A DNA stretch of 64,000 bases, taken from NCBI GenBank assembly GCA_008632985.1, contig QPGO01000051.1, positions 363,046 to 427,045 on the forward strand, in the 5' to 3' direction. Both the position numbers and the translations under genes were made by a program. This document shows positions 1 through 64,000 of this stretch, one piece after another; within the stretch, counting starts at the first letter, position 1, and every line of letters begins with the position of its first letter. The notes beneath the pieces were generated by a model. That model had not been told where the DNA came from, made no database searches, and saw only the letters and a program-made list of their open reading frames with translations. Origin of the DNA: Psammoneis japonica. Taxonomy: Eukaryota.

Positions 1-1290
1 GCACAAGGCAAGGCACAAATGACGCTGTCATGTTGACACACGAGACTCTCAGAGTCATTGCACAGAAATTGTGCAGAAAAGCACCAGAAACAATTGTTGT
101 CTGTCTGTCTGCCCTTCTGCACTCAAATGTCTGCTTCTCGGGAAATCAATTGAAATGTTGTCTGACCAAAGGTGTCACTCTTCACCATGCAAATCAAAAT
201 GCCTTTGGTCAGATGACATTTCAGCTGAGTTCCCGAAAAGTTGCTGGCTCCAATCACCCTCTTGCATGACATTGTGTGCATTTCTGCACAGTTTGGTGTT
301 TTCCTCATGTGAGGCACACCAATTTTGACTCTTGCAACATTTTCGAATCATGGCTCCCATTGGTTGAATCCTGCAACAATGTCCTGCTGTCAAAATGGGA
401 CAAAGACATTTCCCTCCAAATTGTTGGATGTGACATGTCCCACAAAGACTTTTTGTGAAGGTGAGCAAGATCAAAAAATGCCCATGTCACAAGGACAAAA
501 TCGTCTTGTTGAAGGATGGACAGAAAAAATCTGTGACAGATTGGCGCACAATCACAGCACCCACTTCACACTGGCAAAAAGACAATCTCACAACACCCGC
601 CCGGTTGCAATGTGCAATGCATGAGGCAAGGCGGCACAAATGACGTTGTCATGTTGAGACACACGAGACTCTCAGAGTCATTGCACAGAAATTGTGCAGA
701 AGAGCACCAGAAGCAATTGTTGTCTGTCTGTCTGCCCTTCTGCACTCAAATGTCAACTTCTCGGGAAATCAATTGAAATGTTGTCTGACCAAAGGTGTCA
801 CTCTTCACCATGCAAATGTCAAAATGCCTTTGGTCAGATGACATTTCAGTTGAGTTCCCGAAAAGTTGCTGGCTCCAATCACCCTCTTGCATGACATTGT
901 GTGCGTTTCTGCACAATTTGGCATTTTCCTCATGCAAAATGCCAATTGTGACTCTTGCAACATTTTCGAATCATGGTTCCCATTGATTGAATCTTGCAAC
1001 AATGTCCTGCTGTCAAAATGGGACAAAGACATTTCCCTCCAAATTGTTGGACGTGACATGTCACACAAAGACTTTTTGCAAAGGTGAGCAAGAACAAAAA
1101 ATGCTCGTGTCAAAAGGACAAAATTGTCTTGTTAAAGGACAGACAGAAAAAATCTGTGACAGCTTGGTGCACAATCACAGCATCCACTTCACACTGGCAA
1201 AAAGACAATCTCACAACACCCGCGCAGCTGCAATGTGCGGTGCACAAGGCAAGGCACAAATGACGTTGTCATGTCGACACACAAGATGTG
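1..1290 (+). repeat. Tandem repeat with a unit of about 620 bp (two copies plus the start of a third)
   Basis: The unit start GCACAAGGCAAGGCACAAATGACG occurs at 1, about 619 (variant) and 1242. Copies 1 and 2 align along their length and give near-identical ORFs at 71-328 and 694-894. Confidence 0.9.
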
Positions 1291-2900
1291 CAAAAATTCA
1301 GAAACAAAACACACAAGAAAAATGGACATTCACCCGCTCAGCGCACAAAAGCAGTGCCTTCGGAATGACAAAATGACGCTTGACCAAAGAAAAGATGGTT
1401 GAAGTGGTTGCAACCATCACAAGATTGTCAAGACAAAATGGTCAGAAAATGTCCTTGACCATCGTTGATTGCTTGTGAAACATGGCAGTGCAGCAGAGCA
1501 ACGTGGCACATGATGCAAGCCCGCCAAACTGCGCAAAATCCACAAGCAAGTGAACACCACAATTGGGAGTGTACGTTGAGCACTGGGCGAGATGCCATGT
1601 GCAATTGGTGTCATGAAAGACACAGCAGGACAGCTGGTCCTTGTGTCCATGTGAACAAAATGATGTCAGAGAGAGTGCTTGATGCAACACCATGCACTCA
1701 CATGCAGAGCAAGAGACAAACAATGACACTCTCAAAGGACATTTGGAAATTGGAGCAGCCCTGTGTGTGCTGGCCCATGCAAAACAACAACAGCCATTGC
1801 TGATGGCACAATGCAGTTGATGTGAAAACATTGTTGGACATGTCAATGTCTGTCAAACAACTCCACTTGGCGAGCGACTCTCCAATGTGCAATTGGGGAG
1901 GTGAGTGCAGTGTGCGACTGTCGCGCGCATGTCTGCAATTGCAAATCATTCATGCATCAATCGTGCCACAGTCGTGGATGCATGCAAAGGACAGAATGAT
2001 CACACAGAGTTGAGTGGAAGTTGAAAATTGCAAATGCAGTCAACTGACGAGATGTTGACATCTTGCGCGTCAATTGCAGTCGCACACGGACAATCTGTTG
2101 TCATGATCACAATGTTCTCTGAAAGGCCTTTTGTCTGTGGAAGCAGTGCAGAAGCTTCAGGCCATTGAGAACTCCTTTGGAGAAACCAAAAATCACAGAG
2201 CAAAATTTAATCTCACAATTTCCACTTTTTGCACTTTGCTCTGCTTTTGTTTGCACTTGCACTTCAAGCACCGTGCAAGTGTGAGCCAATCTGATGTGGG
2301 CATTGAACCCACAAAGAAGATCATTCTGGACAATGGATCCACCCCAAGCATGGCAGCAAGCCAGAAAAAGAGTGGACACCCTGGATCAGGACTCTGCTGT
2401 GCCTGGTTGGGGTGACATGAAGTTGGGGTCCAAGCACACGACAGCAAACATCTTGAGTTTCAAGGGTGTCAAGGCCAAAGTGGCAGACAAGTTTCAACTG
2501 CTGGGCAAGAAGACTTGTGAGCAAGCAGCAGTTTTCAAGGCAAACGACATCAAATTGGCTGTTGAAGAGCAGAGGAGCAGAGAAAATTTGACGCTGCCAT
2601 CATCTGCAAACAAGTGCAAGTCTGAGCCCAGAAGATGACATTGAACACAACACCAAATCGGCAACGGTGCTGGCACAACTTGTGTGCGAAATCGACAACA
2701 GACTCAGATCTGCTAAAAAGGGTGTTTCAAGCTCTGGGGAAAAGACATTGCCTGTTGCAGTGGGTGTGTTGTTGACATTGTTGGCGGGGCCCACATTGTG
2801 GAAAGGTGTTCTTGACTGTGACGTGTGATTTTTTCGCGTTCTCAGCATTTGTGCCACATTTGTGCCAATCTGTGCAAGCCATTTTGGCATGTTCACTGCA
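1..2900. other. TpA-depleted block 1 (tandem repeat plus decayed element)
   Basis: Only a few TA dinucleotides seen in about 2.9 kb (e.g. near 1133, 1573, 2714). ORFs here are rich in Cys and His and almost lack Tyr. TA reappears gradually from about 2900 to 3100. Confidence 0.9.
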
Positions 2901-3256
2901 ACCATAAAAGAAATAATTGGCAAGCAACAAAAGAGATGATTCTCACTCTCACGCAAAATTTCAAATTTTCAAATTTTCACTTGCAAGCAAATAACAATGT
3001 TCCTTGCTGAATATGCGCTGTAAAGATTTAATGTCAGAATCGAACATCGTACATCAACACATGTATACGAATATAAAAATTTTAAAAATCGAAAATTCTC
3101 GAAGGGAAACGCCCAATTCTTCTCAAGGAAAGCGCCCACTTCTCCCCACACAACCACAAAAGTTGAAAGGAATTCTGTCGCTCATTGTCTTTGACTTGCA
3201 GTGTAACTCTTTCTGTTCGACTCACGATAGACCCTTCCAACGTCAGTTCTGTGAGC

Positions 3257-4387
3257 ATGCCTCTCATTTTAATTTTTGTAAAAGTTCTTCTTTTGAGCTC
3301 TGTTGCCATCTCGGCAAAAGCTCAAGATCAGTGTCCAGCTAGCACGAGTCTACCCAATGGTTCCACTTTAGTTGCCAGCCTTGTTGTTCCCGAGACAGGG
3401 ACCACCTTCTATGCCAAGCATGGAGGAACTGTGAATGTTGACATCAAGGGAACTGCCTCAATTGGAATCGGCACAGGTAGCAGAGACCTTCATTTCTCGT
3501 ACGTAATTGACAAGAGTCCAAGCACCGAGGGTTCATGTGGGATTCCGGGGAGCACTAAGACAATTTTTGAATGTGAAAAAGATGCGGTCCTTGCTCTTCA
3601 TCAAACCATTGAGGAGGGTGAATCTGCTCTTGATTACGGCGTAGTTGCATTTGATAATGGCGGAGAAAGTATCAAGTGGAATGAGAGCTTTGTCACTACT
3701 GACCGTGGTGATCAAGATGGGGATGTTGCGAATGCCGTGAATGCATTAACAATTGGAAGTGGCACAAACTTTGCTGCTGGTCTCAAGGAGGTATTGAACA
3801 GTGTTACCGAATCAGCTGCGACGGGCCAGAAACGAGTTATTTTCTTGTCAGATGGAGAAGACCAAGGCAATGAACAGGATTTTGATGCCGCACTTCAGGA
3901 CCTCAAAAATGAGGGCGCTAGAATCGATTCATTTGCTGTAGGAGCTAATTCCGTTTGTGATGGTCGACTCCAGGAAATGGCAGACGAAACTGGCGGCGAC
4001 TGTGCTTCAGTTGTAGATGCAGCTGAATTAGAAGATGCTCTCCAAGCATTGCTATCCTCCGAGATCACCTCCGTAGACATCACATTGAATGGGCATGACA
4101 TCACTCAAGTGGTGGGGCCTTTTTCTGGTCCAGTCTCAATGAATGTAGACTCTACCGCAATCGGTTTACCAGAGGGCCAATACAAAGTATGTATTGAAGC
4201 AACTGGTCTTGGTCCTCGAACTGATCCAAGCTCGTCAACTTCTATTGCTTGTTGTGAATGGTTCTATGTCAAAAGTGCTTATCACGGTCCCTATCATGGT
4301 AAATTGAAGGGTTCCTACAAGTACAAAGGCCCGGGTGCAACAAGAAAGAAAAGGGGCAGCCATTGGCACAACGGTTGGTGGTGGTGA
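3257..4387 (+). CDS. Secreted von Willebrand factor type A (vWA) domain protein
   Basis: Signal peptide MPLILIFVKVLLLSSVAISA from ATG 3257. MIDAS-like elements: VIDKSPST (DxSxS), GTNFAAGL and VIFLSDG. Single exon. Confidence 0.85.
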   Translation: MPLILIFVKVLLLSSVAISAKAQDQCPASTSLPNGSTLVASLVVPETGTTFYAKHGGTVNVDIKGTASIGIGTGSRDLHFSYVIDKSPSTEGSCGIPGSTKTIFECEKDAVLALHQTIEEGESALDYGVVAFDNGGESIKWNESFVTTDRGDQDGDVANAVNALTIGSGTNFAAGLKEVLNSVTESAATGQKRVIFLSDGEDQGNEQDFDAALQDLKNEGARIDSFAVGANSVCDGRLQEMADETGGDCASVVDAAELEDALQALLSSEITSVDITLNGHDITQVVGPFSGPVSMNVDSTAIGLPEGQYKVCIEATGLGPRTDPSSSTSIACCEWFYVKSAYHGPYHGKLKGSYKYKGPGATRKKRGSHWHNGWWW

Positions 4388-5348
4388 GAACCAAGGACTA
4401 TTGTCTCGGGCTTTGTTTTTGGGAATGCAAGCATTCATGGATTCAGCATGAGGTAGGGTCGGTGCACCAGGCATAACAGGATTAAAGTATTCTAATTTGC
4501 TATGGACATAACCTAATAAATAACAGCAGTCCCCGCCGCATGGCCGGGCTACGTCCAAGTAGTCGGGTCTAACCATTGTCATATCATTCTCCGGCACAAT
4601 GTTTCTCCGTCGGATACCAGCACTTGGAATTTCAACATTGCACCAGGAATATCCCACAAAAAGACTTTTGGAACAAGAAAATATAGTTGAGGTATGTTAC
4701 TTTTAACGTTCTGCTTTTTGTGTTTCTTATTGTTACTGAGATGAACGTTCCATCATGGCTGCAACAAATGCTCCCTCATCATACCCTGGTTTGAGTATCA
4801 TAATGGTAGAGCCCCACCAAAAAGAAGTCGTAGGGAGCTTTCTGTGCTGGTAAAGAAACTTGGCAACAACCATCTACTGATGGCGACGTTGTCCATTCAA
4901 AAAGTTGTCGATAAAGCTGTTCTTTCGATTAATTGCATTTGAGAACATGATTAAGAATACTCTTCTGATTACCTGCTTGTTAGGCCTTTGCACCATCCAA
5001 TCACCATCCAAGACCAACATTTACGCAACGATTCAATCATCAATGTGGATCCAAAAGAAGCCATGAAACTCTTTGGCCTGATCGATGCCAGTGGAGGCAC
5101 GCGTTGCTATTCTGGATCCGTTAAGCGATACAGAAAATGACGACCGGGAAAAATTTGACAGCAACTCCGTGACGAGTAGAGAGTATCCATACTGTAGTGT
5201 ATGTATGAAACTCATCCAATGTTATTTTGTGGTAGAGTTCCTGTGTAATACACTTTAAAATACTGCCTGCACGATACATTTTCCTTCCTGAAAACCCATT
5301 CAAATCCGAAACAGTCTTACCGAGAGCTGATCTTTTTAGTATTTATAT

Positions 5349-5448
5349 AATCACAACCATAATGATGAAGTCATGACACGCCCATCATATTTGTCATACT
5401 TGCAGTCGTTTCCTTGTTCTATTGGGAAAACGACATGGCAGTGAATGC
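5349..5448 (+). pseudogene. Degraded partial duplicate of the 5' end of the gene at 6186
   Basis: ATAATGATGAAGTCATGACACGCCCATCATAT...GGGAAAACGACATGGCAGTGAATGCA matches 6171-6275 with indels and an in-frame stop. Confidence 0.75.
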
Positions 5449-6185
5449 AAAATCTTCAAGCGTTGCGCTTTGTAGAATCTCCGATAGTTTCTTTACATTT
5501 TCCGGCATATTGTTACTGTCGCTGCCGTTTTGATTTCTGAACTTAGCTCCTCTGCTGCTGGCGGGACCGATTTTTCTACGCAGTACCCATTTGTGTAGGA
5601 ACGAGCTTTATTTTTGATTTTCGGGGCGTCAATGGCGAAGCTATTGATTCTAACTTTTGCTCTTCCACTGCAAACAACCGTAAACAGGAATTTCGTGCTG
5701 TCGACGCATTAGGAACTAAAAACGCATCCAACTGCGATGCTGGCATTGCCGAGTGCCGAGGCGAGAGCTGCTCTCTCGACTCTCGAATCGCATTCTTTCC
5801 CCCCAACTATATCAACCTATTTTTCAGTGACACAGCAAAGCTCCTGATAGCTTCGGTTTTGTTGGATATGAATAACACTGCTTCTTTGTCATCGCTCGAC
5901 GAGCGACGGGAGCGATTGGCTCTCCAAAACACCAAACACGCACCATCATTTTCTTCGTTTTTGGTTTTGGATTGGCGCGCGTCCTTCGTTGAAGTGTGCT
6001 GACGCAGTTCACAAAGGAAACCCGGAAATCAAAGGATCGGCAATTCAGCCTCAACTAAATTTTTCGCACGTCACATTTTTGCGGCAGATGGAGCGAAAAG
6101 CCAATCAAATCGGCTTCGCGTTTTGCATTTTTCATCTCATTGTTATGTTACCAACAGCTTGTATTCACTGAATAACAACAAAATA

Positions 6186-7088
6186 ATGATGAATTCAAGA
6201 CACGCCCATCATATTCTTATCATGCTTGCAGTCGTTTTCTTGTTCTCTTGGGAAAACGACTTGGCAGTGAATGCATTTTCATCGCCAATCACGGCTATCA
6301 ATATCCGACCAACACGATTGTCCATGTCTACTACACACGAAGATCCACAGCCAACGGCAATCGCAACAACGCTCTCTTCCAAAACAGACCAGTTTTTTGA
6401 ATCACTCGATGACTGGTATACGCGATCGATTCAAATCAAATGCCCATTTTTCCGAAGGCGTGCGGCAGACACGATTGATGCCGTTGCCATGATTGGAAGG
6501 TTCTTACTGATTCGTCACAAATCCTTGGGAATCACGTCCTACATGCCACCCGGATGTCGTGCCATGAGTACTAACAGCAAAATGTCTTGTGAGAAAATGA
6601 CGGGTCTTGACGCTTACGAAATCAAGGACTTGATTGAAAAGGATTGGAAACAAAGCACCGACAAGGGTTACTACATTACCGGCCGCTTGACGACTGCCAT
6701 TTATCGTGATGATGTCCTATTTTCGGGTCCCGATCCCGACATGCCGGTACGAGGGTTGCGCAAGTACTTGGGTGCAGCCTCGCACCTGTTTGACACGAAA
6801 AAGAGCAGTGCCAAGCTATTGTTGTTGAACGTTATCGATTCAAAGACAATCAAAGCCACGTGGCAACTCGAAGGAGTCCTCATGTTGCCATGGAGACCCA
6901 AGGTGCCGTCGTGGAGGGGAAGTACAACATATCATTTGGATCAAGACGGACTCATTCATCATCACGAGGAGCAATGGGAAAAGACAGTGTTGGAGGCATT
7001 TGTCACTACGGTTTGGCCCAACGTAGCAAGACGGATATGGAAAAATCAACTCAACGAGATACCATCCGAAGCAAAAGAGATGCAATAA
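6186..7088 (+). CDS. DUF2358 / SnoaL-like (NTF2-fold) protein, probably plastid-targeted
   Basis: Motifs GYYITGRLTTAIYRDDVLFSGPDPDMPVRGLRKY and WQLEGVLMLPWRP...GLIHHHEEQW. Signal peptide ends VNA|FSS (ASAFAP-like). The start codon is inferred. Confidence 0.75.
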   Translation: MMNSRHAHHILIMLAVVFLFSWENDLAVNAFSSPITAINIRPTRLSMSTTHEDPQPTAIATTLSSKTDQFFESLDDWYTRSIQIKCPFFRRRAADTIDAVAMIGRFLLIRHKSLGITSYMPPGCRAMSTNSKMSCEKMTGLDAYEIKDLIEKDWKQSTDKGYYITGRLTTAIYRDDVLFSGPDPDMPVRGLRKYLGAASHLFDTKKSSAKLLLLNVIDSKTIKATWQLEGVLMLPWRPKVPSWRGSTTYHLDQDGLIHHHEEQWEKTVLEAFVTTVWPNVARRIWKNQLNEIPSEAKEMQ

Positions 7089-7370
7089 AGGCCGTGTTGT
7101 TCTGTATTTTGCAATGACAAGAGAGTAGGATTGAATCCGAAGCGGGATGATCCTCGTAGTTTGTACCAAGATTGTGTAACGCGGGACTCGTTGTGACTCG
7201 TGACTCAACTATGACACCCACGATCTTTCCACGATTCGATCCATTTTGCTGTTACAGCAATCACAACACACGAATTGAACTGACAACACAAGAACGACAA
7301 CAAAAGTATATCAACACCTCTTTACCTTTGGTAAAGGCTTTATGCCTCGACCGACTTATACAAAAAGACA

Positions 7371-8789
7371 ATGAACGAAGAGCGACATGAACAGAGACGA
7401 AGAAGAGGACAATGTGCGACATGCTCTCGGAAAACGCATCACGTGTTCTTGCTTGGGTTGATTCGGATACCCGTTTCGACTGGAAGGTGTTTGGCTTGCC
7501 ATCCTCTCGAGGACTATGTATTTCAACCGCTCTTAGTTCCACCAATGGAACAACAGCCATTGTGTAATTGCTGCTCAAGACCGATACGGCCCGAGTCGTT
7601 TGCAAACAAAGCATCAACGGGCAATCGTGAAAAGCGACGAGCTCGCCGTAACTGCACTGAACACTGTATCTGTCTGACAGAGCATAATGTCATGCCATCA
7701 TCTTGCTGTATTTGTGCTTGCAGCTTGATAAAGCCAACATGTGTGGCGCGTACGGACGCTTGCCTCCATGTATTTTGTTTCTCGTGCATATCACGGTGGG
7801 CAGCGGTTGAGAATACGTGTCCTCTCTGCAAAGTGCGATTTCGGCGCATTGTAAACTCGTCTGGAAATGTCAAGAAAGTCGTACATCGTAACCAACGAGA
7901 AAGAAGCAGCGAGAGGCGGAACCGTGCCAGTACGACCTCGCGTCGTTCACCAGCATTATCAACGGCAGAAAGTACAACGGCAGCAGATTTATTGCGGCAC
8001 ACTGAAACGCAACGAAACTTTCAAGATACTGATACGGCCTCACGAGCAGAAACTGCAGCAGCAGATTTGCAACGGCACTCTCCCACGCAACGGCTGTACG
8101 GAACCTTTCGAGATGGTTCAACACCCCCGAGGACCAACAATGATACAGATCGAGGCGAGAGTGGAGAAGTACTATCTGTCAGTACTCGGAATATGAGGAG
8201 GTTGACGAGTCTTCGTCGAGCGCACCACGGGCGTTTTACCCTTTACGAACTAGCTTCTTATCAGCACGAAGTCCGCAGTCCTGCCACAAGGGAACGCTTT
8301 CAACAAATGGTTGAATTTTCTCGTTCTGTATCCAATGCTTCAAGATCATCCAGATCATTACCCTATCATGACGCAAGTCGCGACTCTGCCAATCGTTCCA
8401 TTACGACAGGACGAGAACAAGAGGTCATTCAAGGTGCTTTTCGACTTCCCAACGAATACACTGAAGGAACTGTCTTAAACAGAGCCGCGATTAGAAGCAC
8501 ATCCGGGACCGGATTTAGCCACGGACACAATAATGGCGTAGAGACTGGTTTCTCCTTGTCTCAACCAGAAGTCAACCGAGCAAGAGTGGTTCGATCAAAT
8601 CACAATGGGCCATCCTCCTCAAGCAACCTTCGCACCATGACGCGACCCTTGTCACCTCGCAACTGCTTTCGTCGCGGTTCATTTTCGTTTGACCTGGAGA
8701 GACAAGAGAGTGTGTCCAGCACAAGCCAGGCACCACGTGCCGGATTCAGTGAAGCGAGTCTGGCTTCGCAGAATGCCTTTGAGTCTTGA
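7371..8789 (+). CDS. RING-finger (C3HC4) protein with a long disordered C-terminus, putative E3 ubiquitin ligase
   Basis: CCICAC...CLHVFCFSCISRWAAVENTCPLCK RING signature in a 472-aa ORF. Confidence 0.8.
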   Translation: MNEERHEQRRRRGQCATCSRKTHHVFLLGLIRIPVSTGRCLACHPLEDYVFQPLLVPPMEQQPLCNCCSRPIRPESFANKASTGNREKRRARRNCTEHCICLTEHNVMPSSCCICACSLIKPTCVARTDACLHVFCFSCISRWAAVENTCPLCKVRFRRIVNSSGNVKKVVHRNQRERSSERRNRASTTSRRSPALSTAESTTAADLLRHTETQRNFQDTDTASRAETAAADLQRHSPTQRLYGTFRDGSTPPRTNNDTDRGESGEVLSVSTRNMRRLTSLRRAHHGRFTLYELASYQHEVRSPATRERFQQMVEFSRSVSNASRSSRSLPYHDASRDSANRSITTGREQEVIQGAFRLPNEYTEGTVLNRAAIRSTSGTGFSHGHNNGVETGFSLSQPEVNRARVVRSNHNGPSSSSNLRTMTRPLSPRNCFRRGSFSFDLERQESVSSTSQAPRAGFSEASLASQNAFES

Positions 8790-8945
8790 CGACGTCGTTC
8801 CACCCAAGAAAAGATAACATTAATTGTTTCTACCAATGAAAAGCGCGTGGCATGTCAGAAGATTGGCGAGCACTACCATAGCAAAATTTTCGATAACATG
8901 TAATACCCACTAAGTGTTAATAGTTGAGAATACCGGTATTTCCAG

Positions 8946-10163
8946 CTAGTTTCCCCACGTTGCCAAGGCGTCCACAACTTCCTGTTTTCCATTCGCCGAG
9001 GCAAGATCACTGGCTGTCTTTCCGTTCTGATTCAAAAGGGTCTTGTCGGCCCCAGCTTGGAGAAGAGACTTGACAACCGCGGTATGTCCGAGACGCGAAG
9101 CATCGTGCAATGGCGTGTCCCCATCAGAATCTTGGATATTGACTTGAATACCAGGCTGCGATATCAAGTAGTCAATAACATGTGCGTGTCCGAAAAACGC
9201 CGCCTTGTGCAAGGCCGTACGACCGCTGTACTGCTCAATGGAGTTTACATCAACTCCAGTCAACTCCATCATGCGGTCTGCCGAACCATGCATTGCCAAG
9301 TCACGAAAGTCCTTGTTGGGGTCTTCCTCTGAAGTGGCTTTCATGGGACTAGCATCTGGCTGACAGTGCTCTGGACAACCTTTGGCTAGCAAGGCACCAA
9401 ACGCCTCGGCGAAGTCCTTGAAGAAAAGATCCTGATCTTGTGCATACGCCTTGACGAACGGGAGGAACTTGTCATCCTGAATCAAAGCCAGGTCTGTAGG
9501 TAGCATCATGAGTTTTCCCGATGGATCCTGGTACTGCAAGGGTCCATCCCACTTGCGTGGAGTCCACTCCAGCTCGAGGAGATTCTTGAAGTACTCATTA
9601 TCAAACTTGAGAGGATTAGTTGTCCAAGGGCCGTCAAAGCCACTTCGAAGCTGATGACAAGATCCTAGAGTATGAGCGCCGGAAAGGGCAACGATCTCTT
9701 TGTCGCCAAAGCCCATACGATAAAACACATCCCTTAAATGCTGAGCACCCTGAGCGGCATCAGGAAGGCGGCCAACAGGAGGACACGCTTCTCCAGAAGC
9801 CGCATCCGAGCGACCATAGTTGAACTTAACATCTGGACCACCCGTCAGCTTGATGGCTTGAGTTCCTGCCATGGTCCACAAGTCGGCAGTACTTATGAGC
9901 GGGAACTTGGTCTTGACATGCTTGATGATGTCTTGCATCAAGGCCAAGCCAGCGTTGGCATCATCGGAGATTTCCGGCTCGAATCTCATTGTGGCACCGT
10001 CCGAACCGCCAGTCTTGTCAGAGTCATCATAGGTTCCACTGGCGTGCCACGCCAAACGTACCGTAAAGGGACATGTATTGGCTTTCTTACTGACAATGGC
10101 GGCGCTCAGCTCGGCACGGGCAGCCTTGTCGTAAAACTCGTTTGCATACGATTGATTCGCCAT
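8946..10163 (-). CDS. Class I heme peroxidase (ascorbate / cytochrome c peroxidase family) fused to C-terminal ankyrin repeats
   Basis: Distal motif VRLAWHASGTYD, proximal motif LSGAHTLG, plus GPWT and LMMLPTD. Ankyrin repeats GRTALHKAAFFGH, GDTPLHDASRLGH and GKTASDLA follow in the same uninterrupted ORF. Confidence 0.92.
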   Translation of the reverse strand: MANQSYANEFYDKAARAELSAAIVSKKANTCPFTVRLAWHASGTYDDSDKTGGSDGATMRFEPEISDDANAGLALMQDIIKHVKTKFPLISTADLWTMAGTQAIKLTGGPDVKFNYGRSDAASGEACPPVGRLPDAAQGAQHLRDVFYRMGFGDKEIVALSGAHTLGSCHQLRSGFDGPWTTNPLKFDNEYFKNLLELEWTPRKWDGPLQYQDPSGKLMMLPTDLALIQDDKFLPFVKAYAQDQDLFFKDFAEAFGALLAKGCPEHCQPDASPMKATSEEDPNKDFRDLAMHGSADRMMELTGVDVNSIEQYSGRTALHKAAFFGHAHVIDYLISQPGIQVNIQDSDGDTPLHDASRLGHTAVVKSLLQAGADKTLLNQNGKTASDLASANGKQEVVDALATWGN

Positions 10164-10823
10164 GGTTAAGAGGTGAAGATAGTGCGATGGTTTCCTGTAA
10201 TTTTTAGGGTATTGAATTGAAAAGAATCGGTGTGATGTGTGATGGTGTCAATAGGGCCCTAGAAAAAAAAAGTGAGAACAAAATCTTCGCGGCATGCTGC
10301 GACCGACGAGCTCGAATTTAATGTTTTAAGGAACCCGGATCGTTGCAATTGCCCGTTTTTTCCCGTGTAAATAACACGAGTTTTTGTTAGGCGTTGGTGA
10401 CATCGGTGACACTTCAACCACGAGCTCTTTCACGTACTGTATTAGAACAGTACTGAAATCTACACGTCTAATCGAAAGGTGTTGCTCTCCAACACACTTG
10501 CGATTGATCACTCACCTTTTTCCACTCTAGAGTTGCAGTCGACCATGGCGGCTCCAGAAATAATGACGAACCGCAGTACTTATCGCCTGTTTTTGTGTCT
10601 GTTTGCTTGTCATTGTTCTTGCTCTCGCCATTTTTGTACTACCGTAGTACAGTCCTCTCTATTACTCACAATGAACGAACAGGAGAACTAAGAGGACGTG
10701 ATCCTAAGCTAAATGCGGTTGCAAGGAAAACCCATTCTTTCATCAAGGAGACTCCAAGATCTAGTTTCAGCACCTCGTGCATAGAAGTACACGCTTTAGT
10801 TTGTCGTCTTAGGAACTATTTAT

Positions 10824-11450
10824 TCATATGTCATCCGATTGATATTCGAATCCGTTTTCTTTGCATATGAATTCTAGTTCTTGCCGTATTGATGTTGCCT
10901 CTTGTATATTACCAGCTTCAAGCTGTCGATTCATATCACGACGCATCGCTTCCAATTGCTGCTCTAGTTCAGCGTCTTGTCCGGCTACTTCAACAAAGTC
11001 CAGCTTGGGAAGTGACAGCCACGGCAGAGGATCTTGCTTCTTGTCTGACGCCGACGAAGATGGTCGAAACGCACTATTTTGATATCCACGACCGTCCTTC
11101 AAAAAAGCACCCAGCCCATCGTCTCCCTTTAACATGGTATTGATCCATCCTTGAGCTGCGACTCCTAATCCAAGAGCTACAACCAGCGGTACTACGAGAG
11201 TCCCGCCGCTGTCGAAACCTGCGTCACCATTAAACAATGACAGTCGTTTTTGTCGATAACATTCTCCCATATTCTTCGATGAAATTGTAGGATGTTTTGG
11301 ATGCTGTGACGGAACGTTGTATTCAAGAAGCGACTTCTGATTGATGTGCTGCCTTGGCAATGATGAAGCAACGAAGCATGCTGCAGTTGTAAATCTAGAG
11401 GCGTAGGAGACAACAGCAATAAGAGCGAGAAGAGTAAGGCAGTTGCACAT
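10824..11450 (-). CDS. Hypothetical protein, probably plastid-targeted, one transmembrane helix
   Basis: Hydrophobic signal peptide from MCNCL (ATG 11450), TM segment VVPLVVALGLGVAA, conserved-looking DPLPWLSLPKLDFVEVAGQ, and a coiled-coil or UVR-like C-terminus. Confidence 0.65.
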   Translation of the reverse strand: MCNCLTLLALIAVVSYASRFTTAACFVASSLPRQHINQKSLLEYNVPSQHPKHPTISSKNMGECYRQKRLSLFNGDAGFDSGGTLVVPLVVALGLGVAAQGWINTMLKGDDGLGAFLKDGRGYQNSAFRPSSSASDKKQDPLPWLSLPKLDFVEVAGQDAELEQQLEAMRRDMNRQLEAGNIQEATSIRQELEFICKENGFEYQSDDI

Positions 11451-11863
11451 CTTTAGAGCTGGTTGAAAGTGTGGCGTCGAATGTCCCAGTGTCCCAGAAA
11501 GGCTGGTTGACCGCCATTGCGTTGCGGTACTGTAGCGCGAAAACAACGGGTGCGCGGTTGCAGAAGAGACGTCACGTAGAAATGTACGAGTAAACTCCAG
11601 TACATTTTTCCCGCGTTTTTAACCGTCTGCGAACACAAAAATTTCAAAAATAGTAGCACATGTAACCGTCACAGAACACCGAAATTCCAAAAAAGGATGC
11701 GATCGTTTGTTTGAGATGCTCAAAGAATGAGCGAGTGATGAGAGTTGAATATAGGCGACGGGAGTTGAACATTGCCACCAAATTACGCTAAACCGCAAAA
11801 CGCTTCCTCTCTCAAAATTTTCAAAGTGATTTTGTATGTTGCTCTTTGACGTGCAAATGAGCC

Positions 11864-13873
11864 ATGGAGCGTGACAACGACAGCGACCCAACGTCCAACG
11901 TAAATCAGCAGCAGCAATGTCGCGGAAGAAAACGAAAGCCAAGCCATGCTCAACCGACCAAGAAAAGGAGTCAAACTAGATCGACTATGCATCAGTTCAG
12001 AACTGCAAGTAAATTTAGCAGAGTGGTGGTGCCCGAGACGCTTCAGCAGATTAGCGAATCCGACGACATTTTCGAATGGAACAAAGAGTCGATTCGTGAC
12101 GTCGGTGTCTGGAAGAGGCGCAGGCCCTTGCCAGCCATGACTACCTTGGCTACAACCACACTGCCCGTCTCTCAACAGTCTACTGACAAAGAGGCACAGC
12201 AATACGAGCGACGAGGATTGCAAATGCCGCTTCTACGAACATTTCTAGAAAAGCTTCGAGAACAGAATCAAACTAAAGATGCCTCGCAAAGTGCGACGCC
12301 TTGCGAAACAAACGAGAATCAAGAAGTGGACAGCTCCAGTCACGAAATGCTTCCAATGGAAAATCCTAACTTATCTACATTGACAAAGGGACAGCACAAT
12401 CGATACGCCCAGCTAATGTCGGAAAAACAAAGTGGCAAGACATGGAATCAAAACAAAACGAAGGAGTTCTCGAGATTGTCGCGATCCGTCAGAGACGAGC
12501 AGCGGTTATACCACGAAACACTCTATCAATACTTTGAAGAGCACCTGAACTCGTTCAAGGTTGGCTTTGAGGCCCCAAAAGACCAAGGCTCTGCTTTTTC
12601 ATGCAAGGTTGCGCTATTGAACTCAAAACAAATCAAATATTATCAAACACAATGGGAAAACAAATACGGCAACACCAGCAACTACTATGGAAAGTGCATT
12701 CAAACCATTTCCATACCATCTGGTAAATCCATGAGTGGGAGCCGTGCTTCCAACGTTAGCCAGTTGGACTCGCTGATACTGGACAATCGAATTGTCCACG
12801 CTTTCAACGCGACGCGGCTGGGCTCACTTTCAATGGATTGCTTTCAGATAAAAGGGCCGACACCACTGACCGAACTCGATATTGAAGCAGTTTCGGGCAA
12901 GCATTGGCCGTCACTGCTTGTCAACGATACGGTAGCACAAGGCTTGGCTGTCGAGCACAATGTAGATTTGGTAACATGTCTCGAAACCTTGCACGAGCTG
13001 ATACAAACGCTACCCGTTGTGGACCACCAAGCTTCATCCAATTTTATGACTCCAGTCTCATTTCAAGGCAAATCGGTTTTTATGGATCTGCCAATACCGC
13101 AACCTTGCACAAATCCACGGCAGTCTCTATCAAGAGGATACGAACTAGTTCTCAAGCATTCATTGGTGTCAAAGGAATCCAGCGAGGATCACACGACGAA
13201 AATGTCAGGTCTACACTACGTTTACTCTCTCTTGACCGTGAATCTGTCAACTGGACCGCGACCGGTACAGAGCAAGATATTGATTAGGAGTTCCGTTGAC
13301 TTGGCCTTGACGGACTCCAATACGCCCGTTTGTTTGCATGCTCACCTGGACTACTTTGGAGGGCAGCAAGAGATTTTCTCTAGCGCGGAAAAGGCTACTT
13401 GGATTTTGGACAAGATTGTGAACCCGACATGCCGTGTCATGGTGGGACGCATTGTCCCGCACGCCGCTACTGTGAATGCATACGAGGACATGACACATGC
13501 CGTTGTACAGCACAACGACGATGGAATGGACTTTATCAGCGACGAAATCAGTCCAATGGAACACATTCACGCCTTGTTTCAGTTGCTAAAGAGTACTCTG
13601 AGGTTGGAGAGAGGCAAAGATCAAATCCTTTGCTGGCCTGGCCGTCACGAGTCGTCCACGACTCCCTCTATCTCTGTCCACAAGAAGGAGACGGAGACAG
13701 GTGACGGAGCTGTCATTGATATAGGCGAAGAGCTCGAGGGATCTTCCCTTGTTTACACCAGCTCTTCAGCGCTGCAGCAATGTGCTCGTCCTTTCAAGTG
13801 GCAACACCCGAGCCGTATTCCATTCACGTTTCCCGTAACAGAGGGTGCTCCTGCCAAGCGACCGCACGCGTGA
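11864..13873 (+). CDS. 669-aa probable nuclear protein, possibly NARG2/ICE2-like (little elongation complex subunit)
   Basis: Long single ORF with a basic NLS-like N-terminus. KILIRSS...HLDYF...EKATWIL and the terminal RIPFTFP resemble the NARG2 C-terminal domain, from memory only. The family call is uncertain. Confidence 0.55.
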   Translation: MERDNDSDPTSNVNQQQQCRGRKRKPSHAQPTKKRSQTRSTMHQFRTASKFSRVVVPETLQQISESDDIFEWNKESIRDVGVWKRRRPLPAMTTLATTTLPVSQQSTDKEAQQYERRGLQMPLLRTFLEKLREQNQTKDASQSATPCETNENQEVDSSSHEMLPMENPNLSTLTKGQHNRYAQLMSEKQSGKTWNQNKTKEFSRLSRSVRDEQRLYHETLYQYFEEHLNSFKVGFEAPKDQGSAFSCKVALLNSKQIKYYQTQWENKYGNTSNYYGKCIQTISIPSGKSMSGSRASNVSQLDSLILDNRIVHAFNATRLGSLSMDCFQIKGPTPLTELDIEAVSGKHWPSLLVNDTVAQGLAVEHNVDLVTCLETLHELIQTLPVVDHQASSNFMTPVSFQGKSVFMDLPIPQPCTNPRQSLSRGYELVLKHSLVSKESSEDHTTKMSGLHYVYSLLTVNLSTGPRPVQSKILIRSSVDLALTDSNTPVCLHAHLDYFGGQQEIFSSAEKATWILDKIVNPTCRVMVGRIVPHAATVNAYEDMTHAVVQHNDDGMDFISDEISPMEHIHALFQLLKSTLRLERGKDQILCWPGRHESSTTPSISVHKKETETGDGAVIDIGEELEGSSLVYTSSSALQQCARPFKWQHPSRIPFTFPVTEGAPAKRPHA

Positions 13874-14485
13874 TGGTTACAAGAACAAGCGTCGTGTGAG
13901 TTTGTTGGGGGGGGGGGGGGTTGAAGGTGTCCGCATGCCGGTTGATGCTATTGAGAAAAACGTGAAGACTGCCAGTAAAAGAAGTCACAAGACCAAACAC
14001 ACTACTCACAATAAGCCATGGCCGAAACAAAAAGTCTTGCAAAGAAGCCAAAAGAAAACACGTCCCTGTTTTCCTCCTACTCATGCCCGACTATCCCGCC
14101 ATCAGCTCCGAGTAGAGCAGTGCAGCTATTGTGGTCGGTATCATTCCTTCTGGTCGGGCTTTCCTGTCGCAGACCGTTGGCGACATGCAAGTACTTTCGC
14201 TGCCAGACTTTCTTTGAGAGCTAGAGTATCGGCTTTCCAAGGCATTATATTATTTGTTCAGCTATGTATTACGGACGTTTGACGACGGGTCTGGCCGTTG
14301 TTGAGCAGACCGGTAATATAATACAACGAGAAACATACTTGTGTCGCAATAAAAATGGAAAGATTTCATCTTTGGCTCGGCAAATTCAGTGCATTACAAT
14401 CTGGAAATCGGCATAATCCATAGTATCTGATTTCTGTGACTTAACTTTTCCGCACGGGGCTTACAGTTAGCCAGACCCCAGCTGG

Positions 14486-14632
14486 AGTACCGGTAGCCTG
14501 TAGGTAGCCTACTCTCTCTACTAGAGAGGGCTCACTCGCTAGAGAGTAGGGCCCTCTAGCTAGCTACTAGTAGAGCTAGAGTCGCCCTTAGTTCTGTTTC
14601 GCTCTACTAGCTACTGCTAGTAGCTAGAGCCT
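14486..14632. repeat. CTAG/TAG-rich low-complexity patch at the edge of a TpA-depleted block
   Basis: TACCGGTAGCCTGTAGGTAGCCTACTCTCTCTACTAGAG...CTCTAGCTAGCTACTAGTAGAGCTAGAG...CTCTACTAGCTACTGCTAGTAGCTAGAG. Confidence 0.8.
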
Positions 14633-14689
14633 CGGACGACGACACGGCGCGTAATAAGTTGTAAGTGACATCGCAGACATCGCATGCTG

Positions 14690-15098
14690 ACACTACTCTC
14701 TTGAATCGAAGGGGTGACGGATGGCGTACAGACAAGAAAACATTGATCAAACACATCATTGGCTCGGCTTCTTGCTTTTGAGAGCTGTGTTTCGACTCGA
14801 CATTTTTTTCAACGGGCTGTTTTGCCACTTGCTTTCCTCAGTTATTTTGAGGCATTGATGTTGGGCATTACAAAGGCTCCATGGACCCTCCCCAAGAGTG
14901 AGGATTGACAAGGCCACACAGAAGAACACACATCAGCTGTGGTTGGCGTTCTTGGTGAAAACTGGCAGAGAAAGCTGGAGAAGAGGGGGCAAAGAGAAGC
15001 AAAGCACAGGTGACTCAGGGGAAAATGCTTCAGACAGCAGCAACAGTGAAAGCCAAGGTGCAGCAGCTGCCACTTGGGTCATTCTGGGGTCAACTTCT

Positions 15099-15130
<32 letters not shown>

Positions 15131-16790
15131 CATCTTTGGGATGACGACAAGCCAGCACTGACAAAGAGATGCCAGCATGAAAGGCCACCAAGCGCTGGTT
15201 GGCATTTCAACCCAACCACAGCTGCAGGATGCCCAGCTCATGTCAGGAAGTTGAGGGGTGAAGAGCCAGACATGGCTGGCTGTGCAAAGGATTTTGCCAT
15301 TCTGTCTTCCAAGAGCTGCAGCCAAGAAGGATGACAAGGAGCCTGCGTGGCAATGGGTTGCTGAAAGAAGCACAACCACTGCCAAGACAGGCAAGGACTT
15401 GATGTTTGTTGAGGACAGCCAAGTTTTGCAGCATGCAAAAAGCAAGAAGTGATGAGTGGCAGTGTTGCAGATTTGTCAACATGCTGCTGCCCCCCAGCAG
15501 TGCCCTGCCAAGCAGATTTCATGCTCTGTGCAGCAGAGGAGCCCATTGACAATTGTGGCAGGAGTGTGGTGTGCAGCTGCAAACCTTTGACAGGTGTGCT
15601 CTCTGGATTGCTTTGCTCAAGAAAGAACAAAATTAAAGCATCCAAACAAGTTCAACTTTGACAACAATGAGTTGCATGAGAGAGCCCAACATGACAAAGC
15701 AAAACAAAGGCTCTCACAATCAAGAGGCAGGCGTCAAAGATGCTGAGGAACATGGAGAGCCCTCTGAGTGTCCATTTGAAGGAAGTTGCAGGTGAGCTCA
15801 GCTCTGCTCCTTTCCACCTTGTTGCTGTTCTTGTGCACCCTTGACAAGGAGAAGGAAGTCATGCAAGAAAAAGCAGCTGGCCACAGCTTTGCCTGTGTTG
15901 CTGAATCAGCCAGCAAAACTGTGTTGGGTTTGAAGGTGCTTTGCAGGTGAGTCCAAGTTGCGCCAAAGTGTTTTCAAGATGAGGTCATTTTGAAGATTGA
16001 GAAGCCACTGCTCAACTTGCAGATAAAAGCTGCCAAAGCTGGTGGTCAAGTGCAAGAAAAAGATGCCAACAAAAAGATGGCCACGACATTGCTCCTGTGG
16101 TGGCAGCTCCAGCCAGTGTTTGGCTCTGAGGCATCAGGCACAGCATGAGGGGTGTGCGCTGCTGCTTCCAGAGCTTGCTGCCTTCCACCATGTGCTTGCA
16201 AGCACTGCCACCAATGGCGCCAATTGCTCCACTCCAAAGTCAAAACCAACACCAATGATTTCCTTTTGCGCTGCAATGTCAGAGAATCCACTCTGATGTC
16301 AAAGTTGCAATGGCATGGGGAGCCAATGTGCCACACCACACATGAGCACCAGCACACTCATTTTGAACCCAAGGCTGGGCCTTGCCTGCCATCTTGACCA
16401 ACAACACCATTCTCTGCTTTGAGAGACTCTTTGTGAAGGCAACCAAGATCTCGGCACCATCACGTCTTGGTGTGAGAAAAGAGGCCTTTTGGGCAGGGCA
16501 CTGCAGCTGACGCCCAGCATTCTTTGCAATGTGAGTGGTGTTCAAGACAAAACTTTGGGAGAATGTTTTCTGTCATGCCAGTGGCCAAATCTGGGAAGCC
16601 ATCAAATGTTGCTTCTGACAGTCCGGGGAGGGGGGAGGCAGCGACATGCCAAAAGCACATTGTCGATGCCAAAGGAAGCAGAGCCCACAGCACAGCCCAG
16701 ATCATGTTCAAACTGTGTTCAGGATGATGACACCGTTTTTTTTTTGTTCCGCTTTGCAGATGTTTGATTCACAGTTCTGCACACGTCAAT
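14690..16790. other. TpA-depleted block 2, containing decayed coding-like sequence
   Basis: About five TA seen in about 2.1 kb (near 14727, 14843, 14869, 15634, 16024). Fragmented ORFs lack Tyr. Weak Sel1-repeat-like remnants (ADAQHSL, AHSTAQI) lie near 16500-16710. Confidence 0.85.
15099..15129 (+). repeat. (CAG)n microsatellite, about 10 units
   Basis: CAGCAGCAG run seen directly. Confidence 0.95.
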
Positions 16791-16955
16791 TATGTGCTGC
16801 ACAGCGAGGATTGTGTCGGCCTCGATGCACAGCAAAAATCGAGCTATCGCGCGTCGAAAAAGCCTCTTTCCGCACTTTCGCCAACGCAATAACGCACTGC
16901 TTCGACTTCCGTCACATTATTGTTGCGAAGCGCGAAGCTCAAAGACCTTTTCACC

Positions 16956-17927
16956 ATGTCGTTTCTGACAACACCAGCCGCCATTGCTGCGCTTACTTGC
17001 ACGGGTACAATAAGCTTGATTCCTAACTTGATATTATTTCTTTTTCCGAATTATCAAAGCCACGATTCTCTGTTTCTTTTTACCGGACAGTCCCTCGCTG
17101 CCGGTGGCTTGCTTGGAGATGTGTTTCTTCACACCCTACCTGAAGCTTCCCATCTGGAAGAGGCAGGGCTGTGGATACTGGCGGGATTTATGGTATTCTT
17201 TGCGGTGGACCTATTAATTCGATACATGGACAAGGGGCACTCGCATGCTCATTATCATCATCATACCGAGCAAAACACGTCAGAAGAAGCAGCTGCAGAT
17301 AATGTCAATCAAAAAGGCCAACGAATAAACGAAGAGCAGCACTCTGTATGGTGGTCATCAACGATTTTGCTCAATCTCAGTGCGGACGCTCTTCACAACT
17401 TTACTGATGGAGTTGCTATTGGTGCTAGTTTTAGTTTGGGGGAGCATACTCAGGATGACACAGTGTCGCAATTGCTTCAAAGCCGGGGTGGTGCTGCTTT
17501 CTTGGCTATTTTATTTCACGAGGTTCCTCACGAATTGGGAGACTACTGCGTTTTAGTGCACAGTGGCTTGTCTAAACAACAGGCTATTGTCGCACAGTTC
17601 ACAACAGCTATAGCTGCAATGATTGGAACTGTGGTGGGATTATGGGGAGCTGAAACACATTCAGTTAGTATGATGTACATGACCGCGGGGGGCTTTGTGT
17701 ACTTGGCAGCCGTCAACATTTTGCCTAGTGTCTTGGAAGAGACAACGTCAAAACCCCTGTTGTTTCAAGCTTCACAATTATTGGCCTTTGGACTCGGAGT
17801 TGCGTTCATGTACGGTGTTGCTGTACTGGAAGATCATAGTGAGCCCCATCATCACCATCATCATGGTCACAATGATCGCCATCATCATGGTCACGATGAT
17901 CACCACCAGCATCACCACGAGCTATAG
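16956..17927 (+). CDS. ZIP-family (LIV-1/ZIP7-like) zinc transporter with a His-rich loop and tail
   Basis: Motifs AGGLLGDVFLHTLPEA, ALHNFTDGVAIG, FHEVPHELGD and TAGGFVYLA. Poly-His C-terminus. Confidence 0.93.
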   Translation: MSFLTTPAAIAALTCTGTISLIPNLILFLFPNYQSHDSLFLFTGQSLAAGGLLGDVFLHTLPEASHLEEAGLWILAGFMVFFAVDLLIRYMDKGHSHAHYHHHTEQNTSEEAAADNVNQKGQRINEEQHSVWWSSTILLNLSADALHNFTDGVAIGASFSLGEHTQDDTVSQLLQSRGGAAFLAILFHEVPHELGDYCVLVHSGLSKQQAIVAQFTTAIAAMIGTVVGLWGAETHSVSMMYMTAGGFVYLAAVNILPSVLEETTSKPLLFQASQLLAFGLGVAFMYGVAVLEDHSEPHHHHHHGHNDRHHHGHDDHHQHHHEL

Positions 17928-17947
17928 CATAAGCGAAATATTACGGC

Positions 17948-20343
17948 TCACTCCATCATTTCCTGTTCTAGTTCAGCTGCAAACTCGTCGTCGTCGCTGC
18001 TATCGTCAGAGCTAAATTGCGCAGTATTATTTGGTGGAAGTGGAGGAGCTACAGCGGCGGCCTTGGATGACGATGATGGAGTACCCAAAAAGTGGTTCGA
18101 GACGCTGCGCAGTGTCAGACTCCACAAACACTCCGTCAACCACATGGCCTTGACAACATGACAACCAGGTATCTTTCGCGCCATGATTATCTTGTCTGTG
18201 CCATCTCGCGCTGCGACCACGTGAGTCGTATCGGGTCCGATGGTATCCATCAACTACCAATCAAACAGCAAAATCGTATTTACAAGACGTAAGGAACTTG
18301 AGAGAATTTTCAATCACACTCGATAAAGCATGACAGAATACGAACCTTGCCCCCCAATGATTCTGCATATCGTACAACCGTTGGGCGAGGATGGGTTCCT
18401 TCCTTTTGACGCTGTTGCTTATGCAATGGTACCAACCCACTCAGCACCAATCGTTTCCCCGCAAGCACTTCTGACCGCATCCCGTCCAGCAACTGTGGTA
18501 CAGTACGTTCTCCTCCAGCACCATTATAAAATCGTTTATGAAGACGCTCCAAGATATCAGCGGACCACAAGAGTTGAATATCGGTTTCTTCCGAATCGTC
18601 TCCTTTCTTGGCGTCGCCATTCTCATCGTCTACAAAGTCGTATTTACCCGAGGAGTTGTTGACATCTGCAAATCCCAGAAATGGCTTCCAGTGATATGGC
18701 CGCACCAACAAGAGGTTGGGTGGCGGTTCGCCTCGGTTGGAGAGTTCCGAATCCTTTGCCCATACGTCCTCCCGATCATCTACAATTGCAGCCATTGTCC
18801 CACCGCATGGAAAGATGCGTTTGATGCTTTTGGTATCTCGTCCCAAATCCGAAACATCGGTACGGCTCACAATGCGACTTCCAAACAGTGATTGTCTCAA
18901 TTCAATCGCCTTGGCTTCCATGGCTTCCGCCTCTTGCAACTGCTTCGTCAAATCATCAACACGTTCTTGCGTGACAGCGTCCGTCTTGACGGTTGGCGGT
19001 AAAGAACCAAAGGATACCTGCTTGCGTGTCTTTTTCGGCTCGGGGTTGGCTTTCTCTGGAGCAGACGCGGCTTCAGCTTTGCCTTTTGATGAGTCGTCCT
19101 CTCTGGTTGATTCGTCTTTGTTTGTGTCGCCCTGCGTATCGCTCTCAGCCTTCGCTGGTGCTTCTTTGTCACTGTTTGACTCCGATTCTCTCTCTTCTAC
19201 AGCTTGTTTTGTTTCCTCTTGAGCCTTACTGTCGTTGTTTGTACCATTCATTTTCTCTTCATGCTGTTGTTGTTTTTGCTGTTTGGCCAACTCGCGCTTT
19301 GCGACCCACAAGTCGTGTCTCATTTGATTGAACTGTACTTGATCCACCGTTGCACCAACGACGTGCCGACAAAGTACAGCAATTACCTCGTCGGCATAGG
19401 CTCGAGTACCAGCAGTATAAATGCTTACTTCATAAAGAGGCATGACTCGTTGCAAAAACTCCTTGACATGAGGCCGCAACTTGAGAAAGTGTTGAATCAC
19501 CACTGTTTGATTAGTTCCATTGCTGTTTGGAGTCGGTCCCAGTTCAATTGGAAATAGCAACGTACGAACGTCCTTGTACTTTTCCGCATGTGCCTTGGCT
19601 CGAGGATCAGCAGTGGCATGCACCAAGGTATGATCCAAATCAAGCACAAGCGAGAGCTTTTTCTGCAAACGCAGTTTATTACAGGACTGGCGTGCCATGT
19701 CTTGGGCTTCCTCCTCGGAAACGACAACCGTGACACCGCCCGATACTGTCACTTGGCGTTGCGACGATTCGGTTCTGTTTTGTTTGGATGCTAGTTTGTT
19801 TGTTTTACCGGCCGCCGCCGCAACGGGTCGACCGCAGACGGCACAGAGACCGTCCATAATTGCGGGATGATTGCACTTGTTGATGAACCCAATACATTGT
19901 GGATCGTCTTTGCTTTCTGTTATGTTTATTTGCAACAACCCATCCATTGGCGCTACAATTGGAATCAAGGACGATGCTGTCAAAGTTGGTCTTGCACTAT
20001 GGTCTTTACTGACGCTTTTCTCAGCCACTGAAAGTAAGTGCTTGAACGAGGACGAAGAGGTACTTGTACCATCAACAGAATCACCTCCACTTGAAGTACT
20101 TGCAATAGCAGCAACAGACATTCCTACTCCACGTTTTCGTTTTTTGGGTCGCTTATGCCCAGCCGCAACAGCAAGAGGAGCAGGAGATTCGTTCCGTGAT
20201 GTTGCATGACTCGCACGGGCAAACGCGATCGTTTCGCCCTTTTGAACCGAGGAGCCGTCTCTCGCTCTCCAACTAGATAACACGTAGTTTCCATCAGGCA
20301 ATCGAACCACAGCAGCAGCAGGTTGTTTGTAATTTTCTTCCAT
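17948..20343 (-). CDS. FCP1: RNA polymerase II CTD phosphatase FCP1-like, 2 exons (20343-18346 and 18253-17948)
   Basis: Catalytic LVLDLDHTLVHA (DxDxT), KLRP, YTAGTRAYA and IVDDREDVW. The C-terminal BRCT domain (TTHVVAARDGTDK...WL) is joined by a phase-0 GT..AG intron at 18345-18254. Confidence 0.9.
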
Positions 20344-20636
20344 TGCGACAATAGTAACTTGGGCTCAGAGGTCTTCTTCTACTAACAGCAGTAGATAACA
20401 GAGTTTGGCGACCACGTTTCGATGTGACTGCGATGCGAAATCCAAAAAGCGCGCATCGCTGTGCGCTGCGGCGAATGCGCATGCGGCTCCTACTCTTTCA
20501 TCATACCATCTATGAATACCGTACCATCGCATGATACAGTAGCGATGATGATACTGCCAGCGCTGTTGCCATTTGCCATTGTTGTTGATTACATAGTGTA
20601 CAAGTGCCTTCACAGCCATCCATAAGAGTCCTCAAA

Positions 20637-21492
20637 ATGTTTGTTGTTAGTCTCTGTGCCTGTCTATCGATTTTAGAGTTGCTGAATTTGACATGCTGTG
20701 ACGCCTTTTGCACGGCCAGAACAAGTGCGATTAGTGCCAGCCCGACTTTACCAAGAGTATTGCTGACGGAACTGCAAGGCAAGACTGATTCTGTTTGGGA
20801 AAGAACAGTATACAATGAAGAGGAACAAGACGTGACAGACTCGGAGTGTCCCCAAGGATACTACTTGAATAGCGTCGAGAATTCTTGCACCCCACTGGGC
20901 CCCTTGGGCAGACTGAGTCAGACAGTCGAGACGTTGGGTCCGTTTAGAAAGGCTTACAGCGCAATTTGTAATCTCTTCGGTGTAGACACCAAACAGGTGT
21001 CAAGTCTTGGCGTACCATTTGCTCTTTCGTATGCCGTTCTGAGTCAAATTAACGGGGCCCTTACTTTTTCCATGGCGTGGTATATGACTTGTTCTCGGGT
21101 GAGCACATTTATTGCTCACGGTATTGCGTCAGCCGATCCTTTTTGACTTGTTTCGATGACCTGACACCTTTTATCTTTCACCTTACTGTGCTGGATTAGA
21201 CTGGCTTGTCACCGCTTATGCAAGGGCAATGGAAGTCAATGCTTGCATCTATGGATACCTATATGGATTCATTACTTTGCTTCGTCCGTTCCGAGTGGCC
21301 GCAGCTGTCGCCATGTCCAAGCTTTCCAAAGAGTTCTTGTCAAAAACCCAAGAAAAGCTAAATTGTGGAAGAGGCACGGCAATCGCGTTTCAGTATACTT
21401 TAAGCTGGGTCATGTGGTTTGTTCTGACAGCTGCCGGAGTCACTATAGCAAGCATAGCGACTGGCGTGCCCGTGCTGGCTTCATCGCGATAG
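20637..21492 (+). CDS. Plastid-type membrane protein (TGLSPL..GQW family), 2 exons, apparent 1-bp frameshift near 21247
   Basis: Intron 21099-21199 (GTGAG..TAG) joins ...MTCSR to TGLSPLMQGQWKSMLA. The natural continuation YGYLYGFITLLRPFRVAAAVAMS is in a different frame. Confidence 0.65.
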
Positions 21493-22841
21493 AGAGTCTT
21501 ATCTGGTTGTGGTTCTTCCTCGCATCAACGCATCTTTTGTATTATTTAGACCGGCTATGCAGACGGTCGCTTCCCATGAATCATGGCAATCCTGACGTTC
21601 AGGTTGACAAGCTGCCTTCATCGTTTTTGGCATACGGTAAGAGACTACGTGGCGCATCCATCTGGTGGAATATCCACGGATTCTTTTGAGTGGATCGACG
21701 AGTAATAGAGGTGCAACGACGATGGGACTTTTTCAGTTTTTCCTTCCCGCGTACGGAAACGTCAAACTAGCGATCCTCTCTGGCGAAAGATAAGTTAGCA
21801 CAGAGTAATTATCGCACTCTTTACAATTCAAATCTACAGGTCTGGCAAATATTTTGCTCTGCACCTACCAACGGAACGTTTGCTCATGAAATGGAGACAG
21901 AAAAATTTGAACGACTGACTTCAGCACGAGTGCGTAGCACACAGTACAAGTACACCATCCGGTTTACCATGTTACCCTCGCATTCATCGTTTGATGCTGC
22001 ATCAGAGCACACCAGGATCAAGGCGATATCATCGAACAGACAATAAGCCAACCAATAAGCCAGTATTCCACCTGTATTTTCTTTTTTTAGGTTTCACTCC
22101 TAGTAGGATCAGTCGACAGTCGACTTTGCTCTGTGCGCGTCACCGTTCTGGTACAGTACAGTCACATAAACCTGGGAAAAAATCAAAGCCGCTCTCATTG
22201 TGTAGGAGAGATCAGCTGGTATTTTTTCTCTGGACCATTCACTTATGTTTTTTCTTCGTCGTCGCCGTCCGCAAGATGCCATGGTCGCGAGACTCGTGAC
22301 TGCATAAAAAGTGGGGAGAAACGAACTGAGCCTGACGCATCAATTTTGTCGACGAAAAGATCAATGGACAAATTCTAGATAACGACTTTCTTGCGGCATA
22401 AGCAAAAGGGCAGAACCGAATTCCTTATCAAAGTATTCAATCTCGTAGACAATTCTAAAAAGTTTTGGACTCGGGTACGGCGCTTGGCACGTACATTTCT
22501 ACGGGAAACGCGAACCGACGAAAACGACCGAGATTGGAAAGCTTTTCACATTTTCGGTTTCACCGCTTGTTGAAAATGGCAAATCATGCGAAAGAGCCGA
22601 CTCCACTCTTGACGCCATATGTCGAGTTTTGACGCCTCTCTTCTTTTTAGGAGGTAGCGTTCCTGCGTCAATCTCTGTCTCATTCCTTCGGTAACTGCCT
22701 TCCACAAGCACAGAGCTACGATAGACCGCAGACCGCAGCCTAGCTCTCCTCATCTCCTTCCTATACACTCACAAATACACCATTCTCGAGTAACAAAGCT
22801 CCCAATCTCCCCAGTATTTTTCAACAACCTTATCAATCACA

Positions 22842-25800
22842 ATGAAATCAACGCAACGAGTTACGTTTTCTTTTCTGGCTATGGCGGGTGCTATTTGCAG
22901 CGGTCAATCGGTGTCCACCGGTGACAAACCGAAAATTCTTTCTTTCGATCTTCATCCTTCTTCACAATTGCTGACTACCGACAAAAGCGACGATAAGGAA
23001 TCAAAGCGAAGAAGATTGCTCCAAAGAGAGTCTGCCTCGAATGATATGCTGTTTATGCTGCTCTGCCAAAAGAGGGCCACAGTGATCTGGATCTTGACTC
23101 GGTTCACCAGGAGGGTATTGCTGATTTTCACTCCCACAGACATTTGAGCAGATACGAAAGGGAGTACCGTGATGAATACGATTTTGACTTGCATCAAAAC
23201 TGGGACGGCGTTTATGATACCTTTTCTCGTCATCCTCAAGACTCCAGCCATCGCAGGTTACGGCACACGACATCTGCCGGCGGTTCCAGCTACCAAACCG
23301 TACCTCTCCATCAGGGCTATGGTACACATTATGCGCACTTGTGGGTCGGCACGCCTACCCCTCAACGAGTTAGTGTTATTGTGGACACCGGGTCTCACGT
23401 GACCGCGATTCCCTGCAATGAATGTCAAAATTGTGGCGCAGAGCACCACACAGATCCATACTTCAACACCACATCAAGTGACTCGTTTCGTGTCTTGGGG
23501 TGCTCCGAATGCTACATGGGAGCCACATGCACCTATCCTAATCCAAGTTCAAAATTTCAAAAGGAGGAGCGCTGCTCGTTTTCACAATCGTACACTGAAG
23601 GAAGCAGTTGGAAGGCATACCAAGTAGAGGACGTCGTGTATCCCTCTGGTAACAATATGATAGCTTCGACCAATCCGTCTGATATTGAGCACTCAATTCC
23701 CTTCATGTTTGGCTGCCAGACCTCTGCCAATGGTCTCTTTGTGACGCAGTTGGCTAATGGTATTATGGGCATGTCCGCCTATGAAACAACTCTTGCTAAA
23801 CAAATGTACAACCAAGGCAAGATTGACCACAACATGTTCAGTCTGTGCTTTCGACATGAAATTGCAACAAGCAAGGAGGGTATCAAAGCTGGTTTCATGA
23901 CACTAGGAGGTGTTGACGAACGTCTAGATATAAGCAGTCCCATGGTGTATGCAAAGAATATCGCAAAGTCAGGTTGGTACACGGTCAATGTCAAGAATAT
24001 GTTTCTCAGCACCGAAAGCGACGCCGAAAACAAGGACACGAAGCAGCACAGAGACGTCATCAAGATTCCAATTGATGTCACTGCTGTAAACTCTGGGAAG
24101 GGCGTCATAGTCGACTCAGGGACGACAGATACCTACTTGAACGAGAAGTTGGAGAGCAGCTTTGCGGCAGTTTGGCAGCAAGTGACTGGGCAAACTTATT
24201 CCCACAAACCGCTCGCGCTCACGCAAGAACAAGTAAAGAAGCTCCCAACCGTCCTTATTCAGATTGAAGCACATGGCGCGTCTCCCAACAGCATTGATTC
24301 AACCACTGATGGTCTCGTTGGCAATCTTGATCCCAAGGCACCAAACGATGTGTTGTTGAGCATCAAGGCGTCTTCATACATGGAATACTCACCCAAGACT
24401 CGTCAGTACACCAGTCGACTTTACTTTACAGAGACTAGTGGCGGCGTGATTGGTGCCAACGCAATGCAGGGTCACAATGTATTATTCGACTGGGAGAATG
24501 GCAGGGTGGGTTTTGCGAAGAGTTCTTGCGAATACAAAGAAGACGATCAAGATCAACTAGGCACCGTTTCCGTTCTAGATAACACTGGATCTGAACATGC
24601 GTCACCTGGAACGGAGACAAGCCTTAAAGAGTCCGAGGAACGCGATTGTATCCTCTCCGAATCATCATTGAGTAAGAGCTGCATAGAAAGTGTTGACACG
24701 AGCAAATGCGAAAGTAGTCCGGTAAGTTTCCCCTCCACATGGTTGGCGGTATTGCAGCTGAGGCTTGTACTTACACAGCCGTTCTTTTTCGTCTTTGAAA
24801 CAGACGGATATTCTTGAAGGAACGGAAACTTGGACTAGAATTGTGGAAGATCCAGGAACTGCTGCTGGTCGTCAATGCGTCGATACAGTACTTTTTGAAA
24901 CAATGTACCGTGGAGATGAGTCCATACGAGTAGAATGCAATGGCTCTGGTTATTGCTTGGAGCATCGTCCATGCAATGTTCGTTGCCAAGAAGTCTCTTC
25001 CAAACTCTCGGTAAAGCCCGCAAAGCAACCGCCGACGGGAAAGGAAGATGAATGCGCCGATAGTGCCTGGAGTACATGCGATTATTCTTGCAACCAGTCC
25101 AGAATGCAGTCTGTGAGAATGTCGGACGGTATTTGCCACGAAACGTCACTTGAAACCCGTCCTTGTCACTTTGGCGTCTGCGGTAGCTCCGACCCATGCC
25201 GAGTGCCATACGTTGTACACGCCAACCTGGCCTTTCAAGGGGCAAAGTTAGATTTGTGGAGACGACAAGATGACGAGAGCCTCGCTCAAGCCCTGGCAAT
25301 CGCTGTCAAGGACCTGGTCAAGAGCAAGGAATCACCGTTTCAAGCTGGTGACGTCAACGTCCTTGCTGTCAGCCCCTTGTATGCGAAAGGCCAAGATGGA
25401 TTGGATATTTCTGTTCAAATAAGCATTTTCAATGGCAATGCTTACTACGAAAGTGATACAGCAAGCTCAGATGCCTCGGCCTTTAGGCGCGCCATGAGTG
25501 CTGTTGTCGAGAGTTTTCAACAAAACGGACAATCCAGCAGCTCAAGCTTTGATACAGCACTGTCGAGTTGCGACGAGGAAGACTTGTACCCACTGGCGCA
25601 GCATGCTTTGAAGATCGTCAATGCCCTTGAGGATGATTTCTTTATGGAGTCCTTAATATTCGATTTGAAAAAAGTGGAACGAGAGAGTAACTACAACCTT
25701 GCCATGTCACCATTCCGCCGCATTTACAAGCAACAAGAACTTGCCGCGAAGAGTCGCGTCACGTCTTCATGGACGACAAAGACTCAAACCGAACAAGATG

Positions 25801-26162
25801 CCGCCGGTAAGGAAAAGGGTTTCATCGGTGGCCAATTGGACATGGCGGCAATGATGGTTCAAGTAAACAGAAATTGCAAGCTCATGGGATTCATGACTGG
25901 ACTCCTATTGATAGTATGGGGCTTGGGCATGCTGTGCGGTTGGCATGTAGGCAAAGACACTGCCACAGTGCGTCGATTGACGACCTTTGAATCCTCCGTT
26001 ATTGAGACTTTGCGATATGTCAAGGCAACAGGACCTCACCAGCAGGATCGCAAGAGAAAAAGCAAACGTGCCGACATTGAAGATGGTCAACATCACAAGG
26101 AAGGCGCAAAAGCAAATTTCCGGTGTACGCCACAATACGAGTGCGAGAAAGCGATAGGGTGA
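22842..26162 (+). CDS. Membrane-anchored pepsin-like (A1) aspartic protease, plasmepsin V-like, with a TSP1-like module and C-terminal TM
   Basis: Catalytic motifs VIVDTGS and VIVDSGTT. Phase-0 intron 24722-24803 (GTAAG..CAG). WSTCDYSC...ETRPC resembles TSP1, and there is a TM helix near the end. Joining the signal-peptide ORF at 22842 needs a 1-bp frameshift near 23045. Confidence 0.85.
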
Positions 26163-26280
26163 TAATAATAGACTTTTAGAATTCATGAACAACGAGACAG
26201 ATACCGTTCTGCTCTATCGTCAGTGCATAGCCCCTATCCGTAGGGTTTTGGTTCGTAGCGTTCATCCCTCATACAGCTAA

Positions 26281-26985
26281 TCAACTACTTGCTTCCGTCA
26301 TGAATTCATTACGGAGCAAATTTGCCATCTCCTTGTCTGTCTCAGTGAGTAGGCTGCTCGAGTTGGCATTGAGCTCTACTCGCCTGACAAATTCTTCAAT
26401 GGTGACACCAAATGCCTTTTCCAGTGGCCTTCTCAAGTCTTCCGCATTTGTGTCCTCATCATCGATATGTTGTTGCACCATTTCTAGCAATTCCTGCATT
26501 TCGACTTGTTGTTCATCCTTCATAAGTACCACTCCCGCGTCTACGAGTTTGGCCATTAAATCTGGACGGTCCTGAAGCGTTTCTCCTTCTCGTAACTCTG
26601 ACGAAATACTGTTTAAAGCTTCTGGGTTTTCCTTCTCTAACAAGATAGTCAACTTGTCGATTTGCTTGGGTAGAACAACATTAGTGATAACGGTCGACGC
26701 CAGCGCAACAACTACCATGAGTGCCACCAAGCCAATAATTATATTTCGGACGCCATCACTGATTTGAGCCGACGGATCAAGAAATGCTACCGACAACGAA
26801 TGATCGTTCACTGAAGTATGAAATACCTGGTCCACGTCAAGACTCTCTGCAATGCCTTGCATTTTTGTGAAGCCTGGACACTGATGATTTTGCTGTACGC
26901 GCGGCAGAGAAATCCTTTCTGCTGCAAATCCACATACTTTTCTGCAGAATAAAAGCACAAGTAGAGAGAAGATCCTGGTCGACAT
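26281..26985 (-). CDS. Hypothetical protein, probably plastid-targeted, one TM helix
   Basis: Signal peptide MSTRIFSLLVLLFCRKVCG|FAA, TM IIIGLVALMVVVALAS, acidic helical C-terminus. Confidence 0.65.
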   Translation of the reverse strand: MSTRIFSLLVLLFCRKVCGFAAERISLPRVQQNHQCPGFTKMQGIAESLDVDQVFHTSVNDHSLSVAFLDPSAQISDGVRNIIIGLVALMVVVALASTVITNVVLPKQIDKLTILLEKENPEALNSISSELREGETLQDRPDLMAKLVDAGVVLMKDEQQVEMQELLEMVQQHIDDEDTNAEDLRRPLEKAFGVTIEEFVRRVELNANSSSLLTETDKEMANLLRNEFMTEASS

Positions 26986-27174
26986 TATTGTTACAGTAAA
27001 ATCGAAACTAATTGGCAGAGCACTGAACCAAATGGTGACAGGTGAGTAGGTGAGACGACAGCAAAGATACAATGGCATAGTCGCCCGCCCGCTCTCTTCC
27101 GGCTCTTTGCGTGCGTGCGATGATCGTTGCTTCATTCATTCACTCGCGATCCAGATCGTCTGCACTCGTCACGG

Positions 27175-29550
27175 TGTCGCACATGGGACAGTGATGCCCA
27201 CTGCTCTGCTCCACACCTGCGCTGACATCGAGCCAGAGATTCATGTTCTTCCTCCAGCGGTGCCTCCTCCAAAGCTGCTTGGTTGTCACCCACCACTTGC
27301 TCAATTCCTGACATCATTGTGAATGGCGCCTTTGCACCCAAGCAGATTTTGGTCAGNTCTACGTGTGATATTTAAAAAAAATTGTCCAGACTCGCTGTTT
27401 TGCGAAGCCCCAGACGTTTTATATAACAAATTTATAGAAACAATAATGCGCCAGTTACATTCTTCAATGTCTGAAGAATGTAACTGGCTAAGTAAAAAAT
27501 GATGTACTTCAATCATGTGCGAGTTTGTGCGTTCGCAAAATTGCCTCATTTTCTGTTGGCGATCATTGACATTTTAATTACCGTATAATTTTAGTACGGA
27601 GCTCGCACGTAGAAGTCTACGGGCCCAATGTCACACGGATTCCCACCTACCGGTACGTCTGGAACGCGTCGTCAATCATCTCCTCAGGCAGTCGAGGTGG
27701 TGACAGCATTGACTGGGGCAGGGCAGAAAACCAAAGTTCCTTCCAAGTCATCATCTTTGTTTGAAACATTTTCCACTCTGCAGGTGCATGTGCAAATCCA
27801 AGCAATCCCTGCAATCACAGCACACTCTTCTTCTCTCTCTGGTGCTCTGGCTTGCCCAACAAGCAGGGTGTGCTGAAAAACACGCGGCCCCACACAGTGC
27901 AAACCACGCCGACTGAGCAGCACCTGCAGCTGCAATCATTCTTTGAGCTGCACTGCACTGCCCTGTTGTTGTGGTTTCATCCTTTCACTTGGACCCCACG
28001 TTTGTGTCTTTCCTGCCAATGGGAGTCAGCGGCCAAGCTTTTCTTGCACCCCACCTGGTGTGCCCGTCTGGATGTTCTCATCCAACAAAGCCCCTTGCAT
28101 GATGCCAAGAATGGGGACAAATCTTCTGCAACCCCCCTCCCCATCTTGTGGCTGATTCAGGAAGCATCTCTCACCCACTCAAGCGCAACGGCAATTGGCT
28201 GCCTGTGCAAGGCCTGCCACACCTCTGACCTCCCCTGGTGGCGAACAAAATGAGTGACAAATCAAGCATTTCTCTGGTTTTGAGGTTGGGGGCATGTCAG
28301 TTGCTCCACCTGCTTCAGCTGGATCCATGGGTCAAGGTGTGGCACCAATGCAAATCTCACAAAAAAGGTCTTGAACACGGCGCTGCTTGTTTCCTCTCTC
28401 AACAACAAGGTGGCACATTGGGGTGCTGTTTTGAGTGCACCACTTCATCACATCAAAGATTGGAAGATGTGCCGCAGCTCTGGGTGGGACCTTTCACTGC
28501 TGCACTTTGACTTCAGAGTTTTTTTTGTCATGACACACATTTCTTCATCCTGCCTTCTGCGCTCTTTTCATGCTCCCCATTTTGTCAAGTCAAAGGCTTT
28601 TCACTTCATGCATTTGTGAAAACAAAAATGGGCTGCACGTGTTCTTCAATGTCTGAAAGGAAATGATGTGCTTCAAGTGTGGAGAAGGTTGTGTGCATTC
28701 ACTCAACTGCCAACAATTTTTCCGCAGGCACAATGTCACAAGCAGCTCCACCCGGGGCCCGGGGCTCAAATGCATCAGGAGACAAGATGACCCATCTGGA
28801 GCCTGCCAGGCAATCTTTTGCTTGGCCCCATGTCAAGTGGTGGTCTTTGCACTCTGGATCTCCAGAGCTTTCTGTGGACAACTTGTGCTTTTTTGTAAGT
28901 GTGCACACTCTTCCCTTTTCAATGTGCCTTGACTTTTCTCTTGTGAAGTCACCAATTGCATCCCACTGATGCTGCTGAGGTCTCTGTGCTTGTAGACAGC
29001 TGACTTTTCATCTCTGTCATCATGGACCATCTGCTGCAGCTCACCTCTCTTCACATGGAGAGAGCCACATCAATTGTGACAAACAAAGTTTCCTCAATGC
29101 ATCAAGTCCAGCAGACATCAGCAAGATGCACAATGCCCCCCCAACTGTGCTCCTGTGGAAGGAGTCGGTCGCACATTGACGTTGAGGTTGTTTTTCCTGC
29201 TGACCCAAGCAATCCATTTGATTCCCATGCCTGTGTAGAAAGTGATCAGGCTGATGGGTTCCACCAGTCTGTCGCATCAGGAACCACTTCATCAATTGCT
29301 GTCAACAAGGATAAAAACACTGAACAAGTCAATGTTTGCATGAGCAACGACGGTGTTGTGAGGAACGAGACTCATCGGTGCCTTCACAGGATGAGCAATG
29401 AAGTTGACCAGGTGTGCTTCTTGTTGGACGACGACCGCTGTGCTGGTGGCAAAGATGGTTGCCGTCACCTCAATGGCGGCACTGCACAAATCATGCCATT
29501 CATTGGCTTCTTGGAACTCGTTGTCATGTGGCATCACGGCCAGAGCATTG
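27175..29550. other. TpA-depleted block 3 (unidentified decayed sequence), interrupted by a TA-rich MITE
   Basis: 27175-27355 and 27671-29550 are nearly TA-free. The inserted segment 27356-27670 is TA-rich. Confidence 0.85.
27356..27670 (+). mobile_element. MITE, TA-intact copy, left part lost in an assembly gap; TSD GTCA
   Basis: GTCA at 27352-27355, then G and an N gap at 27357. The right end TCCCACCTA...CTGGAACGCGTC ends at 27670, followed by GTCA. The body aligns to the reverse complement of about 57441-57750. Confidence 0.85.
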
Positions 29551-29895
29551 GGACTGTAACTCCCCTTCTTCAGATTTCACACTAAAATACTCGCCATATG
29601 ACACACACCAGACCTCTCATCAAGCCTCACCAGGGTATGACAGTCAAGAGCTTCTAGTCTCTCGAGCGCTTCAGAATTATCGTCGTGCATAAAATAAAAT
29701 TAAAAAGCCAGCGTTTCTGTAAGCAGTGCTATTTGGAGTAGGTTGGAAAGTTACTTTAGTTACCGTTTGAAAAGCTAGACTATCCTCGCTCTCTTAAGCA
29801 AAGCTCTTTTTTTAATGCGGCTACAGGATCACGTTCGTGTTTCTTATTTCACTGCTAGTCTACCGGTATAGCGGGCGTGTATTAGCTGCAGCATC

Positions 29896-31245
29896 TTATG
29901 CAAATCGACCACTCTCACGAATCTCCTCGCATCTCTGCAGAAAAACTTCGGCAACGCTATTTTTCCCAATCGGACTGCGATACTGAGAATGCCAGTGATA
30001 CGCAAAGACACCGGGGAAAAAGGTTTCAACAGTTGTTGTTGCGTTTGCGTGTCCGGTAAAGAAATTGAGCCAGTCATGCAAGCCGTCGACACGGAGAGTC
30101 AAGTCGTTCACCATGCCGTGTTTCAAGTCAAAGAAAACCCAGTGAGGATCCATGTACGCAGATGGTAGCATTTCCACATTGCCACCGTGCCTCGCAAGAA
30201 TATTAAACACTGTTTTGGGATGGTAGGTCTTGCAGAGACGGCTGACGGTATCAAATTGCCAAAAGCGACCTTGTAGGCCATACCTTACAAGCGTTTCCGC
30301 GTTTGGACTCTTATGACGCATATGAAACACCGCCGTATTGGCGTAGTATTTGTTTGACCATCGGTAGAAAAAGTCTCGTGACAGCAGCGGTTTGAGATTT
30401 CTAAGCAACAGGACGTCCGTGTCAAAATAAACGCCACCATACGCCGCCAGAACCAAAACTCGAATCATATCAGAATAGCGAGTTTGCTGCTTTCGACGAT
30501 AATCAGAATGGGTTGATGAGACAGCGGAGTCCTTTTCAATGTTTGTAGTCAAATCTGATATGAGTCGTTGTTTGCTATGTAGAATATCCTCCAGAGCCGG
30601 AAAGTTGTCTTGTATGGTATCAAAGAGCTCTGTCATGTTGAGTATGTTGACTGAAAAGTATTCTGAAGACCCATACGGGGCCAGCGCATCTCGGAGAATT
30701 TTCTGAGACACATGATTTGTTGTCCAGAGCTGCAGCTTTGCACATCCCTGCTGAGAGTAAACCGTAGACAACATGCCGAGTTTCGCAGTGTCCGGAAGCG
30801 CGTCTTCTGATGCCCAAAATGCATGAAATAACACGTTTGGAGTTTCACACGAGAGATCCTCGTCCTTATCAGTTGTTTGCTGCAACGCATTCATACAGGT
30901 GGTGAATACTTCTGTGCTCCCTTTTCGAATTTCTCGCTTCATGACCCGGACGTTATCGATCTGTGCACAAGCACTTCTCGGAGTCAATCGACTGGGATCG
31001 TTACTAGAAAATCCATAAAAGAGATCGTCCTCAACAACAGGATCGTAAGAAGGACTCCCACTGTTTAGACTGGGATGGTCTATGCCGCCAACATGCGGAG
31101 CTTGGAGAATGACACTGAGCTGAAATGACACGAGGGAGGCCAACCCGAGAATCAACAGCATAAACCATGCGGATGGTATTCCTGGAGGACGCTTCTTGGG
31201 AGAAAATGATGCTCTGATGTTGTTTCTTTTATACTTGAGGCACAT
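29896..31245 (-). CDS. DXD-motif glycosyltransferase (GT32-like), type II membrane protein
   Basis: N-terminal TM (WFMLLILGLASLVSF) and motifs FHAFW, SDMIRVLVLAAYGGVYFDTD and FAYHWH. The start codon is inferred; the ORF is open upstream to 31416. Confidence 0.85.
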   Translation of the reverse strand: MCLKYKRNNIRASFSPKKRPPGIPSAWFMLLILGLASLVSFQLSVILQAPHVGGIDHPSLNSGSPSYDPVVEDDLFYGFSSNDPSRLTPRSACAQIDNVRVMKREIRKGSTEVFTTCMNALQQTTDKDEDLSCETPNVLFHAFWASEDALPDTAKLGMLSTVYSQQGCAKLQLWTTNHVSQKILRDALAPYGSSEYFSVNILNMTELFDTIQDNFPALEDILHSKQRLISDLTTNIEKDSAVSSTHSDYRRKQQTRYSDMIRVLVLAAYGGVYFDTDVLLLRNLKPLLSRDFFYRWSNKYYANTAVFHMRHKSPNAETLVRYGLQGRFWQFDTVSRLCKTYHPKTVFNILARHGGNVEMLPSAYMDPHWVFFDLKHGMVNDLTLRVDGLHDWLNFFTGHANATTTVETFFPGVFAYHWHSQYRSPIGKNSVAEVFLQRCEEIRESGRFA

Positions 31246-31574
31246 TCCTTCCCTCTTAGTATCTTGTACCGTAGCAATAGGAAGTATTATAAAAACGAGA
31301 CGCATAAACAACAAAGAACGTTGCGATCGTTGGTCGTTGGGTGCGTGTACGGGTATTATTACTGGGTCGTGGCAAAAAGTGCCGCAGAAATGAGTCGCGG
31401 ATAACGCGCCACGCATGACACAAGCACGATGACAAACGCGCGACCAACGCGCATCAAAGGCCGTTCATTGAGATAGAAGAGACGGGCGTTTCCCATGATG
31501 GTTTCGAATGTTTTGTCATTCCTTGATCCTGAGCTTTGCTGACAAGTTGGGTTACAGTTGGGTTCAAAAGCAAA

Positions 31575-33680
31575 TGAGGTGAGCAGCAAGCCACACTCGT
31601 CTCACTCTGTTGTCTCTTGACAGAGACACTGGGGCGCGACGTCGTTCTTCCAAAAAGAGGCTTTCAGTGCACAAAACCTGGCACAGAGACATCTCAGGCA
31701 GGAGACAGCTCCAAGAAGCTGTCACAGCCCCAAAAAGTTGCATTTGCAGGAACAAAAAGTTGCAGCCATGCAAACTCCTTGCCCCAAACAACTGCGGTGG
31801 TTGCACACACTTCTTGTGTTTTCGTTTGGTGCACCAGCTTCTCTGCATCTGCCGAAAACATTTCTGCAACAACGCTTTTTCTGTCACACTGTGATGCTGT
31901 GAATGACAGCAATGTGCAGACACACAGTGTTGGTGGAAGTTGCTGGGTGGGGTTGTTGTTCTGCAAAGAAGTGTGCGGCCTGTGCCAAGCAGTCTGCCAG
32001 TGCTTGAGATGCGCGGCTGTTGCTGACTTGGTGGCCCACATGAAAAAACAGCCCGCCCAGCAGCATGGGCCCAGCATGTGCTCAGATGGCAATGGCTCCA
32101 GCACCAGCATGTGATCAGATGACAACAGCTCCAGCACACATCTGCCATGTCTTGATGGCACATCACAAATGAGCCCGTGCATGACGGCAACAAGATTCGC
32201 AGCACGGCTGTTTGACAAAGCAAGACATCAGAAGATTTCCAAAGCAGTCTCCTTGGCATCAACGGTGGGAACCCCCTGCTGATCGTTTCCTCCTGCCTGA
32301 CTGGGTGGCAACAGGCAGCAACATTTGATGCTTGAGTTTGAAGCCACATTTGCTCAAATCATGTCGTCGCTGCTCAAATTTGCATTGCTTCACATTGAAG
32401 CAGCACAGCCCAAGTCAACAAGTGCACACCAGCTGCACTCAGGTGCAGATGCAGGGTCATCGTGTCACCAGCCCCAGCCCAGAGACAGAAGCACTGGGGC
32501 CTGACAGGTCTTGGGGAGCAGCCCAAGTCCACAGAAGATGCCCCTGCTGTCAGACTGTGATGCTGAAAACACCAACAAGATGAGCAAACACACCAAAGCT
32601 GCAAAAAAAAACACAACCTGCCAAGCAGGCAGACAACTTGAAATGTGCAGTGGTTGCCAACATCATGGCTCACATCAAAAAACACCAAGTGTGGGTCTGT
32701 GTGTGCAGGTGGCAACAGCTCCACATTCCCACCATGTCTCCTTGATGGCACATGTCAAATGAGCCCAGCATGCTGGCAACAAGAGCCACACAGCTGCTGC
32801 TTGACAAAGTTGTCAGATTTCCAAAGTCTGAGCATTGACAACAGGAACTTCTTTGACATCCCCCCCCGGGGTGGCAGCATTTCATGTTGATTTTTCATTT
32901 GCTCAAATCATGTTGCTGCAGCTCAAATTTTCACCTTTTTTGCACTGCTTCAAATTTTAACTTCTCACATTGAAATCTGCCCAAAAATCAAGCACACATG
33001 ACCAACAGTGTTTGGTTTGGGGGGCAGCAAACACATCAGATGCAGATGGGCAGTGCAGTGAGGCCATGCATCCAGCGCTGGACAGCTGTGCACACTTGGA
33101 CCTGGTGCACAAGCAGATCCTACAGGGCAGCTCAAGGCTTTGGCCTGTCTGTTGCCAGCTCATGCCAGCACTTGGGCATGCAAAGCCAAGCTCCAGCAGC
33201 TGCAAGTGTGCTGCAGCTGCTGGTCTTCAGAGTGATCTGCCAACAAGAAAGAAACACATCCTTGATTTTTGTGCTGTGCTGAGTGCATTGTCAGAAGAGA
33301 GATGCAAGACCAGCAGCTGTCCAGATGTTGAGCTTGTCATTGCATGACAGCATGCAGAGAATTTTGCAGCAACATGTTTCTCGACACATCTGTTTTTGAG
33401 ATGACGGCCCAGCTGGGGGCTGGAGCACGACCTGAGAGCACTTGCACAATCCACACAAGGAGCATGGTGCTCTTTGACTTTTTTGTTGCCACGCCAACAA
33501 TTTCTTGTCATCAAGCCGTTCATGTGCACTTCTTGCAGCCACTCGGTGTGGTGGGCTTTTTGCTCCACAAGTCTCGCAATGAAAAAAAAAAAACAGTGCC
33601 CCCGCCATCTGATGTGGGAGCATTTTGCCGGCAATGCTTGGTGTGCATGCCACTTTTTGATCGTTCTTTCTTTGGGGGGA
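31575..33680 (-). pseudogene. TpA-depleted block 4: at least two tandem decayed paralogs of the adjacent GT32 gene
   Basis: RRHGGNVELLPPAHTDPHLVFFD (about 32670-32745) matches intact RHGGNVEMLPSAYMDPHWVFFD. VSAHCCHSQHHSVTEK (about 31880-31930) matches VFAYHWHSQYRSPIGK. Internal duplication CATTTGCTCAAATCATG at about 32347 and 32896. Confidence 0.8.
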
Positions 33681-33897
33681 AGGGATGAATCTATGAAGAG
33701 TTGAATTCCATGCACTGCAACACAACATGAGAAACTACATTTGCTGCATGATTTTTTACGGCAATGACGGTTCGGAAATGATGACATCCGTGACCCAGAA
33801 TCATTCACGAGTAATAATTAGGTAATGAGCTTTTCCGATCGTGACGTGGGCCTTCTTTCTGCATTATCGCGCCACTTCATCATTTTTCGAGTTCACC

Positions 33898-34634
33898 ATG
33901 GCGGTCTTCACCGACAAACTATCATCATCATTACTTGCAGGGCTGCTGTCGGCTCTTCTGATTTTGTCGAATTATCACGGCGTTGAATCGTTTGTGGTGA
34001 CCCGAACGAGCCATGTTGCTACGACGAAATCAACAAGAACAATCATGCCAACATCGGTCTTTCGCCCTCATTCATTTGATTCGATTCATTCGTCGCTCCA
34101 TATGGCTGAAGTAGATGAGAAAGAAACGTCAAAGCTACCTATGCTGCTTGATCCTGGTACAAAAGGAGGTGCTTTGTTCCTGTCTTTGGTCCTATGTAAG
34201 TTCATACAATACTACTTGAATTGCTCGAGCTCCCACATTTCAATTGTGCAGCGCTGATTGCACAACGAGTTGCAATTCCCGCACTTTAATTTTCCTGATC
34301 CCTGAAGGATTGCTTTTGTTATGATGCTCACTCGCCCACTTTCATTCGGCACTTTCTGTCTCTAGTTGTCGTTCCAATTCTATTCTATGTGTTTGTCACG
34401 CAAGTCGGTGGAGTGGATGGAATTGAAGCGGGCAAGTGGATTGGCGTGGGCTTTACGCTTGTCACATCTCTTCTCTGGGTTAGCTCTTACATCTTCCGCG
34501 TGGCGACAAAAGATATGACCTACGCGAAGCAACTCAAAGATTATGAAAATGCCGTCATTGCCAAACGACTAGAGGAGCTAGACGAAGATGAGGTACAGGC
34601 TCTTGTGGAAGATATTGAGCGCGACGACTTTTGA
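33898..34634 (+). CDS. DUF3007-family plastid membrane protein, 2 exons (33898-34195 and 34366-34634)
   Basis: A GTAAG..TAG intron restores the frame. Motif WVSSYIFRVATKDMTYAKQLKDYENAVIAKRLEEL. Bipartite presequence VES|FVV. Confidence 0.85.
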
Positions 34635-34772
34635 GAACTATGAGCTAAGCAGAAAGTGCTGACACAACGTGTATTAAAATAAACTTAAGGTGAAATAATG
34701 TAATAAGCAACAATTACTAGTACCGTAGTCGCTGTACAGCATCCCAAGTATCCGGAGATGCAATGCAACACG

Positions 34773-37700
34773 TTACTGATCAACGCAGGATTGCCCTGCG
34801 CTTGTGCAGCATTTGGAGCAACACGGGCAGTTCACCGATGTTGACAGGCAATTAGCGATTAAACGTCCGATTTTGTTCTCTCGGGAACAAAAGGTCTCAT
34901 TATAGTCGTTGTCAAAATCGTTACCGTGCACAAGCAGCCCCTCTGCAGTGCAGGAGCAGTCATGTAAAACACACACGTCAGATGGAAAAGAGAGAAAACA
35001 CAGAGATTTTCGTCTCAATGTACAACTCACCTAGATTGGGTAAATTAGCCACACTTTCGGGGAAAACTCCCGTCAAACCGCACAGTGCGAAACCAAGCTG
35101 CTGTAGTCTAGTTAGGGAACCAAGCTCTGATGGCACGGATCCACTGTAGTTTCAAATACAACGCACACTCGCAGAACAAATTAGCGCACGGGGTAAACAA
35201 AACAAGGACTTCTGGAGCAACACAACACCCACCTTAACGTGTTCACGCCCAAGTCTAAGTTTGTAAGCAAACCAAGATTCCCATACTCGGTCGGAATACT
35301 CCCGCTGCCAGTCAGAGAAGAGAACGAGTTAGCAATACAGAGGAAGGAGGTCTTGCAGTAAAGGCGGCTCTCTGGAACTCACGTGAATCCCGAATCGTTG
35401 AGTATCAAAAAATCAAGGTTCGTAAGCGTGCCCAGCACACTTGGGAGTGGGCCCTCAAACCTATTGTTGTTCAATCCAAGGTCTCTCAGTAGCGTCAGTC
35501 GAGAAATGCTATCCGGGATACGACCAACCAACAAATTACTTTCTGCAGTTCAAAGCAGTCACATAATGAACGTCAAGACCGCGTGAGATATTCTAAAACA
35601 AAGCAGAATCTACCAGGACTTGTACGTGATCCACAACATCCACTTACCCAATCGGAGTTCCGCAACTCTGGTAGAAACCATGGAGTCGAAGAAATTATTG
35701 AGGGTGCCAAAGAGGAGATTGTTTCTAGAATGGACATAAACAGGAAGAGAAGCAAACGGCATGCCTTCCATGTAAGACGAACTCACAAATCGATTTTAGA
35801 GAAATACAGAAGAAAAGAAAATGGCAAGCACTCTTACCTGAGCCATACCTCCGTCAATCGATTGCTCAAAAGAGGAGGTACTCCTCCAATAAACCTATTA
35901 TTTTCAAGGTTTATGTCAATCAAGTTAGTTAGGTTCCCAAGCGATACCGGAAGAAATCCGTCCATAGAGTTGTTTCGCAGATTCAGCATTGTCAATCCTG
36001 TGAGGGTCGTCAGGCTTTCGGGAATGACATCTTCGATCTGATTAAAGGATAGATCCAGTCTCTCGAACTTTTCATTGCCTGTGAAGTCTGGCAGAGTCGA
36101 AGACAACAAATTGTTCGATAGGTCTAGGCGTCTCATTGTAGGAATGCTAACAAATGCGTGTGGAAGGCTCCCGCTGATGCCACAACCCGCACATTCAAAC
36201 CAATCAAGCATCTGTTCGGCAAGCGAGCATAGGTTACGTTATTCACATTATCTGCCAGAACAAAACTCGTTTTGAAGTAAAAAAGTAGACTCACCAAATC
36301 GTCACCAACAGCTGTGGGCAACTCGCCATTAAAGCTATTGCCGGATCCTAAAAATTGCACCAGCGTTTGAATCTGAAAAAGTCCAGCTGGAATACTTCCG
36401 GTCATCGAGTTAAATGACAAATCAAGACGTTCCAGAAGTGAAAGCTTGCCAATGTCGGGTGGAATGGGACCGACCAGAAGATTGCCCTTTACCTCCAAAA
36501 GCTTTAGATCGCTCAGATGGGTAAGCTCATTTGGAAGAGTGCCTTGCAAGTTGACGGAATCTGAATCAGTATAACAAACCGAGAACCACTGTAAGCTTCG
36601 GACATTAGTCAAGGTATACAAAACAAGCGACGCTGCTCTTACCCAACTCGACATGCTCAATAGAGAGGTCTGGCGTACAAAAAACTCCATCGTCATCTCC
36701 ATCGTTCCAGGAACAAACATTGTCTGCAGACAGAAAGTTATAATCCGTCGTATTACTCCAGCTATCCCCGCTTGTTGCAAAGTACAACAAAGCTAGGACG
36801 TAACGCTGTTGAAGTTCATCGTTGGTAGTCGTGGAGACAGAGGTTATATTTGCTGGATCTTCGAAGACAAGCCATTTGAGAGCGTCATTCTGAGCCGTGC
36901 CTTCCTCTAGAATTGCATCGCCAGACAAAGAGATGAGGCGATCTGCCACAATTTCGATTTGAGTCGGCTCCCTCGGGCAAGAGCAACCTTCCACCGTCTC
37001 GCGCACCAAATTGCAGTCCTCACTTGGGTCAGACCCAACATAAGCCACGTAGGTCGTGAAATCAGAACAACTTCTACTTCCAGTGCCGTCATCAGTGGCA
37101 TCAGAGCCATCGATACATAGGTCACAAGTTGATTCTGGCGGAGGTGGAGGGAGAGACGGACAACCACAAGAGAACCACGCTCGTGCCTGTCCTCTGGCAC
37201 ACGCTTCATCCGACGAAAGCAAGTCTCCCAGTGACATCATAAAGTCCGTACAGGTCTCGGACGAGTTTGAAGGGGAGACAAGCGCGTCAAGATTCGCAGG
37301 AGTAGACCCATCGAAGCAAAGCGAACACGATTCGGTAACAGGCGGAGGGGACGATAGGGGAGAAGTCGGTGACGGCGTCGTTGGTGTTTGCGTAGCTGGA
37401 TCAGGATTGCTGTTGTCACTTTTACCAGTAACTAGCAATACGACAACAACCACACCAGCAGCAAGTGCTACGACGCCAAGGCCAGCCCACAGGATCCATC
37501 GTTTATAAAATGGTAGTTTCGTTGTCTGACTAGCAGGAGGCAGAATTGCAGGTGCTCGTGCCGCAGGGCCTTGGTTTATCTGTTCCTCCCTGAAACGCTG
37601 CTCAAGTATGTCGGCAATATTTTCTTCACGCTCACGAACGCGTCTTTCGATCTGCTCTTCAATGTCCGCCTCGTCCGGCACCACTTCTGCTGCTATAGCC

Positions 37701-38179
37701 AGTGTTTGGCCATTTCCAGCTCCGGAAAGGTCGAGAGGCTCCTCAGTCGACCGACTAGCAGCCATGCCTTCTTCCAACCTGGCTTGATGCCTTTGAATAT
37801 TAGGCCCTTGAACATGCTGAACCAAGTTTGATGGACGCATGTCTTTTTCAGCGACGTGATGGCGACGAGATCGTTTCGCGGGCTCTGATGATCCATACCG
37901 ACGCCACTGCCCTGTCGGAGCCGCCCCTGACATTGGAACGACCCCGGGCATGGTTGCAGCAGCACTCGTAGAGACCGAAATGTGCCTCTTTTCTTCAGGT
38001 ACTCTGCGTTCATTTCGAACACGAGCCACAGCTGTTTCTGCTGGTGTTTCAGGCATCATCTCGGCGAACCCTCCACCCTTTGTTGGTATCGGTGGCTTAT
38101 CATAGCGAGACCTGGGGACGGAAGGAGGTTTACTATCCTCTCCTTCGTCCGCTCTAGACATTCGTGACGACTTCCTCAT
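34773..38179 (-). CDS. Multi-exon leucine-rich-repeat membrane protein (diatom type II LRR)
   Basis: N-terminal cytosolic region, TM (WILWAGLGVVALAAGVVVVVLLV), LRR N-cap (QRYVLALLYFATSGDSW...CSW), several exons with plant-like LRRs (LDLSFNSMTGSIP) and a Cys-rich end (VNCPCCSKCC). Not all internal exon boundaries were resolved. Confidence 0.85.
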
Positions 38180-38663
38180 TTTCTATCTTTTCTTGCATTC
38201 GTCCGCTTGTTGCTATTTTTTGTGTCCACCTTTTACAGACAGTACTTCGATCTCGAAAGGACTTCATTCACGAACGTATCCGCGACACATGATGTGGTCT
38301 TGAACCCAACATTTACATATATTCAGCGTTGAATGTTTAGGAAAAAGGGGCACATGCGTTTTCATCAGTACAGTGTCCTTGTATGAAACTATTCATGAAC
38401 GAATACTACTTAGTATAAGCAAATCCGCGATCACTTAGTCGGGTTGGATTCACGAACGCCGAATTGCGGATTCGAAAATAGTACGGAGCGAGAAGCCCGG
38501 CACAAAATCTCACAAATCTTTCATCGCTTGATTGTTCTGCTTTCTCAACAAAGAGGTAAGTTCTCTGATAGCATGAATGAGTCATAACAGATCAAATTAT
38601 CATCTCCCTAACGAAAGAAACATACCTGGTCCTATTTTGCATGCAGCGTGGACGTGGACTATC

Positions 38664-40988
38664 ATGAGCATGTATCTTGCCAGTTCCGCAGGAGGCAGCG
38701 ACGCATCGACTGCCTCTTCAAGCAACGCGACTCCAAATCAGAATACCGTGACGACGACCACGACCATCCAGGCCGATGGGACACGGGTCAAGACCACTGA
38801 AACATGTCGAAGAGACGGCTCAAAATCAGTGACGGTTGAATCAATCGATGCTCAAGGCAATCGTACAGTTGAACAGAGTGAATACGCAGCATGCGTCCCA
38901 ATGAATTCTCCCGAAAACGAAAGGATCTCTGGTGACATCTCTTACCAAAACCAACCGTACATGGAGCCCGTACCAGAAACAATGGACCCTGAATACCCAG
39001 TTGTGGATGTCCCGTTGGATGAAGAACGCGCCATGGAAACGCCTCAAAAAGTTGGCGGTCATGTCGTTGGTCCGGGACCTTATACGAACGGAATCAAACC
39101 AGAGGTCAAAGAGGAGGAAAAAGGCTTTTGGACCCGCCGTAACAAGATCATCGTCGGAGTTTTGGGATCGATAGTGCTTGTTGGTGCCATTGTTGGAGTT
39201 GCTGTTGGCGTCAGCAGTTCTGGTGGTTCCTCATCCAATGAGAAAGCACCAGGGGAAGGGGAAGTCTCTAGCGCTCTGGAAGGCACCAGCTTTACCGACA
39301 CGTGGCCTTCACAAGAGGGCGTTGTAGTTGGCCCTTCCTATCAGTCTTTCGCCGTCACCACGCTTTCGCTTTGTGCTCAGCAGTGTGAAGCTGTGGGAGC
39401 TGAAGCTGGATTCTTCAAGCCCAGCCAAGGATTAAACGACCCGGCAATGTGCGGCTGCGAATTTGACTCCAAGTGCTTGGACCCAACCCTAGCGATAACC
39501 GGAGCCCAAGTTTTCTCTCAGTTTTCCAAGCCAAGCATGTGCGCAATGTCGCTTTGTGACTTGTCGCCAGATGATTCGCTTTGCACACTTTCGTCTACAG
39601 AGACACCCTCTCCTACTACACAAGGAACGACACCGAGCCCCGTCTCTACCTCTCCCCCGACGGCTTTCACCCAAGCCCCTATAACGCCATCCACACCACG
39701 TCCTACGCCGTCTACGCCGCGTCCAACGCCATCTACGCCGCCCCCCTCACCTCCCTCTGGTTCAACAAATCAAGAAGCAGTTTACATTGCGATTTGGGTA
39801 GGCGTGACTGACCAAGACGATTTATGCGAAATTCCTCAGCCTGGGTTGGAAGTTTCTTGCGGCCCGGGCGGTACGGTCGACTTCTTAAACTCAACGGCCA
39901 ATGCGCAGTGCTCGACGGTCGGCACTGGAAGTCTCAGCTGCACAGGCGCCTTTAATGATGTAGATACATCCGCAGTGGTTGTATACAGTTGTATTGGCAC
40001 GTCAGAATCAGCTTGGTCGTCCCAAGTTACTGCTATTGAAGACACATCCGTGAATTGTGATAATGGGGGCGCGGCAGGTACCCGTTTGTTCCTTTCTCAG
40101 CGATGTCCATTAGAAGACGATGATTTCAATAACATGCAGTGCAATCCGTCAAGCGCTTTGGGCACAACGAATAGCGGCATGGACAACTGCCTCACGTTTA
40201 ACGTCTGCAGCACCGCTTCGTGCAATCTGAGCACTCCCGCCGTGTCTTCAAGTGTCACCCCAAGTTTGGTGTCAAGGGATTGTTTGTTCAAGGTAAATGG
40301 TAACCCTTCACCACCTCAGACGCCCCCACCAACTCCTGCGCCACCAGGTGGAGGCAGCCCTATGAGCGCACGTTATCAGGCAGAGTGGTTTGGGGTAACC
40401 ACAGAGGCAGAGCTGTGCCGTGATCCAACTCCAGGAATCCTTATTTCTTGCGGAGCAGGTGGCACAGCTTCTATTCTCGATACAACCGACACGGCCACCT
40501 GCGTGATGGTGTCTGGAAAAGAGCAAATACGTTGCACTGGCACGTCTTCAGAGGATGGATTCTGGGGTATTCTTTATGCGTGTCGAGGTAGAACGCCCGC
40601 TTCCATGACTACTTCCGTGGAAGCTCTCCCCGATACCTCCGTGTCTTGTCAGGGAGGGGTGCTGGAGGTACTCGCCTTCTGATTGGTAAGTGGTTGAAGC
40701 ATTGTTGTCATTCATCTTGGCTTTCTATGAAAAACCTGTAGCTCACGCACCAGCACTGGCAAAACTCTTCTTGCTCCCTTGATAGGTAAACGCTGTCCAG
40801 GATCTGAAGAAGTGGATTACAGCGACATTGAATGCGACCCCGACGACGCCTTCTCCGAAACAACCTCGGGTCGCGGCAGCTGCTTGACCTTCGAAATTTG
40901 CCTCCAAGAAACGTGTGATCTCGCCACCCCTCCAGTATCAGGGAGTATTTCTGCCTCGTCAATCTCTGATAGTTGCCTCTTCACGTAA
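38664..40988 (+). CDS. Type II membrane protein with Pro/Thr-rich stalks and two copies of a Cys-rich extracellular module
   Basis: TM IIVGVLGSIVLVGAIVGVAVGV. Repeated module (WVGVTDQDDLCEIP..SCG / WFGVTTEAELCRDP..SCG). A frameshift in the G run near 40657 plus intron 40686-40785 gives GAGGTRLLIGKRCP, matching GAAGTRLFLSQRCP of the first module. A probable 5'UTR intron lies at about 38555-38646. Confidence 0.7.
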
Positions 40989-41999
40989 ACGAGATCCTGA
41001 ATGATTTCTGTGTTTGGCGCCACAGACTATTCCACAATTTCATGTTGCATGTTGCGTCCCCTTTATCTTACATTGAGGCTTTTGATATTAGTATTCACGT
41101 CTTTTTTATTCTGATTTCCCATAGTAGAGCTGACTGTTTTCACGTATCAAATAGAACAACACAGCGTCGTCGCTTTCCCTTCCGCCTCAGAACTATCGTG
41201 ATACTCGTAGTGCGACGTGCGACGTCTTGTCATGATAGGTGGACCGTAGCTCCTGACCGAGCAGTCAGAAGGGTAAGGTACGTATCATCGATCAGCACTG
41301 AACGTAAGCGTGACTCATCATTATCCGATACGGTGCTAAATTCGGTTTCAGCGATGAACTCGATTAGTAGATGTTGCCGACTGCGCACAAGACTGGGTTT
41401 TTCATGTGGGAACCTCTCGCGTTGTGCTTTTGAGTTGTTTAGTAGATATTTGATATACTTTATATTCGTGTCTTAAAATACATTAATGACCGGCTAAATA
41501 ACTCGACACTATTACTGTCTTCTTCAACACGCACACATCCCTGTTCCCTGTCCCTGCCGCTTTCACGGTCACGCAACAGCAACAGGAGGTGTGACGACCG
41601 GGCGGCTGCCGCTGATCATCATGCCCCAATACCCACGGTCGATGCGGCGGCAACTTGCCATAGATTCAGGAGGTGCATCAGGCATACACTAGCGTATGTT
41701 CGCCGAGTGTTGTGCAGTGAGTATTAAGGCTTTCCCATGACAGCGGTGATCTCTCGATGGCACCATGGTGCACCAGGAAGAAACGAAAATGTCGAAGGTT
41801 TCCAATTTTGTTAAACAAAAAAGTCTTTGGGGCAATATGGCTTATTGGGATGAGCGAGGCACCATAAATATCCAGCAGAATGCAGTGAAACCGCGATTTG
41901 TCGAATTTGATCAAAGAAAAAGAAAAAAAAAGTGGGGAGAGGAGAGCATGGACCCATGCTTCCACTAGAGTAGTCGGTCGCTAGTCTCTAGACACCAAC

Positions 42000-44900
42000 A
42001 TGAGACTCAAGACTCTGTTGCCTTCGTTTCTCTTGCTAAATTGTGCTGCAGCAAATGATGTCTCTTCGAATAATGAGGCATCTTTCAAGAAGATTAGGAG
42101 AACGGATACTGACAAGTGCCCGTCTGATGTAATCCACAAAAATCGAACTTGTACGACACCTTGGTCGACATATGTGGGCAAGGATCCCTTGTATTCCAGC
42201 GAGATTGTTATCGAATGCGGGGATTGCGTTCAATTCGACCTTTCCCAGGAACAAAATATTACTTTAAATGGCGGATTATTTGTCAAAGGGAAATTGGTGA
42301 GAAGCTCTCATGAACGATGATGGTTGATGCCCCATAGATTGTTGCCTTTCTAAGTGCTCCTTTGTTCTTCATCAGGTCTTTCCACGTGGCACAAAGACAT
42401 CGATTGAGACACCTCATGTACGAGTCCTTGACGAAGGTTACGTGGAAGGACATGAAGGTATCTTCCGTTTCAATGACGACTTCAGAGATTTCCCAGTAAC
42501 AGCGAAGGGCACACCACAACGAGTAAGTCGAATGCTTTGCGCCATCATGAGTCGTCAGTCGACATCTTGAATGATGACGCCTGGGGAAATTTGTTAACTA
42601 AGAACTCAAAGCCTTGCTCCTACTTTGCCTGTCTGGATAGGCACTTTCTAAGCTACCACCTGGATGCCCTAAGAATGGAGTGATATTAAGCGAATCGTTC
42701 TCCACTCCGGACTCGATCGTGCCGTACCAACGCTATCAAAGAGACAAAAGCGTGTTCGCTTCATTCACCCACAAGCTCGGGTATCGACCAGGGGGGTTTG
42801 TTGCCGTCAATGATAGGACCAGCAGTCTCCAAGGACTTGTCATGAGTCTTAAACATTTGAACCCTTGTTTCGATGAAGGAGAACAATATGTACTCACAGC
42901 AAAGATTCGGCTTCGAAAACCTGGAGTTGCCCGTAAAACACCGACGGAATGTGCCTCGAGTGGAAAGGGGTGTGTTGTGGTGAGAACAGTCGTCAAGACG
43001 GCAGGAAATATCATGTTTGGGAGGGATAAGTACGAAGAGAAAGCATCGTTTGAGACAGCATACGGAGAATGGTGGGAGATAAACGCATCCTTTAGCTTCT
43101 GGTCATTTGGTAGGTTTGGCGAACTCGCCAGCGACAATCTTTATCACAACCTGTCCTTTGAAGGGCCTGGTCCCGGGGTCATTTTGGATATTGATGACAT
43201 TATGATTCGAACAGAGGACGCCGTCATTGACAAAGTCAAGCCTTCCCCAAAGACGAAACCTCCACCCAAAAAATCACCTCCGAGCGCAAAGGGATGCTCA
43301 AACCTTGTGTACAACGGGAGCTTCGACTCTGGATCTGTTTCCCCTTGGAGCAACCCCAAAGGCGATGAACTTAAGCTTGTTACCGGTGCAAATGGATCTG
43401 CATTGGCCGCCAGGACTGGTAACCCAATGCAATACATTAATGGAGGTTGCTTTCGAGCAGGAACACTTTACGAGGTGAGACTACGACTATTACAATCCTG
43501 GCATGTTAGCGCTATAACCGACCATCCTTTTCTTCTCAATTCCTTACATCAACTGTGTATTTCAGGCATCACTAAAGTACAAGTTTAAGAAAAGCAACGG
43601 AAAGATAATCCAATGCAGTTCAGACTGGTGAGCCGAATCCATGTCCTCTTTCTTTGTAATTGGGGCGTCATATCGTCATGCGCTAACTTTGTATGCGGTA
43701 ACCTTTTTCTCCAATTGCGCAGCCCGGAGCTTATCCTACGAATTTCTCGTGGAAAGAAATTAAAATACATGACCATTGCGCCGTCCGCAGGGCCGTCTGA
43801 CACTTCTGACGGTTGGTTCGAAATGTATGGCACGTTCATGGTCGACGATAAGGATTTCAATGCCGACAGTACCTTTCGAATTAGCTTCATCGGCATCGGG
43901 GAAGGACAAGGCGTTGTCATTGATGATGTTGCTATCAGGGAAAAGCCGCTTGAATGCACCAGGAATCTTGTATTAAATTCAAACTCAAATCGAGGCTACC
44001 AGGGATTCTGGAAACTCACCGGCCAAGGGAAAATTGAGGACTTTTACACGAGCAACTCGAAAGCCATACGATTATCGAAGCGAAAGGAAAGCAGCGATGG
44101 CCTGTCATACGAGGCGAACAGGTGGGTTGATCTACGCTGTTTCACGCCCGGCAGTATTTTGGAGTTCAGCATTGACATGAAATTGTTCGACAGGGGAACC
44201 AATAACACTGGTGCGTATTCCTTCTTCCGCTATATTTTGCACAAACTGTTCGAAAGTCTAATTGCACTCCTTCTGAACTTGGTAATAGCATGGTGTGATA
44301 TATCTACGTCAGTGGTGGATAGAGCGTGCCCTTCACTGCGCATCATTGGCTATGACGCAAAATCTAAAAAGCGGACGCCCTTCTTCCAACTCATTTACTC
44401 GAACGCCTATAAAACGTTGTGGGACAGGAGAACGTTCAATCGTCTAAGTGCGTCCGTGACCGTTCCTGCATGGGTTACTACGCATTTCGGGAAGCTGCAA
44501 GTCTCAATCGGGAAGGATGTCGACTCTAAGAAGGACATTGTTGTTGATAACTTCTCGATCAGGGCAGTGACCGGTGGAGGCAATCTAATATCGCCGGCAC
44601 CCCCGTTTATTTCACCGGCACCTCCAACGAGACGATCAGCTCCAACCCCGGCACCGACAATGCTCACAATCCCCCTAGGCAAAAAGAACGACTGCCCGAA
44701 AAAGGGACATTCTGTGATCGTGTCGGATACTACCCGGGCATTTTCCGTAAGCGATGGTCTTTGCACCCTTACCAAGGTTTACACCGAAACCGGAGGCAAC
44801 GTAGTAGATGTAGTCCCGATTGCTCGTTCATATGATGGCAACGAGTGGGAAGCTGCTGGTGGCGGTTTCGCTGCAAGGGTGTTTTCCGCGAGCAAAATAA

Positions 44901-47900
44901 AATGCAAGTCTGAGACTTGTCGAATGTCGCTTCCAGCTCTTGGAAAGGGAGAAAAGTACGTTCTCACATCTCACAAGTACGAAGGAATCGGTAGGAAAGA
45001 TGCAATCGCACGCTTTCTCGAGACGTCTACATTCGGAATTCGAACTTCTGACGTAAACAACTGGGAACTCCCAAATAAGGGTATTTGGATTATGCAACAA
45101 ATGTCGTTGCCAGTCACGTCTCACCGAGAGTACTGGAGATCGCGAGCAAACCCCCGGGTAAGTTCTATAATCAGAATGATTATCTCTTTGTCGGTTGCAG
45201 GTTCTCGTTGTGCTCACACAGAGATTTTTTTGCGTTCTCTGCAGTGGCAACTTTCACAGACAATTGGAAAATCTACGTCACCATGCAGTAAGTTCAGTCG
45301 CTGGCGCAAGTTTACCTTGACAACCAAGGACCTTCGTGTCAGAGATTCGCCGGTGTCAGGAGAAGTCTTCATCAAGAATACTACTTTGGCAATCGACGCG
45401 GACGGAAAAGCCGTCCCAAGTGGCCCTTACAAGATAGTTGTAGACGGTGAGTATGCTTGGGCCTCAATGCGACGTTGCCTTTCCCCCTCGTGTTCATCGC
45501 TCAAGCTTTCATTTTCGAATTTTTGTGCTTGTAGGACGTGTCAGAACGGTAGTCAAGGACATTGAATGGGAGTATCCTCTGACAAGGAATCGTTTTCCAA
45601 CATGGGATCCAGAATTTGGGTATTTCATCTGCAGTGCCCCGTACGACTCTGTCGGTGGCCAATTGCATCTCAGAACGAAACCATACAAGGGAAATCCTGA
45701 CGGCGACTGCCAAAGGGTATCGACTGGAAATCCAGCTCTTCGCTTTAATAAGCTCCCTCGAAAGCTTTTGCGTCTTTCGGGCAATAGTTTGAAGACGCTC
45801 CGAAATGATATGTACTTGCTTCAAACTGAGCTGTCAGGCGAGCTGTGTAACTCTCTTCCGCCACATGCTGAAGATTCTGATCCTGCCGTGTATGCTCTTC
45901 ATCCCACAATAGGGTTGGTTCAATGGGATCCATCCCTTTCTTTGGAGCAAAATACAATGGATTCACCGACCCGTGATGGTGGGGGCTCCATTGTGCGCGC
46001 AACGGGCGGCACTACTGCTTGCTTCAATGCTCCACGAACGTTCACAAACGCTGCCAAATGCATTCTCTCCAATCAAGACACGGCCTGTGGACCGGCAAGT
46101 TCCACAACCGGCAGCACCATCGTTTGTGGATCGCCAGGTAAGTCTTGTTTTGCGACCAGCGCGAGCGCGGGACCCTTTGCTCACGTCTCACAATCCGCTC
46201 TCTCTAAAATTGATCCCCAGGAGAAGTTGCTTCTGATCCAAGACTAGGCCCAGAGTATGATGTCGCGAGTGATGTAAAAAGGGACACAACAGACCCTGAG
46301 GATCTTGCTCGTCAGAGAGAAACAGTATGGACAATGGTTGCCCTTTTTTCGCAAGATCAGCTTCGGCAACGAATGGCTTGGGCTTTAAGTCAGATTGTGG
46401 CCTTGGCCAAGGAATCCGTCACTGTGCAAGACACTGACACAGAGGCCTTCCTTCAATTTTACGACATTTTTGTCAGAAATGCGTTCCGCAATTATTTTGA
46501 TGTGTTGCGGGAAATCAGTTACTCTCCATTAATGGCGGAAAATCTGTCTTACCTCGAATCAAAGTCGGCTGCATATGTATTGGAGAAAACAGACCAGGTG
46601 GAGTTTGCCGACGAGAACTTTGCACGCGAGATTATGCAACTTTTCAGTACAGGGCTGGTGATGCTAAACGATGATGGCACACCGATTCTCAACTCCAAAG
46701 GCCGGCCCCAGAAGGTATACTCGAACGCCGACATTAGATCCGTTTCTCGAGTTTGGACAGGATTTCTCCGGCAACATCGTCGTGGCAACATCGAGTCTAG
46801 CGACGGAGAGAATCGAATCGACCCAATGAAGATAAATCCGGAGTGGCACGACCGCTTCCCAAAGTCAGACTTGTATGGAGGATTCATCGGTGATGGATAC
46901 CCACTTTGCGTTGACCTGCCCAAGAGGAACTTTCTCAGGAAAGGCGCAAAGTATCGACTGCTTGGTAGCTCACCAATCCCGGAATTGATGACGGACGATG
47001 AAAGATTCAAGCAGAGATTCGTCCTCAGCAAGAAGACGTCATCTCTACACAGTCAATTGTGCAACAGAAAAGATGACAGGTGTCAATACCGACAAGAGGT
47101 AGTGTTGAGCAAAAACCTTCGGTGCGACGGGGACGAATGCAAGGTAGACACGGTGCGCGTTGTTCAAGTATCATCTGGTATCTTCTACGAGTATATTCAA
47201 CCTCCATGCGTTGAACACTCGTTTTACTCCGGTGCAATGAAACTGAACCTGAGACGCGATGACGAGCCTGCAATCTGTGGAAATCCCTTGCTGCCAATTG
47301 CGACTTCTGCTTGCTGTGAAGAGCCGGACGGGTACACTGATGCAATTTCAAAGAACTTGTATGAGATCGAGCGCATGACATTCGAGACGCAAGACGCACG
47401 GTGTCGAGCGATGGGAAGAGAATCGTGCGAGTATTCCAGGGTCGATGCGGGGTTAGAGTCATACCAAAACAACGTCGTCTACCACTGGGCGAAGACTCCA
47501 TGTACACTAAAGTTGAAAGTAAACCCTCATGGCGAAATTGCAGTAGTGCATACGATGCGTCGTGGCGACATCAAGGTACGACATGTGGACGAAAGTACAA
47601 CCAATTTCTTCAAGGTCCAATGGGACGATGGCTTTCCAAAAGCATCAGCAAACTCCTGTGGCGACTGCGCCGTCATTGATGAGAATTGTTGCTTGTGTGA
47701 AACTCGAGTCAAGGAAACCATGGTGTTTTCTAGTGTGCCACGGGTGACGGCACAAATTGTTTCAGCTTTGCACATTGGCGCACCAGACCCAGAATCCTTT
47801 GATCACGGTACCTACATACCTACTGTTGTGAATGGTTTTCTGACCGTACACAACAAACCGTCCGGACTAGGGCCCGATACAATTTTCGAGGTCGTTGATG

Positions 47901-50572
47901 ACACTCGACGCACTCGCTTTTTGAAGAATGCTAGATCTGTTGTGCAGGTGCAAGGCGGATTTTCCTTTCGAAATCCCGTCCACTTTATGAGTCTCATCCC
48001 CTCTGAAAGCAATGCTCGTGATGTCATGTACGAGGTGGACGCGTTGCTTCGGCATCTTTTGTACCACAGGTCCGTGTATGTGTCTGTTGGGCATCGTCTG
48101 TAGATCGATACACTTTTCACTCTAACACTCTTGTTCTCAACATTTTCTGCAACACAGCAATACTCCTCCATTCTTATGCACTCGCCTTATTCAGCGGTTT
48201 GGTATATCGAATCCGAGTCCACGATATGTCGCCCAGTGTTCGAAAGCATTTAGAAAGGGAATCTATAACTCTAAAGGACTTGCGTTTGGCACAAAGGAGT
48301 ACGGGGATCTCGCGGCGACGGTTGCGGCAATTCTACTAGACCGCGAAGCTTTCTCCTCTGTGCTCGACGCGGATCCGTCTCACGGATCGATCAGAGAGCC
48401 TCTCTTGAGAGTCATAAGCTTGATGCGTAGCATGAATTTCAAACCGAGACCTCGCGACGGAGTTCCTACTCCATGGGCCATATTCAAGGACATGAACGTA
48501 TTTATTGGCCAGATGGCACACGAAAGTGAATCTGTTTTTAGGTGCGTCTCGACTGTCCATTACATTGTTGTATTTGATCGGCTCCCTTTTCTTCTCCCCT
48601 AATGTCGTTTCTTTTAGCTTCTTCATGAGCGAGTACTCGCCCGATGGGCCTGTTTCCGCTGCTACCCTCGTGGCACCAGAAGGTCGGCTTCTAGACGTAC
48701 GTACCCACCTTCTTTCATTACGTTTCTTCCTTTTGATTTGAATTTGTGCAATTGTGTATATCCTCATGTTCGTCGCTGTTTCTTTCCTTTCTTACAGATG
48801 CCAAAAAACATCAACGTACGTACTTCGGTTTTCATCGTCCTTTTTGTTCGGTTTTTGCTTATCGTTGCTTTTTCCTTTGTCAGGTGATAAATGGATTGCA
48901 TTCTCTCATCAAATATGGGCTTTCGTCGTGTGCCTATGGTTTTGGTTTTGATAGTCAAAAAATCACCGATAGAGCTTGCATCGATGACGGTAAATTTGCA
49001 TTTTCAACCGGCGAGTTGAAGTATCAGTCCCAAAGAAGCACTTCAGAAGGCGTTGTGAACGAGCTTGCTACTTTGCTCACCTCTGGCCGCCTGAGTGCTG
49101 AAAGCCGAAAAGCCATTCTCAGAGAATACGAAAAATCGCTCTTCCAAGTCGATGCCGGTGCTGCGGTTCGCGTCGCCCAGCAACTAATTACCGCCACGCC
49201 CGAGTTCCACACTACAAACACAGTGAAAACGAGTGGAAAGACAAGAGAAATGCTGAAGCTGCCTTCTGCTGCAGACGGACACGAATACAAGGCGGTTGTC
49301 ATGCTCATGTTAGAGGGAGGATGCGACTCTTTTAATATGCTCGTTCCCCATCAATGTCTCCCCCATAATGGGCGAGCCGACGCCTACTCGCGTTACGCGG
49401 CAGCAAGAGGCTCCGCTCGTTTGTCGCGACAGAATCTTCTTCCAATTCCTTCGGGTGGCCATGCCGGCTGCAGTAGCTTCGGACTCCACAAAGAACTACC
49501 AAGCCTGCAGAAGCTCTACAAAGACAAAGAGTTGTTATTCTTTGCCAATGCTGGAATCCTCGGAAAGCCAACTACAAAGGAAACGTTTGAAATAGATACG
49601 CCAACCCAACTCTTTGCTCACAATACACTTCAACGTGAAGTAAGAGTTTTGGATGTGTTCAATAGCGCTTCGGGAACGGGAGTTCTGGGGCGACTTGCCA
49701 ACGCCTTGTCCATTAGTGGAAAATCCGTAGGTTCTATTTCAATTGACACCAGCTCGATCGCTTTGGTTGGCAAGCAGGGAGTTTCAGATGCGCCGATAAC
49801 ATTGTCCCACACCGGCATTAACCGATTCATGCCGATTGGCTCCGCTACGATGACGAAAGCGAGTATGGAACGAGCCATCGGAGACCTGAATAATGCGACG
49901 GAACCTGATAGTGGCATGATGGCCAGTACGTGGTCAACCTCATTGCTACAATCCTTGTTCCAGAACGAGAAACTGTATCAGGCTCTGAAAGCAACCAAGG
50001 TGAGCCACAGTTTCGGAGAATCCGATTTGGGAAAAAAGTTCGAGATCGTCGCGAAGCTGATTAAAACTCGTAAAGTCAGAGGGAGGAATGTGGACGTCTT
50101 TTATCTTGAACACGGTACATCGTGGGACCATCATACTGGATTGAAGGACGGTCTTACAAAGAATTTTGCAGAGTTGGATGCAGCCGTGGGGTCTTTTGTT
50201 GCTGAGTTAAAGAGTCAAGGAGTGTATGACAGCACCACTGTATTCCAAGTAAGCGATTTCGGAAGGACATTGACTGCAAATTCGGGAGGTGGCACTGATC
50301 ACGGATGGGGAGGGAATTATTTCATGTTCGGTGGATCTGTAAAGGGTGGGCGCATCTTGGGAGAGTATCCAAAGGATTTTTCGGAAAACGGACCCCTGAA
50401 TTTGGGTCGCGGTCGCATCTTGCCCACTACTTCGTTTGATCAAATTTGGCCAGCAATTTCCCAATGGTCTGGAGTTGACAAGGACAAACTGTTGAACAGG
50501 GTTTGTCCGAACCGAGGTAGCTTTGAGTCCCACTTCGAGTCGGACAAGCTTTTCAGGACTGGCGGGTCGTAA
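42000..50572 (+). CDS. Giant secreted multi-exon protein: G8-like N-terminus, carbohydrate-binding-like modules, DUF1800 and DUF1501 domains
   Basis: Signal peptide. DUF1800 motifs QDQLRQRMAWALSQI, DENFAREIMQLFSTGL and GSIREPLLRV. DUF1501 motifs LEGGCDSFNMLVP, LFAHN, WDHH and SDFGRTLTANSGGGTDHGWGG. Consecutive same-strand ORFs are separated by GT..AG intron-sized gaps. The first two introns were checked in frame; the rest are assumed. Confidence 0.85.
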
Positions 50573-53009
50573 CTTAACATGTAGAGATTGACAAAAGCAA
50601 GTGCATTGCGAATGTTTTGAAATTCTACCAAAATGATAGGAACGCAGTGCTAAAGGTTAGTTGAGGTTAAATTGTGCATTGAACGTCTTCTCTTGACCCA
50701 GAGGCTTCTCCGTTCTTGAGTGACACTGCATCATTTTGCTTTCCTCAGGCAAAGCCATCACCATCATGCACTCATGTAAAAACAATGAAGCAAAGGAACA
50801 TCAGCCTTTTCTGCTGGGGACAAACACCAAGAATGACATGGCTGCCATCCCCTTCCTCCCTCAAGCAATCCCTGTAAAGGGCGCCACACCAAATCCATGT
50901 CGAGCTTCAAAGCACCTCTTCAAGGCCAATCTTGCCACATTGTGGCAACAATGGGTGATGAAGACACTCTGCTGGCAGCGATCCATCAAGGAGCATGTCT
51001 GGGTGTGGCACCATGCCTCAACACACTGGACAACTGCAGCTGGACTTGCAGAGCCTGGGGGTGGTGGTGGCGAAAATGCACTGTTGTCAGCAACTTGGCA
51101 AGGGAACAGCCTGCTCCTCATTTTGGCTTGCCACCAAAGGCACCTGGGCATCAATGCACGCCACATTGCTTGGACATGCTGCGGCAATGCTGGGTGGACT
51201 CCATGACAGCTGATGCTGCCACCAAATGAATGAAACCCAAGTGGGGGGGGCATGTGTGCAGCGCACACCCTTCAAGTTCATGCACCTGCTGCTGTTGCAA
51301 CAGCTGCTGCATCCCAAGACAGCATGCCTTCATGTGCAGGTCAATTCTTTGGCTTTGCATCAAAAACAATTTCTGCGGTCACCGCTGCTGACTCGTTGCC
51401 CGCTGTGATTGTGCCTTCTCAGGGTGCACTCAAATTGTGGTTTGTTCATGGCACTGGGCAGTGGTCAAATTGCCACTTCAGAGCCAGCGCTTTCTTTTTT
51501 GTCAAAAAGGTGACTCGAATTTCTGTCCCATTTGCCGCGTGACAACACATGGGGCCAAAGCAATTTTGGGGCCCTGCCCTTGGGCTTTTTGAGAATGAGC
51601 CACATGAATGAGCTGACAAACTCAAGGGAAAGCATGCCAGTGTTGATGTTTCCATTCTTCTGAACAAATGCAACAGCAAAAAAAGGGTTGGGGTTGGGGT
51701 TGGGGCAAGGGAAAAGGAAATGGGAAAAGCAAATGGGGCAGGGAGAGGGAGAGGAAAAGGGAGAGCAAAATGGAGAGGAAGGTGTGAGGGCTGAGGCTGG
51801 GGCTGACGTGACCAGGGTTTGAGCTGCGATTTGGGCTCAGGCGTTGGGTGACCAGGGCTTGGGCTGTGATTTGAGCTGGCATGTTGGGGCTGGCATCAAA
51901 ATGACTGGCACACGCTGTCCCTGATGTCAGCCTGTGTGGCAAGTCAGGTGAGGTGTTTGTTGTCTGTGATTGAGGGTGAAATGTTTGCTCAGCTTGCTGG
52001 GTCTGTCAGTTTTGCAGCTGGAGCTGGGGGTGCTTTGTCTGTGTGGAAAGCTTGCTCAGCTTGTGTTTTGGCAGTTGAGCTGAGGTGTTTGTTGGCTGTC
52101 ATCTGGAAAATGTCATTGCTCTTGTTCAGAGCCCAATCTTTCTTGTCAAGAGTCCCACCCTCTTGACAAGGGTTCATCAATGCTGCAAAATGCATTTTGA
52201 CAATTGTTTCAACATGCCAAGCAGGGCTTGACACTCAAAACAAACCAGCCTCATTGTGGGTGCAATCTTGACAACAAGTCACTTCCACCAATTTTGTCTC
52301 ATTTTGACAATCAAAGCAACCCACCAGGTGGGAAATGACACTCAATGAAGCCCATTTTTTCACTTTTTCTTTCTTGTTCAGTGTCAATTTGCTGCAATTT
52401 TCTCACATTGTTCGCAACACTGCAATGATGCTCGTTTGCACTGACAATGACTTTGCAATGCTGTGTCTGTTCTTCCATTTTGGCTTGATCTGTGTCGGCT
52501 CTAAAATCTAATTTCTGCACCCAAAGGGGCTCCTTTGTTTCCTGTCCCTTGTTCACATTTTTTCTCTCTCCCATTCCAAGTTCCCTCTTGTCCTCCACAG
52601 CCACCACTCCCTTTTGTCCCGCCCTTGGTTGCTCCTTTGCAATTGTTTTCTCTCCATTGCTCAGTTTGGTTTTGCCCATTTGGGGATTCCCCAAAATTGC
52701 AAGGTCAAGGGGGAATCACCTTGCCCTTTTGGGGAATTCCCAGGAAATGAGGGTAATTTGGCGGGAAGGAATGACCAAAAGGGCTCAGGGGAGGGGAACA
52801 AAAAACGAATGGAATGCAGTGATGTGCGTCAATTACAGACAGGCGGGTGTGCTTTCATCCTCATGGCGACCGGCGCCCAGCATGGTGTGCGGAAAAAACG
52901 ATGCACGGCCATGACGGATGCATCAACAAATCAACACAAAGCGGCCCCTTGTGGCAGAGGAAGGGAAGAACTGACTTCACCATTGAATCATGCATGTCAA
53001 CATTGCTCA

Positions 53010-53420
53010 CATGTGGCTCTGCTTTTGCCTCAGCCTTTGCTCTAGAGCCATTGCAGTTTGCATTTGTGACCACACGACACAAGAAGAAAAAAATGACACA
53101 CTGCATTCTGCACATGAGATGGGTCAAAGGGAAGAACGAACATCATCAATCAATCCACCACATTTTTCATTGACCTTGCAAGGCTCTGCTTTTGCCTCAG
53201 CCTTCGCTCCAGATGCCTCATGGTTTGCATTTGTGGCTGCATGACAACAGAGTGATTCCAAACGATCCGCTTCATTCTGCACACAAGATGTGTCAATTGA
53301 AACAAAAACCATGACCATTCAATCCTCCACATTTTTGTCAGCTGTGCACGGTTCCACTTTTGCCTTGAACTTTGCCACAAACGCCGCATGGCTTGCATTT
53401 GTGACCGCAGGAAAGAAAAA
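53010..53420 (+). repeat. Degenerate tandem repeat with a period of about 168 bp
   Basis: GGCTCTGCTTTTGCCTCAGCCTT...TTTGCATTTGTG at about 53015 and 53182, with a diverged copy at about 53350. Confidence 0.7.
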
Positions 53421-53812
53421 CAAGCACAACGATCAACGCACTGGTTTTCTGCTCAACATCATCTGTCACACTTCCACTCATTTTTCATTTTACACTGTGG
53501 ATCGTAATCTCATTCACTGGATTGACTGGCGTCATTTTTGTTTGACAAGAGCCATCACAAATGGGGCGCAAATGCTCCATGGCGTGTTGCCCATTTTTGG
53601 CTGCGGTCGTTGGTCGATGGTTGATTGTTGTGCATCTGGTGTGTGGCTCCACACATGTCGGCATGCGGAATGCGTGGAAATGTGTGAGATGGGAAGCACG
53701 GGGAATTGATGTGTCATTTTTTGTTCATGCATTGAGTGCGTGTGTGACAAACGGCAATTCGTGGCGATTCCCCGGAAGCTCACCCTTCCCGTGGAAAAAC
53801 AGGGTAAAAGGT

Positions 53813-54202
53813 GACATGCTCCAGGTCCAGGTGGGACCTCGCACCACTGAACTGTGACATCGACAGTTTTTTGAATCACATCGCATGTCGCGCACGTAGA
53901 TTTCCACGTGATTTTTTTGATGTTTTGTGTCATTTTACGGTGCACTCATTTGGCGATCCGTCCAACAACTTTTGACATTTTTTGTCACAGCGCAATTCTA
54001 CAATGTCTCAAGAATTGCGTGGGGCAGGTGCATTTGCAAAAACGTCGAGTGGCAAGAGGCACAATTGTGCCACAAACTTGGCCGTTTGTTTGATGTTGAA
54101 GACAAATGTGTCCATTGATTGAATTCTCGCACTGCAGAGCTCGCACGTGGAATTCTACGAGCCCAATGTCACACGGAGTCCTGCCTGTGGATGGAAGGTG
54201 TC
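53813..54202 (+). mobile_element. 390-bp MITE; TSD AGGT
   Basis: Left end GACATGCTCCAGGTCCAGGTGGGAC, right end GTCCTGCCTGTGGATGGAAGGTGTC. AGGT at 53809-53812 and 54203-54206. Colinear with 55071-55460. Confidence 0.88.
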
Positions 54203-54359
54203 AGGTGGCAATCCCAGGGAATTTTGAGAAATCACATGGCAAAACCAAACTGAGCTCCATTGGGTGCATCCAGAAGTGTTTCATTTTGGCCATGACCCCA
54301 CTTTTGCACACTCCCCTGTTCTCATCCACCATGCAGGCTGACACCTGAGAAGACAGAAC

Positions 54360-54942
54360 GGGTCTCCGTTTTTCTGGATTTCCGGGTTTCCATTTTTCAG
54401 GAATTTTGGGTTTCCGTTTTTCCGGATTTCCAGGTTTCCATGTTTCCGGGTTTCCGGATTTCCAGATTTCCGGGTTTCTGCATTTCCGGATTCTGGGTTT
54501 CCGTTTTTCCGGATTTCCAGCTTTCCGGGTTTCCGTTTTTCAGGATTTCTGGGTCTCCATTTGTTGGGATTTCTTGGTTTCCATTTTTGCAGATTTCCAG
54601 ATTTCTGGGTTTCTGGATTTCCGGGTTCCCGGGTTTCCGCATTTCCGGGTTTCTGCATTTCCGGATTTCCGGGTTTCCATTTTTCCGGATTTCCAGATTT
54701 CTGTTTTTCTGGGTTTCCGCATTTCTGGATTTCTGGGTTTCCATTTTTCTGGATTTCCGGATTTCCAGGCATCCGTTTTTCCAGATTTCCGGTTTTCCGT
54801 TTTTCCGGATTTCCATTTTTTGGGTTTTCTGGGTTTCCGTTTTTCAAGATTTCCAGATTTCTGGGTTTCCGCATTTCCGGATTTCTGGGTTTCCATTTTT
54901 CCAGATTTCTGGGTTTCCATTTTTCTGGATTTCCAGGTTTCC
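54360..54942 (+). repeat. 9-bp minisatellite (TTTCCGGAT / TTTCTGGGT / TTTCCGTTT variants)
   Basis: Continuous 9-bp periodicity that produces the repetitive NPEKRK / FPDFRV pseudo-ORFs. Confidence 0.9.
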
Positions 54943-55070
54943 AACCAAAGGGCGCATGGTGTTTGTTGCTGTCTGGTGTCAGTGCATGCACAGGCGGGGT
55001 TGTGTCTCATCTTTTGTTGCTCATGTGCAAACCATGCAAGCAATTCCGCTTTTCTGCAACACCAGGAGCA

Positions 55071-55460
55071 GACTTGCTCCAGGTCCAGGTGGGACCCAAA
55101 GCTGCTGAGCTGTGACATCGACAGTTTTTTGAACAATGTTGTGTGTTGCGCACGTTGATTTCTGCATGACTTTGGCAACATTTTGTGTCATTTTGCGGTG
55201 CACTCATTGAGCAATCCATCCAACAACTTTTGTCATTTTTTGTCACAGTGCGACTCTGCAATGTCTTGAGAATCATGCAGGGCAGGCGCGTTTGCAAAAA
55301 CGTCAAGTGGCAAGAGGCACAATTGCACCACAAACTTGGCCATTCAATTGATGTTGAAGACAAATGTGTCCATTGATTAAATTCTTGCACTGCGAAGCTT
55401 GCGCGCAGAGTTCTGTGGGCCCAATGTCACACGGAGTCCTGCCCAGGGCTGGAGTGCATC
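55071..55460 (+). mobile_element. 390-bp MITE; TSD AGCA
   Basis: Left end GACTTGCTCCAGGTCCAGGTGGGAC, right end GTCCTGCCCAGGGCTGGAGTGCATC. AGCA at 55067-55070 and 55461-55464. Confidence 0.88.
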
Positions 55461-55464
55461 AGCA

Positions 55465-56030
55465 ATGTGTGTGGACCAGCTTTTGTTGGCATGGCCAAGC
55501 ATCTTGTGCACATCTCTTTTTTCCAGAGATGTCTTGCCACCTGCAATTGAACACACCTGGCATTGCCAGCAGGTGGCATTCCCCCATGTTTGCCACCTTT
55601 TTTCCTGTTGGAGCAACACTCTTTGATTGTGTCTCAGTTGCTCATTGACACGCGAAAGTTGAGGAAGACCGCCTCAACATGAATGGCTGCGTTGCAAGAA
55701 TCTTTGCTGCAATTTGGCCTCACAAAGTTGCCCCAAAGTGTGCGCTTGATTGACGCAAATGTTTTCAACATTTGTCATGCTCTTTCCAACTGCAGAGACA
55801 CCCATCATTCCAAGTGACTCAAGGCCAGTCACTTGATGAATGTGGCTTGATGCAGCCATGGGAGCGATGTTTTTCTGCCACTCAGTGGCAACAAAGCCAA
55901 TTCTGACACACCCAATCCTCCTGCAAGGCATGCGCATGGGCCAAGCAGCACAATGGGAAAATGAGAGAAAGCAGCGAGTTGGCAGAAAAAACAGCAGAAG
56001 CTGTTGTTGAGGGGATGCCCATCAATGGAC
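55465..56030 (-). pseudogene. Possible relic of the C-terminal part of a non-LTR retrotransposon ORF
   Basis: RIGCVRIGFVATEWQ resembles the IGW...GFIATEWQ segment recalled from diatom non-LTR elements. Heavily decayed. Confidence 0.4.
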
Positions 56031-57284
56031 CCACCCGCCCTTTGTGATTTTGCACCCTTTGCTGCCATTTTGCACCCTTGGCCATTTTGCACCCTTTGTG
56101 ATTTTGCGCCCTTGGCCACTTTGTGCCCTTTGTGATTTTGCGCCCTTTGACGCCATTTTGCACCCTTTGTGTTTTTGCGCCCTCGGCCATTTTGCACCCT
56201 TTGTGATTTTGCATCCTTTGTGATTTTGCGCCATTTTCCACCATTTTGCACCCTTTGTGATTTTGAGCCCTTTGTGGTTTTGCACCCTTTGCCGTTTTGC
56301 GCCCTTTGTGATTTTGCGCCCTTGTCCATTTTGCACCCTTTGTGACTTTGCACCCTTTGCCGCCATTTTGCACCCTTGTCCATTTTGCACCCTTTGTGAT
56401 TTTGCGCCCTTGCCCATTTTGGGCCCTTTGTGATTTTGCACCCTTTGCCGCCATTTTGCACCCTTTGTGATTTTCAGCCCTTTGTGATTTTGTGCCCTTT
56501 GCCATTTTGCACCCTTTGTGATTTTACACCCTTTGTGATTTTGAGCCCTTGTCCATTTTGCACCCTTTGCCACCATTTTGCACACTTGGCCATTTTGCGC
56601 CCTTTGTGATTTTGCACCATTTGCTGCCATTTGGTGCCCTTTGTGATTTTGCACCCTTGGCCATTTTGCGCCCTTTGTGATTTTGCCCCCTTTGCAATTT
56701 TGCACGCTTCGTGATCTTGTGCCCTTGTCCGTTTTGCACCCTTTGTGATTTTGCACCCTTTGCCGCCATTTTGCACCCTTGGCCATTTTGCGCCCTTTGT
56801 GATTTTGCATGCTTTGCCGCCATTTTGCACCCTTTGTGATTTTGCGCCCTTTGCCATTTTGCGCCCTTTGTGATTTTGCACCCTTCGTGATTTTGTGCCC
56901 TTGTCCGTTTTGCACCCTTGTGATTTTGCACCCTTTGCCGCCCATTTGCACCCTTGGCCATTTTGCACCCTTTGTGATTTTGCACCCTTTGTGATTTTGA
57001 GCCCTTGTCCATTTTGCACCCTTTGCCGCCATTTTGCACACTTGGCCATTTTCTGCCCTTTGTGATTTTGCACCACTTGCTGCCATTTTGCGCCCTTTGT
57101 GATTTTGCACCCTTGGCCATTTTGCGCCCTTTGTGATTTTGCCCCCTTTGTGATTTTGCACCCTTTGTGTGCAACACACAGCTGCTGACAAGAGTTGATG
57201 TGTCACGGCGATGTGTTGCAGCCTTCAAATGTCACAAAGGGCATGACAAAAAACAACCTTTTGTCTGCATGCATGCTGCATTGT

Positions 57285-57355
57285 GAATTCACAGCGGAGT
57301 GGTTCATCGCAACCATCAGGCAGGAGGCCAGGGGTTCGAAACCCTGAGTGGGAGT
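57285..57355 (+). ncRNA. tRNA-like Pol III promoter relic inside the TRIM
   Basis: A-box-like CAGCGGAGTGG (TAGCGGAGTGG if TA is restored) and B-box/T-arm CAGGGGTTCGAAACCCTG about 40 bp downstream. No clean cloverleaf. Confidence 0.5.
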
Positions 57356-57440
57356 TGTCTGCAGCAACGTTGATCACTGTCGAACGCACAAAACTCTGTG
57401 CAGTTCTGTGTGTTCCTTCGCACGCACCCACACTGTTCCG

Positions 57441-57836
57441 GACGGGTTCCAGTCCCAGGTGGGACTTTTTGTGACATTGGGCCCGTGGAATTCTGCGCGC
57501 GAGCTCCGCAGCAAAATCATCAAGCAATGGACACATGAATGATCGCCAACAGAAAAAGAGGCAATTTTGCGAACGTGTCTCCTCCTCCACACTTGAAGTG
57601 CATTCTTTGCAGCATGCCCGGGTGCACTCTTCAGACATTAAAGAACACACCCAGTGCATTTTTGTTGACACAAGTGCAGACAACAGAAAGCCTTTGGCTT
57701 CGCAAAACAGGCAGTGTGGAGCAATTTTTTACAATGGAACACGTAGAAATGCATGTGCAAAACATGCGGCGGATGACAAAAAACAATCATGTCACAGTTC
57801 AGCAGCACGAGGTCCCACCTAGAGCTGGAACACGTC
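57441..57836 (-). mobile_element. 396-bp MITE nested in the TRIM; TSD TCCG
   Basis: TIRs GACGGGTTCCAGTCCCAGGTGGGAC and GTCCCACCTAGAGCTGGAACACGTC. TCCG at 57437-57440 and 57837-57840. Confidence 0.92.
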
Positions 57837-59104
57837 TCCGCCAAAACTGTGCAGTGTCAGCACACGTTGGCAAAGAGCCGTGTGGACGCGCGACACATGG
57901 GGAGGAGTGCAACACACAGCTGCTGGCGAGAGTTGATGCATCACGGCAACGTGTTGCAGCCTTCAAATGTCACAAAGGGCATGACAAAAATGACCTTTTG
58001 TCTGCATGCATGCTGCATGTGATCTTGTGCCCTTGTCCGTTTTGCACCCTTTGTGATTTTGCACCCTTTGCCGCCATTTTGCACACTTGGCCATTTTGCG
58101 CCCCATGTGATTTTGCACCCTTTGCTGCCACTTGGCACCCTTTGTGATTTTGCACCCTTGGCCATTTTGCACCCTTTGTGATTTTGCGCCCTTTGACGCC
58201 ATTTTGCACCCTTTGTGTTTTTGCGCCCTCGGCCATTTTGCACCCTTTGTGACTTTGCATCCTTTGTGATTTTGCGCCATTTTCCACCATTTTGCACCCT
58301 TTGTGATTTTGAGCCCTTTGTGGTTTTGCACCCTTTGCCGTTTTGCGCCCTTTGTGATTTTGCGCCCTTGCCCACATTGCACCCTTTGTGACTTTGCACC
58401 CTTTGCCGCCATTTTGCACCCTTGTCCATTTTGCACCCTTTGTGGTTTTGTGCCCTTTGCGATTTTGCACCCTTTGTGATTTTGCGCCCTTTGTGATTTT
58501 GCACCCTTGGCCATTTTGCGCCCTTTGTGATTTTGCACCCTTTGTGATTTTGTGCCCTTGGCAATTTTGTGCCCTTTGTGATTTTGCACCCTTTGCCGCC
58601 ATTTTGCACCCTTTGTGATTTTGCGCCCTTGACCATTTTGTGCGCTTTGTGATTTTGCACCATTTGCCACCATTTTGCGCCCTTTGTGATTTTGAGCCCT
58701 TTTTGATTTTGCGCCTTTTGCCATTTTGCGCCCTTTGTGATTTTGCACCCTTTGTGATTTTGAGCCCTTGTCCATTTTGCACCCTTTGTGATTTTGCACC
58801 CTTTGCCACCATTTTGCACACTTGGCCATTTTGCACCCTTTGTGCACCCTTTGTGATTTTGCACCCTTTGTGATTTTGCACCCTTGGCCATTTTGTGCCC
58901 TTTGTGATTTTGCGCCCTTTGACGCCATTTTGCACCCTTTGTGATTTTGTGCCCTTGGCCATTTTGCACCCTTTGTGATTTTGCATCCTTTGTGATTTTG
59001 CGCCCTTGCCCACATTGCAGCCTTTGTGACTTTGCGCCCTTTGCCGCCATTTTGCGCCCTTTGTGATTTTGCACCCTTTGTGATTTTGCACCCTTTGCCA
59101 TTTT

Positions 59105-59364
59105 GGCCTGTTCCAGCTCCAGGTGCTCCGCGCGGGTTCGATTCCCATCATTTGGAAATTTGTGCATTTGGCACAATTGACTTTTTCCAGGTCGGTTTTT
59201 TGCCAAATCGAGGGGCAAGTGTGCACTTTGCATGTGTTTTCGGGTGTGCACTCACCTTTTGATTTTCAAAACAATCAAAATTGAAGGAGCCAATTGCGCT
59301 AAACTGCACAGAAAATCGGCCTCTCGCGTGATGAAAAGCAGATCACCTGGAGCTGGAAAAGGCC
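59105..59364. mobile_element. 260-bp MITE in the satellite; TSD TTTT
   Basis: 21-bp TIR GGCCTGTTCCAGCTCCAGGTG / CACCTGGAGCTGGAAAAGGCC with one mismatch. TTTT on both sides; removal restores GCCATTTTGCACCC. Confidence 0.9.
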
Positions 59365-59517
59365 TTTTGCACCCTTTGTGATTGTGCACCCTTGCCCACA
59401 TTGCACCCTTTGTGACTTTGCACCCTTTGCCGCCATTTTGCACCTTTGGCCATTTTGCGCCCTTTGTGATTTTGCGCCCTCTGTGATTTTGCACCTTTTG
59501 CCGCCATTTTGCGCCCT

Positions 59518-60072
59518 GACGTGTTCCAGCCCCAGGTGACGCACAAAACGACAATCGGATTTTGAACACAATTTGTGTGTGTTTTAGTGCACAAAGCATT
59601 TCAACAAAAACACTTGGACGGATTGACTTTCACAAGCTTCTGGAGTGTGAGCATTTAAATGGTTTTTTGCAGGGCATTCAAATCCTCATGGGATGTGCAT
59701 CATGAACTTCCTCAGCAGACTCAATGCTGATTGCACGTCAGCAGATTTGTGCTGAGATTTTTTTGCAGGCAGAAAACCCACCAAGTGGCATCGCAGAAAG
59801 ACATGTTCAGGTGACATCCAAACAACGGCAGTGTTTTCGCCGAAAATCATCCGTTGTGTTGCGAATCTTTTAGTGCAATGAAAAACACAGACAGCACAGT
59901 GACAATGACATTGCAACACTCACACGAGTCTTGTCAGTGTTGCAAAACATGCACATTTGTGCAAATCCATGCTTTTGGTGGTGAAAGTTCGATCGCAAGT
60001 TGGGGACCGCGCAAAAATCGCGCAAATGTTGTTTTTGTGCACGATTTGGTTCACGCGCGGCTGGAACACGTC
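59518..60072. mobile_element. 555-bp MITE in the satellite; TSD CCCT
   Basis: TIR GACGTGTTCCAGCC / GGCTGGAACACGTC. CCCT at 59514-59517 and 60073-60076. Confidence 0.9.
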
Positions 60073-60162
60073 CCCTCTGTGATTTTGCGCCCTTGCCCAC
60101 ATTGCACCCTTTGTGACTTTGCACCCTTTGCCACCATTTTGCGCCCTTTGTGATTTTGAGCA

Positions 60163-60841
60163 CTCAAGGAAAAAAAACATGTCTTTTCAAGGAAAACAAA
60201 CATGTCCTTTTGAGGAAAACAAACAGCATTCACTCATTTTCAAGGAAAACAAACGTGTCTTTTCAAGAAAAACAAACATGTCTTTTCAAGGAAAACAAAC
60301 ATGTCTTTTCAAAGAAAACAAACATGTTGTTTCAAGGAAAAAAAACATGCAAGTTCTTTCAAGGAAAAAAAACATGCAAGTTCTTTCAAGGAAAACAAAC
60401 ATGTCGTTTCAAGGAAAACAAACATGTTGTTTCAAGGAAAACAAACAAGTCGTTTCAACGAAAACAAACATGTTGTTTCAAGGAAAACCAACACGTCATT
60501 TCAAGGAAAACAAACGTGTTGTTTTGACAAAGACAAACATGTTGTTTCAAGGAAACCAAACATGTTTTTTTGAGAAAAACAAACATGTCTTTTCAAGGAA
60601 AACAAACATGTCATTTTACAGAAAACAGACATGTCTTTTCAAGGAAAACAAACATGTCATTTCAAGGAAAACAAGCGTGTCTTTTTAAGGAAAACAAACA
60701 CTTCATTTCAATGAAAACAAACGTGTTGTTTTGACAAAAACAAACGTGTTGTTTCAAGGAAAACAAACATGTTCTTTCAAGGAAAACAAGCACGTTCTTT
60801 TAAGGAAAACAAGCACGTCATTTCAAGGAAAACAAACATGC
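60163..60841 (+). repeat. 23-bp minisatellite (CATGTCTTTTCAAGGAAAACAAA)
   Basis: About 29 degenerate units in tandem. Confidence 0.92.
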
Positions 60842-60939
60842 AAAAAAGAAAAAAGAGAGCATCTGTTGGCAGCACTGCCAGTGAACCATGTTGTTCACAA
60901 GCACGTGCCTCTGGCACAAAGAGCACATTTCCACAATGC

Positions 60940-61520
60940 TGTGTTGCTGAGATTGGCGCCATGTTGTGCTTGCAGCCTGATCTTCCCAACGAATGTGCTG
61001 AGGATGGCTTTGCTCTTGGAATTTGGTTGGACAACCAGTGGCCACAAAACACAAGCTCAGCAAGCTCAACATTGAAAAAGAAGAAAAACTTGAGGAGGCT
61101 GGTGCCAAGTGGCTCTTGTGGGAAAATCAATGGGGCACAATGCCCTCTCTTCTCAAGCAATTCACGAAATGGGAGGGACATTGCAGCATGCCAAGGTGCC
61201 ACAACGAGGGTTGGGAGAACCTTGGAAAATGGTCAAGCGACCAACGGGATGCCACAAGGAAAAGGAAACTTGATGCTTCTCAACAGGAATTGCTGGAGAA
61301 GGCCAGAGCCAAGTGGGGCATTCTGGCTGAGCATTGGGAGACTGTGTTTTCTCTTCTCAAACAGCTTGTGGTGCACGGGGGGAAGCTGCAAAGTGCCCCA
61401 TTGTCACACTGAAAATGGAGAGAGACTTGGACATTGGCTGGACACGCAAAAGCAAGCATGGAAGGCTGGAAGACTGAAGAACAGCCACACAAACCAGCTG
61501 CGAGATCTTGGCATGTTTTC
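60940..61520 (+). pseudogene. Decayed helicase-associated (HA) domain repeat gene
   Basis: Three HA-like repeats across shifting frames: LGIWLDNQ; WGTMPSLLKQFTKWEGHCSMP...LGKWSSDQR; WETVFSLLKQL...CKVP...LGHWLDTQK...LRDLG. Confidence 0.75.
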
Positions 61521-61919
61521 GTCCAACAGCGGTCTCTGCTGCAAGCTGCAGCATGCAGAAGCAGAAGAGACAAAGAGAGTGCTCCAAAAGATTGACGCTT
61601 TCAAGGAGAAAGCAGACTCAAGCATCAAGACCATTCAAGCGCCAGCTGGTCCTCAAGACAATCCGAAGACATGCAAACATTGGATGACAGCAGATGCTCC
61701 AGAGGATGCAGCAGCAGCACTTTGGACATGGAGTCAACATCATTTTGGACAGGCCAAAGGTGCACCTCCTGCTGTCCCTCCCCTGTCCGTGGACTTGGGG
61801 CATGAGGGGAACGCTGTCGGGGAGCATGACACCAGCCAATTGAGCCTTGCTGCCTTGTTGCTTGTCTGGCACCTCCATCAATGCACACCTCCAGCTGTGA
61901 GCAATTCTTTGTCTTCCGC

Positions 61920-62230
61920 CACTTTGTTGTCTAAATTGAAGACATGGCCCAACAATCAACTCTGGTGTGATTTGCTGGGCGCAGCTGGGCATGAGCTTGA
62001 GCTGCCAAAGTGTTCTTTCCATGCCATTGAGTGGGATTTCACTGAGCGCAGAGAGCCACACACTCGCCCTCACCGTGAAGACCTTGGCATTGAAGTCTTC
62101 TCTGCAGACAGGCCCAAGTCCCGCTCTGGCACTCAACTGTCAGCTTGTGCTCTGCACAAAACCCTCGGACACTGCTTGGCTCCAATTGGTGCCCAGAGGA
62201 CTCAGCTGAAGAAAATCTTGCACAAGATGG
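61920..62230 (+). mobile_element. Relic of a non-LTR retrotransposon RT C-terminal region (Ambal-like)
   Basis: QLWCDLLGAAGHELELPKCSFHAIEWDF...HKTLGHCLAPIG matches the recalled post-YVDD segment W.DLL..SGG.LELPKC...W.F...HKTLG.Y.AP.G of diatom non-LTR elements. Confidence 0.7.
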
Positions 62231-62364
62231 CGCAACGCACCAAATTCTGTTGAGAGCATCCAGGTTCCGACCTCAGAGACAACCGCATTTTTCAACTTGG
62301 CAAAACGCCGTTGTCTGCGCCATTTTCATCGGGCAGGTTCTTGCTGTTCTGCAGCTCTGTCGTG

Positions 62365-63205
62365 GCCAGCAAAATGGCCAAGGGCACAAAATCAAAAAGG
62401 ACAAAAAATGTCTGTTGAGGGCGCCAAATCACAAAGAGCACAAACCAGGCAGGGGCACAAAATTGCTGAGGTCACAAAATGGCTGAGGGCGCAAAATGGT
62501 GGCTGAGGGCACAAAGCTGCCAAGGGCAAAAAATCAGAAAGGGCCCAAGGTGGCAAAGGGCACAAAACCACAATGGCCAAAAATTGCTGAAGGCACAAAA
62601 TCATGAGGGGCACCAAATGCGGCTGAGGGCCCAAAACCAAAAAAGGCACAAAGTGGACAAGGGCACAAAGTCACAAAGGGTGCAAAATGGCAAGGGCACA
62701 AAACCACAAAAAGCACAAAATGCTCAAGGGCACAAAACAGCCAAGGGCACAAAAAGGTCAAGGGCACAAAGTCAAGAATTGCGCAACATGGCTGAGGGCC
62801 CAAAACCAAAAAAGGCACAAAATGGCCAAGGGCACAAAGTCACAAAGGGCACAAAGTCACAAAGGGTGCAAAATGGCAAGGGCACAAAACCACAAAAAGC
62901 ACAAAATGCTCAAGGGCACAAAAAAAGGAAAGGGCACAAAACAGCCAAGGGCACAAAAAGGTCAAGGGCACGAAGTCAAGAATTGCACAACATGGCTGAG
63001 GGCCCAAAGCCAAAAAAGGCACAAAATGGCCAAGGGCACAAAGCCACAAAGGGTGCAAAATGGCCAAGGGCACAAAACCACGAGATGTGGCAAAGTGCTC
63101 AAGGGCACAAAAAAAGGAAAGGGTGCAAAACAGCCAAGGGCACAAAAAGGTCAAGGGCGCAAAGTCAACAATTGCGCGACATGGCTGAGGGCACAAAGCC
63201 TCAAA
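62365..63205 (-). repeat. Satellite related to the 56-60 kb array, in inverted orientation, with higher-order repeats
   Basis: Units AAGGGCACAAAA / AAATGGCCAAGGGCACAAAGTCACAAAGGGTGCAAAATGG are the reverse complement of the 17-bp family. Longer blocks recur at a spacing of about 185-210 bp. Confidence 0.85.
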
Positions 63206-63328
63206 GGTGCCCCCAGCGCCAAACACTTGCGCCGCAAATCTTGTTTGATCAGCGCCCTGCCAGTGGGCTGCGTCTCTTCAGTGCCCCGCTGCAACATGTG
63301 GCGAGATTGTTCTCGATTTAAAGACCAC

Positions 63329-63548
63329 CGAAAATGCGAAAATGCAAAAATGCGAAAATGCAAAAATGCGAAAATGCGAAAATGCGAAAAAAAAAAATGC
63401 GAAAATGCAAAAAAAATGCGAAAATGCAAAAAAAATGCGAAAATGCAAAATGCGAAAATGCGAAAATGCGAAAATGCGAAAATGCGAAAATGCGAAAATG
63501 CGAAAATGCGAAAATGCGAAAATGCGAAAATGCGAAAATGCGAAAATG
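63329..63548 (+). repeat. 8-bp tandem repeat (CGAAAATG)n
   Basis: Perfect GCGAAAAT units toward the 3' end and GCAAAAAT variants toward the 5' end. Confidence 0.95.
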
Positions 63549-64000
63549 ATGTGACGCACCAAATTCCGTTGAGAGTGTCCAGATTCCGACCTCAGAGACA
63601 ATCGCATTTTTCCATTTGGTGAAACGCCGTTGTCCGTGCTGTTTTGCGTGTTGCTTTGAGCCGCAGAGCCAGAAAACACTCCCAAAAAATTGCCCTGCAG
63701 GGCAAACAAAAGAGCAGCACAGAAAGAGAAACTGTGCGCAAATTGAGCGGTTGCAAACATGTGAAGCCTCAGCAAAATACACAGCACGAATGGCAGCGCA
63801 TGAGGTCGGCTGCGATGCAACAGAAGCGACGTTGTCAATGCGAACCTTCGGCAAGAATTTTTGCCATGATCTGCCCATGCGGGCCTTGACGTTCTCGAGC
63901 TTGTCTCACAGAAGATGATGTGACAGCGCCAAGCTCCATTGAGAGCATCCAGGTTCCGACCTCAGAGATGACTGCATTTTTCAGTTTGGCAAAACGCCGT

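What the first reader, a model, noticed from the sequence alone, without database searches (positions are those of the whole stretch)
1..64000. Candidate genome-defence system: repeat-targeted erasure of TpA (TA to TG/CA), the reverse of fungal RIP
Seen: five sharply bounded blocks, about 22 kb in total, nearly lack TA while the genes between them have normal TA. The blocks contain only transposons, satellites and dead duplicates, and CpG persists in them. Established: fungal RIP (CpA to TpA) creates TA, and 5mC deamination removes CG. Neither removes TA, and GC-biased gene conversion is not dinucleotide-specific. Inference: an A-to-G (T-to-C on the other strand) mutator specific for TpA acts on repeated or heterochromatic DNA. 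Candidates are a DNA adenine deaminase, a mutagenic adenine or thymine modification, or a targeted error-prone repair pathway. I know of no described mechanism for this, but I could not check the literature.
Basis: partly seen in the sequence, partly recalled or inferred. Interest (0 to 1): 0.95.

Follow-up and report, generated by a model that had tools for sequence, protein, structure and literature searches.

The report
TpA-erased junk DNA in a diatom
About a third of this stretch of a diatom chromosome is gene-poor junk DNA in which almost every TA has been mutated to TG or CA, the same odd mutation pattern recently caught in action in one unrelated alga.

Summary
The core observation is real. 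Five blocks (21.8 kb) hold 43 TA where 877 are expected at the rate outside them (TA o/e 0.03 against 0.56-0.64).

CpG does not persist: its o/e is 0.41 against 0.97. Only part of the blocks is recognisable repeat.

The TG+CA excess (66.6 per kb) equals the TA deficit plus the CG deficit (68.8 per kb). So two processes converge on TG/CA.

Polarity is supported. A TA-bearing copy of a MITE-like repeat aligns its TA sites with TG or CA in three block copies (14 of 23, 7 of 16, 13 of 23). Variation among the family's copies, read from contigs built from a public run, is 13 of 17 A>G or T>C at TpA. Those contigs also reproduce the TA-free sequence, so this is not a polishing artefact.

Gene relatives place the window in a diatom.

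The kind is already described. A 2026 preprint shows TpA-only A>G/T>C hypermutation in Bigelowiella natans. This window is a new, saturated case in a second lineage.

Repeat targeting is not shown. The enzyme is unknown.

The parts
1..2714 (.). Block 1: TA-free DNA (3 TA, o/e 0.015; CG o/e 0.38). It contains a tandem duplication, 4-666 against 627-1286. Low TA continues to about 2905.
   Evidence: duplication (93.3% identity; 6 of 8 adjacent double mismatches are CA|TG)
14869..16791 (.). Block 2: TA-free DNA (3 TA, o/e 0.026; CG o/e 0.16), no recognisable family. It lies between two genes, and a ZIP transporter gene starts at about 16957.
27358..27670 (+). TA-bearing copy (23 TA) of a MITE-like high-copy element, cut on the left by a single N at 27357. 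TA-free DNA flanks it on both sides (27079-27359 and 27671 onward).
   Evidence: summed contig depth about 1e5 against 58.8 for single-copy DNA
27654..29557 (.). Block 3: TA-free DNA (5 TA, o/e 0.043; CG o/e 0.32). Mostly single-copy by depth; 28314-28791 is moderately repeated.
31553..33692 (.). Block 4: TA-free DNA (3 TA, o/e 0.023; CG o/e 0.25), single-copy by depth.
32605..32739 (-). Dead 45-residue fragment of the neighbouring glycosyltransferase gene (29899-31464, minus strand). A Tyr of the gene is His in the fragment.
   Evidence: tblastn E 4e-10, 56% identity
50875..64000 (.). Block 5: 13.1 kb of TA-free DNA (29 TA, o/e 0.033; CG o/e 0.51) that runs off the window's end. It holds satellites, MITE-like copies, a pseudogene and a LINE-like remnant.
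53813..54196 (+). MITE-like copy, TA-poor (4 TA).
55071..55453 (+). MITE-like copy, TA-poor (1 TA).
57441..57836 (-). MITE-like copy, TA-poor (4 TA), with 25-nt terminal inverted repeats (84% complementary).
54359..54942 (.). 8/24-bp satellite (unit TTTCCGGA), TA-free and CG-bearing.
56038..59105 (.). Two arrays of a 17/88-bp satellite (56038-57169 and 58040-59105) on either side of a MITE-like copy. The same satellite lies inverted at 62370-63207.
60164..60840 (.). 23-bp satellite, about 29 copies.
61002..61515 (+). HA-domain (PF03457) pseudogene. Its two domains lie in different frames, and the 512-residue frame through it has no Tyr.
61516..62268 (+). Internally deleted fragment of a LINE-like ORF2. 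Its relatives are proteins of about 1500-2040 aa with an Exo_endo_phos domain and weak RVT_1 and zf-RVT matches.

Best explanation
The blocks are gene-free junk domains of a diatom nuclear chromosome: satellites, MITE-like copies, a LINE-like remnant, pseudogene fragments and unidentifiable DNA. Nearly every TpA in them has been turned into TpG or CpA by a locally confined A:T>G:C transition process that needs the TpA context and hits both strands. Ordinary CpG>TpG/CpA decay acted on the same domains.

Shown: the depletion, its sharp edges, the budget (TG+CA gain equals TA loss plus CG loss), the polarity TA>TG/CA in one repeat family, and the presence of the TA-free sequence in contigs built from a public run.

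Inferred:
1. The process is the one measured in Bigelowiella natans mutation-accumulation lines.
2. Chemically it is deamination of adenine to hypoxanthine at TpA in DNA, read as G at the next replication.
3. It is aimed by a chromatin or methylation state of the domain, not by repeat homology.
4. It acts in episodes, since a TA-bearing MITE-like copy sits between TA-free flanks.
5. It serves to disable foreign or selfish DNA permanently.
For: Depletion and controls: blocks TA o/e 0.03, ORFs 0.56, inter-ORF DNA 0.64, at equal G+C.

Budget: TA deficit 38.2 per kb plus CG deficit 30.6 per kb gives 68.8; TG+CA excess is 66.6 per kb.

Polarity: the TA sites of the TA-bearing MITE-like copy align with TG or CA in three block copies at 14 of 23, 7 of 16 and 13 of 23 sites. 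TA is kept at 1, 1 and 1 site. TG is kept at 14 of 21, 12 of 15 and 12 of 17; CG at 10 of 16, 8 of 15 and 5 of 15.

Family-wide: of the 17 variant places that run X1 lists in 27358-27650, 14 are A>G or T>C, and 13 of those 14 lie in TpA.

Paralogs inside blocks differ mainly by YpR classes. CA|TG makes up 6 of 8, 12 of 19 and 2 of 2 adjacent double mismatches; a pair outside the blocks had none.

Both strands are hit: TG o/e 1.69 and CA o/e 1.74, and TG and CA outcomes are interspersed.

Protein level: the 512-residue frame has no Tyr. At the 3 columns where LINE-like relatives have Tyr, the window has CAT (His), TGC (Cys) and TTC (Phe).

Not an assembly artefact: one 10,164-bp X1 contig covers 28524-34500 with 5 other letters and 5 indels.

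Precedent: in B. natans 230 of 231 mutations in two viral inserts were A>G or T>C, and the text states that all of these fall on TpA. It also reports 124 TpA-poor, CpA+TpG-rich clusters (preprint Results). By that paper's thresholds 19 of 64 1-kb windows here pass.
Against: No new mutation was observed here. Polarity rests on one repeat family whose copies are only 64-72% identical, so some columns are misaligned: 6-9 of the TA sites per pair align with neither TA, TG nor CA.

CA|TG double differences can also come from an ancestral CpG.

Run X1 is from the same sample as X2 and may be the data the assembly was made from. It excludes a polishing artefact, but not a chemistry shared by all reads of that DNA.

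No genome is held, so no deaminase or other candidate gene could be sought.

No viral gene was found in the blocks, unlike the B. natans targets.

The TA-bearing MITE-like copy inside TA-free DNA shows that the process is not acting continuously on everything in a domain.
Confidence: 0.75

Rival explanations
1. The signature is the same, but the hit base is thymine. A thymine modification in the TpA context (for example oxidation to 5-hydroxymethyl- or 5-formyl-uracil, which can pair with G) gives T>C on either strand. No adenine deaminase is involved.
For: TpA is its own reverse complement, so T>C and A>G cannot be told apart from the sequence. The link of modified thymine with TpA in some protists and the mispairing of 5-formyluracil are recalled, not from any call.
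Against: Nothing in the window speaks for it over adenine deamination. No genome is held in which to look for the enzymes. The B. natans authors favour an ADAT2-like adenine deaminase, but only from a gene's presence.
Confidence: 0.15
2. A homology-dependent, RIP-like system. Duplicated DNA is recognised as such, perhaps at a sexual stage, and only then mutated at TpA.
For: Block 5 is mostly repeats. Block 1 holds a tandem duplication whose copies diverged by CA|TG after duplication. Old, heavily mutated copies would no longer look repeated.
Against: Most of blocks 3 and 4 lies in one contig at depth 58.8, the same as the gene between them. A member of a very high-copy family keeps 23 TA while three other members 26-30 kb away have 1-4. 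In B. natans the main target is single-copy and the lines were asexual.
Confidence: 0.1
3. A sequencing, base-calling or polishing artefact, for example a modified base in heterochromatin read as G or C.
For: The assembly has a single N at 27357 and differs from the X1 contig by 5 indels in 6 kb. X1 is from the same sample.
Against: Contigs built separately from a public run give the same TA-free sequence. A TA-bearing element lies between TA-free flanks. Paralogs in blocks carry fixed CA|TG differences. The loss of TA reaches the protein level in a pseudogene and a LINE-like remnant.
Confidence: 0.03
4. RNA editing of repeat transcripts (ADAR-like A-to-I with a 5' U preference), followed by reverse transcription and re-insertion.
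For: A 5' U preference of ADAR is cited in the preprint's Discussion. One LINE-like remnant is present.
Against: Satellites, MITE-like DNA elements, a gene fragment and unique DNA are all affected within continuous blocks with common edges. TG and CA are equally enriched and interspersed. Editing one transcript strand would give only one of the two.
Confidence: 0.02
5. Foreign DNA that arrived with a TA-poor composition, or selection against TA in these stretches.
For: None beyond the composition itself.
Against: The same repeat family exists with and without TA in this genome. A fragment of the neighbouring host gene lies inside block 4. TA o/e of 0.03 over non-coding satellites has no selective rationale.
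Confidence: 0.01

Closest known systems
TpA-specific hypermutation of integrated viral DNA in Bigelowiella natans (Mettrop et al., bioRxiv 10.64898/2026.01.13.699255). I read the abstract, Results and Discussion; the supplements are closed.
   Same: TpA>TpG/CpA only. It is confined to sharply limited regions among normally mutating genes. TpA-poor, CpA+TpG-rich clusters are scattered in the genome. The TpA-poor coding sequences there average 1.8 TpA per kb, against 2.0 per kb in the blocks here. Reverse-transcriptase and DDE domains are enriched among them. It looks episodic.
   Different: The host here is a diatom (Stramenopila), not a chlorarachniophyte (Rhizaria). Here only the end state is seen, not new mutations. 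The erasure is saturated, whereas the B. natans NCLDV insert has Rho TpA 0.45. No viral gene was found. A clear CpG decay lies over the same domains, which the parts of the preprint that I read do not mention. The blocks fill about a third of this window.
Fungal repeat-induced point mutation (RIP)
   Same: Irreversible, regional hypermutation of non-genic or duplicated DNA by transitions in a dinucleotide context, leaving sharply bounded compositional blocks.
   Different: The direction is opposite: RIP makes TpA from CpA, and here TpA is destroyed. G+C is unchanged here, whereas RIP lowers it. Dependence on duplication is not seen for blocks 3 and 4. The lineage is different.
5-methylcytosine deamination (CpG decay) in methylated repeats
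   Same: CpG is 2.4-fold depleted in the blocks with a matching TG/CA gain. Paralogs differ by CG|TG and CG|CA (8 and 17 sites).
   Different: It cannot remove TpA. In the MITE-like comparison CpG survives far better than TpA (5-10 of 15-16 sites against 1 of 16-23), so the two processes are separable.
ADAR / ADAT-type adenine deamination and APOBEC-type editing of retroelements
   Same: Deaminase-like transitions with a neighbour preference (5' U/T for ADAR), used against repeats and viruses.
   Different: Those act on RNA or on single-stranded reverse-transcription intermediates and mark one strand of a retroelement. Here chromosomal DNA of all kinds is affected on both strands.

Membership tests
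TpA-specific regional hypermutation (B. natans type) | [quoted passage not shown] | tested here: met
   19 of 64 windows pass, in runs of 3, 2, 1, 2, 3 and 8. The thresholds are from the preprint's Results; my Rho formula for CpA+TpG may differ slightly from theirs.
TpA-specific regional hypermutation (B. natans type) | Changes are almost only A>G / T>C and fall on TpA | tested here: met
   TA sites go to TG or CA at 14 of 23, 7 of 16 and 13 of 23 sites. 13 of the 17 variant places among family copies are A>G or T>C in TpA. This is indirect, from paralogs and not from new mutations.
TpA-specific regional hypermutation (B. natans type) | Mutation rate about 1000-fold raised in the region in clonal lines | not testable with these tools
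   Needs mutation-accumulation lines or pedigrees.
TpA-specific regional hypermutation (B. natans type) | Targets are of viral or other foreign origin | tested here: inconclusive
   There was no viral Pfam family in 87 block ORFs. A LINE-like remnant and MITE-like copies are present. Most block DNA is unidentifiable.
TpA-specific regional hypermutation (B. natans type) | An ADAT2-like deaminase candidate in the genome | not testable with these tools
   No genome is held for this window.
Fungal RIP | C>T at CpA, raising TpA and lowering G+C | tested here: not met
   TpA is removed, CpA and TpG are raised, and G+C is 0.482 against 0.475.
Fungal RIP | Acts on duplicated sequence only | tested here: inconclusive
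   Blocks 3 and 4 lie at single-copy depth, but old copies could have diverged beyond recognition.
CpG decay through cytosine methylation | CpG deficit with a matching TpG/CpA excess in the same DNA | tested here: met
   CG o/e is 0.41 against 0.97; paralogs show CG|TG and CG|CA differences. Methylation itself was not measured.
MITE (non-autonomous DNA transposon), for the high-copy element | Short element, terminal inverted repeats, high copy number, no coding capacity | tested here: met
   About 396 bp with 25-nt terminal inverted repeats, 84% complementary. Four copies lie in the window. Summed contig depth is about 1e5 against 58.8. Target-site duplications were not examined.

The most novel reading that the evidence does not exclude
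A chromatin-directed DNA mutator that irreversibly erases TpA is not a peculiarity of one chlorarachniophyte. It is an old or recurrent genome-defence arm of SAR protists. In diatoms it is coupled to the cytosine-methylated, silent compartment and runs to saturation, so that whole junk domains become free of TA, of two of the three stop codons and of TA/TTAA transposon target sites. The enzyme may be a new kind of DNA adenine deaminase, or one enzyme that works on both YpR dinucleotides.
Probability: 0.3. Interest if true: 0.9.

Novelty: new member of a known kind. Interest (0 to 1): 0.72.

Why it matters
RIP has long been the only known system that destroys selfish DNA by directed point mutation of the chromosome. 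A second system with the opposite chemistry was reported only in 2026, in one alga and as a preprint.

Its saturated end state in a diatom, a distant and ecologically dominant lineage in which some species can be transformed, would show three things:
- The process is widespread.
- It shapes a large share of the genome.
- It can be followed to its enzyme. A natural TpA-specific DNA adenine editor would also interest base-editing work.

It matters for annotation as well. TA-free DNA has long open frames in all six frames, which invites false gene calls.

Tried and rejected
Whole-genome look-up: no genome is held. So there was no genome-wide map, no family consensus and no search for a deaminase.

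Earlier notes of this scan, by place, words and sequence: nothing.

Pfam on block ORFs: of 87 ORFs of 100 aa or more, only two reached a curated cut-off, both HA. I did not repeat it in pieces.

Homologue search with the 512-residue frame by the word-index tool: no hit. The exhaustive search then found HA and LINE-like relatives.

Tyrosine test on the whole alignment: of 4 Tyr-consensus columns the query had L, W, H and F, which is weak. On LINE-like relatives alone, 2 of 3 columns fit the prediction.

The diatom assignment therefore rests on the named hits of one ZIP transporter at 44-55% identity plus algal families DUF3007 and DUF2358.

Rfam and tRNA scans: nothing.

RNA: no RNA holder was listed. 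Run X2, filed as 'DNA?', behaves like RNA: it has a 170-nt GT..AG joint and covers genes. It has next to no cover on blocks 3 and 4.

Literature: eight searches found only the B. natans preprint for TpA-only hypermutation and nothing for diatoms. PMC4504042 (two passages seen) and 10.1101/2025.10.24.684338 (term search, 0 occurrences) were irrelevant.

UV TA photoproducts and TA-targeting transposons were considered as causes of TA loss and dropped, from recall. Neither gives transitions confined to gene-free blocks.

Full report
**1. Observation**

A sliding count of dinucleotides shows windows with 0-7 TA per kb beside windows with 24-63. Gaps between successive TA give five blocks: 1-2714, 14869-16791, 27654-29557, 31553-33692 and 50875-64000, 21,807 bp in all.

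| DNA | TA per kb | TA o/e | CG o/e | G+C |
|---|---|---|---|---|
| Blocks | 2.0 (43 TA) | 0.03 | 0.41 | 0.482 |
| Rest of the window | 40.2 | 0.58 | 0.97 | 0.475 |
| Long ORFs outside blocks | 36.8 | 0.56 | 0.96 | 0.485 |
| DNA between ORFs outside blocks | 47.7 | 0.64 | 1.01 | 0.452 |

At the outside rate 877 TA are expected in the blocks (Poisson log10 P about -307). 200 mononucleotide shuffles of the block DNA never gave fewer than 1378. Edges are sharp to within tens of bases.

**2.

CpG does not persist. It is 0.16-0.51 per block and 0.41 overall, against 0.97 outside. Over 500-bp windows TA o/e and CG o/e correlate (Spearman 0.65). TA-poor windows have a median CG o/e of 0.43, against 0.94 for the others. 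Only four TA-poor windows keep CG o/e of 0.8 or more, and they are CG-bearing satellites.

The budget closes. The TA deficit (38.2 per kb) plus the CG deficit (30.6 per kb) is 68.8 per kb, and the TG+CA excess is 66.6 per kb. Two processes that both end in TG/CA explain the composition, and also why G+C does not change.

**3. What the blocks contain**

Block 5 holds:
- satellites with units of 8/24, 17/88 and 23 bp;
- three copies of an element of about 396 bp with 25-nt terminal inverted repeats, which I call MITE-like;
- an HA-domain pseudogene with its two domains in different frames;
- at 61516-62268, an internally deleted piece of a LINE-like ORF2. Its relatives are proteins of about 1500-2040 residues with an Exo_endo_phos domain and weak RVT_1 and zf-RVT matches.

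Block 4 holds a 45-residue fragment of the neighbouring glycosyltransferase gene. Block 1 holds a tandem duplication. Otherwise blocks 1-3 gave nothing: of 87 block ORFs of 100 aa or more, two reached a Pfam cut-off, both HA.

Long frames in the blocks are no sign of genes. Without TA, two of the three stop codons cannot occur.

**4. Is it real DNA?**

One public run of the same sample (X1, coded) holds 94% of the sampled words of 27358-34500. One of its contigs, 10,164 bp long, covers 28524-34500 with 5 other letters and 5 indels, at the same depth (58.8) as the gene between blocks 3 and 4. So the TA-free sequence is not a product of polishing, and blocks 3 and 4 are single-copy at the level of 31-mers.

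X1 may be the data the assembly came from, so it is not an independent isolate.

A second argument needs no reads. The MITE-like copy at 27358 to about 27670 has 23 TA, yet TA-free DNA flanks it on both sides (27079-27359 and 27671 onward). A base-calling fault caused by a modified base in that domain would not spare it.

**5. Polarity**

The TA-bearing copy was aligned with each of the three block copies:

| Block copy | Identity | TA sites aligned with TG or CA | TA kept | TG kept | CG kept |
|---|---|---|---|---|---|
| 57440-57760 (-) | 72.3% | 14 of 23 | 1 | 14 of 21 | 10 of 16 |
| 53880-54200 (+) | 70.7% | 7 of 16 | 1 | 12 of 15 | 8 of 15 |
| 55140-55460 (+) | 63.9% | 13 of 23 | 1 | 12 of 17 | 5 of 15 |

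The remaining TA sites align with other dinucleotides, partly through misalignment at these identities.

Family-wide, X1 lists 17 variant places in 27358-27650, where summed contig depth is about 1e5. Of these, 14 are A>G or T>C, and 13 of the 14 lie in TpA.

Inside blocks, paralogs differ mostly by YpR classes:
- CA|TG makes up 6 of 8, 12 of 19 and 2 of 2 adjacent double mismatches.
- CG|TG plus CG|CA give 8 and 17 sites.
- A pair outside the blocks had no double mismatch.

CA|TG pairs show one palindromic ancestor resolved on different strands after duplication. That ancestor could be TA or CG, so this test alone does not separate the two processes.

TG and CA are equally enriched (o/e 1.69 and 1.74) and interspersed, so both strands are hit.

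At the protein level the 512-residue frame has no Tyr. At the 3 columns where LINE-like relatives have Tyr, the window has CAT, TGC and TTC.

**6. Organism**

The window's own proteins are not in the large protein collection; the best relative of the peroxidase-ankyrin protein is 73% identical. All named relatives of the ZIP transporter are diatoms, at 44-55% identity: Cylindrotheca, Seminavis, Nitzschia, Mayamaea, Minutocellus, Leptocylindrus, Dactyliosolen and Chaetoceros. DUF3007 and DUF2358 fit an alga. The genes are mostly intron-free long ORFs.

I conclude that this is a diatom and not Bigelowiella natans. The assignment rests on few genes.

**7. Mechanism**

The best reading is a regional, TpA-dependent A:T>G:C transition process on chromosomal DNA, with ordinary CpG decay in the same domains.

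- That it is adenine deamination (A to hypoxanthine, read as G) is an inference by analogy. A thymine-side chemistry cannot be excluded from sequence, because TpA is its own complement.
- Targeting looks regional. Blocks end within about 250 and 206 bp of the ends of the contig of run X2 that covers the glycosyltransferase gene (29807-31347). Single-copy DNA is affected. One member of a very high-copy family is spared while three others are erased.
- The overlap with CpG decay suggests the methylated, silent compartment as the address. Methylation was not measured.
- The spared young insert suggests action in episodes, as in B. natans, where only 11 of 15 lines mutated.
- A defence role is plausible but untested here.

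**8. What is known**

Eight literature searches found one description of TpA-only hypermutation: Mettrop et al., bioRxiv 10.64898/2026.01.13.699255. I read the abstract, Results and Discussion; the supplements are closed.

In B. natans mutation-accumulation lines, two integrated viral regions mutate about 1000 times faster than the rest of the genome. Of 231 changes, 230 are A>G or T>C, and the text states that all of these fall on TpA. The genome has 124 TpA-poor, CpA+TpG-rich clusters and 324 TpA-poor coding sequences (mean 1.8 TpA per kb) enriched in reverse transcriptase and DDE domains. An ADAT2-like gene is offered as a candidate.

By that paper's thresholds 19 of 64 1-kb windows here pass.

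So the kind is described, though only as a preprint and without an enzyme. Nothing was found for diatoms.

**9. Verdict**

- A real and striking feature.
- A new member, in a diatom and saturated, of a kind known from one recent preprint.
- 'Repeat-targeted' and 'CpG persists' are not supported.
- The enzyme, the targeting signal and the function remain open and are testable (see next steps).

Noticed in passing
window 14500-14640: A CTAG-rich, TA-dense low-complexity stretch, with a 21-bp tandem repeat at 14523-14563, lies a few hundred bases from the edge of TA-free block 2. It contrasts sharply with the block.
   Followed up: no
window 27357: A single N cuts off the left part of the MITE-like copy. 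It is probably an assembly join inside a very high-copy repeat.
   Followed up: partly
window 46214-50569: A DUF1800 gene (split over two frames, 46214-48100 and 48126-48599) lies next to a DUF1501 gene (48737-50569). From recall, these two families are mainly bacterial. Here they sit side by side in a diatom chromosome with normal TA content.
   Followed up: no
window 8946-10163 (-): An intron-free gene for a haem peroxidase fused to ankyrin repeats. The best public relative is 73% identical. Hundreds of relatives with the same fusion exist in marine data sets.
   Followed up: partly
window 56038-59105 and 62370-63207: Arrays of the 17-bp satellite lie in opposite orientation on either side of the 23-bp satellite and the HA/LINE remnant. 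This gives a large imperfect palindrome and strong opposite AT skews.
   Followed up: no
window 34196-34365: A contig of run X2 joins 34195 to 34366, skipping 170 nt with GT..AG ends. This is an intron in the DUF3007 gene, and it suggests that X2, filed as 'DNA?', is RNA-derived.
   Followed up: partly
protein P0353 (public cluster representative): An HA-domain protein of 279 residues without a single tyrosine. It may have been predicted from TA-free DNA in this or another organism.
   Followed up: no
blocks, all: The 43 residual TA are mostly in TTAA (10), TTAC or GTAA (13), and GTAG or CTAC (7). I could not tell whether this reflects a flank preference of the mutator or fresh mutations.
   Followed up: no

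Follow-up and report, generated by a model that had tools for sequence, protein, structure and literature searches.

TpA-specific hypermutation probably accounts for TA-free islands of transposon-derived and non-genic DNA in a diatom-like genome

Hypermutation of the dinucleotide TpA has been reported once before, in a 2026 preprint on the chlorarachniophyte Bigelowiella natans (Mettrop et al., bioRxiv 10.64898/2026.01.13.699255). In mutation-accumulation lines of this alga, two regions of integrated virus gained 231 new mutations; 230 of them were A>G or T>C, all of these on TpA according to the authors, and the rate of new mutation was raised about 1000-fold. The genome, of roughly 95 Mb, contains 124 clusters poor in TpA and rich in CpA and TpG, and TpA-poor coding sequences are enriched in reverse transcriptase (RT) and DDE transposase domains (same preprint). 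Two further systems leave comparable traces. In fungal RIP, repeats and mobile elements are mutated region by region through transitions, almost to saturation; certain dinucleotides are preferred, a diagnostic skew results, and neighbouring genes are spared. The changes of RIP are C>T, mostly at CpA, and make TpA. Decay of methylated CpG in silenced transposons converts CG to TG or CA, so that copies become discordant at single sites.

The window analysed here, a stretch of 64 kb, carries the long-term signature described for B. natans in a saturated form, in a diatom-like genome and on ordinary transposons. Five islands, adding up to 21,744 bp or 34% of the window, contain 42 TA dinucleotides versus 1,456 expected (0.03 of expectation). 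CG is reduced to 0.41 (523 versus 1,265), and TG and CA are raised to 1.69 (2,295 versus 1,355) and 1.74 (2,359 versus 1,359), respectively; TA, TG and CA thus lie far past the cut-offs of 0.43 and 1.52 given in the preprint. Outside the islands, the window has 0.58 of the expected TA and 0.97 of the expected CG. The pattern persists when tandem arrays are left out: in the resulting 15,588 bp of island DNA, TA is seen 33 times versus 988 expected, and the surplus of TG plus CA (1,482) nearly balances the shortfall of TA plus CG (1,553). Since AA (1.39) and TT (1.49) are enriched in the islands, there is no general AT>GC drift. The borders are sharp, as runs of 765 to 1,627 bp without TA adjoin DNA with 25 to 40 TA per 500 bp. 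Flanking genes and other intergenic DNA show a normal TA content (0.58 to 1.0 of expectation; 0.60 to 1.0 in six intergenic stretches outside the islands).

The likeness to B. natans also includes the dinucleotide and its products, TpA>TpG and TpA>CpA, derived here from sequence comparison, and the confinement to certain regions, beside which the DNA is normal. The two cases differ in several respects. The named relatives of the ZIP transporter in the window are all from diatoms, at about 50% identity, and introns are few in the genes. TA is down to 0.03 of expectation, a saturated depletion, as compared to 0.45 in the NCLDV region that is hypermutable in B. natans, and the islands take up about a third of the window, against the 124 clusters of the whole B. 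natans genome. The preprint describes viruses as targets; those shown here comprise a MITE, the relic of a LINE, part of a gene and tandem arrays. Finally, CpG is lost alongside TpA, a feature of which the abstract, Results and Discussion of the preprint make no mention. RIP is matched in its regional, near-saturating character but works in the opposite direction, since TpA is destroyed here and CpA and TpG accumulate: the RIP signature, a high TpA/ApT with a low (CpA+TpG)/(ApC+GpT), is inverted in the islands, the two indices being 0.034 and 1.98. In addition, the affected DNA includes single-copy sequence. Methylated-CpG decay, of which the islands bear the mark, is unable to remove TA, and would act there in parallel as another process, at a lower rate.

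The first island (1..2714; TA 3 versus 197 expected, CG 54 versus 141) runs off the window and contains 620-bp tandem units. The second (14870..16790; TA 2 versus 115, CG 20 versus 123) ends about 100 bp short of the ZIP transporter ORF. The third (27655..29500; TA 4 versus 114) begins where a MITE copy, c1, ends; 282 more bases without TA lie to the left of this copy. The fourth (31554..33691; TA 2 versus 130) includes, on the minus strand at 32605-32740, a dead fragment of a glycosyltransferase gene, the source of which is the neighbouring gene. The fifth (50876..64000; TA 28 versus 891, CG 379 versus 749) also runs off the window. Its make-up is mosaic: MITE copies c2 to c4 and tandem arrays with units of 8, 17 and 23 bp lie among single-copy DNA and repeats whose depth ranges from 5x to about 115x that of single-copy sequence. 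The stretch 50876-52043 counts as single copy, with a likeness of 80% in the read-contig comparison. A Tyr-free open frame on the plus strand (60880..62250) is a relic combining an HA (helicase-associated) domain with a stretch related to non-LTR retrotransposons (APE endonuclease / reverse transcriptase).

TA-free DNA is nearly devoid of TAA and TAG stops, and many long spurious ORFs result: 111 of at least 80 aa are found in the islands, with 7 Tyr in 12,503 residues. A Pfam search left 108 of the 111 without a match, two of the others having the HA domain and one a weak similarity to DUF4644; no viral genes were seen in the islands. Given this result and the single-copy part of the fifth island, a foreign or repetitive nature is established for parts of the islands only.

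The element present in several copies is a real MITE-like transposon, as attested by inverted ends, target duplications, an empty site and a high copy number. It is about 390 bp long (390-396), and 25-bp inverted ends, GACRYGYTCCAG..YAGGTGGGAC, are found on c2, c3 and c4 and at the right end of c1. The 4-bp target duplications have no fixed sequence, and the superfamily is not assignable from them. In four contigs, 53808 is followed directly by 54203; the 394 bases left out correspond to the element plus one duplication. Contig depths for the family sum to 76,000-188,000, versus about 56 for single-copy DNA, which as rough sums, rather than a copy count, point to thousands of copies. ORFs overlapping the MITE copies gave no Pfam match, and no transposase is present in the 64-kb window.

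The preliminary description had counted four copies; the window has five, the overlooked one being c5 (28465..28776, plus strand), which is decayed, has an internal deletion and contains no TA. Copy c1 (27358..27670, plus strand), the 5' end of which is cut by an assembly gap (N at 27357), has 24 TA and a GC content of 0.39, versus 0.47-0.49 in the other copies. Five TA are left in c2 (53813..54202, plus strand, 390 bp; target duplication AGGT at 53809-12 and 54203-06), four in c4 (57441..57836, minus strand; CGGA) and one in c3 (55071..55460, plus strand; AGCA). CG numbers 17 in c1 and 20, 12 and 17 in others. Identities of 82% between c2 and c3 and of 72% between c1 and c4 indicate old, diverged copies. 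Being TA-rich, c1 is regarded as probably an unmutated, young copy beside TA-free DNA. That it keeps all its TA though touching such DNA calls for an extra assumption, either the youth of c1 or an episodic process.

The preliminary description had drawn attention to a motif of the MITE, with two sites at which copies differ, and its readings are correct at every position. Site 1 is TA in c1 (27610-11), TG in c2 (54148-49), CA in c3 (55406-07) and CA in c4 (minus strand, 57495-94); site 2 is TA in c1 (27618-19) and c2 (54156-57), TG in c3 (55414-15) and CA in c4 (minus strand, 57487-86). The same holds for the further pairs TTTTACGG (53932) versus TTTTGCGG (55190) and TCTACAATG versus TCTGCAATG. 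The motif is not a chance occurrence, as three matches with at most 3 mismatches were obtained versus none in 100 shuffles; the fourth copy, with more than 3 mismatches, was recovered by BLAST. Sites 1 and 2 give only a glimpse of a pattern that extends over whole regions, and the region-wide absence of TA had been overlooked.

That TA is ancestral at these and similar sites, and TG and CA derived, as had been proposed, is the best-supported reading of the sequence comparisons. Majority letters of the family were taken from 40 of the 626 differing-letter rows of the read-contig comparison, which cover few sites and do not reach focal site 2. Among these, c2 reads CA at 53905 and 54009 and TG at 54121, where the letter restoring T-A is present in 98%, 99% and 95% of the family contig depth, respectively; over the seven sites private to c2, the family majority restores TA at three and removes it at none. 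The consensus of 11 loose contig ends at site 1 is GCACGTA. Of the TA of c1, 23 could be aligned with c4, where TA is found at 1, TG at 8 and CA at 6. In alignments of c1/c4 with c2/c3, the central part of which is not reliable, two island copies differ at several c1-TA sites, one having TG and the other CA, a discord requiring two changes from TA and more from CG, TG or CA; one site, TA in both c1 and c4, CA in c2 and TG in c3, takes 2 changes from TA versus 6 from CG. At other c1-TA sites the three island copies agree (TG at three sites, CA at one), and these would be explained equally well if the ancestor had TG or CA and c1 gained its TA. Between c2 and c3, 49 of the 61 transitions exchange one YpR dinucleotide for another, and 17 sites oppose CG to TG or CA; at 53994, the family majority is CG and c2 has CA. 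CpG decay is therefore active in the same DNA, and discord between TG and CA is, by itself, no proof of a TA ancestor.

Sequences other than the MITE support the same direction, as do the mutations seen in the B. natans lines, which were TpA>TpG and TpA>CpA. The TA of the glycosyltransferase gene is replaced by TG and by CA in the dead fragment at both comparable sites, and its CG by TG or CA at 5 of 7. Of 230 Tyr positions in homologues that align with the LINE relic, the relic has Tyr at none, His at 64 and Cys at 18; in column 316, Tyr in 20 of 27 homologues, the relic codon is CAT. Double differences, with TG facing CA, occur in four unrelated repeat pairs, at 5, 14, 2 and 4 sites.

Taken together with CpG decay, a TpA-specific hypermutation restricted to regions of transposon-derived and non-genic DNA probably explains the islands. 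In such a process, 5'-TpA-3' would be converted by an A:T>G:C transition in restricted regions of the genome; as TpA is self-complementary, an event on one strand would give TpG and one on the other CpA. Neither product would be a substrate any longer, so that the process would run to saturation and leave blocks without TA. Its targets would include the MITE family, the LINE relic, the dead gene fragment, tandem arrays and some single-copy DNA, and it would halt tens to a few hundred bases from neighbouring genes. The MITE copies could then be read as a time series, from the 24 TA of c1 through 5, 4 and 1 to 0. For the loss of CpG to TpG and CpA, the simplest explanation is that silenced DNA has its cytosines methylated, and through the two processes both palindromic YpR dinucleotides would drain into TG and CA.

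As to the chemistry, ADAT/TadA-type enzymes, the natural tRNA target of which is A34 after U33, belong with ADAR to the adenosine deaminases that prefer a 5' U or T (ADAT2/3, TadA): they turn A into I, read as G, which would give TpG and, from the other strand, CpA. Deamination of adenine after T by an enzyme of this type, acting on DNA, is a candidate mechanism, in which action on the chromosome is presumed here; amphioxus ADAT2 is reported to act on DNA (PMC10354150). A thymine-side lesion (T>C) is indistinguishable from it by sequence. By analogy with the proposal for B. natans, the process may be an active, targeted and possibly episodic genome defence.

Selection in place of mutation bias, with TA purged because it is read by a nuclease, as cryptic TATA-like promoters or in nucleosome positioning in silent chromatin, is improbable. 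Some viral genomes do avoid both CpG and UpA/TpA, and the residual TA is not random, TTAA making up 10 of 40 in the islands versus 69 of 1,705 outside. Yet frameshifted relics, tandem arrays and decayed MITEs are dead DNA, from which the removal by selection of 97% of one dinucleotide is hard to credit; moreover, the outcome, TG or CA, is random for each copy (8 versus 6 in c4), as under neutral, strand-symmetric mutation, and B. natans provides direct mutation data.

CpG decay alone, in which CG would be ancestral, TG and CA single changes and TA a double one (CG>TG>TA), accounts for the CpG level of the islands, the 17 CG sites of c2 and c3 and the family CG at 53994. It is nonetheless very unlikely, as it would create TA, which is almost absent; c1, the copy richest in TA, has no fewer CG than the others, the family majority is T-A at 53905, 54009 and 54121, and the six-change site is costly. 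Just as unlikely is the reverse, RIP-like course, with TG and CA ancestral and the TA of c1 and of the family arising by C>T at CpA. The sites at which all island copies have TG, or all CA, and the AT-richness of c1 would agree with it, but the RIP indices are inverted, a stochastic RIP would not place T-A at one site in 95-99% of the family depth, 21.7 kb of unrelated sequences must have been born without TA, and discord between TG and CA at single sites does not fit. A technical artefact, in which sequencer or assembler would misread TA that carries a modified base in silent chromatin, is most unlikely: modified bases do cause systematic miscalls on some long-read platforms, and the library type of run X1 is not on record, but the 31-mer Logan contigs of this run (longest 315,122), which need accurate reads, reproduce the island (a contig of 11,077 letters has 2 differing letters and 1 gap over the 1,669 bases at 50000-51669, though X1 may be the assembly source and so not independent), and a miscall would neither turn one site into TG or CA depending on the copy nor explain His and Cys codons at Tyr columns.

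The TpA-specific process would represent a rare and sharply readable form of genome defence, in which one dinucleotide is deleted from chosen regions, as a chemical mirror image of fungal RIP. TA-free islands may offer an easy way of annotating silenced mobile DNA in the genomes of algae, and transposon dating based on divergence would suffer a strong bias if YpR sites were kept in. The footprint in a diatom-like genome suggests a system older or wider than one lineage. The evidence is comparative and comes from one 64-kb window; on this basis it is conceivable, if rather doubtful, that TpA-erasing hypermutation is a genome defence common to distant SAR algae (Rhizaria and stramenopiles), instead of a peculiarity of one chlorarachniophyte, acting here on mobile or silent DNA of whatever class, to completion, and leaving with CpG methylation a YpR alphabet of TG and CA only. 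The abundant MITE family is material for measuring rate, sequence context and targeting and, were such a defence SAR-wide, its thousands of copies of graded age would be both a natural clock and a substrate library, giving the rate of the enzyme, its flanking-base preference (TTAA looks spared) and the targeting rule.

Five blocks of the window, at 1-2714, 14870-16790, 27655-29500, 31554-33691 and 50876-64000, are nearly devoid of the dinucleotide TA. All together they correspond to 21,744 bp, or 34% of the window, and contain 42 TA against 1,456 expected and 523 CG against 1,265, with TG (2,295 against 1,355) and CA (2,359 against 1,359) in excess. When tandem arrays are left out, the remaining 15,588 bp show 33 TA for 988 expected, 362 CG for 960, 1,661 TG for 956 and 1,770 CA for 993; the summed deficits of TA and CG (1,553) and the summed excess of TG and CA (1,482) are then near balance. 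Outside the islands, TA and CG are found at 0.58 and 0.97 of expectation, respectively, and TA ranges between 0.60 and 1.0 in six intergenic stretches. The islands have sharp borders: runs of 765-1,627 bp without any TA lie next to DNA with 25-40 TA per 500 bp, and they stop about 100-500 bp from the nearest ORFs. This set of TA-erased islands is the real feature of the region, and the two sites of a MITE motif, compared in the preliminary description, are a sample of a much larger pattern. Since AA and TT are over-represented in the islands, no general drift from AT to GC is present, and gBGC is ruled out.

Much of the last island is occupied by six minisatellite arrays (units of 8, 17, 23, 17 and 8 bp), located at 54350-54940, 56030-57170, 57990-59250, 60170-60900, 62370-63280 and 63320-63550. 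The 17-bp array is found in both orientations, at 56-59 kb and at 62.4-63.3 kb, and the variants of the minisatellites are mainly CG/TG/CA alternations. The segment 50876-52043, with a depth of 52-59 at 80% likeness, is single-copy DNA, wholly TA-free and without a Pfam match; candidates for its origin are an old diverged repeat, foreign DNA and intergenic host DNA that became included in the domain.

The MITE-like element is represented by copies c2 (53813-54202), c3 (55071-55460) and c4 (57441-57836, minus strand), all within the last island, and by c1 (27358-27670), whose 5' part is missing at an assembly gap. These are the four copies named in the preliminary description; its total of four proved too low, as a profile search identified a fifth, c5 (28465-28776), which is decayed and carries an internal deletion. 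The 36-nt motif finds 3 matches in the window at no more than 3 mismatches, against 0 in 100 shuffles, and the fourth copy, more diverged than this search allows, was recovered by BLAST. Each of c2, c3 and c4 is a short non-coding TIR element inserted in DNA, with an inverted end of 25 bp, GACRYGYTCCAG..YAGGTGGGAC. Their 4-bp target duplications differ (AGGT, AGCA and CGGA, respectively), so the three are independent insertions. Just outside c4, near 57335, lies a tRNA-like T-arm string, GGTTCGAAACC; ARAGORN and Rfam gave no matches and called no tRNA over 57290-57360, so a tRNA gene was rejected, and the string may be a decayed tRNA or SINE relic.

The abundance of the element was evaluated by placing on 50000-54350, at 80% likeness, 3,175 contigs of a public DNA run from the same organism, possibly the assembly's own source and hence not independent of it. 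By this placement, the summed contig depth over c2 is 76,000-188,000, compared with about 56 in single-copy DNA. Four contigs join 53808 straight to 54203, an empty site which lacks exactly the element and one target duplication. Taken with the TIR ends, the target duplications and the depth, this makes "MITE" a fair name. The DNA hosting c2 (52628-53650) is a repeat as well, its summed depth being 2,700-6,500 where single-copy DNA has 56; this unclassified middle-repetitive element includes three 167-bp tandem units (53015-53419). A single N, marking the assembly gap, falls at 27357, exactly at the 5' break of c1. The high-copy MITE probably broke the assembly there, and the join across the gap may therefore not be real.

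The preliminary description had read TA as ancestral, and TG and CA as derived, from the four copies; its letters and coordinates are all correct. Site 1 is TA at 27610-11, TG at 54148-49, CA at 55406-07 and CA on the minus strand at 57495-94; site 2 is TA at 27618-19, TA at 54156-57, TG at 55414-15 and minus-strand CA at 57487-86. The further pairs TTTTACGG/TTTTGCGG and TCTACAATG/TCTGCAATG are also present. The direction itself is supported by six concordant lines of sequence evidence: family majority, TA counts, discordant copies, pairwise patterns, a gene fragment and Tyr codons.

The family majority was read from 40 of the 626 variant rows of the contigs, with site 2 lying outside them. 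Among these rows, seven letters of c2 differ from at least 95% of the family depth. The majority restores T-A at 53905 (C>T, 98,866 of 100,915), at 54009 (C>T, 46,783 of 47,197; c3 has TG there) and at 54121 (G>A, 39,518 of 41,420; c3 has TA there), and restores CG at 53994, where c2 has CA; at none of the seven does the family-majority letter remove a TA. At site 1, 11 loose contig ends give the consensus ...GCACGTA. A CG ancestor, named in the preliminary description as evidence against its reading, does hold at some sites, though not at the ones it had listed.

TA counts per copy decrease from 24 in c1 (GC 0.39) to 5 in c2, 4 in c4, 1 in c3 and 0 in c5. For the 23 TA of c1 which align to c4, the latter keeps 1 TA and has TG at 8 and CA at 6. 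At several sites, both focal ones included, c1 has TA while one island copy has TG and another has CA, and one site is TA in c1 and c4, CA in c2 and TG in c3. Two points count against this reading: other TA sites of c1, where the island copies are all alike (TG three times, CA once), are uninformative, and the two subfamilies align poorly in the central part of the element. The comparison of c2 and c3 shows 76 differences, 61 of them transitions, 49 of which are changes from one YpR dinucleotide (TA, TG, CA or CG) to another: 14 TG<->CA double sites, 17 CG<->TG/CA and 4 TA<->TG. TG<->CA double sites were also found in three unrelated repeat pairs (5, 2 and 4).

Next to the fourth island lies a glycosyltransferase gene, of which the island contains a 136-bp dead fragment with the same polarity: where the gene has its 2 TA, the fragment has one TG and one CA, and TG or CA also stands in place of 5 of the gene's 7 CG. 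A tblastn search of the gene against the window returned the 45-aa dead fragment and nothing more; the sample is small. A frameshifted relic with HA (helicase-associated, PF03457) domains lies at 60880-62250 and 61002-61409 on the plus strand. The frame at 60880-62250 has no Tyr, and combines an HA domain with a segment akin to non-LTR retrotransposon proteins, resembling APE endonuclease/reverse transcriptase proteins of 1,500-2,000 aa; the HA domains may belong to that LINE family or be a host gene fragment. Opposite 230 aligned Tyr of homologues, the relic has 0 Tyr, 64 His and 18 Cys. In the five columns where at least 30% of homologues have Tyr, three relic codons are CAT, TGT or TGC, and two encode Leu/Phe. 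The 111 island ORFs of at least 80 aa, whose abundance is a by-product of the TA-poor composition, contain 7 Tyr, 642 His and 819 Cys among 12,503 residues. Pfam found the HA domain in two of them and a weak DUF4644 match in one, and no transposase or viral domain.

Selection against TA is an unlikely cause of its loss in dead DNA. Decay of CpG alone would produce TG and CA from CG, and CG is indeed reduced to 0.41 of expectation in the islands, with frequent CG<->TG/CA differences between MITE copies; because CpG decay occurs in the same DNA, disagreement between TG and CA is by itself no proof of a TA ancestor. The absence of TA from the islands and the family-majority letters nevertheless contradict CpG decay as the sole process, and TA loss is far more complete (0.03 of expectation against 0.41). 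The same two observations contradict a RIP-like gain of TA, and the RIP indices are inverted in the islands (TpA/ApT 0.034; (CpA+TpG)/(ApC+GpT) 1.98). The 31-mer contigs contradict a sequencing artefact, and so do copies that differ, TG against CA, at one and the same site.

The TA left in the islands are non-random in their flanking bases. For the 40 with readable flanks, TTAA accounts for 10, against 69 of 1,705 TA outside; TTA or TAA is contained in 29; and NTAT is found in none, against 474 of 1,705. The TA-removing process may prefer certain flanking bases, or new TA may arise with a bias; either might account for this skew.

The window is of eukaryotic origin and densely packed with genes; exons are long, and the host genes are of ordinary kinds. 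Named relatives of its ZIP transporter, among the best 120 matches, are all diatoms (about 44-53% identity), and the taxonomic placement rests on them; relatives of its peroxidase-ankyrin ORF do not exceed 73% identity. Since DNA of Bigelowiella natans would have matched the public proteins of that species, the lineage is another one, diatom-like. Consecutive long ORFs on the plus strand (42641-50572) end in DUF1800 and DUF1501 domains, two families known chiefly from bacteria, planctomycetes among them; the run probably represents one very large gene or two, interrupted by few introns. No TA-free island was found in 34 metagenome loci of at least 3 kb around relatives of the peroxidase, the longest TA-free gap being 363 bp; many of these loci are probably from one compact picoeukaryote, so the survey is a weak control, silent on diatoms at large.

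A precedent is described in a preprint on mutation accumulation in Bigelowiella natans (Mettrop et al., bioRxiv 10.64898/2026.01.13.699255). Of the 302 nuclear point mutations it reports, 231 were located in an integrated giant-virus region and a virophage region; 230 of the 231 were A>G or T>C, all of them on TpA by the authors' account. The reported rate is about 6e-7 per site per generation, and the mutations arose in some of the lines only. The genome is said to contain 124 clusters poor in TpA and rich in CpA+TpG, as well as 324 TpA-poor coding sequences in which reverse transcriptase and DDE domains are over-represented; as a defence, the authors propose an adenine deaminase of ADAT2-like type that acts on DNA (bioRxiv 10.64898/2026.01.13.699255). 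Full-text literature searches for the same phenomenon in diatoms or other protists turned up only this preprint; PMC4504042 was discarded as a TpA paper, the matching string being the word "Tpase".

TA-erased islands are thus of a kind reported once, very recently and in another lineage, and their occurrence here is new. The composition, borders and polarity described here, and the biology of the MITE, are shown; their most likely explanation is a process of transition at TpA, which would be confined to silent, largely transposon-derived blocks. A hit on either strand would yield TG or CA; because these products would be immune, the blocks would reach saturation, and decay of methylated CpG would feed the same TG/CA sink. 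Such a process may be actively targeted, may proceed by deamination of adenine after T and may have a role in defence. New MITE insertions would arrive with about 24 TA and lose them with time. Copy c1 is still intact, though it borders TA-free DNA on the right and, on the left, 282 bases without TA; it would be either a young insertion or the sign of an episodic process, as in B. natans.
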